A stretch of DNA of 64,000 nucleotides from Botryllus schlosseri (taxonomy: Eukaryota), in NCBI GenBank assembly GCA_051294905.1, contig CM119371.1, positions 20,090,001 through 20,154,000 on the forward strand. Reading direction: 5' to 3'. Each line of letters starts with the position of its first letter. Positions within the stretch are counted from its first letter, which is position 1. The notes under the pieces were generated by a model. That model saw only the letters and a list, made by a program, of their open reading frames with translations, searched no databases and had not been told where the DNA came from. Made by a program: the position numbers and the translations under genes. Below are positions 1 to 64,000 of the stretch, in pieces.

Positions 1-127
1 AACTATACGGCCGTTCACACATATTTATATTAACGTGTGTTGGCGGCAATCAATTCGACTTGAAAGTGCCTCACTGTTATGTTCGTGCATTTTACGTTGG
101 TATCGTTTGTCTCTCATTTGTCTAGGA

Positions 128-580
128 CAGTGGTTGCCAACCTGTGGTACGCGTACCACTGGTCGTACGCTAAGGTCTTCACGGTGGTACGCGAGTAGAT
201 TCTGATTTCTTTCGACCGAAGGGAGTTATTAGTTCAGTTGGGGTTGATTTTGAGTTTTTTGAAGCCACGATCGTGGTGGGCAGGCGTAATCCCACCAATG
301 GCGGCCTGCGGGGAAGAGATCTAGTCGTGAAGAATTGGGATTCTTACCTAACCAAATTACGTTTTAATATATTTGACCGCAATAATTCCAAATAAAACCA
401 CTACAGAAATCATATACTGTGCCTAAAAACGGGCAGTTTATGTTCCGTTTCGCTGACTTTGGCAGCTCAACATCATGGAAACATTTTGACCGCCTTCGGC
501 GCGCGTAACTTGTGTAGGTGGTACGCGAACACTGCATAAAACCTCGAAAGGGTACGTGGGTGGAAAAAGGTTGGGAAGTG
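128..580. mobile_element. hAT-type MITE (CAGTGGTTGCCAACC terminus, GGTACGCG subterminal motifs)
   Basis: Left terminus at 128; degenerate right end AAAAAGGTTGGGAA at ~564-577; no TSD recovered. Confidence 0.6.
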
Positions 581-636
581 GAAGGTTGAAGGTGGAATGT
601 TGGCTTCTGTTGTCTACGGGTCATTTTCGGTTAACT

Positions 637-3600
637 CAGTGGTTATTAACGTTTTTCTCTCCAGCGCCTCCTTTCAATAATCATCGTTTTTCAGCGCCCC
701 CACCCCATACTGCAAGGACTGTGATAAAGACAATGATTTAGAGGGAGAACCGTCACAGCACTTCGTCAGCCCCCTAAAAAACGACTGTCTTGCGCACCCA
801 TAGCGTGATAAACCAAACCTCGTGAGGGCTTCGCCCCCGAAAACCCTTTGGCATGATTTCGATGGTCAGCAAAGTTTGTGTGGCCTGGTCGCCCTAGGTG
901 CCAACATTTTTAATAATGCATGAATGGATAGCTGGTAATTGCATATATATGTCGCTATAAACTTTTTATCCTCTTATCCAACGTAATCAGATTTACCAGT
1001 AGCGCCGAGTGAACTGTTCTGTAGGAAAATGAAGGTCACGTAATCAATAATTGAACATATTCAGGCGTGCCCGCTGGTACATTTAATTCGTTACATGTTG
1101 TTATTTTGTTACCTGTTGTCCGCTTAATAGTCAAAACATATTGAAACGCATAAACGCACACGATTCCAAATTAGTATTTCTTCACTGGCAAATAATTTCC
1201 TCTGATGGATGTTATTTGCCCAGTGGGGTGCAGATTGCGACGACATGTTAATTCGGCACGAGCGATTTAAGCACCTATGGACAATGGACTTATATACATC
1301 GTAGTTTACGGTCAACATATGGGCAATCCTCTTCGGCTGAGGTTTTCTCGCTGACGATCTTTTTGACACACTTCTCGGAGTCCCATATTGATTCGTGCAT
1401 CGTGGCGTGGTAATGGCCGACGCCGAAATGCCAATTTCTATTTTGTATATTTATGCGTATTCTTCCCTGGGGAGTCGTCAAAACATGATGTGTCATTTAT
1501 GCTCATTCACCGAAATAATTTAGGGCACCCTTCGAGCTCACCGATTGGGGGTTTGGGTTGCAGCAGTTTCGGTCCTGGTATAAGGTCTTCGCGGGACTTT
1601 GGTATTGGAAATATTTCGCGCTTTAACCGAATGGCAACGGCTGCAATTTTCGAAAAATTTTACTTCAATTATCAAAATCGAAAAACTGTGCCTTAATGGG
1701 ATTGGAGCCCGGTAAACAAGGTAGCGTTCGATTCAGAATTTCAACGCGGATCCGATTGCGCCACTCAAATCATTTCGAGCTCTGTGTCTGGCCACTTATA
1801 TCAAGAGCAAGCCGTGAAAACGTTGGTTGGAAACAGAAATGCTAAATTGCGGACCTTATGAACCTTAGTATAGGTATTCGACGACCATACAGTCTGGTGT
1901 ATTGTATATGCTCAAAATTCATCGTTCTAGACTCTAGAGAGCCCTGAGTCGACGGTCTACGTCTAGCAGGCGCTAATTTCTAATCAAAACAATGCCGACC
2001 GTTTTAGTCAGCTCGCGGCAGACCGCCGAGAGAGTGAGTCATGGCGCGTCATTCGCGCGCGTATGGTAACTTCGAAGGCTTCTAACTCCAACTGTTGTGA
2101 CCCTATATTAGTCATTTTAGTGTTCGTAGACGGATATTTACAGTCCTTACCATAATGATTTACTGCAAATGCTTATCATTACTACAACGTAAGATATATA
2201 TCGATGTACGACAGCTCTTTGTATACCCAGACGCACGCTTTTGCGTAGGTATAATGGCTGAGTAATATTGTATGTATTCCGAATTATACTTTACCATTAG
2301 CCGTTATTTAGAATCATATAGACAACAACAATTCACAGACACAATCTATGAAGGTGTATGCCTATTAGAACACGATATATTTCACGTTATGTGACGGGTA
2401 TTCAGCCATGTGCTTGAGGCTGGTACGGTAGTCTGACGGAATTCGCTTCCCGGTTTTCAAATGAAACCTTGAGCGGTATAGAACTAACTAGTATCGTTGC
2501 TTTAGCACAATATAAACAGAAACTGACACTCGCTATTCATAGCAACAAACTACAGCTGGTTATGACGAATAAAATCAACTAAACGACGTGTATATGGCGG
2601 GTATGAGGAACGCGCGTGTCTGCGAAATGATGCTTCGGCGGATATTTTTGTCACGCGGCCTATCACATAGCTTTTGATCAGCTTAGATGTAACTAATATC
2701 AGATACGAAGATATGTGTGGACTTGTATGGACACTAGCTATTGACATAATGAAACAACTATGCCCGAAGGCGGCTAGAACGAAACATACAGAACGTTATC
2801 TGATTGTGGTCAATGACGCGCGAATTGCCGACACAGTGCATTTTGCAACATAATTATCCACGGTGTTTGATATACGATTTTGACGTCTTCGATATAATAA
2901 ATATCAAATAACAAGGTATCAATGAACTTGTACGAACAATATCTATTCACAGAAATGAACAACAACGACCTAGCACGATTAATATGTAATATATCGTGGT
3001 TTCAATTACGGCACCTTTCTCTCGCACCGGCATGTCGAAAAATAGACACGCCGGTGCGAAACGGTTAATCGCGCTCGAGGACTATGCGAGTATAATAAAC
3101 CGTATAATAACTGTGTGTGGTATATTCAGTGTCAAATCAAGGTTGGTATAACAGCAATCGGATACGGTCACATACCCTGTGATTCGAACCATCCCGAATT
3201 CACATCTGCGATTAGCAATACGGGTAAATTATTGGTGTTGGATTTTGTCTCAGTGCTTTGTGTAACTATGATAAGTCAACTGCGAATGGGATGCATACCT
3301 ATATCTGCTAACATTGAATTTAGCACCGTACCCAGTTATTAATGTTAACATGAATGTATTCCAAACAAAGCAACACATATTATATAACGTTCCTGTGAGG
3401 TTGTGAACCACAAAACTAGATAGTATCATCCTTTATGATACGATGAATAAATATTCTGTCGATGTAATTTTGTAGCTCTCAAATACAAGTATATTTAGTT
3501 ATTCATTTCCTGCACAAAGCTTCAAAAGTTATTTTATGTACCAGGAGCTCTCACTCTCAAAAGTGATGTACAGTGCCTCCAATTTCGATTTTCACACGCT

Positions 3601-4010
3601 GTGCGGTGCGGGATATAATCCCGAATTCTTAACATTTTGTTGGAAATGACCCTAGCAAGCGTGTCGGCATTGTTTTAATGGGAAATCGGCGATCTAAAAG
3701 TACGCGAAAGTCGTTTTACATGAATTATAATAACCTACTACATTCATGGAAACATGTAGCAAACATCGTCGCGTAGCGCGACCAAAAATTTCGGGATTTG
3801 ACATGTTTTGTGGAATGTTAATTTGCTCTAAATACTTCTTAAGGATATGTCCTACTACCACATCATCTACTGCGAAGCCATTTTTCTTCAGCGCCCCTCA
3901 TATCGCCCCCTGAGCCCAGCGCCGCCCATATCGCCCCCTGAGTGTTTCCGCCCCCTTCAAGATCAACAGCGCCCATTGGAGGGCGCTGGAGGCAAGGTTA
4001 AGAACCACTG
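637..4010. mobile_element. Large non-autonomous hAT-type element (~3.4 kb)
   Basis: TIRs CAGTGGTTATTAAC / GTTAAGAACCACTG; TSD GGTTAACT (629-636) vs GTTTAACT (4011-4018); CGCCCC motifs clustered near both ends. Confidence 0.75.
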
Positions 4011-4638
4011 GTTTAACTGCACTCAGGATTATGTCGCCTGTCATGAAGTTGTTCTGCTGATGATATACTGATTTCATATTGCAACCTCGTCGTATGAGGT
4101 ATTTGTTCAAACAAGATCACGAACATAACACTCACCAGTCATGAACCTCACCGCACGTCACTGAGATCTGGTTTTCAGCTAGTAATGTGTCTCGCTAGAC
4201 TCAATATCAATTACCTAGTCGCTGAAATGCGTTGTGAGGTGTCGTGCGCAAACCATTGTCCAAAGTAAAATGAAGTTTATGATCATAATACTTGTTATTT
4301 ATTTGCATTTATTTGGTGATATATCACTTCTTTTGTGGTAACTGTGCCCATCGCCTATGTTAGAGTGCACAGCGTTGCACATATGTTAATATTTAAAACC
4401 GTAATTGAAAGGCGGCCGTGGATATCAAAAACATCCCAGGATTAAGGACTTACTACGAAATTGGTGTATAATATGGTCAGGTGTACGAGTTTTTAGTAAA
4501 CGTTAAAAGGGTGTACCAAGACGACAAAGTTTGAAGAGCACCGCTGGGGACGAAGCTGTGTCCGTGAAGTTGTAATGGCTTTTGTATTGTTGCTTTGAGA
4601 ATATGATATAGTCCTTGCAAAGATACTCATATATAATA

Positions 4639-4834
4639 ATATTTCCTAAAAATGGAGGCAATACTGCACCTAACATTCCAATGCACTATTCATCTTTTCC
4701 AAACAAAACAACCATCATCGCGGTTTGGGATGACTCGATATTTCCTAAAAATGGAGGCAATACTGCACCTAACATTCCAATGCACTATTCATCTTTTCCA
4801 AACAAAACAACCATCATCGCGGTTTGGGATGACT
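4639..4834. repeat. Perfect tandem duplication, 97-bp unit at a 99-bp period
   Basis: 4639-4735 is identical to 4738-4834; explains the duplicated peptides in ORFs 4615-4857 and 4652-4873. Confidence 0.95.
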
Positions 4835-5546
4835 GGAGCTCAAGCTTCGAGTTTTAATATATTTTTGATATGAAAATATTATTAGAATGCATATTAAAGT
4901 CATTTATAATGACATGACTTGACTGTAGCCGCTGTGCGAACATGACTTGACATCTCCCAGCCACTTCGAAAATTTGCCGAACTTGACTTGACTCAAGTCA
5001 ATTTGCGGCGACACGAAGTCACTTCTGACTCGGGCGAGTGACTTAATCCCTACCTTGACCCATGTTATGTAATTTTTATAAGCAGTGAGTTGCGCAACTA
5101 ATTAATCTGAATCCTTGTTTTTTTAGAGAGATGAAGAAATGATTATTGTTGATACATTTCGAACAGGTCGCAACGAAAAATCTGGCCAGTTGATATTGTT
5201 GAACACGATTATTAATCTTTCACCGATTGGAATTGCTCTGAAAGCACAGTTTACTACCACCAGATGGTACTCGCTGGCCAAATTTGCACCCTTCGTCAAC
5301 ATGGAAACCCGAATTGAATTGATTCAGAAGACGCCGATAATGATCACTGATCACCTATCATGGTGTATACATATGTAGAATTGTACACATTCCCAGAGGT
5401 GGTCAAAGTAGTCAAGAAAGCTACTCAAGTAGAAGTACCGACGAAAAAATCTACTCAAGTACTAGTAGAAGTACTTTTTTCATAAGCAACCTAAAACTAC
5501 TTGAAGTAGAAGTAGAATTGACGGATTTTAAATCTACTCAAGTAAG

Positions 5547-7251
5547 CAGGGCATGGTATGGTATGGTATGGAACGAGAATTTTCCATACTCCATACTTGC
5601 CTTACTCTCTCCATACCATACTTGCAATTTTCCATACCATACCCACATTGTTTCATACCATACTTGATACATATTCCATACTTTCAAATACTTCAATATC
5701 ATAAGTATAGTATAGGCCTACCTTTTCTAGCACCTATATTATTGATATTTCGGATGTCATTATTGTTTAAACTAGCCATGATGCGAATCTAACTCCTGGT
5801 AAAAGTTTCAAAGTGTCTGTTTTGGTGAGGTTTAGTTCACATTGGTGAGGTACCGTGTACCTCTACTCTACAGCTTCCGCGAGCAAATTGAGATAGTCAG
5901 CAAATTGTTATCTAGGACCGTCCATAAATGGGACTGGCAACATACGGCCCGCAACGAGATTTTGTCCGGCCCGCGGACAGTTTCCCGTCTAACATGATAA
6001 TGTTGCCCGCGGCCCCAGTCTGCCGAGATTCCCCACTACTTGCCTAAACGTCAAATTTTAGTGACCGCATGTTATTACATAGGTCTGCGCACTGCGCAGC
6101 GTGCGAGAGTGGAGCTTACGCGTAAGTTCTTCGAAGCGAGAAGACTTGCATTATCGGCATTTACGATGTACTCAATCCTAATGAATTGACATATTGGTAA
6201 ATTTTGGGTAAAGGGGCTGATCAAACGCTTTGAAATCTTAATTAAGAATTGCACCGTGTGTTAGTGGATCAAAGAGAAGCAGACATGGCGGGGCCTGTAT
6301 GACAATGCTGTTCTCGAATCTACATTGTATTTTCATTATCGCCGAGAAATAGCTTTGAAGTGACATTGCTGTCGATAAAATACATTCAATAAATACGATT
6401 TATTCCTTGTATATATGGGCGAATAATTTATCCATTCAGCAATCCGGCCCTCCCCTGCTCCATAAGAATATCATCACATTTCCGGTACATTGGCATGAGG
6501 CACATGCAAGTTTGAAGTAAATACTCGCAAAATAATTTATAATATAGACGCACTCATAAAATATCCCAGCTGCAGGTGATCAATACTGCAGCGATCTGCG
6601 TGATTATTAATACAGTATTTGGTTGGGGTTTTAGTGTGGCGTACCCCACTCCCTGATCTATAATCCTAATACCTGAGCGTTTGAAATATGACTGATGAGA
6701 TATCTCGGTATGTAAATAGTATAAATGTGCGGATAATGTTTAAGAAGAAATTTAATTATCAATCACATTGAGCATTAAGTAAGTTGCATCATGATTGCTT
6801 GTAAGCTCTCGTCACTCAAGGAATGAGGTAGTTGGAGTAGCCAACATTACCAATTATTGCGTCACATGATAGACTATGCTCGGAGACGTCATGTCTAGAC
6901 TCAATAGAATATCGGATCAACATTACTGTTGTCATTATTACATCACAAAATCATGCCATTCCAAGTGCTCCGTTACACAAGCGTGTATTTGATCCTACAC
7001 AGCGTTCAATAGTTCACGTTCACACATAACAAAAGCGATCGTAATCCGTGAACAGCGAACAACGTACGCTTCATGAAGATCACGATAAAATGTATAAAAT
7101 ACCAAAGTATGGAAGTATGGAAATGTCGTTCCATACCATAGATTGAAATCTTCCATTCCATACCATACTTGCATTGTTCCATATTCCATACCAAAATATC
7201 GATCCATACCATACCATACCATACTTCCATACCATACCATACCATGCCCTG
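5547..7251. mobile_element. hAT-type non-autonomous element with (CCATA)n subterminal repeats
   Basis: ~27-bp TIR CAGGGCATGGTATGGTATGGTATGGAA; perfect 8-bp TSD CAAGTAAG (5539-5546, 7252-7259). Confidence 0.9.
5928..6457. mobile_element. hAT-type MITE nested inside the CCATA element
   Basis: Ends (a)tGGGACTGGCAAC ... CTCCCCTG; TSD GTCCATAA vs CTCCATAA; terminus matches the right end of element 46479-48061. Confidence 0.65.
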
Positions 7252-9848
7252 CAAGTAAGTAAGTAGTTCTGAAAACGATCCTATTTCGTTCACATGGATT
7301 GTCAAAAGCTACAAATTTAACTATGCGAAAGGTGCCGAGCTCGATTCCTATTGATGCATACCAGAAGGCATCCAATTTTCGACAGCATAAGCCTTCGTCC
7401 GCATCATGGGATGAAAATGTTAGTATTGAAATGGAAATGCGATATTAATCCTCTGTTTCCTCGAATAGCACGTTTTGGAAAATATCATGGTATGGCGCCC
7501 TCCCCCATATTATAAGGCCTGTAGTTTAGTCGAAGAGCAATACGGAGAAGTTGTATAGGATACGGTGTAAACACTTTGCGCGATTAGTAAACGGTAATAA
7601 AAAATATGGTGGACCGTAAAATGCCATATTGTGTAGTTTCATTTCCGGAAATTACAGGCATTACTACACTTGATTTTATACTTCAACAATCAACATGTAT
7701 GTTATCTCGACAAAAGAACTGATGTTAATTAGAACTCAAAGTATATGATACTGGGAATTGAAAGTGCAATATAATTATACCACTTCTAAAAGCGGAACAT
7801 GAATTTCATGTCTTTAGTCCAGAAAGTTTCAAAGGTGGTGTGCTAAAACAGCTCTAAAATTAAAAAAAAAAGTCAGAGTCCACTTCCCCAGAATAGAACT
7901 CGTCATGGACGTGCCAGATTACGATATGATAAGTAGCCTAAATGCTTGCTAGTTTCCAACGTAGTGATGAGCCATATATACTGTCATAAAATATTTCATA
8001 TTAGTGAAGAGCGACAATGTGGTGTGAACGGAACAACGCCAACCCACAACCTAAATTATATTCCCCGATACTTCTGTTAAATCATACTGGTGACTCCGTA
8101 TCCACTGCGCGCGAAGCGCGACGAAAATTCTGGGCTTTTCTCAACTTTTGTGAAAATTAAATGTTAATACTCCGTGAAAACAGCTTCGAAATTTTTCAGG
8201 CTATCTTCCCGACTGGAGGATTGAACTACTTCCACTTTACAAACTGAATATAGCGAAAAGTAAGTAAGTAGATCACAAAATAATACGAAAAAGACGTAGA
8301 AGTAGAGAGAATCAGATCTACTTGAGCAAGTACCAGAAGTAGAGGAAAACTACTTGAGTGCTTCGAAAAAGTAGAAGTACTTCGTTACTGACCACCTCTT
8401 TGCACTCCCACTAATAATCTGGTATTTCCGCATCGTGACCTCATGACGCATGAATGTTGATACAATAAGGTCTCTATATACGTTCTGCCTCTTTCCTTAT
8501 GGAGATCTATACCTCACGGCCCAAAGCGATGATACTACTTTACACAGCCGTCAAGTGCAGAAGTAGAATTGCGGAAATGATCAATCCCTCTGATTAGATG
8601 CATAGAAAAGTGAATTTCCACGAATTGCAGATAGACTTTCTTTATTATTTAAATCAGTCATTTGTACGCTGTATCCATTTTACGTGTTTCATTTTATTAG
8701 TCGATCCTAAAGAATGGAGGCGTTTTTGGCTTCGGACAGACCATTCCGGGTAGTTTGCAAAGTTTTTCCACGATGCCCTGAAAATAGATTGAAGACTTAA
8801 ATTCTGCGCATATATACTATTACATAAATCGATATTTCACAAGACCGCTTGTGTATTGTAGCCTACTTGTTTTGAAATTATCATTTACATGCACATCGCA
8901 TACTAATATTCACCGATGGCAACATTAGGGCATAACGACCGTTGGCGAAAGGGAGCATATACACCGACGTAACAGCTGAATGAAGTGTTACAGCCAGTAA
9001 CTCTTGAATACATTCGACCATAATACTTATTCAAATTTTCAATTCAATAGTTTTTACAAATGGCAACTTTCAAAATTCCAAGATGAATCTTCATATTCAA
9101 CGCGAAGCACTGATGACACTAGAAATAGCAGCAATTTCCTAAAATATATTTAGTGATCGTAATATGAGGTTACATCGCGCAGTTTTGACGATAAAACTGC
9201 ACCCATAAGAGTGACGCAAAGTTATTTCAAAACTACCTCATTATATTTGAAAACTGGAGGGATAAAATTAGGAATCTTTGCCTAAAAAACTGCCACAGTA
9301 CAAACTGGAAGGAGTCTCAAGATACCACAACTTGAGTAAATGGGAGCTGAACTTTGATCTAAGTCAAATGATAATTTGAAAATACTGTATACAATAATCA
9401 ATTTCTAAATCCGAGTTCACTTTGGATGAAGCTGTGATTCATAATTTAAGCCAACTTCCATCAAAATCTTTGGATCTGAATTAGAATCAATGACCACTTG
9501 ACCAGGTAGTCAATATGCTGAATTCAAACATAATTTATACATCGGGCACATAATATGGTACCAACCATACAATGCTACTATACGCAGCAGCAATAGGCAG
9601 GTATGTTACGTGGCTGGAACGGCCGTAACATTTCCACAGCGAGGGACATAATGCCTGGGTAATTTAATTATCTAGAGAATTCCGAGCGTAGATATTGGCA
9701 ATTTTCCGACATAATTACAGTCTTTACTAAAATTGCATTCAAATTAATGAGGGTAATAATTACAGGTTACATATTTAGCTACTGGAGGATGCGCAGCGCA
9801 GATTTGTTTTCATGCAACTGACAATGCATTGAACTGGCTGAGACTAAC

Positions 9849-10017
9849 CACGTCTCTCTTCCTCAGGCAATATCCATTAGCGGGGAACATGACCGAATCT
9901 TCGTCGCAAATTGGCTTCTCTACGCAAACCAGGCGTCTTTTGGGATCGCACGTACCGACGATACCGAAGGGCCCGCCGCATTTCTGGTAGAGTTGTTTCG
10001 AGCATACGTCACAGCAT
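9849..10017 (-). CDS. Single IGFBP-N-terminal (IB) domain protein A, coding exon 2 (R-CCDVCSKQLYQKCGGPFGIVGTCDPKRRLVCVEKPICDEDSVMFPANGYCLRKRDV)
   Basis: Acceptor ttttgttcctgttag; phase 2 matches exon 1; donor GTG|gttagt; IB-domain Cys pattern CxCCxxC-x7-CGG-x5-GxC; colinear with paralog exon 29753-29942. Confidence 0.9.
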
Positions 10018-10591
10018 CTAACAGGAACAAAAATTGAATAGTTACATGAGTTGTAACATGAATGACAATTGTTGCAACGTACATACTTTTCTTATAATTG
10101 TGTCGCAAACTCGCGATAAGCGGCTTATGAGTAGACTTCGAAATTTTGAAGAAGCATGCTTGAACAAAACTAATTTCAGATTCAAGATTCAAATTAAATA
10201 TCATCAACCATCTAATTAAATCATCACCCGAAGCATCGAAGACTCGTGTGGTACATTACTTATTTTGGTTACAAAATCGATAAAAACAAATCGAGGCTAA
10301 AATAAGCCATCAACTTGTATTTGCATTTTACTTGTGTGCGTGAGCATAACCAACTAAGACGTGTCCGGTATAATTAACGCACAACGCTCTCTAATAATAG
10401 GTTTAAATGCAAACCGTATAAGTTATGTGCATAAAATGCATGTCATAGTGCAGCCATACACACAAGTCGTGATATTCTTGTCGGTTAAGTGAGTTGCGTG
10501 GTTTCTCCAGGTTAGTATGCGTGCTTTCGAAGAACGCTCATTTAGTTCTTGTGCATGTTTGTCTATGACTATTTAGCTATAATAACAAGGG

Positions 10592-11230
10592 CAGTGGTTC
10601 ACAGCCTTTTTGACCTCACGGAACCCTCTCATAGGGGTAAAAAGGTCACCAACCTGCGTCATGTCAGTGTTCAGCGACCGGCGAAAAAGGTGAACAACTT
10701 CTGCCGCATCTCAAGATCACGGACGACTGCCCGACTGTTGACATTTTGCTTAGTTATCACACTCTCAAATGCTACTTGCGTACTAGCGTATCCCCACCAT
10801 CGACGGCGGAGGCCTCCGTTTGGTACATATCGGTAGCTAGTTCCAAAGCGTCAAAAGGTTTATCTGAGATTCTTCTCCCCTACATTGCTGTGCTCACAGC
10901 GTCTTTGCAGTGAGAATCCCAGAGAAAGACTCGCTTAAGGACAAATCCAAAAAAAATGAAAAGAGCGATGAAGCCTAAAAGAGATAAATAGAGATCGTGC
11001 ACCGACATTAAGCTAATGGGTGTGCCAAACTGGTCATTTCGACATCCTTGTATCTGTATATTGATCGGATAGTACATTGTGCGTTCTGAGCAGGTAAAAA
11101 TAATACAACGACCTATTGTGTCACACTCAGATTTTGGATTCCCTGATTTTGTTTTACTTCGATCTTGTTCACCGGAATTGCTTGCAGCACCCCTGCGCAG
11201 TCCAACTTATAAGCCGGTTGAGAACCACTG
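10592..11230. mobile_element. hAT-type MITE in the intron of IB gene A
   Basis: TIRs CAGTGGTTC / GAACCACTG; TSD AACAAGGG vs ATCCAGGG (6/8). Confidence 0.65.
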
Positions 11231-11274
11231 ATCCAGGGATATGCTTCAATCAACGACGACTACAAACAAGACGT

Positions 11275-11425
11275 TGTGTTGGAGGTCTGTCTATAGGCTC
11301 CTCATCATCACGGGATCCACGTGAGCTGTGTTTTACAAAAGCCTAAAACGAAAGTGGGCCGTGCTACAAGTCAATAAATTAGGAATGTCGGTCAGTTGCA
11401 AATGTCGAAGCACCATGAATGTCAA
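11275..11425 (+). mobile_element. 5'-truncated SINE (same family as 12932-13190)
   Basis: Shares GGAGGT...AGGCTCCTC...AAAAGCC..AAGTGGGCC...CACCATGAAT blocks with the fuller copies. Confidence 0.55.
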
Positions 11426-11769
11426 CGACAGGACGGTTAGAAGTACCCTAAGCGCTACTTCATCTTACCCCAAAGTCATTTTGGAATAGTCGCATATGGA
11501 TTCACCCAACATTTAACCTGCTACGTTATAGTCAGTGACTTACTACATCTCAAGCTCTACTCAATTTACTTTACTACTGTATTGCAATTGGGCATATCTG
11601 TCTAAAAATCTCTCAGGATACAGTCGTTCACTATGAGTTTTTTTAGAGATTTTATTCTTTACTTTTTACGTTTTAGTAATCAAAAGTTATCGTTAAGCCG
11701 CCTGGATTCGAAGCGGAAAATGGCGCACTCATTAAATCCAATGCCCGTCGAAAACTTTTGCGTTCTCAC

Positions 11770-11912
11770 CTGCACGCATCTTTAACTATGGTCACCCTCT
11801 TGCGACACTTGGGCTTTGGGCAAGGATAGGTGCCACATTCCAAGCAGCTCAGTGCAGACGTGAGAGCCGCGCAATACGCCAGCAACAACACGATGTACAA
11901 TATTTTCGCCAT
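11770..11912 (-). CDS. IB-domain protein A, coding exon 1 with signal peptide (MAKILYIVLLLAYCAALTSA-LSCLECGTYPCPKPKCRKRVTIVKDAC)
   Basis: ATG at 11912; hydrophobic signal ending T-S-A; donor AG|gtgaga; 143 nt, same length and phase as paralog exon 24608-24750; joins 10017-9849 in frame (104 aa to the next donor). Confidence 0.9.
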
Positions 11913-12004
11913 ATCTATATCAGATATGCTGCCAAGTCAAAAAATAGCATGAATATGGCTCGTTCCATCGAATCATCAAAAATTAGGTATGAAGATGCCG
12001 ATAC

Positions 12005-12116
12005 CAGTCTATCTTCACGTCCGTAGAAGTCTTGCGGTACAATTACGAGAAGTACTGTTTTTTCAACTTATTTTATAGGCCTCAAGGTGATAACCTCATT
12101 TTTTCGAATTGCGTCA
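12005..12116 (-). promoter_or_regulatory. Putative promoter and non-coding first exon of IB gene A
   Basis: Minus-strand TATAAAA at 12071-12077; TGACGCAA (C/EBP-ATF-like) at 12109-12116; donor CTG|gtatcg at 12005/12004; acceptor ttttttgacttggcag at 11929-11930 (76-nt intron). Confidence 0.5.
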
Positions 12117-12931
12117 GTCACAAATATCTCGTTTTTGTTCGAAACGCTTAATTGCAACAGTCTCTTGAGATATCCATGTTTTATTAATCAGGTAATTTAC
12201 ATATACATCTGCAGTTATCGGAAATTCAATCATTCGCATTCGCCGCGAAGTGACGTTTTTCTATACCGATCGACGCCACACTTGAGAAATTGCTAGCGCG
12301 TCAGGTGTGAATGTGTCGATCGTTCAAACCAGAATGTATCGAAACAGGCTAATGTGTGAGACACTATACTCTCCATGCATCGTCATTGTTATACTCGCTG
12401 TTTTGACACTTACAAACATGCCGGAATACCGCAACAAATGTGCCGCAACCAGATATGTTCAGTAACGCAATACTGCTGTATTTCAAAGTACTCGAGTGCG
12501 TTTTCTCTGCTTGCACCACTTGCTCATGTGGTTCTGTTCGGAATACCTCCACTTCTACTAGAGAGGTTCTTTGGGAAAACTACAGACATTTCACTAGGGA
12601 AGGTCAGTGTGGTGAATTCTTGTGCGCGATTGTCTCGTCCTTTACATTTAGTTAAACCAATTATTACTTGATTACCTGTCTTCTCCTCTATATATTGTCT
12701 CGCTCCTAATTTGTCATTTCTTGGTTCCTTATAGTTGCTGGCCTAGCTGTGCTACGTATAGTGCTCGTTTTCAATTATTAAAAGCCTTGGTTACTCTGTG
12801 AAATAAAGGTCATCACAATCAGTACCTATACCTTTGCTTCAAGTAGATTCTAGACACTTACGCTACGTTATGTTTCAAACTACTGCTACTTCATCTTGAC
12901 AGTTTTTTTTTTAATTTTTTAGCCCTAGAAT

Positions 12932-13190
12932 GCGTGGCGAGATAGCGTGATGGTACTTGCCACATCTGTTACACCAATGGGTTGCGGGTTCGAGTCCGAC
13001 CGAGGACAACTTCATGTTTCCTATCTAATTGTCGGAGGTTTACCTAGGCTCCTCCTCGTCACATGATCAGCGTGTGCGGTGTCTTAAAAAAGCCTAGAAG
13101 TGGGCCCTGATATAAGTCGGAAAATACGGAAACATAATAAAGATTATGGGCCTGGTGTAAAATGGCCAATGTCGTCGAAACACCATGAAT
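12932..13190 (+). mobile_element. tRNA-derived SINE
   Basis: A-box-like TAGCGTGATGG, B-box GGTTCGAGTCC; body shared with 15563-15850, 17520-17755 (minus), 11275-11425 and 52865-52990. Confidence 0.75.
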
Positions 13191-13239
13191 ATGAGTATTA
13201 TGAGTAAAAGCATCATAAAAATCCTACGAACTAGCCACC

Positions 13240-13470
13240 GAGCCGAACGAGATAGGGTAATGGTGGTACGTCCGGCTTCTTGATCGAGGTCATGGTGGGT
13301 CCGATCTCCAACCAAAGACTCAAAAACTGGTATTCGCGGCTATTCTGCTAGGCGTTCAGCCTCCACGGATCGCACGGAGGAGAAAAAACGGGGATGCAGA
13401 CTAGGTGATCTTACGGCCGTATCGCTCCTCCGTCGTCAAAGCATTTCGATGGTGCAGGTGAAATCGAATA
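13240..13470 (+). mobile_element. Degenerate tRNA-derived SINE of a second family
   Basis: tRNA-like head (GATAGGGTAATGGTGG...GGGTCCGATC) followed by an ACCAAAGACT..AAAACTGGTA core. Confidence 0.4.
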
Positions 13471-13699
13471 CCGCCGTTCTCTCTCACACTGTTTCACGGT
13501 AACTAAATACGTATTTTGGGCTAACACCTATTTGTAATGTCATTAGTCAGTTTGCTTTATTCAGGCAGATACATATTGCAAATTCGAAATTAGGCACCGG
13601 TTGCGATTGACTGCTACATGCTGATTTACTCTCGACGAGCAAATCTCTCCGACAGACCAACTCACATCATATTGCAGGAAGAACGTCGTTATTAATTCA

Positions 13700-14640
13700 A
13701 TCACTCATGTAATCGATGCATCCATTTTATCTGTTCAGTTTTTTTCGATTCGATAGAGAAACTGCGTGCGGTGTGCCGGACAGACCGTTCCACGCAGTTT
13801 GCCAAGTTATTGTACGATGCTCTGAAAACAGATTGAATACTGTCACAAAGTCACCTACGCACCTATATTCCAAACAAAGGCATGTAGGCTGTACTAGCCG
13901 AACACATTACATTGTGATCGAATTCAAACGATGAGGTGAATTACTTTTTAACAAATAAAGTTTTTGTGACTCCATTCCATTGCGTTGCACGGGGTAGATA
14001 TTTGTTTCGTTTAAAAAGATGGGATCCACTATTATTCAGTTCACTAAACCCAGTTTATGTCAGCACAGAGGGTTTACGTATAAGTTATAGCTCTCCCATT
14101 AGTTTCCATTGTTTTGTGTATGTTGTCCGTCGTTATTTTGCCTGTAATGTAGATATTATTATTGACATACTTGAAACTGTATTGTCGGCATTGTTACAAT
14201 GCCAATTCCATGGGCTGCAACATTGATTGTTACGTCATACTTTTTCATATTTGTCTTACTCTGAATCTGTTCGAATCCCTTTAGTGCAGTGGTTCCCAAA
14301 CATTTTTTAGACACGGGCACTTTTATTTACAGTAAAAAATTCACGCACCCCTAATCGTCATATCACAAAATGCAACCAGAATGATAGCAATCCCAACGGA
14401 TAGTTTGATGGCATGGAAGGTTATAGCTGTTGATGAGACAATTCTCAAATATGAATTTCGGACTATACGCAGAGCAATAACTATGAATTGAAGGTAAATC
14501 GCGCAGCTTCGCGCCACCCTTCATATGCTTTCACACCCTCCAGGGTGACGCCCCTTAGCTTGAGAACCACTGCTTTAGTGCGTGAATAACTCATGATGAG
14601 AGGCACCCGAACTGTCTTCGACTTCAAATATATCTATATT
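13700..14640 (+). mobile_element. Penelope-like retroelement relic (GIY-YIG endonuclease C-terminus and 3' region), interrupted by MITE 14287-14572
   Basis: Frameshifted peptides RHVGCTSR, VARGRYLFRLK and STIIQFTKPSLCQHRGFTYKL*LSH match the copy at 50492-50731; downstream DNA also aligns. Confidence 0.7.
14287..14572 (+). mobile_element. hAT-type MITE (~290-bp family; also 18731-19039, 49810-50102, 63352-63669)
   Basis: TIRs CAGTGGTTC / GAACCACTG; perfect TSD CTTTAGTG (14279-14286, 14573-14580). Confidence 0.9.
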
Positions 14641-15562
14641 GTTGCAATAGATATCCGAGTTTACACTTTTGGTTAAAAGATTGTGTATACACAACCGTGT
14701 GCAACCCATGATATTCGGGTGTGAACCTGCCGTACACAAAACTGGAACCTAGCTCAGACTTGCACCACGGTACAAAGAAAACAAAACATATTATTCCGAC
14801 TGATTTTTGCACGTAGGAACACAAGCAAAGCCGTATATGGGTATATCATACCCTGATTCAATCCTGATAATAATCTATCCAAACCTTTGTCAGTGATGTA
14901 CGCATAGCAGCAATATGGAGTTATCTTGCGTGCATCAAACTGCGTCAACATTTCGATATCGAAGTACTTACTGCCTAAAATGACTGGTAATTATTGTCTC
15001 TGGGCCAGAGTTCATCAAGCTAATCTTCAAAATTTTCAGAAATAATTACGGCTTTTGCCAACGCCGTTCGCATCATCGAAAATATTAATTGTATGTTACA
15101 TTTTAAGTGCGGAGATGCGGTCAAAGCGGTCAGAATTTCTAAGTTGAATCAACGCCGTAAATATATTATCGATGACAAGAGAAAATGGTAATATCAACTA
15201 ATGTCAAAACTACTTCAAGTAAAAGTAGAGCATGAAGATAGGCAAAGCACACATGTAAGTAGTTGAAAAAAGTAGATTCGGTTGCTGGGTCGACTAACGC
15301 ATAATCACTGATGACACGATAGATACGTGCAATCTTCGAAAACATATTCAGTTACCGCGTTTGCAAGCACAGCCCACAAACATCTTCTACGTCGAAAAAT
15401 CAAAAGACCAAAAAGTGATTTATGATGCCTGAAAAGTGTAAAAGTAAAAGTAATCTAAAAATTTGAAGACTCGGCAAATGTTACGACTAAGGTAAAACTA
15501 CTTGATTACTTACAAAATAGGCAACTACAGTGCTGACCACATCTGCATTTGCAATGGACGAC

Positions 15563-15850
15563 GCAGTGGCAAGATAGCGCGGTGGTATAATCCACATATG
15601 CATCACCAATGGGTTGTGGATTCGCGTCCAGAATTACTAACCTAGTGCTGGAGGCTAATCTTAGGCTCCTCGACACCATCTGATCCGCGTAAGCGATGTC
15701 TTAAAAAAAGCCCAGAAGTGGGCCCTGCTAAAATTCAGTCGGCAAATACGGAATGAGAAATTGGGAATATTGGCCTGGTTTAAATGACCATCGTAGTTGA
15801 CAAACACAATGTATGCGACAAACTCCATGAATACCACAAACAACAACAAT
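15563..15850 (+). mobile_element. tRNA-derived SINE with (CAA)n tail
   Basis: A-box-like TAGCGCGGTGG, degenerate B-box GATTCGCGTCC; body aligns with 12932-13190. Confidence 0.7.
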
Positions 15851-15908
15851 AGGCAACGCGGATATGCTTTCATCTAACCTACATGACATTGAACTGTCCA
15901 AAACTCAC

Positions 15909-16065
15909 CACGTCTCTCCTTCTCAAGCAATATTCGTGAATGGGATACAATAACAGAATCTTCATCGCCAATCGGTTTCTGCACGCAGACCAAGCGCTTT
16001 TTTAGATCACATATACCGTACATTAGCCAGGATACGGCGCATTTTTGGTAGAGTTGTTTTGAGCA
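15909..16065 (-). pseudogene. Pseudogenised IB-domain exon 2 (CSKQLYQKCAVSWLMYGICDLKKRLVCVQKPIGDEDSV/ frameshift /YPIHEYCLRRRDV)
   Basis: Clear homology to 9849-10017 including donor GTG|gtgagt; 5' part (CCxV codons and acceptor) missing; +1 frameshift; one Cys changed to Gly; no exon 1 found. Confidence 0.85.
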
Positions 16066-16194
16066 GCGGTCGGGTCGGGTGTCAATTTAAAGCAGGAAAT
16101 GCTTTAGAAGCAGCATTTCTAGCAGCGAACACAGGTTTCTTAGAACTGTAATGACAAAGGCAGCGGTCAAAGTGTTTCACGGGATTGTAATGAC

Positions 16195-16665
16195 TCGGGT
16201 GGGGATTTTCGGTGACTCGACTCATGTTATTCACGAAAAACAAGCAAAAGACTCTACTCGACTTGAATCAATCTGTCTATTGACTTGACTGGCTCGACTC
16301 ATTGCGCATAACTCGGTCCAAGTTGTGTGAATCGATATTAGAAAGGACAAGACCGACATTTCAATGCAATTTTAAAGTATAGTAAAGTTACCAAACTAGT
16401 ATTCCATCTATTTATACTGGTAGTTAGAAATGCGAGCAGGAATCGTTAAAAGTGAGGAACCTTAGTACATTGTGTTTGCTAAGCGTTCGATATCACCCAC
16501 AAGATTTTAACTGGAAACTAAACACTCAACAATGTGACTCGGACTTGACCGTCTGCGGACGAAGTTGGACTCAGATTAACTCGGTGGTGAATTTAAAATG
16601 ACTCGAAAAGACTCGGAGTCACTCAAGACTATAAATGTGAGATTGACTTGTGACTCGGAACCTTG
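16195..16665. mobile_element. Degenerate MITE with GACTC/GACTT arrays (related to 59036-59970)
   Basis: Clustered GACTCG/GACTTG motifs at both ends; termini eroded. Confidence 0.45.
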
Positions 16666-16689
16666 CGAATTGGTGACAACCATGGCAAC

Positions 16690-17091
16690 AACCCAAGTTT
16701 TAGAGCCACTATCTTTGAATAAAGCATCCAAAGGGCCTCTATAATAAATAATAAATACCGTTATGTTGTAATTGCGATCACAATTACACTCATTTCTGTA
16801 AATGAATGCTATTTTATTATTATTTATCGCAGTTTCTGCGAGGGCGGTAGTCCCCATATTAAAACCAATACATGTGATGCTAAGTCGCACGCATCGCGAA
16901 GAAAATTTCATGTAGTTAGCCTAAATCGGCCCAAAATAATATTGTTTATCTTGATTTACGAGAAAATTATGAGCTTACTTCAAGCCGTTCAAATTCCGGA
17001 CATTTAGGCATATTTTAGAAATTCCCCTGGACGTAGTCTTTACAGTGAAATTCCGGACATGTCCGGAAATTCCGGACGTATGGCAACCCTA
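16690..17091 (-). mobile_element. Fragment of a TAGGGTTGCCA-terminated hAT-type element (family of 61880-62631)
   Basis: Ends ...CCGGACGTATGGCAACCCTA; reverse complement aligns with 61880-62270. Confidence 0.75.
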
Positions 17092-17519
17092 ATATTAGGC
17101 ATTCTTTCGAATCGCACCAGTAACAAACATTTCGTTCTTCTTCCAAACACTTGATTGCAACAGTTTCGAAATATCGAAAATAAAAATAGCAAGTCACTTG
17201 GAAAATACGGAGTGGCGATTTTAAAAGCCTTGTTGATATTAGACTCACTGTCGCAATATGTTCTGTACTAACACATGGTTGTCGATGTGGCTGCACGGAT
17301 GCAAAAATATGCCTAAAGGCGTCATATTGTATGGAGACCAAAACGGGGTATTTTTAGGCCGGGGATATCACTCTGAGCTTCCCGTGAAAAGGTGTTTAGA
17401 AAAAATAGAACATATATGTATACTTTTGAATGTAAAGACGTGGACAAAAACAGTACTGAATGAAGTAAGCCGAAAATACTTAATGTTGAAACCTGAATAT
17501 ATGTGCACCGTTACTGTTA

Positions 17520-17755
17520 TTGACTTCGTGTTCGTGGTGTTTCTACTGCATTGGACATATTACACTAGGCCAATATTCATTTTCATGATTCCTGAACAAC
17601 ACACTATTGGCAAAGCCCACTTTCAGTCTTGGCTGGTGGCGAGGCGGGGCCAGGATAAACCTCCAAGACTTCGGTAGGAGTTCGGTCAGGACCGGGACTA
17701 ACAACCCATTGCTGCCGTATCTTTGGAAAGTACCACTATGCTATCTCGCAACGAT
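17520..17755 (-). mobile_element. tRNA-derived SINE (minus strand)
   Basis: Reverse complement reads GCGAGATAGCATAGTGGTAC...GGAGGTTTATCC...AAGTGGGC...GGCCTAGTGTAA...AAACACCACGAA, matching the SINE family. Confidence 0.65.
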
Positions 17756-17759
17756 TTGT

Positions 17760-18010
17760 GTATCGTGTTTACGTACGTCGTGTGCGTAATCCAGATTAAA
17801 ATTGTATAAACAACATAACAAAGCATGCCGTACAAGAGATTGTCACAGATAATGTAATTCGCAATGTGACAATGACATGGCAACAGACAATTTTGGAACT
17901 AGGAATTTTTCGTGTAGTTGAATACAACAAATACACACATAAATACATACAGAGGCTACATACATAAAATACTGATGTGAGATTTGCATGTTATAAAATA
18001 AAAAATTAAT
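17760..18010 (-). mobile_element. Penelope-like 3' remnant
   Basis: Minus strand FYNMQISH resembles LYKLQISH of 50492-50731, followed by the shared CATTGT(C/T)ACA(T/A)TGCGAAT block. Confidence 0.4.
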
Positions 18011-18730
18011 CGGCAACATTTGTATTTGTCAACCCCTAGGGGTCCGCGAAACGTCCAAATTTGGAACATGGTTAATAACCTAATTTGTATTCCTTTAGTG
18101 TAATTAGAGAAATCACGAGGCGGTTACGCTTCATAACTGTTAAATCTTCAGCACTCACATAAACAGAATGGCTTTCTGAGACGCAATATCAACTTGTGCT
18201 AACAGATTTTAATAATACCTATAGCGTACTGATGCAAGCATTGCTGTTTAGAGATGTTTTATTGGGGTTTGGAAAAGATTTGTTTGCAAAAATTCATTTT
18301 CTCATGTCATATAAATAACCGCTATTCCAGAAGAACTCCAATATGAGATGCTAGATAGAAAAGATTATAGGCTGGGCGTTATATGTTCATTAAAAATATG
18401 TTTCTCAAATTTCGTGCAATATCCGTTGCGATCATTCCCAAGAGCAGGGGTGGGCAATTATTTTCCTCCGCGGGCCAAATTAAAAGTAGAAACTACGTTG
18501 GCGGGCCGAGTGAAAATTTTTAGGTATATTCTCCAGCATATTTTAACTTTATTTCTAAATTACATTGTTAATAAATGTTGCTCAGTGAATGTGTTGATGT
18601 TCGGGAATGAGAAATCGACGGTTAATTAAAAATATATCCATTTGCCGTCATGATTCGAAACAATGTTACATACGGTACATTTTAACTCTCTGTAAACACC
18701 TATCCACGTTCTTTTATTAAGACTCTAAAA

Positions 18731-19039
18731 CAGCGGTTCTCAAACTTTTTTAGGCACGCCTCTCTGTATGATAGTGAAAAATTTCGAGCACCCCTCATCA
18801 TGATATCACAAAATATTAAAAAGTGCAACCAGAATGCTAGCAGCCCCAATGGATAATTTGCTGACATGGACGGTAATGGCTGTGGATGAGTGAAGTCTGA
18901 AATATCAAAGTCTGCCAATACACAGAGCAAGAACTATAAGCTGGCGGTAAATCGCGTGGGAGCGCTAAAGATTTTTTCAATAAACTTCAACTTCGCGCCC
19001 CCTTCTGATTCTTTCACGACCCCAATTCAAGAGCCACTG
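18731..19039 (+). mobile_element. hAT-type MITE (~290-bp family)
   Basis: CAGCGGTTCTCAAAC ... GAGCCACTG; interior aligns with 14287-14572. Confidence 0.75.
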
Positions 19040-19358
19040 CACAGAAATGTATATGCAATGGTACAAAGCATATTTTATTGGTCGCTGCCTTCCGAGCAGT
19101 GTGCTGCTTAAATAGCCTTGATATCGAGCGAAGCTTGCAGTTCTTCTGAACCTCGCCCTCCCTAGCTTGACCGAGTGATTCGTGCTTTTGTTACAAGAAC
19201 GACGTTAATTAAAATCCTTAATTTCGGCGATATGCTGGGTAAAAACTAAAAGGACTCCAGTATACAAATATTTAGTGCTCTAAAGTCTAAACCGTCTTTG
19301 AATTGAGTTTTTGGCTTTCTTTTTTTGACATGCTCGTTAATCCGTTATGGGTGATAAC

Positions 19359-20621
19359 CAGGCCTGTTTATTTTTGGATTTCTCCAGAAATAACAAAAAT
19401 AGCTTATTTTTGGATGTTTTCAAATTTTATTTTTGGAGGATCTCCAAAAATAAGAATTGAAGGTGTTTTGAGCCCTATTACTTCTGAAAAAATCCACCAA
19501 AAGTATGTTATTATCATGTATTCAAGTCCTCCAACACATAGATATCATCAGTGATCTTGATCTAACTTTCCAATACATTCTTCACAAATTTAGTCTTTGG
19601 CCAGGAGGATGCCTTCTAGAGAATATTAATCACTGCGAGACGCCCCCCCCCTTGATTTTCGAGATATCGGCCTCGGACGTCGCAATTGTGGCAAACATCG
19701 GGGTTAGGGCTCCAGAAATCGAGGAATGTCTAACTCTTCAAACTTTCCAATCTTCCAGGCCTTTGCTCCTGAGAAGCGCTCGTCAGTAATGCGCTTGAAA
19801 CCTCTGATCCTCCACGAAGTTGCGTGCCTCATTGAACTTGACATCCCAACACCCTCTGACCAGAAAACCTTCCTTGTGGCGGTCCTCGTCCCAGTCCTCA
19901 CCTGGACACAGGCGTTCGACCAGGCGCATGAGCTCCTGCTGCTCCATGATCAGAACATCAAGACCATGAAGCTTCGTGACGGTGGTGCTCAGCTATGTGC
20001 GAGCGTGACCATGCGATCGAGAACGATCAGGTGGATCCACCACAGCAGCGAAGTTGAACACGTCGGACTGTTTTCGTCCATAACATCAAGGAGTTTGGTA
20101 CGGTTTCCAGTCAACCAAGAGGCCACCCTCTTCATTGACAATAAACGAGCGTCAACAAACTTGGGTCACACGCTTTCCATCTACACTGGATCAAGTTGTG
20201 TTGCCGTCTGAAGCATCAGCAGATGAGTCCCGTCATCGTGTGGGCGAAGTGATTGCGACAGAGGTGGCTGTATATGATTTCGCCGTTCCCTTTGCCTCAC
20301 TCAAGCTGCCTTCCCGTCTTCTCCACGTGTCGCACTGTGAAACTTATAGGAGTACAAAGGCGGAGGGGCGGGCAGGCAGGCAAGGTCAGCAGAAACGTGA
20401 AGTGGATTGAATGGAAGTAATTTTAGCGTTTCGGTGACCCCTTCCCTCACATAGGTGCTGTTTTGTGTGTTCTATGAGTTTTCTGGTCGTTTGCATCGCT
20501 CTGACTTGTATATTTCACTGAAAAACATCATCCAAAAAAATCTTATTTTTGGATGTTTTCAAATCTTATTTTTGGAGAATCTCCAAAAATAAAACCCATT
20601 ATCCAAAAATAAACAGGCCTG
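19359..20621 (-). mobile_element. hAT-like DNA transposon carrying a decayed, GC-rich transposase fragment (~20290-19745, minus)
   Basis: TIR CAGGCCTGTTTATTTTTGGAT; perfect TSD GTGATAAC (19351-19358, 20622-20629); frameshifted peptides MTGLIC*CFRRQHNLIQ / PKFVDARLLSMKRVASWLTGNRTKLLDVMDENSPTCSTSLLWWIHLIVLDRM / VTKLHGLDVLIMEQQELMRLVERLC...FVEDQ. Confidence 0.8.
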
Positions 20622-22476
20622 GTGATAACTGATAGATATGGTGAGTGATATAGTAATTGCGAGCACTGATTGACTTGTTTTACGAATTAAGGATTTGGAA
20701 ACGTATCACATAACAATTTGAAGCACATGTCGTATAATGCGTAATGTGATAATGGCAATAAAGAAGGTTTGAACTAAACTATATGGAAAAAATGATTTCT
20801 TGTGACTTTAATTACTACTCAGACTTTACCATATTACCTTTATTTTGAATCTGGATTACGCGTAATCGTGGCATATTAATGAACATGCTTCAAAGTAAAC
20901 GAATTTCGTGTTCAGTTGATACAGCCTATGATTTTAGTCATTCAAAAAGCAAATTTTATGTTTTGAATTCTAAGCAACCTTTCGCGGGCCGCACAGAATA
21001 GCTTCGCGGGCCGCACTTTGCCCAGGTCTTCCCAAGGGTAACGTTGGGCGCGTTACGAGTTCTCATTGCATTGCACCTATCACTGTGGAAATGGATTTCG
21101 GCATTCGTTCATATCAAATCAAATACGCTGATTTTCAAGACACGATAGTGTATTTCAAGAAATTCAGCTACAGAATTTCATTTAATATCATAAAATACTC
21201 CCCAATATCCACATAAATCGTATGATGTTATTTTTGAGTGAAGTCATTTAGTTGCTGTTTATCACTAGCCTGTACAGGTAATATTTGCATAAGACAGATA
21301 ACGTTTGCACGATAATTTTGCTTACCTGGAACTAAATCTTGAGAGGTCCGCGGGGTACGTGACGGTCCAAACGGGGTCCTCGAAGAAAAAACGTCGAGAG
21401 CCACTGGACTAAAGTTTTGGCACGATCCTTCACGACATTTTCCCTTCTGATTTTGCCCCTTGGATAAAATAAATTTAGTGAAAGAACGGTGAAAAAAAGC
21501 CAGCCTGAAAACTAGGACGAATCAATTCGATTTTGTGAGATAATTTAATTAGCGCATAAACTAGTGTGATAGCTCTCAGCTCGTCCCGTCCACAATGGAC
21601 CATATTCCGCTGCACGTTTGGTAACGATGGAATGGAATGAAATAGGCCTACACGAACTATTGCGGATGTTGATAGTTTTCACGGTGAGGGAGAGCAACGA
21701 CAAAGTGCTTTGAATTAGAAAACAAACACATGACGATGACTCTATCTAGGCATTTCATCTGATGTGTTTGACTGCACTCACCGCAATTGATCGAGCATTT
21801 TACCGTCTTCCGATTATCTCTAGGCCGCAGGTACAGGTCGATTTAGCACACAATTTGTCTCTGTAATATGAGATGCATCTTTTTTTCCAACGGCAGCGAA
21901 GCTATTTGTTTGTTCCTAAGCATGGCAGGTGGAGGTGGCTTGGTGACGATATTGAATACGTCAATAGTCATCGTGGTTGTTGACGATAGCTAACAATGTA
22001 AAAATTATCCCTCTACTTCTTTCTCTTTCATACACCGCACAAACACTGAATACGGCGTCCACCTGATGGATATTCTGTGACGTCATAGTGGAAAACCATC
22101 CGTTCCAGACTCATCTCAAAATTACACCAAACAACAACTACATATTATTGGTGTATTGAATATATGCTTCAAGACCCACATCAGTAGCGAACGTCAGTAA
22201 TACGGTGACTCAAACTCGAAATGTGGGGAATACTTTTTCAGTATCACGTAATAATATCGAAAACAGCCAACTAGTAGACATCACAACGAACACTATGATC
22301 AATTGTTCCATTTACCATATTATTCGACTAATAATTTTCGACTGACTCTTATCAGGAGCGAATGTCTGTAAAGGAGGTTAACCAATATTCATTTCTGTCG
22401 AAAAGGTCCGAAGGTACTAAACGTAACATTATCAACATATTTTTTGTGGCGATATTCAAATTTAGTACTTCTAAAG

Positions 22477-23263
22477 CAGGAGTGGCCAACCTTTTTGCTA
22501 TTCAGGGCCACATTTCGGTTACCCATGTAGCCTACGGCCGCATTCCAGGGCATAGTCGTAATGAATTAGCTCGACGCCAATTATGCATGATAAATTGTCC
22601 ATGTCCAATTGGCCATTACCGGTCAACTCCGAACTAATCTATTGATTTATAGCGGCTTACAATACGCACCGAAATCACGAGTTTATGGGATTCGTTATGG
22701 TCACGCGAAGCGCGAGAAGCTTTCAGAATATCGTCAATAATATAAGTAGTCTCACATGTCCAACATTTATCCTCACCAAGCCTACGTGGTCCGATCCACC
22801 GATAGAGTTGAAGGAGGCTGTGTTTTCGGAAATGTAGCTCACGTTTTAAATGATGATGGATCTTCGGATGGGCAAAGTGTTATTAGTCATTGTGTTGCTA
22901 GCTGTTATTTTTTGACCTCCCATCAAGATTTTCGGTATAGTGGAAATATATCCGAATCACCCAAATGTACCAAAAACCAATTTATTCTGTGACGAACACA
23001 CGATTCCAAGTTGCTGTTGTATATTGGACGCATCATTTCCCTGTGCAGTCCAGCGCAAATCTGTTCTGTGGGGCTCAGATTGCAAAGGTCGATCCTATAC
23101 TAAATTTGAAAAATGAAGTTACATTGAATCGCGCGCGAAGAAAATTTCAAGATTAATTAAAATCTCTCAAACGTTCGAGGGTCGGCTCAACTTGCATATC
23201 GTCGGCCTCCAACACATACATACTCCACATACATACTCCACAGCTGCAGATTGGACAACCATG
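22477..23263 (+). mobile_element. hAT-type non-autonomous element (related to 31220-32325)
   Basis: CAGGAGTGGCCAACC start; shared internal blocks (GCCTACGGCCGCATTC, GCACCGAAATCA, CTGTGGGGCTCAGATT) with 31220-32325. Confidence 0.6.
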
Positions 23264-24607
23264 ACTAATACCTTGTATCCTACTCATCGATAATCCATTT
23301 ATAGGGTGGTTACAGATTCTATGTATTGCTTAGGCTTGTATGCATTAGAAGTTTAGTAGAACTTTAGAAGTGTGTACCATTATGAAAAAGTCTAGACAAG
23401 TACTGATGAATAGTATTGCGGCATGTTAGGCCACCATATGTATTCTTTCTGAAAAATCCTAAAAATCTTTTCTCTACGTTGTCATCACACGATATGTTCT
23501 AGTCTGCCAGCATAAGACAGTGTCATGGAATTAAATTTTCGCGGAAGATGTCGATCGCCGTATGGTCCGTCGTTCTCTTGCTAATATACCTTCCCGTGCG
23601 CCATATGCCATTATATCCGGACATGCGTTATTCTAGAATAGGCGCATCAAAATCGGAGCAGGCTGCACCATATTGCATTCGCGCTGCGTAAGAGCCGTAT
23701 AAAGACTTGAAATGTGCCTCTCGCAATTTAGTCTGCGATTATAGGCGACAGTGAAAACTCTTAGCAATAGAGGTAAATATTCAGCAATATGTTCAACAAT
23801 ATACTGCTGCGAAAATATGTCAATCTCCAAGTTGCCGCCTGGCACAGGTTTACAGGAGTTTTAGACGCCATTATTGCTACATGCCACAGATAATTCATTC
23901 TGCCCGCGATATCGTGATAGTATCGCGGGAAAAGTTGTCGTAAGAATACAACAGTAGGGATGGTGTGAACGTGAGGTTCTGTATGTGAATCTTAGAAATT
24001 TAGAAATTGACGTTCGCAAACGAACCTTTGCTGGTTCATCACTGTGAACCTTTCTCATATACTACAATTTTCCACGTCAATATAACATCTTTGTTTGGAA
24101 TTATTTGCATTTCAACTTCAGGCCACTCTATGCACGACGCTGGCAGCATAAAAAAAACTTTCAAAATTTTACTTGCTTTGTTACAAAAGTTTGCTCGAAA
24201 TATCCAGCTTTCCATTCTTGAATATTTTGTGTCTCTCAGCTGTGAGCTTGACCCGTAATCACACAACACCAAGAGTGAATTCCCCTACATATAAGTATAG
24301 TCAGCGATTGATCCTTATTCATCCAATCAATGAAATTAATAAAGAATACGCTGTATATTGTAAAAAAATCGAACAGGTGTAAGGGATCAATCTTGATTTT
24401 ATCTACAATTAAACTCGATTAAGAAGTCCGGTGAACTAGAGGTACAACTAGTATTGATTCAGTTTTCACTCACTGGGCGTAATGGCGCAATATTGTGATA
24501 TAGTTCACAATGCTGTTAGTTTTAGTAATTTGATCACTGACTGATCACTGTCCCAGTGATATGACATTAAACTTACCTTTTTTACAATAGATAAAGTGAT
24601 CGGTAAA

Positions 24608-24750
24608 ATGAATAGCTTCACAGTAAGTCTCATAGCAGTATTAGCGTGTGCTGTCGGTGTATCGGCACTCAGCTGTTTGCCCTGTCACAAGGTTACTTGC
24701 AGGAAACCGATGTGCAAAGCCGGCGTTACTGTTATCAAGGGTATATGCGG
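24608..24750 (+). CDS. IB-domain protein B, coding exon 1 with signal peptide (MNSFTVSLIAVLACAVGVSA-LSCLPCHKVTCRKPMCKAGVTVIKGIC)
   Basis: aaaATG at 24608; upstream acceptor ttttttacaatag (24589-24590); signal ending V-S-A; donor GG|gtaagg; 143 nt, phase 2. Confidence 0.9.
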
Positions 24751-25720
24751 GTAAGGATTGTAGGAGATTATATTATTAAGGTGTTCCTTCCTGTTAAGTC
24801 TTAAACCGAGTAGTATGTTATATATGACGGATGGAATTTCGTACGTGTTGATATTGATTGTGAGATGAAATATGCGTATACCCCTCTAGTAGTATGGTTA
24901 TATATTCTGTGAAAGACAAGTAACGAAAAATGAGATAATATACTTTCACATCCGGTGATCTATTTATAACGACACGTTTTTAAAATGTTAAATATCAAAT
25001 ATATCGCGTCAGGCCGATATTCCATAACTGGTTGCCTTTCTACATATACTGATGTTTGCCTGTCCGTATTAATCAACGCCAGTTTGGCATGTATAATGAC
25101 TTTGAATTCGTGGTTCATTCGAGGTAAGTCCGCGATAGAACTTTTAATGCGATACCATCGGTAATCCATGAAGTATACCGTTATCGAAAATTTGGAATGC
25201 GCATGAATGTTAAACTGGTGATGTTTAACTTGTTACAAAAAACGATACTATTCTACTTAAACATTCTCCTAATCAGGAATTCACAATCTCAGTTTAGGCC
25301 CCATTAGTCGAACATTGGTAGCATTAAGATTTGGATATATCCCATAGGTAGTTTGTACCTTATAAAGTTCACCACGGTGTGTCATATAGTCGGGCAACTG
25401 CTTTATTCGGCCATAATGATCGAGAATGCGAAAAAAGCAAGAGTTACATAGATAAAACTCAGTTAATTCGGAATACTATCTGCTCAATTCAGGGGCTAGC
25501 AATTGCTATCGTTAGGTTATGTCGAAATACAGGACTTGGTTCGTCTAACCCAGGGATTCCCAAACTGGGGTGGCGACCCTAATGGGATCGTTTGCGTATT
25601 CTCTGGGGCCTCGGAGACAAAAATTAAATACTAATGATTATTACATGAATGACAATTAATAGCTATCAGCAGCTCATTTCTGTATATTTAAATTCAATTG
25701 AATAGTATATTCATATTGAA

Positions 25721-25761
25721 ATGAACCCGAATATTTTCGACTGACACTCGTCAGGGGTAAT
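25721..25761 (-). ncRNA. Minimal type I hammerhead ribozyme motif (minus-strand arm)
   Basis: attaccc-CTGACGA-g(tgtcagt)c-GAAA-atat-TC-gggtt on the minus strand; predicted cleavage between 25729 and 25728. Confidence 0.6.
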
Positions 25762-25963
25762 CGTCAGCAACTAGTAGAGAATTCAAAAGAACAGCGTGTA
25801 TCAACAATCGCAACACAAAATATGACGTCACCGGCACGAAATGTCGAATACGAGAGCGTTCAATGTACTATTTTTATTCGACATTTCGTGCTGGTGACGT
25901 CATATATTGTGTTACGATTGTTGATATACGCTGTTCTTTTTAATTCTCTACTAGTTGCTGACG

Positions 25964-26004
25964 ATTACCCCTGACGAGTGTCAGCCGAAAATATTCGGGT
26001 TAAT
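25964..26004 (+). ncRNA. Minimal type I hammerhead ribozyme motif (plus-strand arm)
   Basis: Stem I attaccc/gggttaat; core CTGACGA (25971-25977); 1-bp stem II; GAAA (25987-25990); palindromic ATAT loop III; UUC cleavage triplet ending at 25996. Confidence 0.65.
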
Positions 26005-26845
26005 TTCAATATTAATATACTATTCAATTGTATATTGAAGTTCTGTACATCCAAGAAGCTGTTCAAATATTTCATTTCATTTTTCAAAATAGAGGACAAC
26101 ACTGTTTCTGAGGAATGCGAACCCGGCAAACAAGGTTTCAGATCAGTCGAAGTGTCATTTTAAATCACCCCCTGCTGTGACTTACAGTTGATGTCTGGCA
26201 ATCCATGAAGAATAAAGCGTTGGGAGCGTAATAAAAATTAACGAGACGGAATTTTTCCTTGCAGGCAAACTACAAGTGACCAGAATTGTTATGTGTTAAC
26301 AGTATGATAAATACACACACGTTCGGCACAGCCCGATAACTTTTAGATCGTCGTCTGTATTTCGCGGGATGCAGTATTTTGCGTAGCATTTATTGACTAT
26401 ACATCGATTGGATGAAGATAGAAATCGTTCCAGAAGACCTATATACATTGCTATAGTCTTTATAGAGTTTTTAATCTATAGAACGGAGGTTAAAAAGTTA
26501 TTAATTGCTCTTATTGCGCACGAAAACGCCAGTTTCGCACATTGGCATAGGTTTGGCGAGGGTGCTGACCATTTTTCAGTAAACTGCACGCCAAATTGAG
26601 ATGTGGGGTCGCGCAACATTTTCGAATCGAAATGTTTGCGAACCCTTGGTCTAGCGCAAGATGAGGAACTATGGTGAAACAATGACGATGCATTTAGTAC
26701 CAATCCACTACGAAGTCATGTAAGGCCGTGCATGTTTCAAAGTCGCTTTTATGTCGATACAAGTGTGTCCAGAATGGTAAAGAAAAAGCCGTTTCAATCA
26801 TTGTTTCATGGCTTAGTACTATGCTTGAAAATCACTTTATTATTC

Positions 26846-27672
26846 CCGGGTTGTCAGATTGGCCCGCTTGGGGCCAAATTCTATAAATTTGTCCCTTTTT
26901 AGCGGCAGTTGGCCCCTCAAAATACTGTTTGGCCCCTTGACCATTTATTTTCAATATTTGGCACTTTTCGAAATTAGTTGACACATGTTATCAAATAATA
27001 TATTTAAATAAATCTCTGTCCGAAATCGAGCTGACAATGCTGACAATGTTTATGCCAATGCAAAAGATTCGAGTGGAAACACTGTGTGAAGATTTTGAGG
27101 CACAATATGAAGATTTGGAATTGTTGTTGTAGAATGTAGTCACTGTTGCAATTGTAGATACAGATTGGTGAGCATGTGGTCGAAAAAATCTCTAAAATGA
27201 CTTGCGGCAAAGTAGCAGAAAAAATAACTGAAAAGGAGTATCCTGATAGTACTCAATGATTGGTAGAAAAAACTTCAATATAACTGGAGAGATTTTTGAA
27301 GAAAAAATACCTAAACGTTAGGTGTATAAGTGTCAAATGTAAAAAAGCTATTCTGGTAATTTTTAGTAAAAATATATATATTAATTGATTAGAATTTTAA
27401 TAACACTCGTGTTAAGAACAAAAAGTTGAATTTTACGATTTTATATTCAGTTGGAAAGGGCTTCTAATATAATCGCAGTTATTGTAGTTGGATTCGGTGA
27501 CCAACAGTACTATCAACAACATAAAACTGTAATTCCAAGTGATTGACAACATGTATATGGGTGATGTTACAACGTTAAAGACGTTGCCACCGTTATTATG
27601 TATTATTGACAACGGTATTAACGTTAATAAATGATTTGGCCCTTTTTTTCCAAAATCTGTCTGACAACCTTG
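26846..27672. mobile_element. hAT-type element (GGTTGTCAGA termini, TTGGCCC motifs)
   Basis: CCGGGTTGTCAGA / TCTGACAACCTTG; TSD TATTATTC vs CATTATAC. Confidence 0.6.
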
Positions 27673-28563
27673 CATTATACCAACCCTACATGAGTGTGAT
27701 ACAGAGCAATAGAGCATTTCTTGAATCGCTTAGCACTGGACAATACAATTAACATGCGTGTGTTATGAGATCGGGGCCAATTACGGCAATATCGCGCAAC
27801 CTTAACTATTTTATTACACAACATTAGAGCATCGTTAAGGCGTTGTGTGCCTTTACGCATGACAACGAAACGAGAAAAGTGATTTTCCACTTAATTTGAT
27901 ACCGTACTTAGAGCCTTATAACGCAGATGCCAAAATGAGTCACCTTTTGACATCGCTAAATCATATATCACCATGACAATGCCACACATCCCTTGATCAT
28001 TGACTATGGCTTTGAAGTCTTAACATTACCTTGAATCTAAGATATTGGTACTTAGATAGAGAGTATGCATTGGTTACATATGAGATATAGAATTGTTTTT
28101 AAATATAGTGTATTTAGTCAGTAAAATAGAATTCCGTAAGATGGTGCCATAATACTGTCTTAAAGTTGATAAATATGACAGCATGGTTGCTCAAATTAAT
28201 TATTGACTGAATCTATAGTAGCTTTCTCGAGTAGAAATTAGGCATTGTTTAGTTTTCATGTCCAATTACAAGTAGAATTAGACATTTTCAAGAGTGAGTA
28301 GAAAACCAATACCTGTCTAACAATAATAATAAAGTAGTTTAAGGAAACAGACTGCAGCCTGGCGTTGCACAGTGATGTGGATCAAGCGCCGTTGACAGCT
28401 TTCAAGGTTGTAAATTGCATCTTCTCAACTGATGAAAGTCTAATAACGTTACAATTTGTCTTGAATTTCCGAAATTCTCCTCAGTTGCTTACAGAAAACG
28501 GTTTCTGAGACAATTTCTGTCGTAAAAATTTGTAGGAGTCTGCCGCAATACTATATTCTAGTC

Positions 28564-29267
28564 CAGAGTTTCTCAACCTTTTTGTCTTCGCGGACCCCTT
28601 TGGGACCGTCACGGACCCCGCAGACCCTCACGAAGTTTTTGTTCAAATTCAGCTCAATTATCGCACAATCGTCATCTGCCTTGTGTAAATGATACCTGTA
28701 GCCTGAGTGATAAATGTTTCTTGCTGTATATTGATTATGGCTTCCCTGTGCCATCAAACAGAGATGAGATAAGAGAAAAAGCGGTCAAGCACGAGTGATA
28801 TGGTCATGCACAGTTAGGTAAGACCTGACGTCATACCTTACTACTCTACAGGGAAGCACCATCATAATTTATACAATAACCCACGTAACAATAAATCAAA
28901 ATGACTTTTCTTGAAATATAAGACCATACGAAACATGTAGAAATTTGGTTGACTTCTATTATTTCAAAGCGAATTCTGCACCTGCATTTCTTGAAATATG
29001 TGGTCGTGTCTTGAAAATCCGCGCCGTCGATTTGACATGAACAAGTGCCAAAAATCCATTTCCCCAAATATAGATGGTGACGAATGTAATAATAACGCGG
29101 AACGCTTCCGACGACACATTTGGGTACAATCGCAACAAATTGGCAAACAAGCCCGGCCATTTTTATCTAGCAGCTTATACTGAAGTTATTATGGAAAAAT
29201 GGTTATGTATCACAGGAGAAAACGGATTTTTGTAAACATTTCGAAGTCACCCGGTTGAGAACTGCTG
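28564..29267. mobile_element. hAT-type MITE
   Basis: CAGAGTTTCTCAACC / GGTTGAGAACTGCTG; TSD TTCTAGTC vs TTCTAATC. Confidence 0.75.
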
Positions 29268-29752
29268 TTCTAATCTAATGAATATAAAACAGAAAAAGTA
29301 GATATTTGGCTTTCCGTTGGTATGCAAGAGAAAGTAAGCGGAAGTAGCCACGTGAATAAGTAGCGTGAATGGGATAGCTGGAGTCTATACTTTCATGTTT
29401 CGAAATATAAGAAGTACTTCGCTACTCTGGGACTACTATCTGGATCTCATAGTGTTATTGCAAAACATATTCCTATATACTTGTTCTATGTTCGCTTATT
29501 TTACTTCCCATGCTGTTAATATACAAGAGGAAGTAAGCGGGCATAGTCAGTCGAGCAAGTAGCACGAATAGGTTAGTTGGAGCCTATACTTTGATGTTCC
29601 GAAAAAGAAGCACTTCGTTATTGTAGATATCCTGTCTTTGTGTTACTCCGAAGCATGTTGGCCATTCTTATATTTTTGCTCCATCTTCGCCCTTACAATT
29701 AAATTTTAATCTGTGGTCATTTACCAAAACCACATATCGCGTCTTTATTCAG

Positions 29753-29942
29753 ATGTTGTAACGTGTGCTCGCAGCAACTTTATCAGAAGTGCGGCGGATT
29801 GTGGGGTACCGATGGACGATGCGACCCTAAAAAGAGCTTGGTCTGCGTGAAGCGGCCAATTTGTCAGTCGTATACTCAACGGCCTGCTGACCCCATTGCT
29901 ATTCAACAAACGACTGGGGTTTGCATGAAGAAGTATCACGTG
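29753..29942 (+). CDS. IB-domain protein B, coding exon 2 (G-CCNVCSQQLYQKCGGLWGTDGRCDPKKSLVCVKRPICQSYTQRPADPIAIQQTTGVCMKKYHV)
   Basis: Acceptor tctttattcag; splicing rebuilds the GICGCCNVC IB motif; donor GTG|gtgagc at the same position as in paralogs; 111 aa to this point; terminal exon unresolved. Confidence 0.9.
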
Positions 29943-30339
29943 GTGAGCATTCCCATAGTATACACTGTCCTTCTCATACAATGGATCATCTTTATAACTA
30001 GTTTTTTACATACAACATTTACTTCGAGGATTAGTTCGAGATTCTCTATACATGCCGAGTAGGATAGTTCGAAAATTGGTATTTAAATAAAATTGCGGCT
30101 AATAGCTAAATGTTTTAGTTTGACTAAAATAACAGAACGCGCAAAATTTGGCTTTATTCCAACGAGTAGCAGTGAATCAACTTAGAGCTGGAAATATATG
30201 AAATTATTATAAAACATATTAAAAAACATAAAACAATTTCAAATACTACCGTCTACGAACGATATGAGCATGTATTTAAAAGGACCGAATTTAGTTATCT
30301 TAAGTAGTTCAACATCATGGGTCATCTTACACACCGGGT

Positions 30340-30966
30340 TGTATATCCCTCGTAATTGCTTATGGTTCGTTTTCGGCCCGCCAACTGTTATAAATGACAG
30401 CCTGTACAAACTAACTCACTATACCCTTGCCTATGCTAGTTTCGATCATGTTTTGAAGTTTGCGGTGAACTGTGACGTCATTAGATTTACCCTGCGTTTG
30501 AAATCATGACGTCATGTGCTCTCTTTCATAACGAGCTTTCTATCCTTCATGACCTTAGCACAGTTAGTATTTGGATATTATTCTAACTATCTCCGAAATT
30601 CTTCCTGTTCTCCAGGTCACCGTGTGCCGGATGTGCCAATCTTTTGGGATGGTCTGCCCGAACGTATACATGCAGATGACAGGAGCGTAAAAAAAGCAAA
30701 CGTGTTTGATTGCGGTTGCGAAATGGTGGCCTAATGTAAACGAGTCAACACACCGCATATACAGAAGAGAATTGATCAACTACTCTTCGTCTGTATTTTT
30801 CAAAGGGGTATTGGGAAAAGTTTAGTTGCCGTAAGATACTGCAGAATAGCTTGTTGTTGTTGTGAAAGGGCGTCAACTGTACGTATGCAAGTTAAATACT
30901 GTCAAATAAGCAAAGCATCGTACCACGCGTGACTGGTGACTGAGTAATCAGTAATAATACCGAATC
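30340..30966 (+). repeat. ~630-bp dispersed repeat, copy 1 (copy 2 at 48997-49629)
   Basis: Colinear similarity over the whole length; two TGACGTCA palindromes in each copy; no termini recognised. Confidence 0.85.
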
Positions 30967-31219
30967 AATGTAGACAGGTGATGCCAAGTAAAACTTGTTG
31001 CGGACCCTATTTTTTGCAATCTCTGCCGTGGTTTCAGAATTAGACACATTTCAGTAATGTTAATTATGTTACAATACTCGTCGACGTTCTCATGTTGCGA
31101 GCTGCTATCTCGCTATAATTTATTGGAAGGTGAAAGGACGCATATTTCGCCGTATTGCGTCGCTTTCGCTATCTGGAATGCCTTTCTGTAAGTAGTGTGG
31201 TAACACAGCATGTTGTATG

Positions 31220-32325
31220 CCAGGGGTCACGGACCACTTTTCAAAATTGTTAGAGGCCGCAGGCCGCATGACTTCAACATCGAGATAAAAATAGGCAACG
31301 CAGTTAAGCAGCTACGTTTTGATAACTCTACGTCGGTACAACGCTGGGCTCTCTAACATGGGCGAAGGCCGAAGTTACCACAAAAGACATACTAACTTAT
31401 TGAAGAAAATACAAATACAAAAAAAGTAATGATCATAAATTTCATTCTCTTTTAAACTATGAGCTGCACACGATACCTGACAACACTCGTCAGCAACTAA
31501 GCCTACGGCCGCATTCTCGTGCATAGTCGTAATGATCTAACTGGAGGCCAAATACCCACGTTAAACTGTATATGTCCATTGTCGGTGAACTGCGGACTAA
31601 TGTATTTACACATATCGACGTACTATGCGCACCGAAATCATGAGTAGTCATGCTATGAATAGTGACATGGATTCGCTTTGTAGTCGCGCGCAGCACGAAA
31701 ATATTTTTATAGTCTTCACTGAGGTTCGTCAATAGTAATAGTAGGCCTATAGTTTTACATATTACTATCAAATATTTATCATTTCTTAGCCCATGTGATC
31801 AAATTCACTGGTGGAGTTGATGCAAGGGGTGTCTTCGACAAATTAGGGAAGTTATTCAGGCTGCGCTGCATCTTTGGGTGGGCCAATTGCAATTAGTTCC
31901 CTTTGAGGCATGCTGTTATTTTTTCGACATTCCGTCAGGATTGTCGGTATAGAGGAAATATTTTTGATTCGCCCAAACGTAGGCTTACCAGAAATGAATT
32001 TTCTTCGTGATGAGGAGAACACGATTACAAATTTGTATTTCTTTTTGGAGCGCATCGTTTTCCTCGCTGTTCGTATCTGCACTGTGGGGCTCAGATTACA
32101 AAGGACACTACTATATTAAAATCGAAAATTAACAGGCATTGAACTGTGCGTAGCGTGAAGAAAATTTCAAGAAAATTTCAAGAAAATTTCATTCCTCTCA
32201 TTATTTAATGAGTCAATTCGTAAATTCAATTTGCATATTGATGGCCGCCAACACATCCCAATCTAAATAATTGTCCTTGACGGCCGCATCATTTCCATTC
32301 CACTGCCGCAGATTGGTCACACCCG
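31220..32325 (+). mobile_element. hAT-type non-autonomous element (related to 22477-23263)
   Basis: CAGGGGTCAC start, GGCCGCA motifs, shared internal blocks. Confidence 0.55.
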
Positions 32326-33144
32326 CACTAAAGAATCGATATTGGGGTTAGCTAGTCACTGTACTTGCTGCAAAACCATCTCCTCGAATAGCTTGGTCTT
32401 TTGGGGAGCCCGAATTCGTTTTCCAAGCTTCTCGGTCTTGGCAATGGTAAGCCATTGTACGTCAAGGTAATTTGACCATTCATATCAGCAAATTCTTCCT
32501 CCATGGCATGAAATTGCCGAAGCCGTATCAGCAAGTAAGAAATAGTGATATAGGGCACACGAGAATATAGCTTACTTTGAACAACAGCAACAACACTATG
32601 TTCAAACTGATATCAATTTCAACATTTCAAAATGGTTTACTAAGCGTTCTTCCGAAATTTCAAATCAGGTCGCGGGCCGCAAAATATGATCTCCCGGTGT
32701 TGGTGACCCCTGTTGTATGCGATAAATTTGAATCTTCGCAGAGCCTACATGTGAACACGTGAGAAATATTAGTGGATAATTTGGCGGTCCTTAACCTTCA
32801 CTCGCCAGCTGAAGCCGAACGCAATTTTGCAAGCGTTTGGCCATCCCCAAAAACAAATCTGCACGGTACTGTACGTCTAATACAGGGGTTCCCGAACTTT
32901 TATGGTCGCGACCCCATATTTCTACAGGAAAACTTTGCGCGAACCCATCTCTCAATTTGACGTGCTGGTTACCAAAAATAGTCAGCACCTACGCCCAAAC
33001 CCACTCTCGGCCTATGTGCAAAGCTGACCACTATGTGCGTAGTGATAGCAATTATGAACTCGTCAACCTCTGTCTGTAGATTCAGAAACTCTGTCAAGAC
33101 TATAGCTAAGTATATAGGTAGGCTATTTAGGAACGATTTCTATT

Positions 33145-33374
33145 TGTTATGTTATGTATGATGGCAATAAGAAATTAGTATATTATCAGCAGTATGACTT
33201 TAAGACAGGCGACACGATCCAGAGTGCAGTTATAAACAAAAGAGACCAGTAGACAACAGAACACAGGGTATAAATACGAAGCACGACACACGAAGAAATA
33301 ATGATTGGCGGTAATTACTAATCCTAGACAAATACGAGACAAACGACACCAACGTAAAATGCATGAACATAACA
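33145..33374 (-). mobile_element. Solo LTR, 230 bp
   Basis: TGTTATGTT...GAACATAACA termini; perfect 5-bp TSD CTATT (33140-33144, 33375-33379); homologous to the split LTR at 75-4130. Confidence 0.85.
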
Positions 33375-36300
33375 CTATTCATATCCAATTGAAGTACTAC
33401 GCGAAATACCGCGTCGCCAGTAATACAGATAAAGATCTGTAAGTTATTCGGCCGCGCCGAGCATGTGTTTATGCGCTATACCAGGGGTTCTCAACTTCCC
33501 ATGTATAACCGGACGCATTTTAACAGCAAAAGACGCTGCGGGCCGCAGAACATTATGGTCATGTATTTTTGGGCCACTATTAAATTTACGCTACTCTAGC
33601 CTATATACCAGTCGTTTACGGGCGTTTAGTACATTTTTTATGCATTCAAAAGCAATAATTGGGCAGCGTTCGTAAGTTTGCAGTTGCTGTTTTTGTGAGA
33701 ATATATATCTTCCAACGGCGCAAGTAAATCCCTTCGTGGAACTTGCATTGGATTCATTGCCAAGTCGGTATATCTACCTTCAAACCCGGTCAGCAAAGAA
33801 CGGAACTCTATGTTTCAATGCGTGAGCGAGCAAATATTAAATTACGGTAACTTTTTCGTTAAAGAGGTCATTATCACTTTGAGCTCTCAGTGATATGAGA
33901 AAAAGTCTGGCGTTTCAGGGGTCATTTCTGAGCACACCAACCAACCCTTCTTTCCTTCAAGGGCCGTAGCCCTGAAGCAATAGTTAGAGAAGTCAGATTT
34001 GTCAAGCTGATGTTTTTCGCTGGTCCCCTCCCCACGTTTGCCTTGACAGCATTTCCTCTGCCAATAGGTTCACTCTGATAAAACGCACCCAGATAATTAC
34101 AGCTATGCAATATCTGTAGAGTCGGTGGATTCGTCTAATGCTAGGCCAAAATATTCTAGGCAGCAACGTGTAGAACATGCGATAAAATATCGACTGACAT
34201 TGCTGCTACTCTTCTGGTAGCGGTTGAATCAGACCACTGTAACTTCGAAATTTGTCAGGGGATGGTGTCAGTGCTGCTAAGTTCTGGAAACAGCGAATAT
34301 ACGCACAGTATGTAAAAGTTTTATTGATATCACACCTTCTCAAGCAGATTTCTTGGGTTTTGCGATATTACGAGGCATCTGTAACGTCGTCGGCAATTTT
34401 AACAATGGCTCGAAATATGGATTGCTGGGCTTGCCACCTATAGCAAGCACCAATTTTTAAAGATCGGGCGATATGCATAACTCCAGAAGAAACTTTAGTG
34501 GTATCATTTTAAGCTTCTACGTTTCGTTACGACAAATGCTCTTCGACAAATATGACACATCGGTTTTCTATTTATACCCGAGAAAGCAAAGTCATTGTTC
34601 CACGCAGAGTTACAAACCCAGTTTTCGCCGTTTTTCCTGTCCCTTCTTGTTTCTGTTCAAACTTTTCGCGGCGAGTGAAACACTCTTTTATAGTGTACTA
34701 CGCAGCGATATTCTCTTAAACCAGAGGCCAGACGAATACCGATTCGAGACAATAACAATCTAAACTCGAGCATATATCAAGAAACCAGAACACATCAAAG
34801 AATGAGTATTCAAACGAAACAGTGACGGCGTGATAAGAGAGCCAAGTAGCTAAATTACCATGTAACAATAATGTGCCAGTAGTAATTGCGTTCATAATAA
34901 AATATGTCACGGGTTGAGAACCCATGCATTTTACTGCTAACACATAGCACTACCGGTCAATTGTAGTTTTTTACCCACTTGTGAGACGAATTATACCTAT
35001 TTCCTTATCAACAAGGAATCCGAACAACTAATAGTTTGATGAGCCGTTGTAATTGGATTATTAAGTTTAAACTCGAGACATTAATATTACTTTGGAAATA
35101 CACACTAATTATCACATATATGTTTATAACTATTTGCAACGCCTCAATATGTCCAATCGAACATCCACTTCAGTTCAGTTTATTATTACAAATCTCATCC
35201 AATCAGTGCACTGCTTGAATTCGATACCATGAAAAGATAGGAAGATGTCTAAAAGACTTGGAGTAGTCCTAGAAATCAGACACCCACCTGGGCGTAGGCG
35301 ATGTAAGAAAAGAGGCATGCCCACCGGATGTGCTAGAAGATAATATTAAAGGACAAGCGACAACTTGAAATACAATACAATGGGGTTAACAGTAAATAAT
35401 CACAGCTCATCCGAAGTATCAGAAATGGAAACCAATCTATTAGAACCTCAGAGCCTAAGCATGTTCTGTCATTCATTTATAAATGGCAAAATAGTTATAA
35501 ATGGCAAAATAGTTCCGTTGTATAGCTAAACAGTTAAAGATTCGCAGGGTCCCAGCTTGTTCCGGTTGTGTGTTCACAATTCAATCGATTATGCATACAT
35601 TTTTTCCCTTAGCTTTGAAACCTACGTGACAGCATTTCGCTGTCAGCTGCTGCAGAGCTGTCAAATTTGGTACTTTCCCTTTTCACGGAGACAGACCGCT
35701 AACAATTACATTTTTGCCGGTACGCAGCACGAAAACAACGCAATGAGGAAATTATTTTCCGCATAAATCAGAACCGCAAAGCGATAACTGATAACACAAG
35801 TCGAATACCACACGCTCCTTGGTCTAAAATCTTGAACCTAGGCATTGCAACAAAATCCAGTGTTAGCTACTTTAACAAAATAAATAGCCTGAGAAGGTGG
35901 CTAGTGATAATGTAATCTTCGGCCGTCTTGCTTGTGCGTCCGTCAAATGGGAAGAACCTCAAATTTAAACGGTACTGAATCAATCAAGCGATTTATTTAC
36001 ATAAAGTTCAGGCACTGCCGCGGTTGGCTGGGGTTGTTTAACTTCTAGCTTGCACGCCATTGCGTCACAGATAACATTGAGATGCAGCTAATCAATAACA
36101 TACCTCTTTTGTAGGAAAATCAAAGAGAGAACCACACTAGAAATAGTTTCATGGCATGTTTTTTTAAATCACTCCATTACATTTCACGCAATAGCCTATT
36201 TCATAAAAGTTGCAGTGAAAAGTGGTATGAAAAAATAGAAAAGTTGCAAAATGTTGCACTACAAAATTCTTTCAAACAGCTTAGAACACCATACTACATA

Positions 36301-36532
36301 ACCTATGCGTATTTAGGGAGGTTCCGGAGGCTGTAAATAAAAGTTGCAAAACCTTCTCGTAATTACACGTTGATCAGATGTCCATAACTTTATTTCTTTT
36401 TCCCATGCCCCGCTGCTTATTATCCAGTTTAACCAGTATATTGCGACAACTGCTTCTTGCAATTCATCTGAAAATACAAAATAATGTCCAGATTCACTTT
36501 TACTCAAGGAAAATAGTTTCGTTGAGTAAATG

Positions 36533-36758
36533 TAGGGTTGACATAAGGGACCATTCGGGAGCTGGACCGGAAGGTCAATGTTTTTTTTAGTCAACCATGT
36601 GAACGAAAAAACTGTATTTCGGGCGCTGAGCGCGAAAGTTGACCTTTTTTCAGTCAACCGACCACGAAGTGAGAGAAATTTATCATTCTCCGGATTTGCA
36701 AGGCTGAAAATTCTTAAAAAGTGTCCTCTTTTCAGATTTCAAAAATATGGTAACCCTA
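36533..36758. mobile_element. TAGGGTT-terminated hAT-type MITE (family of 43923-44301)
   Basis: TAGGGTTGACAT / ATGGTAACCCTA; TSD AGTAAATG vs GGTAAATG. Confidence 0.75.
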
Positions 36759-38583
36759 GGTAAATGGTATATTAAACATGCTATAAAAAGGTCAGGCTAA
36801 CAACTGCCTAGTGCCTATAAGTCCACAATATCGAATCGTATATTGTGATGTCGTACGTTGTCAGCACTTTCCTATCCTAAGAAAACGGGATCTACTGTTT
36901 TTGTTGTTGCTGTCATTGGTATATGATAGTGTCCATGGTATTGTGTAATCTATGGTCATATAGCATCAAGATGGTGATTATATAAACTAAACCTCCTGAG
37001 GTGCCAACTTCGAGCACATCTCACTTTGATTTTAGGTCAGTGCATCTCAAACGTTCTTGACTCATCGCACCTGATCATGCTCCACATTATTTGACCCCTA
37101 ACATTCAGAGGTGATTAGTAGAGAAATAAGTCTACCCTTCCGGACTACTCGAGTAGTCCTTATATACTTACATTACATAGTCAAGTAGTTTCATTTTCAT
37201 ACACCGAATATAGGCCTACTCACTCGAATTGTTTTGATGATAAATACTATTGTTGCGTTTCAAATTTTGCGAAGTAAAAGTTATTTCTTGGGTGCACTTC
37301 AATCGGTTTTATGAGTGACGAGTATAGGCCCATTTAGGGTATTTAGTGTATCTCCCGCTATGAAGTCAAACACTCACGAGATAAAAATGGATGGAAGGTT
37401 ATCAGTTTAACATCAATGTCCATCGATCAAGAATTCAACTTCGCAAAAACACGAAAATGAAAGCATGAAGACCCGACAATATCGCGTATCTATCGACCCT
37501 CACCATTCCACCAGCCCTTGGTAACAATTGGTGTTGTAGCTGTGAAATGCACGCTGCAACATACACGGCGCCAGGATCCTAAACTTGATATTCTTTAAAA
37601 AGCTATGGTGCTTCAACAATCGATATACATTTCACGCTAGCCTTACATATGAATTATGCTAGATCTTGGTTAAATGTCTTCCGGATTAATATGAATCGCC
37701 AAGTCGCTGGTACACCACTGAAGAGCGGAATCTAGTTCGTTCGAATTCTACTGTAGTATATAGGTTTAACTGTATATTCGGTGTATCCTGGATTCCCAGT
37801 CACCCAAACTGTATAAATAGAGTATTATTGAAGCAAAGAGAGGGTATTGCTATAAGTTGATATAAATTTCTAAAAGTAGGAAATGTTCTAGAAGAATATG
37901 TCGCGACACAAACCTGGGTCGCGAAGGGTATAATTTTCGGTCGTGGGAACGCCATAGCGATCGTTTAATATGTATGTAATATTTGTCGAATTTCTTGCAA
38001 ATATTAAATATCTTCGCGCTGGTAGCGATTTCTAGTGGATGGTTTGCACGTATAGCTAGGGTCAATCTGTGGGTGCGCTGATGAATAAGCGGGGCACGCA
38101 CGAAAGTCGTAAAAATACGAGGTGGCTTGATCGAGGAAATTGGCCGAGCTTTGATACAAAAGTTGATTTGAATTCGTGAAAATGTTCTTTCGACATCTGT
38201 ATCTCTTTGAAACACAATCGGAGACCGTTGGAATTCGTGAGAGTAGAGTTATACCTGGGTATGAGCGATGGCATTTAAAGGCGAGCCCCATTGCGCAAAT
38301 GCGACGTACAGGGGGAAATGCACCCGAATTTGAAAGTCCGTCCGCCAGACATGTTTCATATGACTGCGGTACGTGCAGTTGTTGTTTGCACGGTCTCAAA
38401 TTCATACATACCCGTGAAATCATAGCATACTAATATTGAGAATGCATTCTTCCTGGCGTATGCGGCTTGGGTCGCCAGATGCCAGTAAAACTAAATATAT
38501 AGTGTGTATGAGTGTCCGTGATCACAAAAATCAGTTTATAAATACTGAAATACGATATTATCTGGTTAATTTGTAGCCTTTGT

Positions 38584-38749
38584 AGAACTTTGGTGATTGG
38601 CACAACGCCTTCAATTGCCCATGACTGACCATGAATTTTTCTATCTTATCATAATCATTACGAAGATAGCATATATGATTATGATAAGATAGAAAAATTC
38701 ATGGTCAGTCATGGGCAATTGAAGGCGTTGTGCCAATCACCAAAGTTCT
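38584..38749. repeat. Perfect inverted repeat, 75-bp arms (38584-38658, 38675-38749) with a 16-nt loop
   Basis: Arms are exact reverse complements; absent from the paralog at 54570-54680. Confidence 0.95.
38709..38747 (-). CDS. Secreted cationic Cys-rich peptide C1, exon 3 (NFGDWHNAFNCP*)
   Basis: Acceptor acatttgtcag, phase 0; stop TGA at 38709-38711; same frame and stop in paralog 54638-54676. Confidence 0.7.
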   Translation of the reverse strand, partial: NFGDWHNAFNCP

Positions 38750-39026
38750 GACAAATGTTATATTAAAATCTCGTTGCATCACTGACTTCCGTATTCATTT
38801 CTTCGTTGCTAAAACTTTACTGATTACTAGTTTTATACCCGAATGTCGTCAAGGATACCTGGATAGTATATCCTAGTATGTATTAATTACTTCTGTGTGT
38901 CACTATATTTAGATACTAACAATGTGATGACATTGTATATGAAAACTATTTGAGAAAAAGCTGATCACTAATGCTTGATACCGTCTTATGTGTACTCGGA
39001 GATCAACAAGCACTGTTGTTATTTAC

Positions 39027-39156
39027 CTGACATTGTCTCAAGTGTTTCTTCGTTTTCTTGCACTTCCTGATAGACGGTTTAATCCATCCAGACTTCGAAC
39101 AGAAATGTTCCCGTTTGTTCAGCTTCTTTGACAAACAATATGGTGTACAGAGACCT
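39027..39156 (-). CDS. Secreted cationic Cys-rich peptide C1, exon 2 (R-GLCTPYCLSKKLNKREHFCSKSGWIKPSIRKCKKTKKHLRQCQ)
   Basis: Acceptor gttttcttgcag; donor CAG|gtaaat; 130 nt, phase 2 to 0; identical structure in the paralog. Confidence 0.85.
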
Positions 39157-39536
39157 CTGCAAGAAAACAGCACATGAATTTAGTATGAAGTGTCATCAAA
39201 TCGAAACAATTACCAATGTATTGGAGGCAGGTGTACCAACTGCTGGCGATTCAGTTAATCAGAAACATTTAGAGACTGTCAATTATTTCAAGTTGGCACA
39301 TGTACCTAAAATGTTCCAGCGTACCCACATATACTAAATATCAAGGAAATTAGGAGAATAATTATTTTTTCTTTGGCCATATCTGTTCGGTATTAGCGAC
39401 AAATGCAATCTTACATTCTCGATGATATGTGTTGCCTGTACTTTTCCATTGAATTGTCTATCTAAGTTAGAAAGCATAGAATCCGAGTTGTTAGTCACAG
39501 ATGTTATTTTCTATATGCATCGATATCAATACATAC

Positions 39537-39652
39537 CTTTCCAGTAGTCTGACATTTTTCGATTTGTTCCTAGGCCTGCGGGCCACGGTGCAACGAATTT
39601 CATGACATATCAAGACGCAAGTCAATGCGGCGAGAATGATAGCTATTCTCAT
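39537..39652 (-). CDS. Secreted cationic Cys-rich peptide C1, exon 1 with signal peptide (MRIAIILAALTCVLICHEIRCTVA-RRPRNKSKNVRLLE)
   Basis: aacATG at 39652; upstream acceptor catcgtctacag (39669-39670); donor AG|gtatgt; 116 nt; three exons join to a 94-aa ORF. Confidence 0.85.
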
Positions 39653-40959
39653 GTTGAAATGTTAAGTCCTGTAGACGATGTAAATGCAAATATTGATGTA
39701 TTGTAAATCACGTTTTTATTAGGAATGTGATAAATAGCATCAAGTAGATATTTTACGAGGTGGAGTCGCAAATCTTTAGTTGTTGCTCATTGTGAAGTCA
39801 TTGTTCATTGTTGAGTTACGATTCAAACGTTGATGAAATTAGTTGTTGCGGCAATTTTGCATTACGGCTATATCTCTGTATCCTCGCCAATTTCCAATGT
39901 CGGCTGTGGTAAGTTATTGCATAAATGTCATAAGATTCCGGCTACGAGGCATTTCCTGCATATTTTATGCTTCTGGATTTGAAATCATCTTAATTAAATA
40001 TAGTAGATATAATACATATATCGTGGCTATGGGCTATCCATGGGGGCAATTATTAAACTCATGAAAATGCACAGATCTGGCTACATACATATCAGCAGAA
40101 TAATATGGTTACGGAGGTAAAGATCCGCGTTTAAAAGTTGAAGCCATAATTATTTTACCAGCGCAATGTACCATTGTTTAAGATTCCGAAAACGAAAATT
40201 GTTTTATGTTGTGATAAGAATACCGCACACGATTCATGGTGACGTGATGCTCAGAACAAAGCTTTTCTACGATTTTGCTGATAATTTGGAGATAAATTAC
40301 CTGGAGCGTAGGCTACGCCGCGTGTTATACCAGTTCATATTCGATTGACTGTATTTTAAGGTACCTGCGAGGCAAGCAATACCGGAAATTCTCCTCAGAT
40401 AGCACGAAGTGCAACATTGCTTACAATCACTATGGCACTATCAATGGTGCGTTGGAAATTTGAACGCGACCTTATGATATTATATTGATGATTGTGGCTG
40501 CACTACGTATCCTAGACTCAAGACAAGAGGTCCCAAACACGCGGCCCGCGTCGTCATTTTATATTTTGAAATATTCGACAATATTTAACTGCTACACATA
40601 TATTTCTGTAGCTCTGAGAAGTTAAAATTCGCCTTCTCCAAAACCCTGAGACTGCTCATCAAATTTCACCATCACATCACTTTAAAACGTTACCATGCGG
40701 TGGAATATATGCTTTTACGTCATATCAACCTGTTTATGATGGTGGAACATGACCCGCTGAGGATTCGTGGCAAAAAATTGTGATTGGACTTGGGCGCGAC
40801 TTTTTTGTGGAATTACTCGAATTCGGAGTAAATGGGTGATAAAATAAAAATGAATCGACTTTAGTTGCATCAAACTTTACATTTGAAGAGTAGATTGCGA
40901 CTCAAAACGCCGTGACTAGGTGCGATCACGAACACAACAAACTATCAGACTGCTATGGG

Positions 40960-43379
40960 CATAGGCACCGACTTTTATTTTTGCATGGGGTGGCGGCAAG
41001 CACGTAGCCGGGGGGGGGGGGGGTGTCAAAACCCCCTCCTTTTGAAACGCAAAACCCCGTCCTTTGAAAATCACCATTCTGACGCTAATGTTCAGTTGCA
41101 TTTCAACAAGTCGTATTATCAGTGGTACGCGGGGCCGCGACCAACTAGCGAGATTCGTATGTGCACGCATATTGCATCGCACAATGCAACGCGACGGGAT
41201 CTCCCGCTGGCATGATTGCGGAATTAGGTCATTGATTGCCGCGCACTCGGCATTCGTCGCTGGACTGAGCAGTAACACGGCGCCCGATAATTCTGGAACA
41301 CGAAAGACAGACACAAATTGTGATTGGAAACGTGCACGGCCAATCAGTATTGATCCCTTACCGCCAACACAATTGGTTTTGAGTAGCTCGCATCGCGACA
41401 ATTGGTTGCTGATTACAACATCGATTTTGACTGTATTGCTGCATTTCCCGATCTACGTTCGCAAAGTATAATTGGATTAATATTATGGGCACTGGAATAA
41501 ATTCCAACTAGCAGGCATACGCAATAACACATTGTTCAACTTTGCGCTCCGATAATATTTATCACAAAAATGGTTCACAAAATATTTTTAACGCGGCTTG
41601 CGGCGCTCATCGATGCAAATAATGCACTTCAATTTGCAGAAGGTGGACGTATATTTGGTAGTCAAATCGCGATAGGAGATGGTGTTTCTCAGAGGTCGCT
41701 ATGAAATCTACGTTTCTAACGATGAGGTCGAATCTGTACATCTGATAAGGAACGTAAGTTTGCTGAAATCAGCATCAGCACGCTGTGCGAAATACATAGT
41801 AGTGATCAATTTTATCGGACTGTACAATCGGCCGGCAAGTTGCGCTGATAACGAAATTGCAGACATGCCGCAAACCTGCAATAATTACAATTACAGGGTG
41901 CGCTGGTCATACCTAAATACCCAGATTCGGCAATGGCAACGAGCACAATTTGTTCAGACGCGGGCATACGTTTTAATCAAAACGATACATAAACAGTAAA
42001 CACAAACAATATTACACTCTGAGATTGTTACTGTTTGGCGAAAGGCCTGCATGCGGACGCGCTAAATCAAACCACCGACGATAGTGCACATGAGATGTCG
42101 ATGAGCCATTTCGCATACAAATGATTCTCACTAATTTGCAGTACGCAGCATCGATAATATGAATTAGTGAATTGGCATTTCAAAAAGGACGGTATTTTTA
42201 GTTATAAATGAGAAACTCCCTGGCTACGCACATGGGTTTTTTTATGCCGACAACGTGCTGGTTAATATCAGCCCCGGGCCGTAGGCCCCGATCAGCCAGT
42301 CGAATTTGATCGTAAAATGATGCACTTTTAATTTTCCACGTGTTATTGCAGTAAGAGCAATATGGGCGCATGCCGCGACCTTATCATTAGAAATACATTT
42401 CCCAAAGCTGTGAAATTCGAGCCGCGATATGACTGCGCTCGATATAGTCCGTTCACAAATAAAGTTTATTGGAACATAGAAGGTTTCCGTTGAAACTAAT
42501 CGAATGAATTCAGAATTTGCGTCACCGAGAATCTCGTGTTGCATCAATTTTGACAACGTAATTCAACGCCGTGCACTGCACAATGCGCAGTATTAATAAC
42601 AAATCAAGCACTGACAAGCTGACAAGTGACACCGAGGGAATACGAGGGCATAAAGCAGACAAGAATTGGTAGCCTGGATGATAGCAAACGAGAAAGCGCG
42701 CATCTAATCAATAATTCCCCGACTTGCCTACAGCACAATGGTGTTCCAAGTATGACATCGCGACAATTGTTTGTACATTATAACGACGTTTGAGCTGCAT
42801 TGTTGCGTTTTCCGATAAAAGTTGGCAAAGCCTTGTTAGAGTAATGAATATGCGCACTGTGCGCAGGAATGACATTCAATTCGCAGGCATACACAAGCAC
42901 ACTGTCCTATATTTCGCGCTCCAAGCCTCCGATTGAAGAGACTATCACGGAACTAACTCAAGAATTATTTTGTAAACGAATATGGGCGCAAATACAATTT
43001 AATTAGGAGAAGGAGAACGTGAATTTGCTCGTCTGGTCGAGAGGAGATGGTGTTTCTCAGCGCAAGCGTGTCGAAATCGACGTCGTAAACGAGGTTGCAC
43101 CGATTGTCTGATTATTACCACGGATTACAATTTATCGGTGCGTTTTAAGCACTAGTTCGTCGTCGCCAACGAAGCTGCGTATTCAATTATTCGCACGCGT
43201 ATCGGTGAATGATAAATAGTTGACATTTACGCGCTTTCACGGACTCGCTAATTGACAGCGCTGATGATTTGAAATCGCAGACGGCGGGCGTTTTATCCTA
43301 TTGTATGGGGTGGCCGCCACCCCATAAATGGGTCATGGGGTGGCTGCGCCACCCCGCCACCCGTAACTCGGCGCCTATG
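40960..43379. mobile_element. 2.4-kb non-autonomous TIR element (CATAGGC termini; hAT- or P-like)
   Basis: CATAGGCACCGA / TCGGCGCCTATG; perfect 8-bp TSD GCTATGGG (40952-40959, 43380-43387); probable further nested element 40997-42234 (CGTAGCC/GGCTACG ends). Confidence 0.85.
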
Positions 43380-43922
43380 GCTATGGGGAAAAATATTATA
43401 TCAAAAGGTCGTAGCTTGCGTTGCGTAGCGTATTTAGCTATCTAAGCAGGTCGAAAAGACAATTGCAATCGTTGCTATTCTGCTGCCTCCTTGACTTACA
43501 TCCTATGCCATCTTGGGTTTGTTTATCCAAGTTATTATCGGCAATTAAAGATGGCGAGTGAGGTATTGGTACGCTTCATCGCTGTAACAATAATGGATTC
43601 CTCGGCGATTGGACTGTTTTATTACTATGGTACATTTATCATTATATTGAAGTAATTATTGATCAGTTCCGATAATAGAAGGCAAATCTAACTCCGATGC
43701 ATGCACGTCACGATGCATTTGTACACTAGCAAGGTGTCTACAATTATTTTTTTGTTACAAACTATGCCAAGTACAACATAAATTTATTCAAAATTTTGAA
43801 AATGTGATTTTTTTCGTGTCAGGCGTGAATTCACAATAGTAAATCACATTTCCACGGTGTTTGTGGAATGCCAGTCTGCAAGGTCCCGTCTAATAATGCC
43901 TTCTTGGAAATACATTATATAC

Positions 43923-44301
43923 TCGGGTTACCAAATTTTGAAAATCTGAAAATAGGACACTTTTTCAGAATTTTCAGACTTGCAAAACCGGAGAAGAATT
44001 CTCAGAAAACGGTAAATTTTTCCCACTTTCCCAACTTTCTCGCTCAGCGCCCGAAATATCGACAGGTGGTTGACTAAAAGAAAAGGTCAACTCTCCGCCC
44101 AGCTCCCGAAATACCCGCCAGAGCGTCGTTCGGTGCTGATTTAAGGCATATCAGTCTCATTTTGCTATAAATATGACCTACATTCTCAAAAAATAGGACA
44201 AAATCTCAAAAAGGAGGACAAAAGGGCGTCCTCCGAGGACACTTTCAAATAAGTCAAAAAAGAGGACAAATCCTCCTAAAAAGAGGCGTATGGTAACCCT
44301 A
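43923..44301. mobile_element. TAGGGTT-terminated hAT-type MITE with AGGAC repeats
   Basis: TCGGGTTACCA / TGGTAACCCTA; perfect TSD TTATATAC. Confidence 0.85.
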
Positions 44302-45244
44302 TTATATACCCCTGTTATTGGTGCTGCGGCCCGCGAAGCCATCAAAAACCAGGAAATTGGCCTGCGAGCATATTTGAGCTCGAGACCTCTGCTCAAGGCC
44401 ATGACACAGTTGATGTTACCAGTTAATATTACATCATAGGATGTCTGGTCGACCTAAGCTCAATTGCTAGTCAGATTGGAGCATCGGTTTGTACATGTGT
44501 ATAAATTCTATAGCTCGTCAGTACGGTTTAAAATTCAATCAAATATCAAAGTTTTGCGTTTTGATTTTCAGCGCGACTAAACTTCATTTCACACTCCCGA
44601 ATTCATGTTCAATCGTTACAGATTTCGTACAGATTAGGTACCGAGTCTAAAGCTTATAAGTCGATGGCTATGGATTCGAAACATAAACGTACGGGACTGA
44701 AATACATAACGATGGCGGCATATCGCAGCGAAATTGAAAATAAACCAATTACGTCACTAACAATACGTCATTTGTGGTATTAATTTATCTATCAGGCTAT
44801 ATGAGGTGGAACTGATTCATGCAATTACTGATATACGACATAGTACTCGTCAGTGGTTTGACTCGAGACAGCGATCTGTCGATATATTGCTTCTAGCAAT
44901 GTCGTTAGGTCTGTCTTCTGCCATATTTTTGAAGCATAGGATTTACAATCACTGCATGGTAGGCTATGAGTGAATCATATATCTAAACTAACTGACAGAG
45001 TCGACTGGTTGAGGTGATTGCAATTCTGCAAAAAAAAGTAATTTTTCCGACGACACCACGTCAATTTCTCTTTAATGCGGGTTTGTCTAATTGACATTTG
45101 CAGGAGGGGAAAAAGGGAAATTGCGCACGTACTTCGCCCTGGAATTATTACCGGGAAAGAAACCAGAGCTGAGGCTGTTTCTTGGCGAAAACGAATGTTA
45201 AAAATAGAAAAGCCGATGCAATATTCAAGTCGGTGTGATAGAAT

Positions 45245-45697
45245 TAGTGTTGCATTCAAAACAAAAATCAATTTGAAACAAACATGTATAAATCAAGGCC
45301 CAATTCCAAACATGTTTTTTATTGTTTTATTTTTTCTTATAAGCCATGACGTTCCTAATATTCGATTGTGACGTCAAAATGAATTGACATTTACAATCGA
45401 AAATGTAGGTTAAATATAGCTCCTCTGACGATTGTACTATTAATGTTGAAACGACTATTTTGAGGGTTCCGACCATCCCATATCAATAAACATCGGCTAT
45501 ATCGAGTGGTAATTGTCCGTAGGGTCATACAACATGTTTTTTTGAAAGTATTTACACAATTATGGCAAAATTTTACAACCTGGAAAATAAAAAATAAAAA
45601 TTGAAAAGACCTTTGTTTAAAACACTGTTTAAAACATATTTAATACATGTTTAAAACAAAGTGTTTTAAAACACAGTTTGTTTTAAATGCAATCCTG
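45245..45697. mobile_element. MITE absent from the paralogous block
   Basis: Ends TAGTGTTGCATTCAAAACAAA / TTTGTTTTAAATGCAATCCTG; TSD GATAGAAT vs AATAGGAT; empty site GATAGGAT at ~60650-60657. Confidence 0.75.
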
Positions 45698-46478
45698 AAT
45701 AGGATACGTTCGAACTAGCACTTCGGTGGTAACATTGAGTCATTACTACAGCTCTAAAGTAACACTGATCAGATTAGACATATCATTTGATTATTGAAAT
45801 AAGGCGATCGATCAATTTCTGGGGTGGTGATCTCGACGCCTGCAAAATCACAGATGACGCTACAAATACGAGCAATCTACGAACATTAACTCCGTTACCA
45901 TGATGCGGAGGCTCTTTTACACAGTGATACTGACAATTCCTATTATAATTTTTTTGCAAACTTATTACCTTAAACCGTTTTTTACTTTTCAAAATCTAAA
46001 TTTTACCAACTACTTAGGTTGGCCTGAAAAACTCTTCAAATAGTGGCTAATCCAAGTACCAGATGGCAAAACAGACCTGAGTACTGCTGTATCCAAAATT
46101 CGCTACCCTAAACTACAGCCAAACCCACGGGATCGATAAATGTACGTGACTAATTTGCGAACGCGATAACAGACTGGAGAATATAAACACAGCGTCTTAT
46201 GTAAAAAGAGTTATTGACGCAACCAATCATGTTAGCCTATTCAGTGGCATATCCGTGACTTTAACCGGTAAGATATCTATAGTATTTTAGTATGTCTATA
46301 TTTAACTCGGATCAAGGCTTGCACCTGTATTTATGTATGTATAAGGGGTTTTATGGTGCTCGACTAGTAGGATATTGTGCACCAGGCCTGAGGGAGCTTT
46401 GAATCAGATATGTCTACACAAAACAACATATTCTGCGGCCTTTGTGTGTGTGCAAGTGTGGATTCTATGTCTCTATGG

Positions 46479-48061
46479 CAGGGGCGGGCGGGCAATTTCT
46501 CCGGTCGGCGGGACGGTTATGGGAAAATGAAGCACATTAGATAATGCTATCGGAGGAAAAGTCAATGTCGATCAGTGTAAGAAGCGAAATAATCTTTTGA
46601 CTGACTGAAATGACCAGATTTTCAGTTCTTTTTTTTTTGGTAGCTATTGGATCTTCATTTTCCATATCTTGAGAGATTTGTGTACATCTTTATACAAGGT
46701 GACCAGAAAGCCGGTGTATGATGGTTCTTTCAGTTAAGTCAGTGATATCAGTCCAAATCTCTGTAGTGAACACAAATATGCAATCATTCCATATTCGTCG
46801 ATAGCCTATTCCAACTTGCTGGAATTTCTTTTCTTCTCTACAGCAGCACTCCCCTTCCAAAAGCATTATCTAGGAGGCATGATGGTATAAAATCCTCCAC
46901 AATATGTGATTTGGCTTTCTCAACTTCATTCTAAGTAATTGGACCTTGGCATTACTTTGCTGCTTAGCAGATCTTTTTGCTTCTCACAAAGCATGACATG
47001 CAACATTGCCATTATGATCTCTTTTTGGATGCAATTTATCTATCTTTAATATGGGTGCATGAATGTGATGTGCCACTGAACTTCTCAAGTTCGAATGCGC
47101 CACCACAATGCTGACACAGTGACACAAAACAAAACTCAGAATCCAGATTAGTTACCTTCACAGGAGCGACTGAGCAAGGTAAAATTGTTCAGTATTCCAT
47201 TTTCATTGTTCTTTATATCCTCGAGTTTCGGTTTCTCTCCTGCATAAGGAGCTTTATTTGCTTTCTTCAATAACGCAAGTCATTTTACTGCACAACAAGA
47301 CTAGAATATTGAGGGTAAATGCCTTGTTAGAAGATCACAGTTGTGATGACTGTGCATAAATTCGGTACAATACTGTGGTTCCGTGAATTTCTAAATATGG
47401 CACGTTTATTTTCACACTGGCTTGGCGGTAAGTGACATGTGGTTGGTAGTTAGTAAGTTACAAAAGTCATGCTTATTGTTAAAGATTTTGGTTGCAGCAA
47501 AAAGTACTGGTCCGGCTCTGGCCGTATCAGAAAAAGTACTGATCCGGCTCCGATCCGGCCGAAATTGAAAAAATCCGGCAGGATATCCAATTCGGCTAGG
47601 TCCATGCTCCGCAGTAATCCACATATACAAGGAATAAATCTTATTTAATGTAAGCTTTAAGTTTAAAGCATAGAGACCAAAAACAGTATTTAATGAATTT
47701 ATTAACAGTAGGCCTAGCTGTTGAAGTCTCAGACATGAGTTGTCAACATGTTCTTTGAGCTCTGGCTGCATGTCGTATGTAGAAAACCTTAGTAAAGACT
47801 GCACAGTGAACATGAACATCAGTTATATTGGACCGCAGCCTTGTCTCGTTAATGACCATGGTCGAAAATATATGTATACAATATGTAGACCGGAACAGAG
47901 CAAATAGTTTCATGTCCATCTTTCTCAGGTTGACAAACTTGGATTCATTCTGTGACGCATAAAATTTGTCCATGCTTACGGAATGGAATTTTACTTTCAG
48001 AGTAGAAACTCTCTGCATGCCTGTCAAAATCCTTTCACCAGCCGTATGTTGCCAGTCCCTG
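46479..48061 (-). mobile_element. hAT (Charlie/Buster-like) element with decayed transposase at ~46600-47300
   Basis: CAGGGGCGGGC / GCCAGTCCCTG; TSD CTCTATGG vs CTCCATGG; empty site 63896-63903; minus-strand fragments KAKSHIVEDFIPSCL and SLQ...TDITDL resemble KxxKPHTIGExLIxP and FSLQLDESTDI motifs. Confidence 0.75.
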
Positions 48062-48996
48062 CTCCATGGCGTAACCAATGTGCATTATGCGCACTGTGCA
48101 CTGTCAGACCAGACGCGACTAACTAGGCTACGCAATATCGCAATATCGATAGAGTACAGTAAAATCTAATATAAACATGACGTAAAGGATAAATTGAGAG
48201 TTTTGTTCCTGACGAGCTGTTTTCTATTGACGGTGGTAAAGCACGGTCAAGCGACAAGTTACAACCTATAGCGAGTTGACAGCTTTGACGCGTGGCATTT
48301 TACAAGCTGCCAACGCCTATATGTGAGCTGCGCTTTACATGGAGTCAGGCGTAACGACGCTAATCGTGAGTAAGCCCCAACAAATATTCAGCTCGATATC
48401 GTGTAGTAGCGTTAGCCACCTTCTCAGCCCAACATTTCTGAGAGGCCGAATTCAATAATTATTCAATGTGTTATTGTTTGTGTTGATGTTTCCGCGATTA
48501 ATTCGACTGTAATCTGAGTACGATTATAAGGATAATATTTTTCCATCTATCCATCTGCCAGTTTTATTTTTCTGCGCGTTGATCTTCCGACGCCCGTGAT
48601 CTCAAATTCCAACATCTTTTTGCAAGTATTGATTTTTAGCCCACTCATCTCGGTTGCTGTAAGATATGCTTGGACCATAAGAATGTACAGTAGGGCTGTT
48701 CAAAAATAATTTTTCTCTCTGATTACAACCATTCAGCGATTAAATAGTCAGGTTACCCTAAAAACGCTGCTCACTAAATTTGGTTCAATTCTAACAAGTA
48801 TAAGGAGTCCACAGATCCAATTAAGAATATTAATTTATTAGTAACATTGAAAAAAAATTCAAATATTTCTGTCAACCCCATGAAATTGTTGAGTTGTCTT
48901 CAAAGACAATGCAAAACAAATTTGACTCAATTCCGACTATAGTAAAAGCGGCGTTATTTGAGTTCTTCGTTGATAATTCTCGGATTATGCAACAAT

Positions 48997-49629
48997 CGAT
49001 ATCACCCAAGCGATTGCTTCGGGTTCGTTTTCGGCATGTCAACCATTATAATTTACATCATGTACAAAATAACTCACTTATACCCTTGCCAATGCTAGTT
49101 TCGATCAAGTTTTGGAGATTGCGGTGAACTGTGACGTCATTACGTTTACTCTGCGTTTGGAATCATGACGTCATGTGCTCGATTTTGCAGCGAGCTTTCT
49201 ATCCATTATGACTTTAGCACAGTTGGTAATCGGATATTATTTTAACTAGCTCTTAAATTCTCTCTGTACTCCAGATCACCGTGTGCCGGATGTGCCAATC
49301 TTTCGGAATGGTCTCCCCCAACGTGTACTTGCAGATGACAGGAGCGTGAGAAAAGCGAAGAGTATATGATTGCGGTCGCAAAATGGTGGGTTCATGTTAA
49401 ATATTCAACACATCCCATATTCCAAATTGAATTGATTAGCTATTCTTCGTCTGTATTTTTCAGAGTAAACGGGTTAAAATTTAGTTGCCGTAAGATAGGC
49501 TACTGTAAAACAACTGTTGTTGTTGTGGCGGGGCGTCAAATTTTTGTATGCAGGACAAATACAGTAAAATAAACTAAGCACCGCACCAGGCGCGACTGGT
49601 GAAAGAATAACCAGTATTATTACCGAATA
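48997..49629 (+). repeat. ~630-bp dispersed repeat, copy 2
   Basis: Aligns with 30340-30966. Confidence 0.85.
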
Positions 49630-49809
49630 ACTGCAGAGTGTGGACCAGGGGTCGGCAACCTGCGGTCGTACGGTAGCATGCTGTCGTAGAATGAAATTTG
49701 TGAGGCCCTGGACACGTTATTCAATTAGTATAAGTTGGTGGTTGTCGACAGGAAAATTTATTTCACGAATTGACTCCGGAATTCTGAGAGAAAAAGTATT
49801 CTTTTAGGA

Positions 49810-50102
49810 CAGTGATTCTCAAACGGGGGGCGTGAAAGCGTCTGAAGGGGGCGCGAAACTGCCCTCAACTGTGATTTTCGTGCTCCACGCACTTTGCCTC
49901 CAGTTCGTGCTTATTGCACTGTGTATAGTTAAAATTTCATATTTGAGAATTCTCTAATCAACACTCATAACCTTCCATGCCATCAAATTATCCGTTGAGA
50001 TTGCCAGCATTCTAGTTGCGTTTTATGATATGGAGATAAATGGGGCACAAACATTTTACTATCATAAAGGGGGGCGTGACGAAGCAAGTTTGAGAACCAC
50101 TG
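49810..50102 (-). mobile_element. hAT-type MITE (~290-bp family)
   Basis: CAGTGATTCTCAAAC / GTTTGAGAACCACTG; reverse complement aligns with 14287-14572. Confidence 0.8.
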
Positions 50103-50129
50103 TTCGAGATTCAATTGATCTGTAAATTT

Positions 50130-50767
50130 TCTTCCTGCTTGCTGCGTTTCAATTCGACTTCATTTTTCGAGTTTAATATATAAATAGCTGGTTCGTGGTA
50201 TAGAACTTGAATATAGCTTTCAATACAACATCCATTGTAGCAGAATATTTAATAAACTCCAAAACTTTTCGGGTGCCTCTTTTCAGGAGTTAAAGGCACA
50301 CTAAAGGGATTTAAACAGATTTGAAAGCAGAACCAAAAAGTTGAAGTATGACGCAACCATCAAATCACATACCATGAGATTCGCATTGTAACAATGGCAA
50401 CAATAACAAACTTTGACGTATACGGTACTATAGTAGCAGCATATGCAATTTGTAAATAAACAGTTACAGTACAAACACGAAACAAAATAAACTAATGAGA
50501 AATTTGTAACTTATAGAGGAAATCTTTTTGTCTACATAAAATAGGTTTGGTCAATTGAATAATGGTTGACTCCAACACTTTTAAATGAAACAAAGATCTT
50601 CCTCGTGCAATTACAGTGAACATATTGTCATTATACCGTTGTGCACAGGCGAGCTGTTCACTCAAATGTTGACCAATCGACGACGCATATGCTTGGTAAT
50701 CGTCACAATCCCCAACTCGATCACAATGCAAATTTCTATGCTGATTTTGGGGGGTTCAAAGACCATG
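50130..50767 (-). mobile_element. Penelope-like retroelement 3' fragment (GIY-YIG C-terminus, ORF 50492-50731); related sequence resumes at 52725-52865
   Basis: SSIGQHLSEQLACAQRYNDNMFTVIARGRSLFHLKVLESTIIQLTKPILCRQKDFLYKL fits the PLE endonuclease tail pattern (SxIxxHL...FxI...LxxLExxxI...PxLCxQK); AAGTATGACG motif repeated at ~50345 and ~52845. Confidence 0.8.
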
Positions 50768-50775
50768 AACAGGAT

Positions 50776-52716
50776 CAGACATGGGGTAATCGCGATTAGT
50801 AATCGTAATCGATTACGACGATTACAGCATTGTCAAGTAATCGTAATCGCAATCGATTACAGTCGAAAAAATCCCGAAGTAATCGTAATCGTAATCGACT
50901 ACTTCCCATATTTAATCGATTTCTTTGTGAAAGAACGATTACTTTTTATTTGTACAAGGCTTGTGACATAAACTGAACACTCGTGAACAAGGAAGAGATA
51001 TTATACCAGTTATTGAGAGCACAAACTTCTGATTTTCAAATGCCACTGCTCATTATTACGTCAGAGGTAGCCTATTAGCTTTGCTCGTCTTTGCGTATAG
51101 GAAGTGTCCACACATAGTAATTGGTGTTATTGTAAGAAAGCCCACCGTGCTGTATATCGGTTTATCAATACATTTCAGACGCCACTACCTCGCATCAGGA
51201 TAATTAATCATAATCACCTCTCTGCCTAAGTTAAAATAGCAACTTTTATATTGATGTTTGGTTATGCTTAGTTAAATTATAGAATGTATAGTTCTAATTC
51301 TAGAGTTAAATGCAGTTTCACCGTTGCTGCTTGGCGTGCAGTAGGCCTATATGGTACGAACGTACAGCAGACAAAGGTTTAAAATTTTGTACTTGTCAAA
51401 TAAAACATTACGGTTTCCACAACGAAGCATTAAAATCAACAGCTCCTGATATATATCTTAACTGGCCGTCGTTTTGCCGTTTCTCGTAATGACAGCTTGC
51501 ATTACATTATCTGCATTAAGTTGAAGGCAGAATATTATGTTCACTTTCTGTTATTCTCATATTAGTCTACTCAAAACGGGCGCCAATCGCTATTTCACAA
51601 TTCTTTACTGAACATTTGGACTTGCCGCCATAGTCATTAGCGCGGGTTGTAGCTAGAATCAGGATCAAAACAGCAAAAGCGTCCCCCGACCAAACTTTGG
51701 TCTTGGGCCCCCATAGGGTAGTCAATTCGGAACTTGAAGATTTAATTTCGTCAATAATATTGGTAATTGCATTATATTGCATTTTAATCCTATCTCATCG
51801 CCCGATGGTCAGATTTACCTGAAGAGCGGGGGGGGGGGGGGGGCGTAATTCATAATTATAACATCTGGTATCATGCAATAATTACTTTATTGTATGTTGT
51901 TAATTCGTGACCTCCGGTCTGTTATATAGCCAAAAGATATCGATTGTAGTGGCCCAAACAGGAGACTGAAAGAAAAACTTCCGTGAGACGCACACACAAA
52001 TTGTCATGTCTAATGCTCTGGGTGGGTGCCCGGGTGGCATTTGCATCGTGGGCTCAGATTGGAAGGAATGGACTGTTGGTCACGCCCACCCAGCGCGGCT
52101 ATTAACAGTGAACACATACCCTAAGTTTTGGCCAATGTCTTTTTTAATAGCACACTCATTCGTGGAGTCTCATGTTGGCCGAAACTGCATATGTCTTTTG
52201 ATGTGTCGAGGAGTCGTACTGCATGACTGACACCTAAATGCCTATTATTATGAATTATGCATGCTTTATTTCTTGAGGGGGAGACGTATGCATTTCGAAA
52301 TCAAGCTATCTAGAGACATTTAAATCGCAAAGCTCAAAGAGAAATTCCGAGGAATTGGGGGTGAGGCAGTTATGGACCTGGCAAGAATGCAACTCATTGG
52401 GTGTGATAAACCGTCCTCTATAAAATAGGCGAAAGGTACATTATGACGTAACAAGGTAATGTTCCATCTTTTTTAAAGACAGTAGTTATATCATTGGGCC
52501 TTTCCAGCGCAATCCATGTATTGTCTTCCAATATAACTACTACGATGCAAAATAAATGTAATCGTGAGTAATCGTGATTACTTTTCCAATGTAATCGTAA
52601 TCGTAATCGACTACTTCCCGATTTTGCTGTAATCGTAATCGTAATCGTAATCGCGTGATTTAGAAGTAATCGTAATCGCAATCGATTACATTCATGAAGT
52701 AATCACCCCATGTCTG
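50776..52716. mobile_element. hAT-type non-autonomous element with (GTAATC)n subterminal arrays
   Basis: TIR CAGACATGGGGT; perfect TSD AACAGGAT (50768-50775, 52717-52724). Confidence 0.9.
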
Positions 52717-53327
52717 AACAGGATATAATTTATCTTTTCCTAATCAGTGCAGCAGCAGCTTTCCATTGATATCCGTTTTATCGAATTTGGCGCTCGGCAA
52801 GCCGGTCAAAAATGGCCGTAAAGTTGCGTTTGGTCAAATGGAAAGTATGACGTAACCCAAATGCAGTGCCTAGAAGTGTAGAAGTTTACTACAAGTTGGC
52901 ATATACGGAATTAAAATAAAAACAATCTGCCTGGTTAAAATGACCATTTTAGTCGAAAAACACCATGAATACCTCAAAGCACAAACAAACACGTTGATCA
53001 ATGTTCAAAACTTTATTTCTTTTTCCTGTGTGCTTGAGTAATAGTACCAACAGGATTCCTCCAATGGCAATAGTTCTGAAAAATAAAATCATTGGCAGAT
53101 GTACTTTTACTTAGAGACAATAGTCGCGTTGGGTAAATAGTATATTGTGTTTCTCAAACGTTCTTGACTCATCGCCCATGATCGCTCTCCACATGTATTT
53201 ACCCGCCTAACATTCAGAGGTAAGTAGTAGAGAATTAAATTCACTCTTGCGGAGGACTTAAGCAGTTTTTATATCGTTATGTTTCCTGGTCAAGTAGTTT
53301 TATTTCTATGCACGGCGCCAGGATGAT

Positions 53328-53726
53328 TAGAGCGCGACCGATTAACGGTTCGTCGATAATGTCGAATCGATATTATACTTTGAAATAATTATCGGTATCG
53401 GCCATTGGAGGTGAAAAAATATCGGCAGTTTTCGTGACGTCACAGCATGATGGTAGAAGTCAGAAAACTAAAATCCTTCACCGCCAGACTTGGAATATTG
53501 CTATGTTTCATATAGCTTACATTTCCAAGGTGCCCAGATGCAGACATGCTAGTTTATTTCCTGTTCAAGTATGACAATGGCTAAAACGCTGTTGAAATAA
53601 ATGCTCTCAAATTTTTAAAATGCGCCTTGTGAGGTAGATTCCACCTTATCGGAATATCGGCTGAATATATCGGTGTTTTCGGTGAAGGTGTTAGATATCG
53701 GCTTTATCGGTATCGGTCGGGCTCTA
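53328..53726. mobile_element. MITE with TAGAGC(G/C)CGACCGAT termini and TATCGG repeats
   Basis: 15-bp imperfect TIR; TSD not clear. Confidence 0.65.
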
Positions 53727-54637
53727 CATAGGATTAATGCTAAATGTTGTCTAATGTAAAATTACAGCACGACTCTTCTTTCACTATTTACTAATTATGC
53801 GGTTTGGGTGACTGAGAAGCCAGGATACACCGACTACATTAAAACCGATAAATTACAGTTGAATTCGAACGGACTATAGAATCCACTTTTCGGCGGTGTG
53901 CCAGCGACTTGGCAACTCTTCTTTCTCCGAGCGTCATATAATTCAATAATTTCTTCACCATAGCGACATTTTAATATGTATGTAATATTTGTTGAGTTTC
54001 TCGCAAATAAAAAGTTTCTTCGCGATTCGCAGTGGATAGTTTGCACGTACCCGGGGTCAATATGTTGGTGCTATGATGAATAAGCGGGGCACGCACAAAA
54101 GTCGTTACAATACGAGATGGCTTCATGGTGAAAATTGGCCGAGCTTTGCCACACAAGTTGATTTGAATTCATGAAAAGGTTTTATCGACATTGGTATCTC
54201 TTTAAAACGCAATCGGAGACAGCTTGAATGCGTAAGGGTAGAGTTGCCAGGCTACGAGACACAGGTATTTCGAGGCGAACACCTTCCGTGCTAGGACGGA
54301 AATGCGACGTGCAAGTGAAAATGCACCCCAATTTGAAATCACGTCCGCCAGACATGTTTCATAAGGCTGCGATGCGTGTAGTTGTTGTTTGCACGGTCTC
54401 TAATTCATACATGCCCGTGAAATCATAGCATACTAATATTGAGAATGCATTCTTTCCGGCTTATACGGCTTGGGTCGCGAGATGCCACTAAAACTAAATA
54501 TATAGTGTGTGTGTGTATGTGTGTCAGTGATCACGAAATCAGTTTGTAAGCATTGAAATTCGATGTTAATGATGGTAATGATGTAACCTATGCTATCTTC
54601 GTAATCTTTACGATACCATAGAAATAATTAAAGTCAG

Positions 54638-54676
54638 TCATGGACAATTGAAGGCGTTGTTCCAATCACAAAAGTT
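54638..54676 (-). CDS. Secreted cationic Cys-rich peptide C2, exon 3 (NFCDWNNAFNCP*)
   Basis: Acceptor acattcgtcag, phase 0; TGA at 54638-54640; 36/39 nt identical to C1 exon 3. Confidence 0.7.
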   Translation of the reverse strand, partial: NFCDWNNAFNCP

Positions 54677-54963
54677 CTGACGAATGTTATTTAAATATTT
54701 CGTTGCATCACTGACTTTCGCATTCATTTCTTGGTTACTAAACCAATGATTACTCGTTTTATACCCAAATGTCGTCAAAGATACTTGGATAGTAAATCTT
54801 ACAGCAGGTGTATCAGTTACATCTGTATGTCACTATATTTTGATACTAATAAGTTGATTACACTGTATATAAATACTATTTGGGGAAAAGCTGATTGATG
54901 ACTCATGCATGGTACGGACTTGTGTGAAATCGGAGATAAACATGCAGCACTGTTGTTATTTAC

Positions 54964-55093
54964 CTGACATTGTTTTAAGTGTTTCGTCGTCTTCTTGCAC
55001 TTTCTGACAGACGGTTTAATCCCTCCAGACTTCAAGCAAGAATATTTCCTTTTACTCAGCTTCCTTGACAAACAATATCGTGTACAGTGACCT
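54964..55093 (-). CDS. Secreted cationic Cys-rich peptide C2, exon 2 (G-GHCTRYCLSRKLSKRKYSCLKSGGIKPSVRKCKKTTKHLKQCQ)
   Basis: Acceptor gttttcttgcag; donor CAG|gtaaat; 130 nt; lies within ORF 54817-55110. Confidence 0.85.
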
Positions 55094-55471
55094 CTGCAAG
55101 AAAACAGCACATGAATTTAGTATAAAGTGTTATCGAATCGAAACACTTGGCATTGCAGGTGTACCAACTGCTGGCGAGATGGATAGGCCGCGAGTCACCT
55201 GTGAGTGCTTCGGCACTATTTGAACTAAACTATATACATCGCTCCCCTACAAACTTAATAAGTCGCATAGATGGCATGGATGAATCCTGCACTCTTAACA
55301 CAAAAAGTACATTGCCACAATCCGAAAGCTGTTGTAACGTAAATATTTCCTACTTCACCACAGTGATATGCCTCCATAATAATTGGCGTATTTCATCCTT
55401 TTTTAACGAATATGTTTTGTCATCAATTCCGTCATGTGTCAGGAACAATCTCACGTGGACGATACAGTTAA

Positions 55472-57563
55472 GGCCCTAAGGTACTGCTGGACTGACAAAA
55501 TTTTCAATTTTTTTTTTATTGCATAATCCTAAAGTATGAAACTAGTTCCTTTCAAAAATGTATTGCTCTTGTCTGATTTCGAATTAGAAGTATGGTAAAA
55601 TGCGATTTGAAATCCCCCATTTTCGTAGAAAGTCACCCCCCCATACAATTTCATATATTTAGACTCATTCAAAATTGTCTATAATCAGTGGTGGCCCTAC
55701 GAACGGGGGGGGGGGGGGGGGGCTGGGCGAGACTTACCGGGGGGCCCCCCTATAACTATCTATCCGTAACTTCTGCATCGGTTATTATTATCTATCTTTC
55801 ACCAACACAAAGGTTTGCCCAGGTGCTGGCTTCGGCCATGTCAAGGATAGACAACATCAAAACTAAGTAAGTCTACCGCATGGAGAGACGTGATGATTAT
55901 CGGGATACGGGACTTTTCTAACAAATGCAGTGATTTGATGATGATTGACACATCTGTACGGAATCATATTCTTGCTTCGTGCACGGATTTCCATGTTTAT
56001 TCGTCATTATCCTTGAAAAAAGCGCAAAATCCAAATAGGGGGCCCCTTCGACCAGGGGGCCCCGGGCAACCGCCCTCCTCGCCCACCCCAAAAGCCACCA
56101 CTGACTATAATCACTCTGCCGTGCTGATATTATACAATAAATGAAAGAGCCATATCTGTAATCGATGAAGCGTGGCTTTCACAACATTTAGCAGGCCAGC
56201 AGCTGTTCGCTCACCTGGGAATAGCTGCAAGCTGCCAATATTATGAGTGTTGTTTATCATATTGTATATTTTCAAGATTGCCTTGGCATATTTTGGTAGC
56301 TAATCGTTTAATTGACCGGTAAGACAAAGGCATACACTACGAAGGCATTTCGCAATAGGAAAAGATGAAACCATGCAGAAAAGTAAAGTGTACCAGTGGT
56401 TTCGGAACAGCTGAACTGAATAATCAAAGAAATCTTGTGAAAAAGATTGGAGCTTTCACCGCATTCAACATCTGCTAACGGTGGTTCGGATTCGGCGTAA
56501 TCATTTTTCCTAGCAGTTTCTACATTTTGATGCAGTCGTTCCAAAAATACTGAATTGTCTGACTGTGGCTCATCTGACAAAGGATATTGGAACTGCATAC
56601 AGACTACAGCATAAGGATTATGCAACTCAAATTAGTATCAGAATGTCATGATGAAATTGATGCTAAAAATTGTATGTTTGAAAGGTCTCGGAGGGAAATA
56701 TGGATGTAGTATCTTCACCCATACCAACTGCAATAGGTATTTTGACAATGTCGAAGTATTCTTGATATGTTATTTCATATTTACAAGATCTAACTGGTGT
56801 CCAATTCAAGGTTTGCAAATTTTTCGAATACGGTATAGCAGTTTTGAGTAAAAAAATCATCAAATCACTCATACTTTATATGACTTATTTGGCATTTAGA
56901 CACATTCAATTGTCTTCAAATTTGGCTATTTACTGATTTAAGCATGCCTGCACCATTTAAAAGCAACAGATTTCAAACACCTGCTCTACTTTCTCATCAA
57001 AATATTTTTCAATTTTCAAAGTTGATTTTCTCCCACTTCTAGTTTTTGGTAATATTGTGTCACGGGGACAAGAAATTTTGATATCAGAATACCTTCAATC
57101 CTAATCAAACTTGGCTCAGTACAAGTAGTAGGACTGTTCTACCTGCTAAGACTATTACTTTTGCTATAGGGGTTATAGTCAACTTTCTATGCTACCTATT
57201 ATCTGATTTTTATGAAAAAAAATCGAAAATTCGGCACCGTACTACTACAAAACAAATATTTCGTAAAATCGGAAGTTTCACGCATTTCAGCAGGTGCTTA
57301 GAGGCCTCAGGACACTTTATAAAGCATTGCTTAGAATATCTCAGCATCCATCAATGAGACAGGGGTTTCCCCGTGCTAATCGTCCGATTCACCTATCTCC
57401 CCCTCAATTTGGGCCCAAGGAATCATTGTGAAATGCTGAAATTTATACAGCATATAAAGTTGAGTATGAACAGCTTACAGACCAATTTTTGAGAATCTAG
57501 CATTTACTGTTAATAAAATATCGCAATTTGAAAATTTTGTGGGTCTAGCAGTACCTTAGGGCC
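55472..57563. mobile_element. Kolobok-like DNA transposon (non-autonomous or decayed) in the C2 intron
   Basis: TTAA on both sides (55468-55471, 57564-57567); ~36-bp TIR GGCCCTAAGGTACTGCT(G/A)GAC..ACAAAATTTTCAA starting with purines; paralog has a single TTAA at ~39255. Confidence 0.8.
55686..56103. mobile_element. hAT-type MITE nested in the Kolobok-like element
   Basis: CAGTGGTGGC / GCCACCACTG; TSD TCTATAAT vs ACTATAAT; GGGGGCCCC motifs. Confidence 0.8.
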
Positions 57564-57814
57564 TTAATCAGAAGAAACAGGACTGGTAATTATCTTTAAG
57601 CATGCTCCCATGCTAAATATCAAGGAAATTAGAAGAATAATTAATGTTTCTGTGGCCATATATGTTCCGTATTAGCGACAAATGCATTCATACACTGCCG
57701 ATGATATGTGTTCGCTCTGCTTTTCCATTGAGTTTTCTATCTAAGTTGAAAAAGCATAAAATCCAACTTATTAGTTACATATGCTATTTTCTATACATCG
57801 ATATCAATACATAC

Positions 57815-57930
57815 CCTTCAAGTCTTCTGACATCACTCGATTTGTTTCTACGCCTGCGGGCCACGGTGCAACGAAGTTCACAACATATCAAGACGCAAGT
57901 CAATGCGGCGAGTACGATAGCTATTCTCAT
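57815..57930 (-). CDS. Secreted cationic Cys-rich peptide C2, exon 1 with signal peptide (MRIAIVLAALTCVLICCELRCTVA-RRRRNKSSDVRRLE)
   Basis: ATG at 57930; upstream acceptor catctcgtgcag; donor GG|gtatgt; 116 nt as in C1; joins to a 94-aa ORF. Confidence 0.85.
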
Positions 57931-59035
57931 ATCGAAATTCAAAGTCCTGCACGAGATGTAAACGCCAAAATTGATGTTTTGTATGTCACATTTTCATTAG
58001 GGATGTGATAAATTGCATCGAGTACGTAGCTTACGATGAGCAGTAGCAAATCTTTAATTGTTGCTCATTATGAAGTCATTGAAATTAGGGTGTTGTGGGC
58101 AATTTTGCATTGCATTAGATCTCTATATCCTCGCCAATTTCCAAGGTCGACTTTTGTATTGCATAAATGTTACAAGAGTCCGACGGCGAGGTGTTTCCTG
58201 CTTACTTTATGCTTCGAGATTTGACATCAACCTAATTAAATGTAGTGTATATAGGACATAAATCGTGACTGTGGGCTTTTCTGGATATAAGTAATGTACT
58301 CAGGGAAATGCACAAATCTGGCTACATACATATCTACTATACTATCTACATACTATCATACTAAAACAAACTTTACATCATTCATGTTCTGGGCACAAAT
58401 GCTCAAATAGGTGATAAGTGCCAAAGACTGTTCAATTAAGACTAAACATCAGCATATTAATATGGCTACGGAGGTAAAGAACCGCTATTAATAGTTAAAG
58501 ACATAATTGTCTCACCAACGCAATGTAAGTAACCATTGTTTAAGATCTCGAAAAGTGTTTCATGTTGTAACAAAGAATACCGCACACGTTTCAAGGTGAC
58601 GTAATGCTCAAAACAAAGATTTTCTACGATTTTGCTGATCATTTGGAGTTGCATGATCTGAAGCGTATGCTACGGCGCGTGTCTTACCACTTCATGTTCG
58701 CTTGACTGCACTTTACGGTAACTGCGAGGCAAGCAATACGGGACATTCTCCTCAGACAGTACGAAGTACAACATTGTTTACACCCACTATGACATTGCCA
58801 ACGGTGCGTTGGAAATTTCCACGCGAACTTATGGCATCATGTTGATGACTATAGCTGCACCAACCTATACTCAAGGCCATGCGACAGGTAATGCTACCAG
58901 TTTTCTTATATCAGAGGTCGTGTCTGGTCGACTTAAGTTCAATTGCTAGTCAAAATGGAGCATCGGTTTGTACATGTGTTGTGTATAAATTCTAAGGCTC
59001 GTCAAAAATCAAAATTTGGCGTTTTGAGTTTCAGT

Positions 59036-59970
59036 CAGTGTTGGGATGACTCGAGTCATGACTTGACTCGAGTCAGACTTGAGTCACCTTTTTCGTATGA
59101 CTTGACTTGACTCGAGTCACTTTGTTAAAATGACTTGACTTGACTTGACTCGGCGTATTAGAAATGTGGTTTGACTGGTGACTCGGAGCAAAATGCACGA
59201 GTCAATTTCAAGTCATGAAGTAATCGGTGTCGATAGAAATCACTGTATCTTGCACATGGTCGTATTGTTCGCGAAACGCTGGTGTAACCCGTGAGAGCGA
59301 CCAATCATTCAATGATCGTGCGCTTTACTGAGACTCCATTGCTCTCTCACAAATAAATTGACCGCATACGAAGTGATCGAAGTTTACAGCTTACGTTATC
59401 GTAAGCTAGTTTAGTAAAGTAATGTAATTGCAAAAGGTCAATTTCTGTTCTCTGCTGTTACCTTAACCAAATATCTTGTTTCATTTTGAGCTTCAATTCG
59501 AATATACAATATAGTTTGTATGGTCCTCAACTATTGGCGCAGGGTCGAATTGTATCATATCAATTTAATACTGGATGATGTATTGCATCTTGTCTTGTCT
59601 ATTCTCTATTTTGACAGGTAACTAGAAACTTACGTAGTTCAACAGTTCTACGTACAAGTGAGCGATACAGGGCCTTCTTGCGTGCATATTTAACTCTATC
59701 AGAATCAGTCACCACTTAATGTGTATTCCAGACAGCTCGCAAGATACAAAGACGTAATCATGCCTCATACTTCGAATAGGCAACTTGACTTGAATTGTTA
59801 CTTGACTCGTGACTTGACTTGACTTGACTCGACTTGACTCGAGTCACCTGCAAAAATCGAGTGACGTGACTTGACTCGAGTCACTTTCGAAAATCGACTG
59901 ACTTGACTTGACTCGAGTCAAAATGTGCAATGACTCGTGACTCTAAGATAGTGGCTTGATCCCGACACTG
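59036..59970 (+). mobile_element. hAT-type element with GACTCGAGTC/(GACTT)n arrays
   Basis: TIR CAGTGT(T/C)GGGAT; TSD GTTTCAGT vs GTTTCAGC; empty site at ~44565-44572. Confidence 0.9.
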
Positions 59971-60813
59971 GTTTCAGCGCGACTAAAATTCATTTCACAC
60001 TCAAGAATTCATGTTTAGTCGTTAATAACAGATTTCGCGTCCCCTGTTTAGGCATTAAATTGTCGAGAGCTTATAACTCGGTGGCTGTGGATTTGAAATA
60101 TAAACGTATAAGACTGAAATACATATCGATGGCTGCATATCACAGCAAATTGAAAATAAATCAATTACGTCCCTAACAATACTCCATTTGTGGTAATAAT
60201 CTATCAATCTGAATGTCTGAGTTGAAACGGATTCATGCAATTACTGATATACGACATAGTACTCGTTAGTTGCTTGACTCGAGACTACGATATTCCGATA
60301 TATTGGTTCTAGCAATGTCGCTATGTTTGCCTTTTGCCATACTCTTACGGCATAGGATTTACAACCACCGCGTCGTAGGTATGAGTGGATCATATATTTG
60401 AACTAACCGACAGAGTCGATTGGTTGCTATAATGGCGATTCTGCGAAAAAAAAAAGTAATTTTCGCGACGAAACCACGTTAATTTCCTTTTATTATGTTT
60501 TTTTTTTTTCAGATGACATTTGCAGGTGTGGAAATGGAAATCGCACACATACTGGAATTATGACCGACAAAGATACCATAGCTGAAGCTGCTTCTGCGCG
60601 ACAGCGAATATTGGAAATACAAAAACTGACGCAATATTGATGTCGGTGTGATAGGATACATTTGAACGAGCACTTTGGTGGTAACATTGAGTCATAACTA
60701 CAGCTCTAAGGAAACGCCGACTAGATTGGAACTATCATTTGAATATTGAAATAAGGCGACAGATCCATTTCAGGGGCGGGGATCATGATGACTACAAAAT
60801 CACAGATGACGCT

Positions 60814-61118
60814 GGGAAGCGAGTGGCGCAGTTCGTTAAACACTGCTGTCACGACACCAATGGTTGCTGGTTCGAGTCTCGGCTCTCCCCTGTTTCTATG
60901 TGTCGGAGGTTTATCTGGGCTTTTCAAGGCGCTGTATTTACAGCGGGATCGGCGATGAGGAGAGAGAAGAAGAGAGAGCTGAACTCTGGAAAGATGGCAG
61001 CTAAAGACCAGAAAAACGAAGCAAGAACGCAAAAGACATTGTGTTAATGCAATTGATGTGCTGGGCGCAAATAACCATATGGCGATAAGCGCCAATGTTG
61101 TGAATAAAACAAACAAAC
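60814..61118 (+). mobile_element. tRNA-derived SINE with (AAAC)n tail
   Basis: A-box TGGCGCAGTTCG, B-box GGTTCGAGTCT; ~12-bp imperfect TSD ACAGATGACGCT / AGAGGTGACGCT; empty site at ~45850-45861. Confidence 0.85.
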
Positions 61119-61402
61119 AGAGGTGACGCTAGAAATAGTAGCAATTTTCGAACATTCATTCCGTTACCGTGATGCAGAGGCTCTTTTACACAATGATACT
61201 GACCATTTCTGTTATAAAATTCATGTAATGTTAGAACCTAAAACCGATTTTTACTTTTCAAAATCTAAATTTTAACTACTACGTAGAAGGGCCTGAAAGC
61301 ATCTACAAATAGTGGCATAGTCTGAGAACATTATCATGTGAGTAGTACCGGATAGCAAAACCGACCCGAGTACTGCTGTTGCCGAAATTCGCTACCCTAA
61401 AC

Positions 61403-63081
61403 CAGTGTTGGGATCAAGTCACTACCTTCGAGTCACGAGTCATTTCGAGTCATTGCACATTTTGACTCGAGTCAAGTCAAGTCAATCGATTTTCAAAGGT
61501 GACTCGAGTCAAGTCAAGTCACTCGATTTTTGGAGGTGACTCGAGTCAAGTCGAGTCAAGTCAAGTCAACTCACGAGTCATGTCACAATTCAAGTCAAGT
61601 TGCATTTTCGAAGTATGAGGCATGATAACGTCATTTCCTTTTGCTAGCTGTCTGAAATACAGATTGAGTGGTCATTGATTTTGAACCGATGAACGAATGT
61701 AGAGTTAAATATACACGCAAGAAGGCGCTGTATCGATCACATATAAGTAGAACTGCTAATCCTCGGTTTATAGTTACAAGCCAAGATAGAGAATAGATAC
61801 GAATTGATAAGATGCAATACATTGCGCATTGGCAAATCGATATGATACAATTCGAGCCAGCGTCAATGGTTGAGGACTATAGGGTTGCCATACGTCCGGA
61901 ATTTCCCGGACATGTCCGGAATTTCACTGTTCAAGCTAGCGTCCGGGAGGAATTTCTAAAATATGCCAAATGTCCGGAATTTTGAAGACTTGACGTAGGC
62001 TCATAATTTTTTCGTAAATCAACATAAAAACATTATTTTTAGGACTATATTTATGCTGATGCATGATATTTTTCTTCGCGCTGCGCGCGATTTACAATAA
62101 CATTCATTGATTTTAATATGGAGACTACCACTCTCGTAAAAACTGCAATAAAATATATATATATATAAACAACCTTCATTTACTGGAATAAGCCTAATTG
62201 TAATCGGAGAACGGTATATTCCTAGAGATTGTTGAGGCCGTTTAAATGCTTTATTCAAAGATAATGTTTCCGAACGTGGGGCTCGTTTGGCTTAATTCTG
62301 GGGTTTGCGAATAGGTTGAACGTAATCAGGTTCCAGAATTGCCCGTGAGGAAGTCTGGGAAAGGGTGCTGACTTCTTTTAGTAATCAGTTCGTCAAATTT
62401 TGATCTAGGCCACGGAACATTTTCAAATTGGAGATAGAGTCGAGACCATAAAAGGTTGGAAACCACTGGATCTGTTACCCAACATATAGCCACATACTCC
62501 TGAACCGGATCGTGACCACCTCTGGTCTATGAGCAAAGCTATTCTAGTGGGACGTCATAACTCATTTTGGAATCCACTAGTGGCCGCTGAAGAGCGTCCA
62601 TAATTTGGGTCGCAGAAATATGGTAACCCTAAACTATATTCGAATTCAGTTTCACAATAGGTTTGGTTATAAAGGTAAAAAAAGAGAACAGAATTTACTT
62701 TACTATACTAGTTTACGACAACGTAAGCTGTAAGCTTCGATCACTTCGTTTGCGGTCAATTCATTTGTGAGAAAACAAGGCAGGCTCAGTAAAACGCACG
62801 ATCATTAAATGATTGGTCGCTCTCACGGGTTACGCCAGCGTTTGGCGAACAATCCGAACATAAGCAAGATGCAGTGATTTTGATCAAAGCCGATTACTTG
62901 ATGACTTGAAATTGACTCGTGAATTTTGCTTCGAGTCACGAGTCAATCCACATTTCTGATAGGCCGAGTCAAGTCAAGTCAAGTCATTTTAGCAAAGTGA
63001 CTCGAGTCAAGTCAAGTCATACGAAAAAGGTGACTCGAGTCTGACTCGAGTCAAGTCATGACTCGAGTCATCCCAACACTG
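61403..63081 (-). mobile_element. Second GACTCGAGTC-family element, inverted relative to 59036-59970, with nested insertion 61880-62631
   Basis: TIR CAGTGTTGGGAT; perfect TSD CCCTAAAC (61395-61402, 63082-63089); empty site at ~46106-46113. Confidence 0.9.
61880..62631 (+). mobile_element. TAGGGTTGCCA-terminated hAT-type element
   Basis: TAGGGTTGCCAT / ATGGTAACCCTA; TCCGG repeats; absent from sister element 59036-59970; TSD not preserved. Confidence 0.75.
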
Positions 63082-63351
63082 CCCTAAACTACAGCCAAGC
63101 CCTCGCTATCGATATATGTACGTTCCTAATTTCTTCCTTGCGAACGCGATAATTGGCTGAAGAATATAAACACAGCGTCTTATATAAAAAAGAGTTATTG
63201 ACGCAACAAATCATGTTAGCCGATTCAGTGGCAAGTCCGTGACTTTAACCGGTAGGATATCTATCGTATTTCAGTATGTCTATATTTAACTCGCCTTAAG
63301 GCTTCCGCGCCGTTGTGAAAACAGGAGGGAGTTACTCACCTCACTTTACAG

Positions 63352-63669
63352 CAATGGCTTACCAACTTTTTTTAGACACGCACCCTTTATGATGAAGAAA
63401 ATTCCGCGCACCCCTTATCGTCATATCACAAAATGCAACCAAATGCTGACAATCCCATCTGATAGTGTGATTGCATGGTAGGTTATGACTGCTGATGAGA
63501 GAGTTCCCAAATATGTCATTTGAACTATACACACAGCAACAACAACTATGAACTGGGGGTAAATCACGTCGAGCGAGAATATTTTTTTTCAGGTGATCGC
63601 AGCGTCATGCCCTCTTTCAGATGCTTTCACGTGCCCTAAGGGGACGCTCATCCAGTTGGAGAACCACTG
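63352..63669 (+). mobile_element. hAT-type MITE (~290-bp family)
   Basis: TSD CTTTACAG vs ATTTACAG; ends GAGAACCACTG; interior aligns with 14287-14572. Confidence 0.8.
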
Positions 63670-64000
63670 ATTTACAGTGAATAGTTGCGATTGTACACGG
63701 CACACGTGAAGACATGGTGGGTGTGTCATTTGGTGGAAATATGGGTATGTACCAATGCCGACCAATATTGATCGATCTGTTGAATGGCTTCATCCCTTCA
63801 TCCACCGTGGTCTTTGGTCATTGCGGTTTTTGTATATTTCTTCCTTCAAGGAATTTGTTACAACTCTTTTTTAAAATCAAATGAGGATTCTATGCCTCTA
63901 TGGCGCAACCATTATGGCGTAAACATTATGCATTACGCGCACTGTGCACGGACAGACCAGACGCGACTGAATACTGATAGAGGCTTATTTAAAGCTACTT

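Follow-up and report, generated by a model that had tools for sequence, protein, structure and literature searches.

A hammerhead-bearing palindrome in a Botryllus schlosseri intron is very probably a head-to-head pair of truncated Penelope-like element pLTRs

Within a 64,000-nucleotide stretch of Botryllus schlosseri DNA (the window), a palindrome with a hammerhead motif on each strand is, very probably, a head-to-head pair of 5'-truncated pLTRs from an abundant EN+ Penelope-like element (PLE), with the PLE tail on the right copy only, and likely arose in one insertion event (Table 1). A sequence-only reading had proposed a non-coding fold-back element that Penelope proteins move as a unit; the centres vary among copies, and the structure looks like an ordinary by-product, truncated and inverted, of a coding PLE. 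The same reading had placed the palindrome in an intron of an IB-like gene. As read from the sequence, it does lie in an intron, which spans 24751-29752, has GT-AG boundaries and separates two Cys-rich exons. A Pfam search with exon 1 gave no match, and with exon 2 it gave IGFBP at E=0.075, below the cut-off.

Table 1. Features of the palindrome, its host gene and a related relic (window positions)
Feature	Position	Strand	Basis
Host coding exon 1: signal-peptide-like start, first half of IB-like Cys domain	24608..24750	+	Sequence reading
Likely true TSD, left copy	25684..25696	+	11/13 match to 26067-26079; from empty-allele arithmetic
Left copy: 5'-truncated PLE pLTR without tail	25695..25850	-	Inverted-repeat comparison; contig loose ends at 25695-25698
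Minimal type I hammerhead, left copy	25725..25768	-	C3 25754, predicted cut after 25729; predicted pseudoknot hexamer 25768-25763
Unpaired 24-nt centre, head-to-head junction of both truncated copies	25851..25874	.	Inverted-repeat comparison
Right copy: 5'-truncated PLE pLTR with 3' UTR, TGACGTCA motif, hammerhead, ORF start	25875..26030	+	Alignment to 50-kb relic
Minimal type I hammerhead, right copy	25957..26000	+	Core 25971-25977, predicted cut after C25996
First 21 codons of PLE ORF	26011..26073	+	13/21 identical to P0009 N-terminus
One-sided PLE 3' tail, about 36-43 nt	26031..26073	+	Family depth, contig ends; counterpart tail in relic
Likely true TSD, right copy	26067..26079	+	X5 contig 11 rejoins window at 26067
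Host exon 2: remaining half of IB-like domain (approximate 3' end)	29753..29942	+	Sequence reading
Related PLE relic: GIY-YIG C-terminus, 3' UTR, decayed hammerhead, ORF start, tail	50173..50755	-	Protein and DNA homology

Both repeat search and RNA folding confirm the palindrome: its arms of 156 bp each have 8 mismatches, and its RNA fold reaches -253 kcal/mol (z -30.6), with 0 of 100 shuffles equally stable. Its boundaries had to be redrawn from the 334 bp given earlier, as the element spans about 25695-26073 and family depth passes the former right boundary by 30 bases. The left copy ends at its inner end with CAATTG and holds an ORF start (ATG at 25714) with six codons. Two contigs continue from the left arm into the centre, and alignment of the 24 nt to the relics favoured neither copy as their origin. 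At several mirror positions both arms jointly depart from the family majority; these shared variants would fit one source template, and also a palindromic master.

A tblastn search with a 40-aa query matched 26011-26073 to residues 1-21 of P0009 (E 4e-6), and the only other six-frame matches of at least 8 to the P0009 N-terminus were a relic near 50 kb (10) and a site at 19157 (8). The start codon of the right copy is ATT here, and a G at 26013, which gives ATG, accounts for 91% of the depth in DNA-like run X1. In the 50-kb relic (minus strand) a GIY-YIG C-terminus (50495-50755) leads into a stop (50492-50494), a hammerhead (C3 at 50286) and an ORF start (50235). Aligned to the right arm, this relic (50170-50420) is identical at 121 of 172 aligned bases, and none of 1000 shuffles did as well. 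The relic protein is 67% identical to P0009 (850 aa, RT plus GIY-YIG), its best full-length relative. P0009, which is a relative and not a member of this family, shows the marks of the Penelope/Poseidon clade: a C-terminal GIY-YIG, DKG at 279 and no CX2-5CxxC linker motif. A search of representative proteins gave 879 matches (E up to 0.001) and nothing new beyond the relatives already found.

Protein homology also substantiates the PLE endonuclease relics claimed for elsewhere in the window, at 50495-50755 (-) and at about 13920-14100 (+). The second relic (13920-14290, +) comprises an endonuclease end and a 3' UTR akin to those of the 50-kb relic, and stops just before the hammerhead, where another repeat starts. 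Two regions that look GIY-YIG-like by eye (37700-38500 and 41046-41468) matched neither Pfam nor PLEs and were set aside. The earlier view of a Penelope-linked, retro-derived sequence that is not a DNA MITE holds good. As expected of pLTRs, the arms correspond to relic sequence located downstream of a GIY-YIG C-terminus, and pLTR and tail contain the first ORF codons. The PLE-homologous arms, the ORF start and the one-sided tail together lead us to a head-to-head pair of 5'-truncated pLTRs. We link the arms to PLE pLTRs by way of an approximately 70% identical relic and the protein of a relative.

Exact family patterns had no match in metagenome contigs or viral contigs. A relaxed hammerhead pattern had no match in viral contigs and found four loci (L001-L004) in metagenome contigs, of which L004, a protein-coding-like sequence with no homology to the other loci, was dropped as chance. 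L002 comes from an unrelated family of the same build, with the end of a PLE ORF, then a hammerhead, then an ORF start, and the frame after the hammerhead matches the N-terminus of P0004; its ORF was not recognised by Pfam, and Atlas and full-length RT homologues recognised it as PLE. In L003, two such PLE ends form an inverted pair in which one arm has a tail; the TSD measures 10 bp, and the unpaired centre belongs to the tail-less copy. With these PLE proteins the GIY-YIG C-terminus in the window was located at 50495-50695 (-). Another palindrome, at 1619-1791 of L001, holds close to its middle a hammerhead-like core (CTGATGA ... GAAA-GGCC-TC).

Only the right copy has the tail, which begins at 26031 and reaches about 26066-26073. 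At the left boundary, contig loose ends have a consensus before 25695 that equals 26031-26060 in reverse complement. A 14-bp direct repeat had previously been taken for a TSD. The repeat itself is present (12/14, or 13/15 in a longer form at 25681/26029); its right copy falls within the tail and is family sequence, and the repeat is therefore not a TSD. We rejected it as such because family depth runs through 26059 and the tail bases encode PLE N-terminal residues. The misreading is explained by the host flank 25681-25695, which resembles the tail in direct orientation at 13 of 15 bases.

An apparent allele without the insertion points to a different duplication. X5 contig 11 aligns to 25495-25660 and resumes at 26067, with 27 letters between, and a second X5 contig of similar depth (about 40) holds the tail and the right flank; X5, a second individual, apparently has a heterozygous empty site at this locus. 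The 27 letters equal 23 window bases (25661-25683) plus a 4-nt insertion of the other X1 haplotype, which places the duplication on the diagonal 25684/26067. From this length arithmetic, with a contig 10-15% divergent from the window, the true TSD is likely 25684-25696/26067-26079. The last 6-7 nt of the tail overlap it, and since the first 6-7 bases of its right copy double as the K-Y-F codons of the element, the duplication measures about 4 to 13 bp, depending on how microhomology is counted.

We compared four of 24 listed runs to 25380-26380 at 85% likeness (in the run listing, shares are below 0.5 in 16 of 20 rows). X1 and X5 are DNA-like; X23 is an RNA run with 150-nt reads, of which about 6 in 100 were read. 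In X1, 34,417 of 3,694,646 contigs fall on this stretch, 8,631 of them only partly, and in X5 the figure is 35,659. Depth gives no copy number; judging from how many junctions there are, copies would run into the thousands. Family depth in X1 begins in the bin 25686-25719 and stays high through 26059, and loose ends gather at 25695-25698 (993 contigs), at 26060 (173) and at 26069 (139). Among copies the left end falls at 25695-25698 and the right end anywhere within 26047-26071, so that instead of the symmetric ends and fixed TSD of a MITE we see a one-sided tail and ragged ends.

How the arms meet also differs from copy to copy. Joints number at least 15 (with 1,132 further), and 10 of the 15 shown link differing points in the left arm (25737-25783) to differing points in the right arm (25932-25971); several long contigs hold a single arm plus tail behind unrelated sequence. 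The variable joints and the single-arm copies fit fresh truncation and inversion at each insertion. The arm-to-arm joints shown end just 5' of the hammerhead (25932-25971), where depth peaks, and truncation points may cluster at this edge of the ribozyme. Some joints themselves reach multi-copy depth: in X1 the joint 25783-25955 stands at 208.9 (3 contigs), where a single haplotype has 7-8. Another joint, which leads from 26065 back to 25695 in both X1 and X5, marks tandem units. Given these, some palindromes could have been re-amplified as units.

Joints of both kinds would be expected had the palindrome been, from the outset, a retrozyme-like non-autonomous unit that is transcribed, processed by its hammerhead and re-inserted whole by PLE proteins in trans. 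Such an origin would accord with reports that pLTRs alone suffice in trans (available text of PMC3846280) and that animal retrozymes derive from pLTRs (available text of bioRxiv 2026.07.22.740005). We consider it very unlikely, in view of the many differing centres, the many single-arm copies with long unrelated sequence upstream, the burial of the hammerhead that a palindrome would entail, and the form of the locus, which is one inverted unit and no direct tandem array.

In the RNA run, 3,956 reads fall on the family, evenly on both strands, and 99% of them continue into unlike sequence; none of the reads (about 6 in 100 read) falls on the flanking intron, and no RNA run containing this locus is listed among the 24. 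Across 25695-26060, A>G/T>C places are 51/149 in X23 versus 15/72 in X1 and 26/122 in X5 (Fisher p 0.19 and 0.15), a non-significant excess, with no matched DNA, that offers a lead for editing of fold-back copies.

For the pair of pLTRs we propose a route modelled on PAc (Poseidon of Anolis; Frangieh et al. 2024, PMC11167929), where, in the available text, both strands of AT-rich DNA are cut and extended and RT starts at two sites bracketing the tail. By this analogy, the PLE protein would nick both strands of an AT-rich site and prime two short cDNAs. One, begun at an outer RNA start site, would share a microhomology of 6-7 nt with the target and become the tailed right copy; a second, begun at an inner RNA start site, would become the tail-less left copy. 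Both cDNAs would stop after about 155-200 nt and be joined head to head, the staggered nicks would leave a duplication of at most 13 bp, and the hammerhead would be a passenger carried in from the pLTR.

The mirror arm could also have formed by fold-back self-priming of the cDNA or from an antisense template, a variant of the same PLE origin whose probability is contained in the one we give to that origin. Fold-back has been proposed for head-to-head pLTR junctions in PMC3846280 (available text), and the arms here share variants against the family majority; fold-back from a tail-bearing cDNA does not, however, predict a centre in the tail-less copy as in L003, and the two contigs that run from the left arm into the centre hint at such a centre here too. 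We regard this variant as possible, on the unlikely side, and prefer the joining of two separately primed cDNAs.

Turning to the hammerhead, the core claimed for each arm is borne out on both strands. The layout is ACCC-CTGACGA-G(7 nt)C-GAAA-ATAT-TC-GGGT, type I, one per strand, with C3 at 25971 (+) and 25754 (-); it has the CUGANGA/GAAA/UH core, stem I closure and palindromic loop III of a minimal type I hammerhead. In the right copy, stem I is 25967-25970/25997-26000, helix II is the single pair G25978-C25986, followed by GAAA and the palindromic AATATT, and a hexamer GCTGAC at 25957-25962 is complementary to loop II GTCAGC at 25980-25985. A strict scan of the window found a single further site, at 31493 (-), which was set aside for its 43-nt stem II region; in a relaxed scan of the window, only these two matches have a palindromic loop III. 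We discarded a further candidate, GAAA-TG-TC near 25838 on the other strand of each arm, which lacks the CUGANGA core of a hammerhead. At 22325-22360 (-) there is a decayed hammerhead-like motif of the same spacing, with a CTGATAA core and loop II AGTCAGT, whose stem I and pseudoknot are mostly gone.

Three families keep the six-base pairing between loop II and the 5' hexamer, each with its own bases (GCTGAC/GTCAGC in this one, GTGCCT/AGGCAC for the relic and TCGGTC/GACCGA for L001-L003), with duplex energies of about -9.4 to -9.8 kcal/mol and -8.4 in the left arm. From this covariation we predict that loop II and the hexamer just 5' of stem I form a pseudoknot. Loop III is palindromic here and in L002 and L003, and non-palindromic in L001 and the relic. 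Rfam hammerhead models gave no hit to the motif at gathering score and none at E up to 10. This null, and the short, non-coding, palindromic and very abundant nature of the element, would suit a MITE of a cut-and-paste DNA transposon with a hammerhead-like motif by chance. We give that reading almost no credence: the ends are asymmetric and ragged, the pairings of the motif covary across families, and the arm is a PLE pLTR with an ORF start, so that both the ORF-start match and the alignment of arm to relic contradict it.

Folded as a monomer without the pseudoknot, the hammerhead costs +5 kcal/mol, and a hairpin between core and loop II competes with it; we predict that the hammerhead depends on its pseudoknot together with a dimer partner or protein. 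When the RNA is folded through both arms, 33 of the 34 hammerhead positions pair with the mirror arm (probability >=0.99), in good agreement with the earlier expectation that a read-through transcript forms about 155 bp of dsRNA. With the ribozyme positions zipped into this predicted duplex, the predicted cut after 25996 is unlikely to occur in the host pre-mRNA. Run X23 has no pile of read ends at the predicted cut, which is a weak test with fragmented reads. Taking the predicted need for pseudoknot and partner together with the dsRNA locking in read-through RNA, we consider this copy to be probably a dead by-product.

The likeness of the host flank to the tail raises the question of target choice. 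Equally tail-like flanks number 32 among 126,526 overlapping window flanks, 8 among 8,564 AT-rich ones and 0 among 3,936 in a smaller sample; should the right TSD copy be ancestral, the likeness drops to 12/15 (79/8,564). The family might pick tail-like targets, through read-out by the endonuclease or RNA-DNA pairing, and the D. virilis endonuclease required tail sequence for recognition (Frangieh et al., available text of PMC11167929). We think this unlikely, as it is one post-hoc case set against three observations: inspected by eye, the target of L003 is not tail-like, the consensuses of loose ends are AT-rich and nothing more, and in the available text of PMC11167929 PAc RT starts at sites non-homologous to the cut DNA. 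If true, it would explain tandem insertion into the element's own pLTR and would give PLEs a sequence-guided targeting step.

Other repeats populate the window. A second palindrome (38579-38755) has perfect 75-bp arms, a 16-nt centre and no hammerhead, and a paralogous stretch near 54570-54700 has one of its arms plus the centre inverted; it is either a fold-back duplication or an assembly artefact. Blocks about 80% identical (36365-46320 versus 52989-63304; 9793-10091 versus 15853-16065 and 29703-30059) indicate local duplication, and with its three or more Cys-rich exons of the IB-like type the window may hold a small cluster of tandem genes. Nested inverted repeats of 396 and 239 bp (59027-59974 and 61399-63090; about 90%), with TGACTCGAGTCAAG subrepeats, resemble MITEs of DNA transposons.

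The locus presents a clean small example of a described type of PLE insertion. Annotators should note that pLTR pairs of this bare, inverted kind mimic MITEs, and that a PLE tail can mimic a TSD. The family is useful material: its junctions, with their two start sites, number in the thousands, its empty alleles are polymorphic, and the pseudoknot of its compact hammerhead covaries. It would lend itself to tests of how inverted copies are built, how targets are chosen and whether fold-backs in introns provide input to RNA editing or to silencing by small RNAs.

The architecture of an inverted pLTR with a one-sided tail is already in print. In the available text of Arkhipova et al. 2013 (PMC3846280), the pLTR contains the first 12 ORF codons (22 including the tail), an inverted pLTR lies next to it, just one of the two sides bears the tail, and TSDs measure 8-10 bp in A. 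vaga. This arrangement is generalised by Craig et al. 2021 (PMC8557442). Like these EN+ PLE insertions, the palindrome has a head-to-head 5'-truncated inverted copy, whose truncation varies among copies, a 30-40-bp tail at one end, a pLTR of about 200 bp with the first ORF codons, and a likely short TSD or microhomology. Unlike those described in the available text of both papers, both copies here are pLTR only, with no ORF body, and make a bare palindrome. Our literature search, with Repbase and Dfam outside its range, found no paper that treats inverted pairs of bare pLTRs as a class of their own. PLE hammerhead variants are said to have been treated by Lunse et al. in 2017.

The hammerhead likewise has close counterparts. 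Cervera and de la Pena 2014 (PMC4209133, available text) describe dual minimal hammerheads on opposite strands, 100-700 bp apart. The motif resembles their metazoan PLE hammerheads in being type I, in its 4-bp helix I, G10.1-C11.1 and palindromic loop III, and in its pLTR location. It differs from those of the S. mansoni families in helix II, which has 7-8 bp there and one pair plus the loop II/hexamer pairing here. Loop pseudoknots are known for hammerheads in general (available text of PMC3088659), and the supplementary hammerhead alignments of PMC4209133 and PMC8557442 may already contain this motif type. The PAc hammerhead is protein-dependent and dispensable for insertion, with no RNA-seq reads ending at the cut in the available text of PMC11167929. 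As in PAc, the hammerhead here adjoins the ORF start and read ends at the cut are absent; the start codon sits where stem II begins in PAc and 15 nt past the predicted cut here. Finally, animal non-LTR retrozymes (available text of bioRxiv 10.64898/2026.07.22.740005; see also PMC7229834) are, like the palindrome, short, non-coding, related to pLTRs and equipped with a type I hammerhead. Retrozymes form direct tandem arrays, each repeat with its hammerhead (bioRxiv 10.64898/2026.07.22.740005), whereas this locus, tandem joints in some other copies aside, consists of one inverted pair plus a PLE tail.

What the first reader, a model, noticed from the sequence alone, without database searches (positions are those of the whole stretch)
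38709..57930. Duplicated gene pair for an unrecognised secreted, highly cationic, cysteine-rich 94-aa peptide
Seen: two 3-exon minus-strand genes, not recovered as whole ORFs by the track, with identical exon lengths (116/130/39 nt), canonical GT-AG sites, and no indels or stops although the flanking introns are full of indels. C1 = MRIAIILAALTCVLICHEIRCTVARRPRNKSKNVRLLERGLCTPYCLSKKLNKREHFCSKSGWIKPSIRKCKKTKKHLRQCQNFGDWHNAFNCP; C2 = MRIAIVLAALTCVLICCELRCTVARRRRNKSSDVRRLEGGHCTRYCLSRKLSKRKYSCLKSGGIKPSVRKCKKTTKHLKQCQNFCDWNNAFNCP. After the presumed signal (cleavage after TVA) 70 residues carry 20-21 K/R against 3 D/E. Cys spacing is CxxxC-x11-C-x12-C-x9-Cxxx(C)-x7-C. By my count 19/70 mature residues differ versus 3/24 signal residues, with only about 8 purely synonymous codon changes. 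Inference: a lineage-specific antimicrobial, toxin-like or matrix-binding peptide family; I cannot match it to defensins, vanabins or other families I know.
Basis: partly seen in the sequence, partly recalled or inferred. Interest (0 to 1): 0.85.

Follow-up and report, generated by a model that had tools for sequence, protein, structure and literature searches.

The report
Duplicated orphan secreted cationic peptide genes
Two neighbouring three-exon genes probably encode a small, strongly positive, cysteine-rich secreted peptide with no known relatives, perhaps a host-defence peptide, but I found no evidence that they are expressed.

Summary
Two minus-strand three-exon ORFs (116/130/39 nt, GT..AG introns, 94 aa) sit at the stated coordinates, inside a tandem segmental duplication. 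They are the only two copies in the 495.5-Mb genome.

- Exons (87.4% identity) diverge as fast as non-coding flanks (85.7%).
- Amino-acid change matches a neutral simulation, so positive selection is not shown.
- With bare GT/AG rules, 138 (same strand) and 45 (opposite strand) other "intact in both copies" three-exon ORFs exist in the same 2.5 kb.

Other evidence still favours a real spliced coding gene:
- The two donors are two of the three best of 121 GT sites, and acceptor 1 is the best of 117 AG sites.
- Three of four junctions lie in perfectly conserved runs.
- The exons have no indels (empirical p 0.013).
- Synonymous codon usage is in the top 1.5-2.6% of chance ORFs.
- The N-terminus is a textbook signal peptide, six mature cysteines are conserved, and net charge stays at +17/+18.

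No relative turned up in Pfam, PDB, 1.84 billion protein representatives, metagenomes or the ESM Atlas. No RNA support was obtained.

Verdict: probably a lineage-restricted secreted polycationic peptide gene pair. The antimicrobial role is inferred. Interest is moderate.

The parts
39537..39652 (-). C1 exon 1. ATG at 39652-39650. Encodes the signal peptide (residues 1-24) and the first 14 2/3 mature codons. Donor is AAG|GTATGT.
   Evidence: The donor matches MAG|GTRAGT at 8 of 9 positions and is one of 3 such sites among 121 GT. The first 19 intron nt are identical in C2.
39027..39156 (-). C1 exon 2. Phase-2 start, 43 whole codons, five of the six conserved mature cysteines. Acceptor is TTTTCTTGCAG|A and donor is CAG|GTAAAT.
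   Evidence: The acceptor scores highest of 117 AG sites. The 30 intron nt before it and the 19 intron nt after the donor are identical in C2.
38709..38747 (-). C1 exon 3. 12 codons (NFGDWHNAFNCP) plus a TGA stop. The acceptor TTTGTCAG|A is mediocre.
   Evidence: Acceptor score is 12; 33 of 117 AG sites score as high or higher.
57815..57930 (-). C2 exon 1.
   Evidence: 87.9% identical to C1 exon 1 with no gaps.
54964..55093 (-). C2 exon 2.
   Evidence: 85.4% identical to C1 exon 2 with no gaps. It is the second and last exon-2 match in the whole genome.
54638..54676 (-). C2 exon 3 with TGA stop. Carries the extra Cys85.
55178..57609 (.). About 2.4 kb present only in C2 intron 1, partly high-copy repeat. 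It explains the 2721-nt intron in C2 against 380 nt in C1.
   Evidence: Homology to C1 stops at 55177 and resumes at 57610. Contig word depths reach tens of thousands in bin 55504-56157.
37952..40522 (.). Core of duplication copy A, which holds C1. It pairs with 53958-55177 plus 57610-58875 (copy B). Further paired blocks are 44385-46320 with 58863-63304.
   Evidence: Self-BLAST gave 79-82% identity with gaps counted. Ungapped non-exon columns are 85.7% identical, with 55 gap events in 2037 columns.
38584..38749 (.). Perfect inverted repeat in C1 only. Arms are 38584-38658 and 38675-38749 (75 nt, 100% complementary, 16-nt spacer). The proximal arm contains all of exon 3, its AG and 34 nt of 3' flank.
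   Evidence: As RNA it folds at -139.6 kcal/mol, z -27. It is absent from C2 (alignment).
37950..38560 (.). 3' flank made of dispersed repeat sequence. It holds the only conserved poly(A)-type hexamer: ATTAAA, 740 nt after the C1 stop and 663 nt after the C2 stop, at homologous places.
   Evidence: 588 first-look candidates genome-wide, 68-76% identity. Hexamers. A 23-nt identical run at 37964-37986 covers the hexamer.

Best explanation
C1 and C2 are a genuine, lineage-restricted, tandemly duplicated pair of spliced protein-coding genes.

How it would work. Each gene makes a 94-aa precursor. A 24-residue signal peptide (MR, then a 13-14 residue hydrophobic core, then TVA|RR) directs it into the secretory pathway. 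The released product is about 8.3 kDa and hydrophilic, with pI about 10.5 and net charge +17/+18. Six conserved cysteines would form three disulfides.

What seems to be selected. Selection appears to keep the reading frame, the splice signals, the signal peptide, the cysteines and the positive charge. Most other residues drift almost neutrally.

Most likely action. The peptide acts outside the cell by electrostatic binding to polyanionic surfaces. Microbial envelopes are the most likely target, making it a host-defence peptide.

Shown: the gene anatomy, its conservation pattern, and the lack of relatives.
Inferred: transcription, secretion, disulfide pairing and the antimicrobial role.

My odds are about 0.75-0.8 that it is a real coding gene pair. 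Given that, the odds are a little over one half for a host-defence role.
For: 1. Splice signals.
- Both donors match the U2 consensus at 8 of 9 positions. Only 3 of 121 GT sites on this strand of the 2.5-kb block do, and 0 of 163 on the other strand. The third such site (40300) is not conserved in C2.
- Acceptor 1 is the single best of 117 AG sites.
- 19, 30 and 19 intron nt next to donor 1, acceptor 1 and donor 2 are identical in both copies.
- Three of four junctions lie in identical runs of at least 17 nt. Such runs cover 502 of 4343 aligned columns. By my arithmetic that gives p about 0.006.

2. Reading frame.
- There are no gaps in the 116+130+39 nt of exon. Random non-exon windows of those lengths are all gap-free with probability 0.013.
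- ATG, stop, the four splice dinucleotides and the absence of a premature stop are all kept. Under neutral substitution this has probability 0.030.

3. Codon usage.
- The synonymous-only score is 0.059 (C1) and 0.020 (C2) bits per codon.
- This is in the top 1.5% and 2.6% of 271 chance ORFs of the window. It lies inside the range of 83 real HSP70/tubulin windows from the same genome.

4. Protein features.
- The best 12-residue hydropathy window has mean 3.1 at residues 5-16. TVA|RR fits the (-3,-1) rule. The -3 position before the ATG is a purine in both copies.
- The signal part has 5 differences in 72 nt against 31 in the mature part.
- All six mature cysteines are kept (neutral P 0.13).
- Charge is kept (P 0.10-0.27) and the hydrophobic core is kept (P 0.07-0.11).

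5. Copy number. There are only two copies in 495.5 Mb and the exons are not part of a dispersed repeat.

6. Precedent. The pattern of a conserved signal with a variable cationic six-cysteine mature part and gene duplication is described for mussel MgCRP-I peptides (PMC4558851, passages read).
Against: - Exons are no better conserved than flanks: 87.4% against 85.7%.
- Differences fall 13/12/11 on codon positions 1/2/3.
- Amino-acid divergence and the synonymous share equal the neutral expectation. There is therefore no direct sign of purifying or positive selection on the protein sequence.
- With bare GT/AG rules, 138 and 45 other ORF chains are 'intact in both copies'.
- A codon score that includes amino-acid composition places the ORFs among chance ORFs and below all 83 real windows. 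The training genes are acidic globular proteins, so this is weak.
- Frame 2 of the same DNA scores nearly as well as C2 on the synonymous score.
- Acceptor 2 is mediocre.
- There is no AATAAA within 600 nt of either stop.
- C2 has an odd number (7) of mature cysteines.
- The ESM Atlas recognition value of exon 2 (1521) is below the level that 91 of 100 known-family proteins reach.
- The peptide is very hydrophilic (GRAVY -1.2), which is less amphipathic than many membrane-active peptides.
Confidence: 0.45

Rival explanations
1. A real secreted polycationic peptide with a different extracellular job. Candidates are binding to sulfated glycans or matrix (chemokine- or heparin-binding-factor-like signalling), adhesive or biomineral material, a toxin, or a reproductive protein.
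For: It rests on the same gene evidence as the best explanation. The peptide is extremely hydrophilic (GRAVY -1.2; by my count 16 of 70 mature residues are hydrophobic) and has net charge +17/+18. That suits polyanion binding in general and says nothing specific about microbes. The NKS sequon and the RRPR/RRRR site straight after the signal cleavage point are conserved. Near-neutral change outside the cysteines and the charge fits any composition-driven binder.
Against: No domain of a known signalling, matrix or toxin family was found. There are no expression data to place it in a tissue. Tandem duplication with a conserved signal and a drifting mature part is most often reported for defence peptides (PMC4558851, passages; other titles in the listing were seen only as listing and abstract starts).
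Confidence: 0.2
2. A spliced transcript whose ORF is not translated or has no function: a long non-coding RNA or a young proto-gene. Selection would act on the splice signals while the exons drift, and the ORF would survive by luck.
For: Splice-adjacent sequence is conserved while exons evolve at the neutral rate. That is the usual picture for spliced non-coding RNAs (general knowledge). No relatives exist anywhere. Language-model recognition is low. The 3' end is built from repeat sequence. C1 carries a 75-bp perfect hairpin over its last exon.
Against: By my arithmetic, keeping frame, ATG, stop and no premature stop by luck has a probability of about 0.013 x 0.10. The retained signal-peptide core, cysteines and charge all point the same way. 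Synonymous codon usage looks coding.
Confidence: 0.2
3. There is no gene at all. It is a chance ORF assembled from GT/AG sites in a neutrally evolving segmental duplication, picked out because it looks like a protein.
For: 138 and 45 alternative conserved three-exon ORF chains exist in the same block. Gap-free stretches of 150-290 nt occur in plain non-coding parts. Identical runs of at least 17 nt occur about once per 200 nt. Exons diverge like the flanks.
Against: The ORF-compatible sites happen to be the two best conserved donors and the best acceptor of the block. Three of four junctions lie in identical runs. The ORF starts with a textbook signal peptide. Its synonymous codon usage is in the top 1.5-2.6% of chance ORFs.
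Confidence: 0.12

Closest known systems
MgCRP-I cysteine-rich peptides of the mussel Mytilus galloprovincialis (PMC4558851; passages read)
   Same: Short secreted precursors, a conserved N-terminal region with a variable mature peptide, six invariant cysteines, a basic mature peptide, expansion by gene duplication, restriction to one lineage, and a coding sequence split by small introns.
   Different: - The MgCRP-I consensus is C(X3-6)C(X1-7)CC(X3-4)C(X3-5)C. It has an adjacent CC pair, a mature peptide of 25-38 aa and pI 8-9.5.
- Here the array is C-x3-C-x11-C-x12-C-x9-C-x11-C with no CC, about 70 aa and pI 10.5.
- MgCRP-I genes have four exons, a pro-region of about 15 residues ending in KR/RR, and the whole cysteine array in the last exon. 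Here there are three coding exons, no acidic pro-region, and the array is split over exons 2 and 3.
- No sequence similarity was found.
Cationic disulfide-stabilised host-defence peptides of animals in general, such as defensins, big defensins and macins (recalled, not fetched here)
   Same: Signal peptide, a small cationic mature peptide with an even number of cysteines, tandem gene copies and fast sequence turnover.
   Different: No Pfam model of any such family matched the exon translations, even at E up to 10. The cysteine spacing matches none I can recall. The charge density (+17 on 70 residues) and hydrophilicity are higher than usual.
Nodule-specific cysteine-rich (NCR) peptides of legumes (seen only as listing and abstract starts)
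   Same: Lineage-restricted and numerous, with a conserved signal peptide and a divergent mature peptide carrying a few conserved cysteines.
   Different: They are plant genes in very large families, and by my recollection have 4 or 6 cysteines in about 30-50 aa. Here there are only two copies in the genome and no sequence similarity.

Membership tests
MgCRP-I (mussel cysteine-rich peptides) | Cysteine array C(X3-6)C(X1-7)CC(X3-4)C(X3-5)C with an adjacent CC pair | tested here: not met
   Cysteines at 42, 46, 58, 71, 81 and 93 give spacings of 3, 11, 12, 9 and 11, with no CC. The consensus comes from PMC4558851.
MgCRP-I (mussel cysteine-rich peptides) | Conserved pre-pro region ending in a dibasic convertase site before the cysteine-rich part | tested here: inconclusive
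   RRPR (C1) and RRRR (C2) follow directly after the predicted signal cleavage. No pro-region of about 15 residues is evident.
Any Pfam-modelled defensin, macin, toxin or other cysteine-rich domain | Match to the family profile at or above its gathering score | tested here: not met
   The exon 1 and exon 2 translations of both copies were scanned at E up to 10. The only hits were DUF7741 (E 0.04, 14.6 bits against a cut-off of 27, C1 only) and TMIE (E 0.22). Only single-exon pieces could be scanned, because the spliced protein is not a contiguous window sequence.
DUF7741 (PF24888) | Profile match over the cut-off in both paralogues, and bona fide members in the genome | tested here: not met
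   C1 scores 14.6 bits against a cut-off of 27 and C2 has no match. The own genome has 0 matches at E up to 1.
Twin Cx9C (CHCH) helical-hairpin proteins | Two Cx9C motifs, no secretory signal, a mitochondrial intermembrane-space protein | tested here: not met
   There is one Cx9C (C71-C81). The other candidate is Cx11C (C46-C58). An N-terminal signal-type hydrophobic core is present. There is no CHCH Pfam hit. The definition of the family is recalled.
Secreted cationic cysteine-rich host-defence peptides (functional class, not a homology family) | N-terminal signal peptide | tested here: met
   MR, then a 12-residue window with mean hydropathy 3.1, then TVA|RR fitting the (-3,-1) rule, in both copies. 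This is a rule-based check; SignalP was not available.
Secreted cationic cysteine-rich host-defence peptides (functional class, not a homology family) | Net positive mature peptide with an even set of conserved cysteines | tested here: met
   Net charge is +17 and +18, pI is 10.5, and six cysteines are conserved. C2 has a seventh.
Secreted cationic cysteine-rich host-defence peptides (functional class, not a homology family) | Expression in immune or barrier tissue and microbicidal activity | not testable with these tools
   This needs RNA and bench data. The single read-laying run gave no information on expression.

The most novel reading that the evidence does not exclude
A recently born orphan gene family with a cysteine framework of its own (C-x3-C-x11-C-x12-C-x9-C-x11-C). 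It would have arisen in a repeat-rich, otherwise gene-poor region and duplicated once. Selection would keep only the frame, splice signals, signal peptide, cysteines and charge. This would be a composition-selected polycationic effector whose sequence otherwise drifts neutrally. In addition, copy C1 has acquired a perfect 75-bp hairpin over its last coding exon. That hairpin could turn its transcript into a double-stranded RNA source that silences the pair.
Probability: 0.2. Interest if true: 0.6.

Novelty: new variant of a known kind. Interest (0 to 1): 0.4.

Why it matters
If the genes are expressed, this is an unannotated defence-type peptide family that homology searches cannot see. It would have a new cysteine framework and an unusually high charge density.

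It would also be a clean two-copy case for asking how much of such a peptide is under selection. Here the frame, splice sites, signal peptide, cysteines and charge are kept while the rest changes at the neutral rate.

For annotation practice, the controls give a warning. 'Intact ORF with GT-AG in both paralogues' is by itself not evidence in a young duplication. Splice-site quality and junction conservation were the informative signals here.

Tried and rejected
RNA evidence
- The look-up of sequencing runs listed no holder on record as RNA.
- I laid window 38500-58100 on X2, X3, X4 (contigs) and X7 (bulk RNA raw reads, about 6 in 100 of the run read).
- The X2-X4 contigs cover intron sequence (for example X2 records at 39200-39386 and 39357-39483), so they behave like genomic DNA.
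- X7 depth was 0 to 0.03 on the C1 bins. It was 0 to 0.98 on the C2 bins, equally on both strands.
- None of the 15 joints shown is a predicted junction; 150 more joints were not shown.
- This gives no support and no verdict on expression.

Homology searches with exon 2, all blank
- The search for homologous proteins among longer proteins: no candidate.
- Profile of the two exon-2 peptides against 1.84 billion representatives: 0 hits at E up to 0.001.
- PDB sequences at E up to 10: 0 hits.
- ESM Atlas: no usable hit.
- Metagenome contigs: 591 pattern matches, none confirmed.
- Earlier findings of this scan: none.
- A 43-aa query has little power for distant relatives.

Structure
- AlphaFold2 on the exon-2 alignment gave mean pLDDT 47.1 and only one helix, at residues 29-42 of the piece.
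- This is too poor for a fold search, so none was run.
- The spliced 94-aa protein could not be handed to the folding or family tools, because they take only contiguous window sequence.

More paralogues
- The own-genome searches with exon 1, exon 2 and 1.2 kb of DNA found only the two copies.
- A loose tblastn and a cysteine-pattern scan of the window plus 20 kb on each side gave only retroelement zinc-knuckle look-alikes in L075 and an IGFBP-like ORF. Neither is related.

Other checks that led nowhere
- Upstream 5'UTR exon: the strong donor at 40300 in C1 reads AT in C2, so I rejected it.
- Clade of the organism through the mitochondrial code: no COX1 in the assembly.
- Pfam on 38 ORFs of 98 aa or more across the window: 0 families.
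- Rfam on the window: 0 matches.
- The strongly conserved block 250-370 nt after the stop looked like a functional 3'UTR element. It is a dispersed repeat.


Full report
**What is there**

The window is part of contig C1 (20,090,001-20,154,000) of an unnamed eukaryotic assembly of 495,547,953 bases in 219 contigs. At the stated coordinates the minus strand carries two three-exon ORFs.
- C1 exons are 39537-39652, 39027-39156 and 38709-38747.
- C2 exons are 57815-57930, 54964-55093 and 54638-54676.
- Both have exon lengths of 116, 130 and 39 nt, and all four introns run GT..AG.

- There are 22 amino-acid differences: 3 of 24 in the signal part and 19 of 70 in the mature part.
- K+R number 20 and 21, against 3 D+E in each copy.
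- Cysteines are at 42, 46, 58, 71, 81 and 93, plus 85 in C2.
- There are 8 purely synonymous codon changes.

**Setting**

- The two genes lie in a tandem segmental duplication. Copy A is about 37045-46320 and copy B about 53152-63304, both interrupted by copy-specific insertions.
- About 2.4 kb in C2 intron 1 is present only in that copy.
- The region between and around the copies is rich in high-copy repeats (word depths).
- None of 38 ORFs of 98 aa or more across the window has a Pfam domain, and Rfam finds nothing.
- The own-genome searches with exon 1, exon 2 and 1.2 kb of DNA find these two copies and nothing else.

**Is it more than chance?

- Exons are 87.4% identical (36 differences in 285 nt). 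The aligned non-exon sequence of the same block is 85.7% identical in ungapped columns.
- The differences fall 13/12/11 on codon positions 1/2/3.
- Nei-Gojobori gives dN 0.119, dS 0.224 and omega 0.53, with omega 0.44 in the mature part.
- A neutral simulation used the flank divergence and the observed transition share, and was conditioned on an open frame. It gives 25.4 +/- 4.3 amino-acid differences and 8.1 synonymous codons. The observed values are 22 and 8 (P 0.25 and 0.35).
- So there is no evidence of positive selection and no significant purifying selection on the residues.
- I enumerated every ATG-started chain of up to three exons (at least 240 nt) that is gap-free, open, and bounded by the same GT/AG and stop in both copies. 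This gave 138 chains on the minus strand and 45 on the plus strand of the 2.5-kb block.
- 'Intact with canonical sites in both copies' is therefore not a rare event in this young duplication.
- Gap-free runs of 150-290 nt also occur in plain non-coding parts.

**Evidence that still favours a real spliced coding gene**

1. Splice-site quality.
   - Of 121 GT dinucleotides on the minus strand of copy A's block, only three match MAG|GTRAGT at 8 of 9 positions. None of 163 does on the plus strand.
   - Two of the three are the proposed donors. The third, at 40300, reads AT in C2.
   - Acceptor 1 (TTTTCTTGCAG) is the single best of 117 AG sites.
   - Acceptor 2 is mediocre: its score is 12, and 33 of 117 sites do as well.
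2. Junction conservation.
   - The 19, 30 and 19 intron nucleotides next to donor 1, acceptor 1 and donor 2 are identical in the two copies.
   - Identical runs of at least 17 nt cover 502 of 4343 aligned columns, yet three of the four junctions sit in one. By my arithmetic that gives p of about 0.006.
3. Reading frame.
   - Random non-exon windows of 116, 130 and 39 nt are gap-free with frequencies 0.19, 0.15 and 0.46. The product is 0.013.
   - Under neutral substitution, ATG, stop, the four splice dinucleotides and an open frame all survive in 3.0% of trials.
4. Codon usage.
   - Codon tables were trained on 38 HSP70 and tubulin segments (15,621 nt) of the same genome.
   - The synonymous-only score is 0.059 (C1) and 0.020 (C2) bits per codon.
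   - That is the top 1.5% and 2.6% of 271 chance ORFs of the window, and inside the range of 83 real windows.
   - The score that includes amino-acid composition does not separate the ORFs from chance ORFs. This is expected for a peptide of such odd composition. Frame 2 scores about as well as C2.
5. Protein features.
   - The N-terminus is MR, then a hydrophobic core (12-residue mean hydropathy 3.1), then TVA|RR fitting the (-3,-1) rule.
   - A purine sits at -3 before the ATG in both copies. An in-frame stop lies 12 nt (C1) or 66 nt (C2) upstream.
   - The signal part has 5 differences in 72 nt against 31 in the mature part.
   - Retention of the six cysteines (P 0.13), of the charge (P 0.10-0.27) and of the hydrophobic core (P 0.07-0.11) is weak for each alone. 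All three point the same way.

Taken together I put the odds of a real spliced coding gene pair at about 0.75-0.8.

**The product**

- After cleavage at TVA|RR the peptide has 70 residues, about 8.3-8.4 kDa, pI 10.5, net charge +17 (C1) or +18 (C2), and GRAVY -1.2.
- It carries a conserved NKS sequon and an RRPR/RRRR motif at its very N-terminus.
- The cysteine array is C-x3-C-x11-C-x12-C-x9-C-x11-C. C2 adds a seventh cysteine four residues after the fifth.
- AlphaFold2 on the 43-residue exon-2 piece gave only a low-confidence helix over IRKCKKTKKHLRQC (mean pLDDT 47.1).
- The full spliced protein could not be given to the folding or family tools.

**Comparison with what is known**

- No Pfam family matches the exon translations. 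The best hit is DUF7741 at 14.6 bits against a cut-off of 27, in one copy only, and that family has no match in the genome.
- The PDB, 1.84 billion protein representatives, the longer proteins of the 5.8-billion-cluster set, the ESM Atlas and metagenome contigs gave nothing.
- A 43-aa query has little reach for distant relatives. Remote homology is not excluded.
- The closest described analogue that I read about is the mussel MgCRP-I family.
   - Shared features are secretion, a conserved leader, a variable basic mature peptide with six invariant cysteines, and expansion by duplication.
   - Its defining array C(X3-6)C(X1-7)CC(X3-4)C(X3-5)C, its 25-38-aa size and its four-exon plan are not met here (PMC4558851, passages).
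- This is therefore not a member of that family. It is of the same general kind.

**How it most likely works**

- Shown: the gene anatomy and its conservation pattern.
- Inferred: the precursor enters the secretory pathway, the signal peptide is removed, three disulfides form, and the polycationic product binds polyanionic targets outside the cell.
- The combination of a conserved leader, conserved cysteines and charge, otherwise free drift, and tandem duplication is most often reported for host-defence peptides. I commit to that role at about 0.45 overall.
- A different extracellular role (glycan or matrix binding, signalling, toxin, reproduction) gets 0.2.
- A spliced but non-coding or functionless proto-gene gets 0.2.
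- Pure chance gets 0.12.

**Expression**

No RNA holder was listed. The one bulk RNA run that was laid, at about 6% sampling, had essentially no reads on the exons. I treat this as no verdict.

**A side feature worth checking**

C1, but not C2, has a perfect 75-nt inverted repeat at 38584-38658 / 38675-38749 with a 16-nt spacer. One arm contains all of exon 3. As RNA it would fold into a long perfect hairpin of -139.6 kcal/mol. It is far younger than the duplication, or it is an assembly artefact.

**Verdict**

It is a new cysteine framework within a well-known kind of gene. Interest is moderate.

Noticed in passing
window 38584-38658 and 38675-38749: A perfect 75-nt inverted repeat with a 16-nt spacer, present in C1 only. 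It duplicates exon 3, its acceptor AG and 34 nt of 3' flank in reverse. As RNA it forms a hairpin of -139.6 kcal/mol. It is either a very recent event or an assembly artefact, and it is a possible source of double-stranded RNA.
   Followed up: partly
window 37950-38560: The 3' flank of C1, and the homologous 53958-54568 of C2, is made of two parts of a dispersed repeat. There are 588 first-look candidates in the genome at 68-76% identity, and the two parts are sometimes adjacent elsewhere. The only conserved poly(A)-type hexamer (ATTAAA) lies at its far end.
   Followed up: partly
window 9948-10058 (-) and L072 4701-4802 (-): Two related cysteine-rich ORF pieces (RCCDVCSKQLY.KCGGPFGI.GTC). The L072 copy gives a weak IGFBP N-terminal domain match (PF00219, E 0.0023, 19 bits, below the cut-off of 28). 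This may be an exon of an IGFBP-like gene and a degenerate copy of it.
   Followed up: partly
L075 1250-1800 and 5139-5342 (+): Zinc-knuckle (CCHC-type) gag-like ORFs of retroelements, 10-20 kb beyond the window's end. They produced the only weak tblastn look-alikes of exon 2 (E 0.002-0.02 in a 104-kb database). These are chance similarity of Cys/Lys/Arg-rich sequence.
   Followed up: yes
window 39669-39670: The second-best acceptor-like site of the block (TTTACATCGTCTACAG|G) lies 17 nt before the C1 ATG, and its AG is kept in C2. It hints at an upstream non-coding exon. The only strong upstream donor (40300) is not conserved in C2.
   Followed up: partly
window 4639-4837: A direct tandem duplication of about 100 nt at 99% identity (4639-4738 against 4738-4837).
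   Followed up: no
window 40462-53541 and 55504-56157: Contig word depths in the thousands to hundreds of thousands in three runs. Most of the sequence between the two gene copies, and inside C2 intron 1, is high-copy repeat. A long C run at about 55705-55722 attracts poly-G loose ends in the RNA run.
   Followed up: no

Follow-up and report, generated by a model that had tools for sequence, protein, structure and literature searches.

A perfect 75-bp hairpin over the last coding exon of a Botryllus schlosseri peptide gene, probably the scar of a single template switch

The window, by which we mean the whole stretch of 64,000 nucleotides of Botryllus schlosseri DNA that was analysed, contains a hairpin in which the whole last coding exon of a minus-strand peptide gene, C1, is paired with an inverted copy of itself. 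This hairpin is probably a mutation scar left by a single template switch, with a passive or neutral outcome. Our analysis demonstrates its geometry, the direction of change relative to the tandem paralog C2, and its outer junction in contigs derived from reads.

RESULTS

Geometry and folding of the hairpin

The features of the hairpin, of C1 and of the corresponding region of C2 are as follows.

39537..39652, minus strand: C1 coding exon 1, with the ATG and a hydrophobic N-terminus that is signal-peptide-like by inspection
39027..39156, minus strand: C1 coding exon 2, bounded by GT-AG, its donor backed by a contig of run X5 that ends exactly at 39027
38675..38749, minus strand: right arm (original sequence), with the acceptor AG, the last coding exon, TGA and 34 nt of 3′ UTR
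38659..38674, no strand assigned: loop of 16 nt, inverted relative to C2
38584..38658, plus strand: left arm (inverted duplicate of the right arm, the newer of the two), with the C1 letter at 13 of 13 C1/C2 differences
38579..38583, plus strand: 5 nt that probably form the outer end of the copied tract, matching the intron end at 38751-38755, with one base missing beside the AG
38500..38578, minus strand: sequence past the return point, collinear again with C2 from 54588 downward
54589..54678, minus strand: paralog C2, ancestral order of exon, UTR and loop, with no hairpin; used as proxy ancestor

The arms had been described in the initial annotation as a perfect 75-bp inverted repeat with a 16-nt spacer, and recomputation gave the same result (38584-38658 and 38675-38749, complementary at 75 of 75 positions). 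The right arm does hold the acceptor AG (38749-38748), the whole 39-nt exon 3 (38747-38709) and the stop codon TGA (38711-38709). Beyond a one-base bulge, the stem extends outward by a further 5 bp (38579-38583 with 38751-38755). In 20 shuffles of the surrounding 3 kb, the longest perfect inverted repeats with spacers of ≤100 nt were 8-10 bp, and the runner-up among perfect short-spacer inverted repeats anywhere in the window measures 17 bp. A chance origin of the 75-bp arms is excluded. The minus-strand RNA of the hairpin folds at -148.4 kcal/mol (z = -22.5), which was equalled in 0 of 200 shuffles, and the corresponding region of C2 has no hairpin and folds at z = -0.88.

A MITE or fold-back transposon was considered and rejected, because both arms consist of the exon of the gene itself and have no match in the window other than C2, the flanks form inverted and not direct repeats, and the depth in the DNA contigs of run X1 is at single-copy level. 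Elsewhere in the window, a second, older inverted repeat is located at 25692-26033, with arms of ~159 bp that differ by ~10 mismatches, a 24-nt loop and no other copy in the window. It may be an old hairpin born of a switch, or else a fold-back element.

The peptide gene C1 and its paralog C2

C1 consists of the minus-strand coding exons 39652-39537, 39156-39027 and 38747-38709, all bounded by GT-AG, which encode 94 residues with six cysteines in the later part of the peptide. The coding exons of C2 (57930-57815, 55093-54964 and 54676-54638) also encode 94 residues, 72 of which are identical to C1, and the two genes lie in a tandem duplication of ~80% identity. Exon 3 had been reported as identical at 36 of 39 nt between C1 and C2; the same figure was obtained on recounting, and the right arm is identical to the same place in C2 at 62 of 75 positions. 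The frame and splice sites of C1 are intact and the dN/dS of C1 versus C2 is 0.53, which does not point to decay.

The C1/C2 duplication spans 37952-46320 and 53958-63304, that is, at least 8 kb, and each copy is interrupted by different insertions. One of these, of ~2.1 kb, lies in intron 1 of C2 (55468-57567), is missing from C1 and has 43-nt terminal inverted repeats (91%) that start with TTAA and then GG. We take the TTAA target sites and GG ends to recall Kolobok-type DNA transposons.

Family searches with exon 2 of C1 returned only DUF7741, below the cut-off (E 0.04), and those with exon 2 of C2 and exon 1 of C1 returned no family. A search of 1.84 billion representatives gave one weak match of 17 residues (P0002, E 3e-4); for the C1 peptide there was no usable Atlas match and no candidate among longer proteins. 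Another cysteine-rich frame in the window, at 29703-29930 on the plus strand, has a weak IGFBP match (E 0.03, 15.4 bits against a cut-off of 28). Upstream of C1, an acceptor-like AG located 16 nt before the ATG (window 39668-39670) is kept in C2, and run X17 shows slight RNA depth near 40320-40510. Both observations suggest an upstream non-coding exon, and the exon that we call exon 3 may be the fourth.

Origin of the hairpin

The plus strand at 38584-38673 aligns to the minus strand of C2 at 54678-54589 (85.6% over 90 nt), and the stretches at 38657-38673 in C1 and 54589-54605 on the plus strand of C2 are reverse complements without a mismatch (17/17). The claim that the loop is the reverse complement of C2 is thus borne out, although the loop as originally quoted took in 3 nt of the left arm. 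Since the left arm and loop match C2 in reverse, the ancestral order was exon, UTR, loop and downstream sequence, as in C2. Between the acceptor and the first downstream anchor that both genes share, there are 169 nt in C1 and 88 nt in C2, a net gain of 81 nt. With C2 as ancestor, a four-point switch alignment scored 177; the linear alignment reached 43.5, and three controls (reversed, complemented and forward fragment) reached 121 each. The scoring was simple and author-made, and the ancestor proxy is a tandem paralog ~18% diverged and not an orthologous pre-event allele. The reverse match to C2, the inverted loop and a switch alignment that outscores the linear one all support the template switch that had been proposed as the origin.

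We read the change as a tract of ~96 nt (38674-38579), copied from the opposite strand and replacing ~15 nt, its extent being judged by eye and by parsimony. The tract is taken as ~96 nt because the 5 nt outside the arm equal the intron end minus one base. Switch points 3, 1 and 2 are clear (C2 54677, 54602 and 54589, respectively). Point 4 lies at 54595 in the computed optimum, which gives the order 3-1-4-2 with a return 6 nt inside the tract, and at 54588 by parsimony, which gives 3-1-2-4; the latter order was obtained by eye and needs the loss of a single base where the alternative needs two substitutions. C2 does not account for one base at the inner junction. On every feature tested, the sequence of the hairpin appears to belong to the template-switch class, with an uncertain exact order of points. 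According to our model, a polymerase copying C1 after the divergence of C1 and C2 would have jumped once to the opposite strand, ~16 nt ahead, and copied ~96 nt backwards, taking in the loop, the start of the UTR, the last exon, the acceptor and 5 intron bases. It would then have rejoined the original template beside the copy start, in an inter-strand event of type 3-1-2-4 (mirror 1-3-4-2).

The same product may also be made away from the fork, by templated inverted insertion during double-strand-break repair (polymerase-theta or synthesis-dependent end joining). The copy start and return point are adjacent, as at a break, both junctions carry one-base errors, and inverted templated insertions at breaks are documented in the accessible parts of PMC11724301 and PMC5728401. 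However, such inverted duplications are mostly 5-34 bp in the available text of PMC11724301, against ~96 nt here, a simple fold-back would not be expected to invert the loop, and the junctions have a microhomology of only 1-2 nt by eye. We therefore regard break repair as rather improbable, and prefer a replication-type switch.

Both arms carry the C1 letter at all 13 of the 75 sites at which C1 and C2 differ. These changes must therefore be older than the copy, or than the last time it was re-copied. Under a simple Poisson model, zero differences between the arms bound the event to approximately the last 23% of the time since the C1/C2 split (95%). The absence of mismatches had been taken as a sign of a recent event, which follows only if the arms were never re-copied; recency is unproven and the bound of ~23% is loose. 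Loop-inverting switches can re-copy a whole arm, as described for hsa-mir-4713 in the accessible part of 10.1101/2023.04.19.537475, and perfect arms hence give the age of the latest switch; the stem itself may be older.

This raises a two-step history, in which the stem arose by an older intra-strand fold-back, and a later switch between strands inverted the loop and copied one arm anew. Such histories are described, in the same available text, for hsa-mir-4713, with a second event of ≤83 bases, and for mmu-mir-3086; in C1, the one-base bulge before the outer 5 bp and the extra base at the inner junction could be remnants of an older stem. If two steps did occur, the hairpin could be much older than its perfect arms suggest. 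Nevertheless, one event explains the arm, the inversion of the loop and the adjacent return point together, and C2 has no trace of a stem, which makes the two-step history unlikely and leaves the single switch as our preferred reading.

The hairpin in DNA contigs

Of 24 listed runs, none of them a small-RNA library by the labels given, four (X1, X5, X17 and X19) were compared with positions 37700-40600. X1 comprises DNA contigs, possibly from the source sample, and is not independent of the assembly. One X1 contig covers 38422-38613 with 0 differences at a depth of 38.8 and spans the outer junction; another, at 38720-39045 (depth 30.9), begins 30 nt inside the other arm. The ends of these two contigs are precisely those predicted for a k=31 graph whose arms are bounded at 38584 and 38749, and one record fits two places, as expected of the arm unit. 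After subtraction of the listed pieces, the residual bin depth was 3454 and 604 depth-bases in the hairpin bins, against 0-7 in three neighbouring bins. This residue is consistent with depths of ~37 for an arm unit and ~17 for a loop unit, a ratio of 2.1, and gives indirect support to the inner junction; as the subtraction covered the listed pieces only, other splits are possible.

The only strand-changing joint at the hairpin in X1 (38507 to 38673) has C2 letters, so that the ancestral order of C2 is confirmed in reads. An ancestral-type joint with C1 letters was absent among the X1 joints listed, and contigs drop rare variants. The depth of the hairpin in X1 was approximately one third of that of its flanks (~17-18 per copy versus ~50 on the flanking C1 contigs), which we read as library drop-out of snap-back fragments; mosaicism or a second allele could also explain it.

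That the inversion is an artefact of assembly or library, such as a fold-back chimera, had been named as the case that would overturn the finding. In its favour, X1 is possibly the source data, the hairpin is less deep than its flanks, and no independent sample among the four runs covers the junctions. Conversely, assembler error is unlikely given the unbroken contig across the outer junction and the exact k=31 ends; an assembler would not be expected to make such words, and a random chimera should be a minor fraction. With C2 letters at the sole strand-changing joint and no listed ancestral-type joint with C1 letters, an artefact is very improbable. In the same contigs, an overlap of 21 nt at 39016-39054 implies a 39-nt stretch common to another locus; C2 shares only 28 nt of it by eye, and another copy may exist elsewhere.

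Transcripts and the 3′ end of C1

X5 comes from another study, its type is unrecorded, and its contigs show neither the strand nor the level of RNA. We infer that it is RNA because its repeats exceed C1 sequence in depth by a factor of only 17-50, against 555-560 in X1, and because its exon-2 contig breaks exactly at the donor 39027. Three X5 pieces are identical to C1, at 38133-38516 (depth 9.68), 39027-39130 (4.5) and 39894-40082 (2.6), with 0 differences over 677 nt in total. The exon-2 contig, of 159 nt, matches exon 2 over 104 nt before it breaks, and C1 is probably transcribed and spliced at this donor. The last 55 letters of this contig were placed nowhere on the stretch. These letters may be exon 3, dropped as a two-place fit, an edited exon 3, for which 14 of the 55 positions are A, or an exon outside the stretch. 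A C2-type exon-3 piece was not placed in X5 either.

X5 had no depth over 38517-39026, which includes both arms and intron 2. Because the gap takes in the intron, low coverage could explain it as well as depletion of the hairpin, and retention of intron 2 was not visible in X5 at this low depth. At 38427-38505, X5 record 12 has letters of neither C1 nor the C2 of the window; it shares two of the C2 differences, has at least two of its own, and is of a type missing from X1. It may represent a diverged C2 allele or a third paralog.

In the run search, no RNA run was listed as containing the sequence, which says nothing on expression. X19 and X17 are raw RNA runs, of which ~6 and ~3 in 100 of each run were read and 14 and 28 reads placed, respectively, many of them on repeats. 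None of the placed reads (0/14 and 0/28) was ≥95% alike, and they are far too few to weigh C1 against C2. At each of three diagnostic sites in exon 2, 4 of 4 X19 reads had the C2 letter. X19 thus shows C2-type transcripts and says little on C1, of which that individual may carry another allele.

Two further features concern the 3′ end.

38133..38516, minus strand: probable C1 3′ UTR beyond the hairpin, a 384-nt C1-identical X5 contig with 0 differences
37964..37969, minus strand: candidate poly(A) signal ATTAAA, 740 nt after the stop, kept in C2 (53970-53975) and beyond the left arm

Another candidate signal, TATAAA at 38540, is also beyond the left arm. A search for 12 poly(A)-like hexamers found none between the stop and 38579, and the transcript therefore probably holds both arms. 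Extension of the 3′ UTR through the left arm, on which the effects proposed for the hairpin had been made to depend, is accordingly probable from the missing hexamers and the C1-identical X5 contig. The opposite case, poly(A) addition before 38658, is unlikely since no hexamer was found there.

Predicted effects on C1 and C2

If the transcript contains both arms, a duplex of 75-80 bp would span the last 13 codons in pre-mRNA and in spliced mRNA as well, since the last two bases of exon 2 are likewise AG. Growth of the transcript was modelled by minimum-energy folding at seven lengths. The acceptor AG paired with the left arm at the two longest, 164 and 169 nt past the acceptor, and at none of the five shorter ones (89-158 nt). 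The stem is predicted to zip from the loop outward, which leaves a window for recognition of the acceptor. The suggestion that the duplex masks the acceptor holds for the two longest modelled transcripts and not for the shorter ones, and X5 has no coverage of intron 2. A duplex over a 3′ splice site can lower exon use, as described for MEGF8 in the accessible part of PMC12519161, which makes partial impairment of splicing plausible. We consider that C1 splicing is probably delayed or partly impaired, and not blocked.

Ribosomes can stall at long perfect RNA duplexes, which can also recruit ADAR or enzymes of the RNase III type. The most likely effect in our model would be a passive cis reduction of C1 output, by poor translation of the last codons or by editing or cleavage of the duplex. 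Such a drop might be tolerated, or buffered, because C2 is intact.

Small RNAs from the hairpin had been expected to match C2 as well. None of the 60 21-mers of the left arm is perfectly complementary to C2 mRNA, and the expectation survives only for imperfect pairing, with one mismatch in 13 and two in 14 of them. On these sequences, trans-silencing of C2 is possible, and less likely than the passive drop in C1. The corresponding functional reading is a hairpin-RNA gene at birth, in which one switch would have created a substrate that is cut by Dicer or Drosha and lowers C1 together with its tandem paralog, providing dosage control. A precedent is D. simulans hp58, a de novo hairpin RNA whose inverted exon fragment adjoins its target, and the accessible text of PMC10317233, which describes it, also reports that arms of hpRNAs are depleted in RNA-seq. 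Consistent with this, X5 is C1-identical on both sides of 38517-39026 and has nothing between, and the 27 left-arm 21-mers with one or two mismatches offer near matches to C2. On this reading, the 55 unplaced X5 letters could come from exon 3 after extensive editing, or from a new terminal exon used because of the hairpin. However, perfect 21-mers to C2 are missing, C2-type reads are present in X19 (with the reservation on its C1 allele given above), and C2-type exon 3 is equally missing from X5. Moreover, the stem is twice the canonical miRNA stem of 30-35 bp (PMC12553114, available part). Considering both sides, we hold a functional hairpin-RNA allele to be doubtful, and keep to a template-switch scar with passive or neutral outcome.

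A canonical miRNA precursor was rejected from the length of the stem (75-80 bp versus 30-35) and from the Rfam matches, 8 of 8 of which were below the gathering score, the best reaching 54 of 85 bits. These miRNA-type matches are driven by the stem.

DISCUSSION

The mutation type that we propose for C1 is already known, as are de novo hairpin RNAs from an inverted exon fragment beside the target (hp58; PMC10317233, accessible part). Like the four-point switches in the available parts of PMC5453318, PMC7954356 and 10.1101/2021.11.26.470150, the C1 hairpin combines an inverted repeat with an inverted spacer from local sequence, an inter-strand switch and a net gain. Type 3-1-2-4 accounts for 23% of high-confidence human-chimp events in the accessible text of PMC5453318. 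Switch tracts have a median length of 12 and a maximum of 128 in hominids (PMC7954356, in the part available), and in humans a mean of 11.56, with per-person maxima of 97-180 unmasked and ≤318 overall (10.1101/2021.11.26.470150, likewise in part). A tract of ~96 nt is in the long tail of these published tracts and not outside it, and lengths given per type in the remainder of PMC5453318 and PMC7954356 could change this rarity.

Unlike typical published switches, the C1 tract takes in an acceptor, a whole terminal coding exon and a stop codon and leaves the protein unchanged; the event is also polarised by a tandem paralog and not by an ortholog. In the literature searched, mostly outside subscription journals and hence weak evidence of absence, no report was found of a template switch capturing an acceptor, last exon and stop together. 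C1 offers a natural case, unusual in its length, of a mutation type already known, with the paralog as a built-in picture of the state before.

Resemblances to functional hairpins are closest for three systems. As with the switch-born miRNA hairpins in the accessible part of 10.1101/2023.04.19.537475, a perfect stem would have arisen in one step inside an existing transcription unit; those hairpins are intron-enriched, annotated miRNAs, whereas the C1 stem of 75-80 bp overlaps coding sequence. As with D. simulans hp58 and hp88 in the available text of PMC10317233, an inverted exon fragment adjoins a homologous gene, and the probable RNA run X5 has a gap over the arms. hpRNAs are defined there by Dicer-2-dependent siRNAs and target derepression, and C1 is known from sequence and contigs only; unlike them, the C1 hairpin is inside an intact coding gene, pairs with the gene's own exon and has no perfect 21-mer to the paralog. 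Finally, as at the 3′ splice site of MEGF8 exon 14, the site is covered by pairing with an arm that lies downstream; duplexes of the MEGF8 type were captured and perturbed experimentally (PMC12519161, accessible sections), while the C1 duplex is predicted, involves a terminal exon and lacks evolutionary conservation.

By analogy, the C1 hairpin would work like a first step in the birth of a hairpin RNA or miRNA. If its effect on RNA is true, C1 offers a natural test of how an animal gene fares when a perfect duplex of 75 bp suddenly covers its acceptor and stop codon, and of whether hairpin RNAs that silence paralogs can originate from template switches. If the birth of a hairpin RNA is true, a template switch gives a one-step answer to the origin of hpRNAs, called an 'ongoing conundrum' in the available part of PMC10317233.
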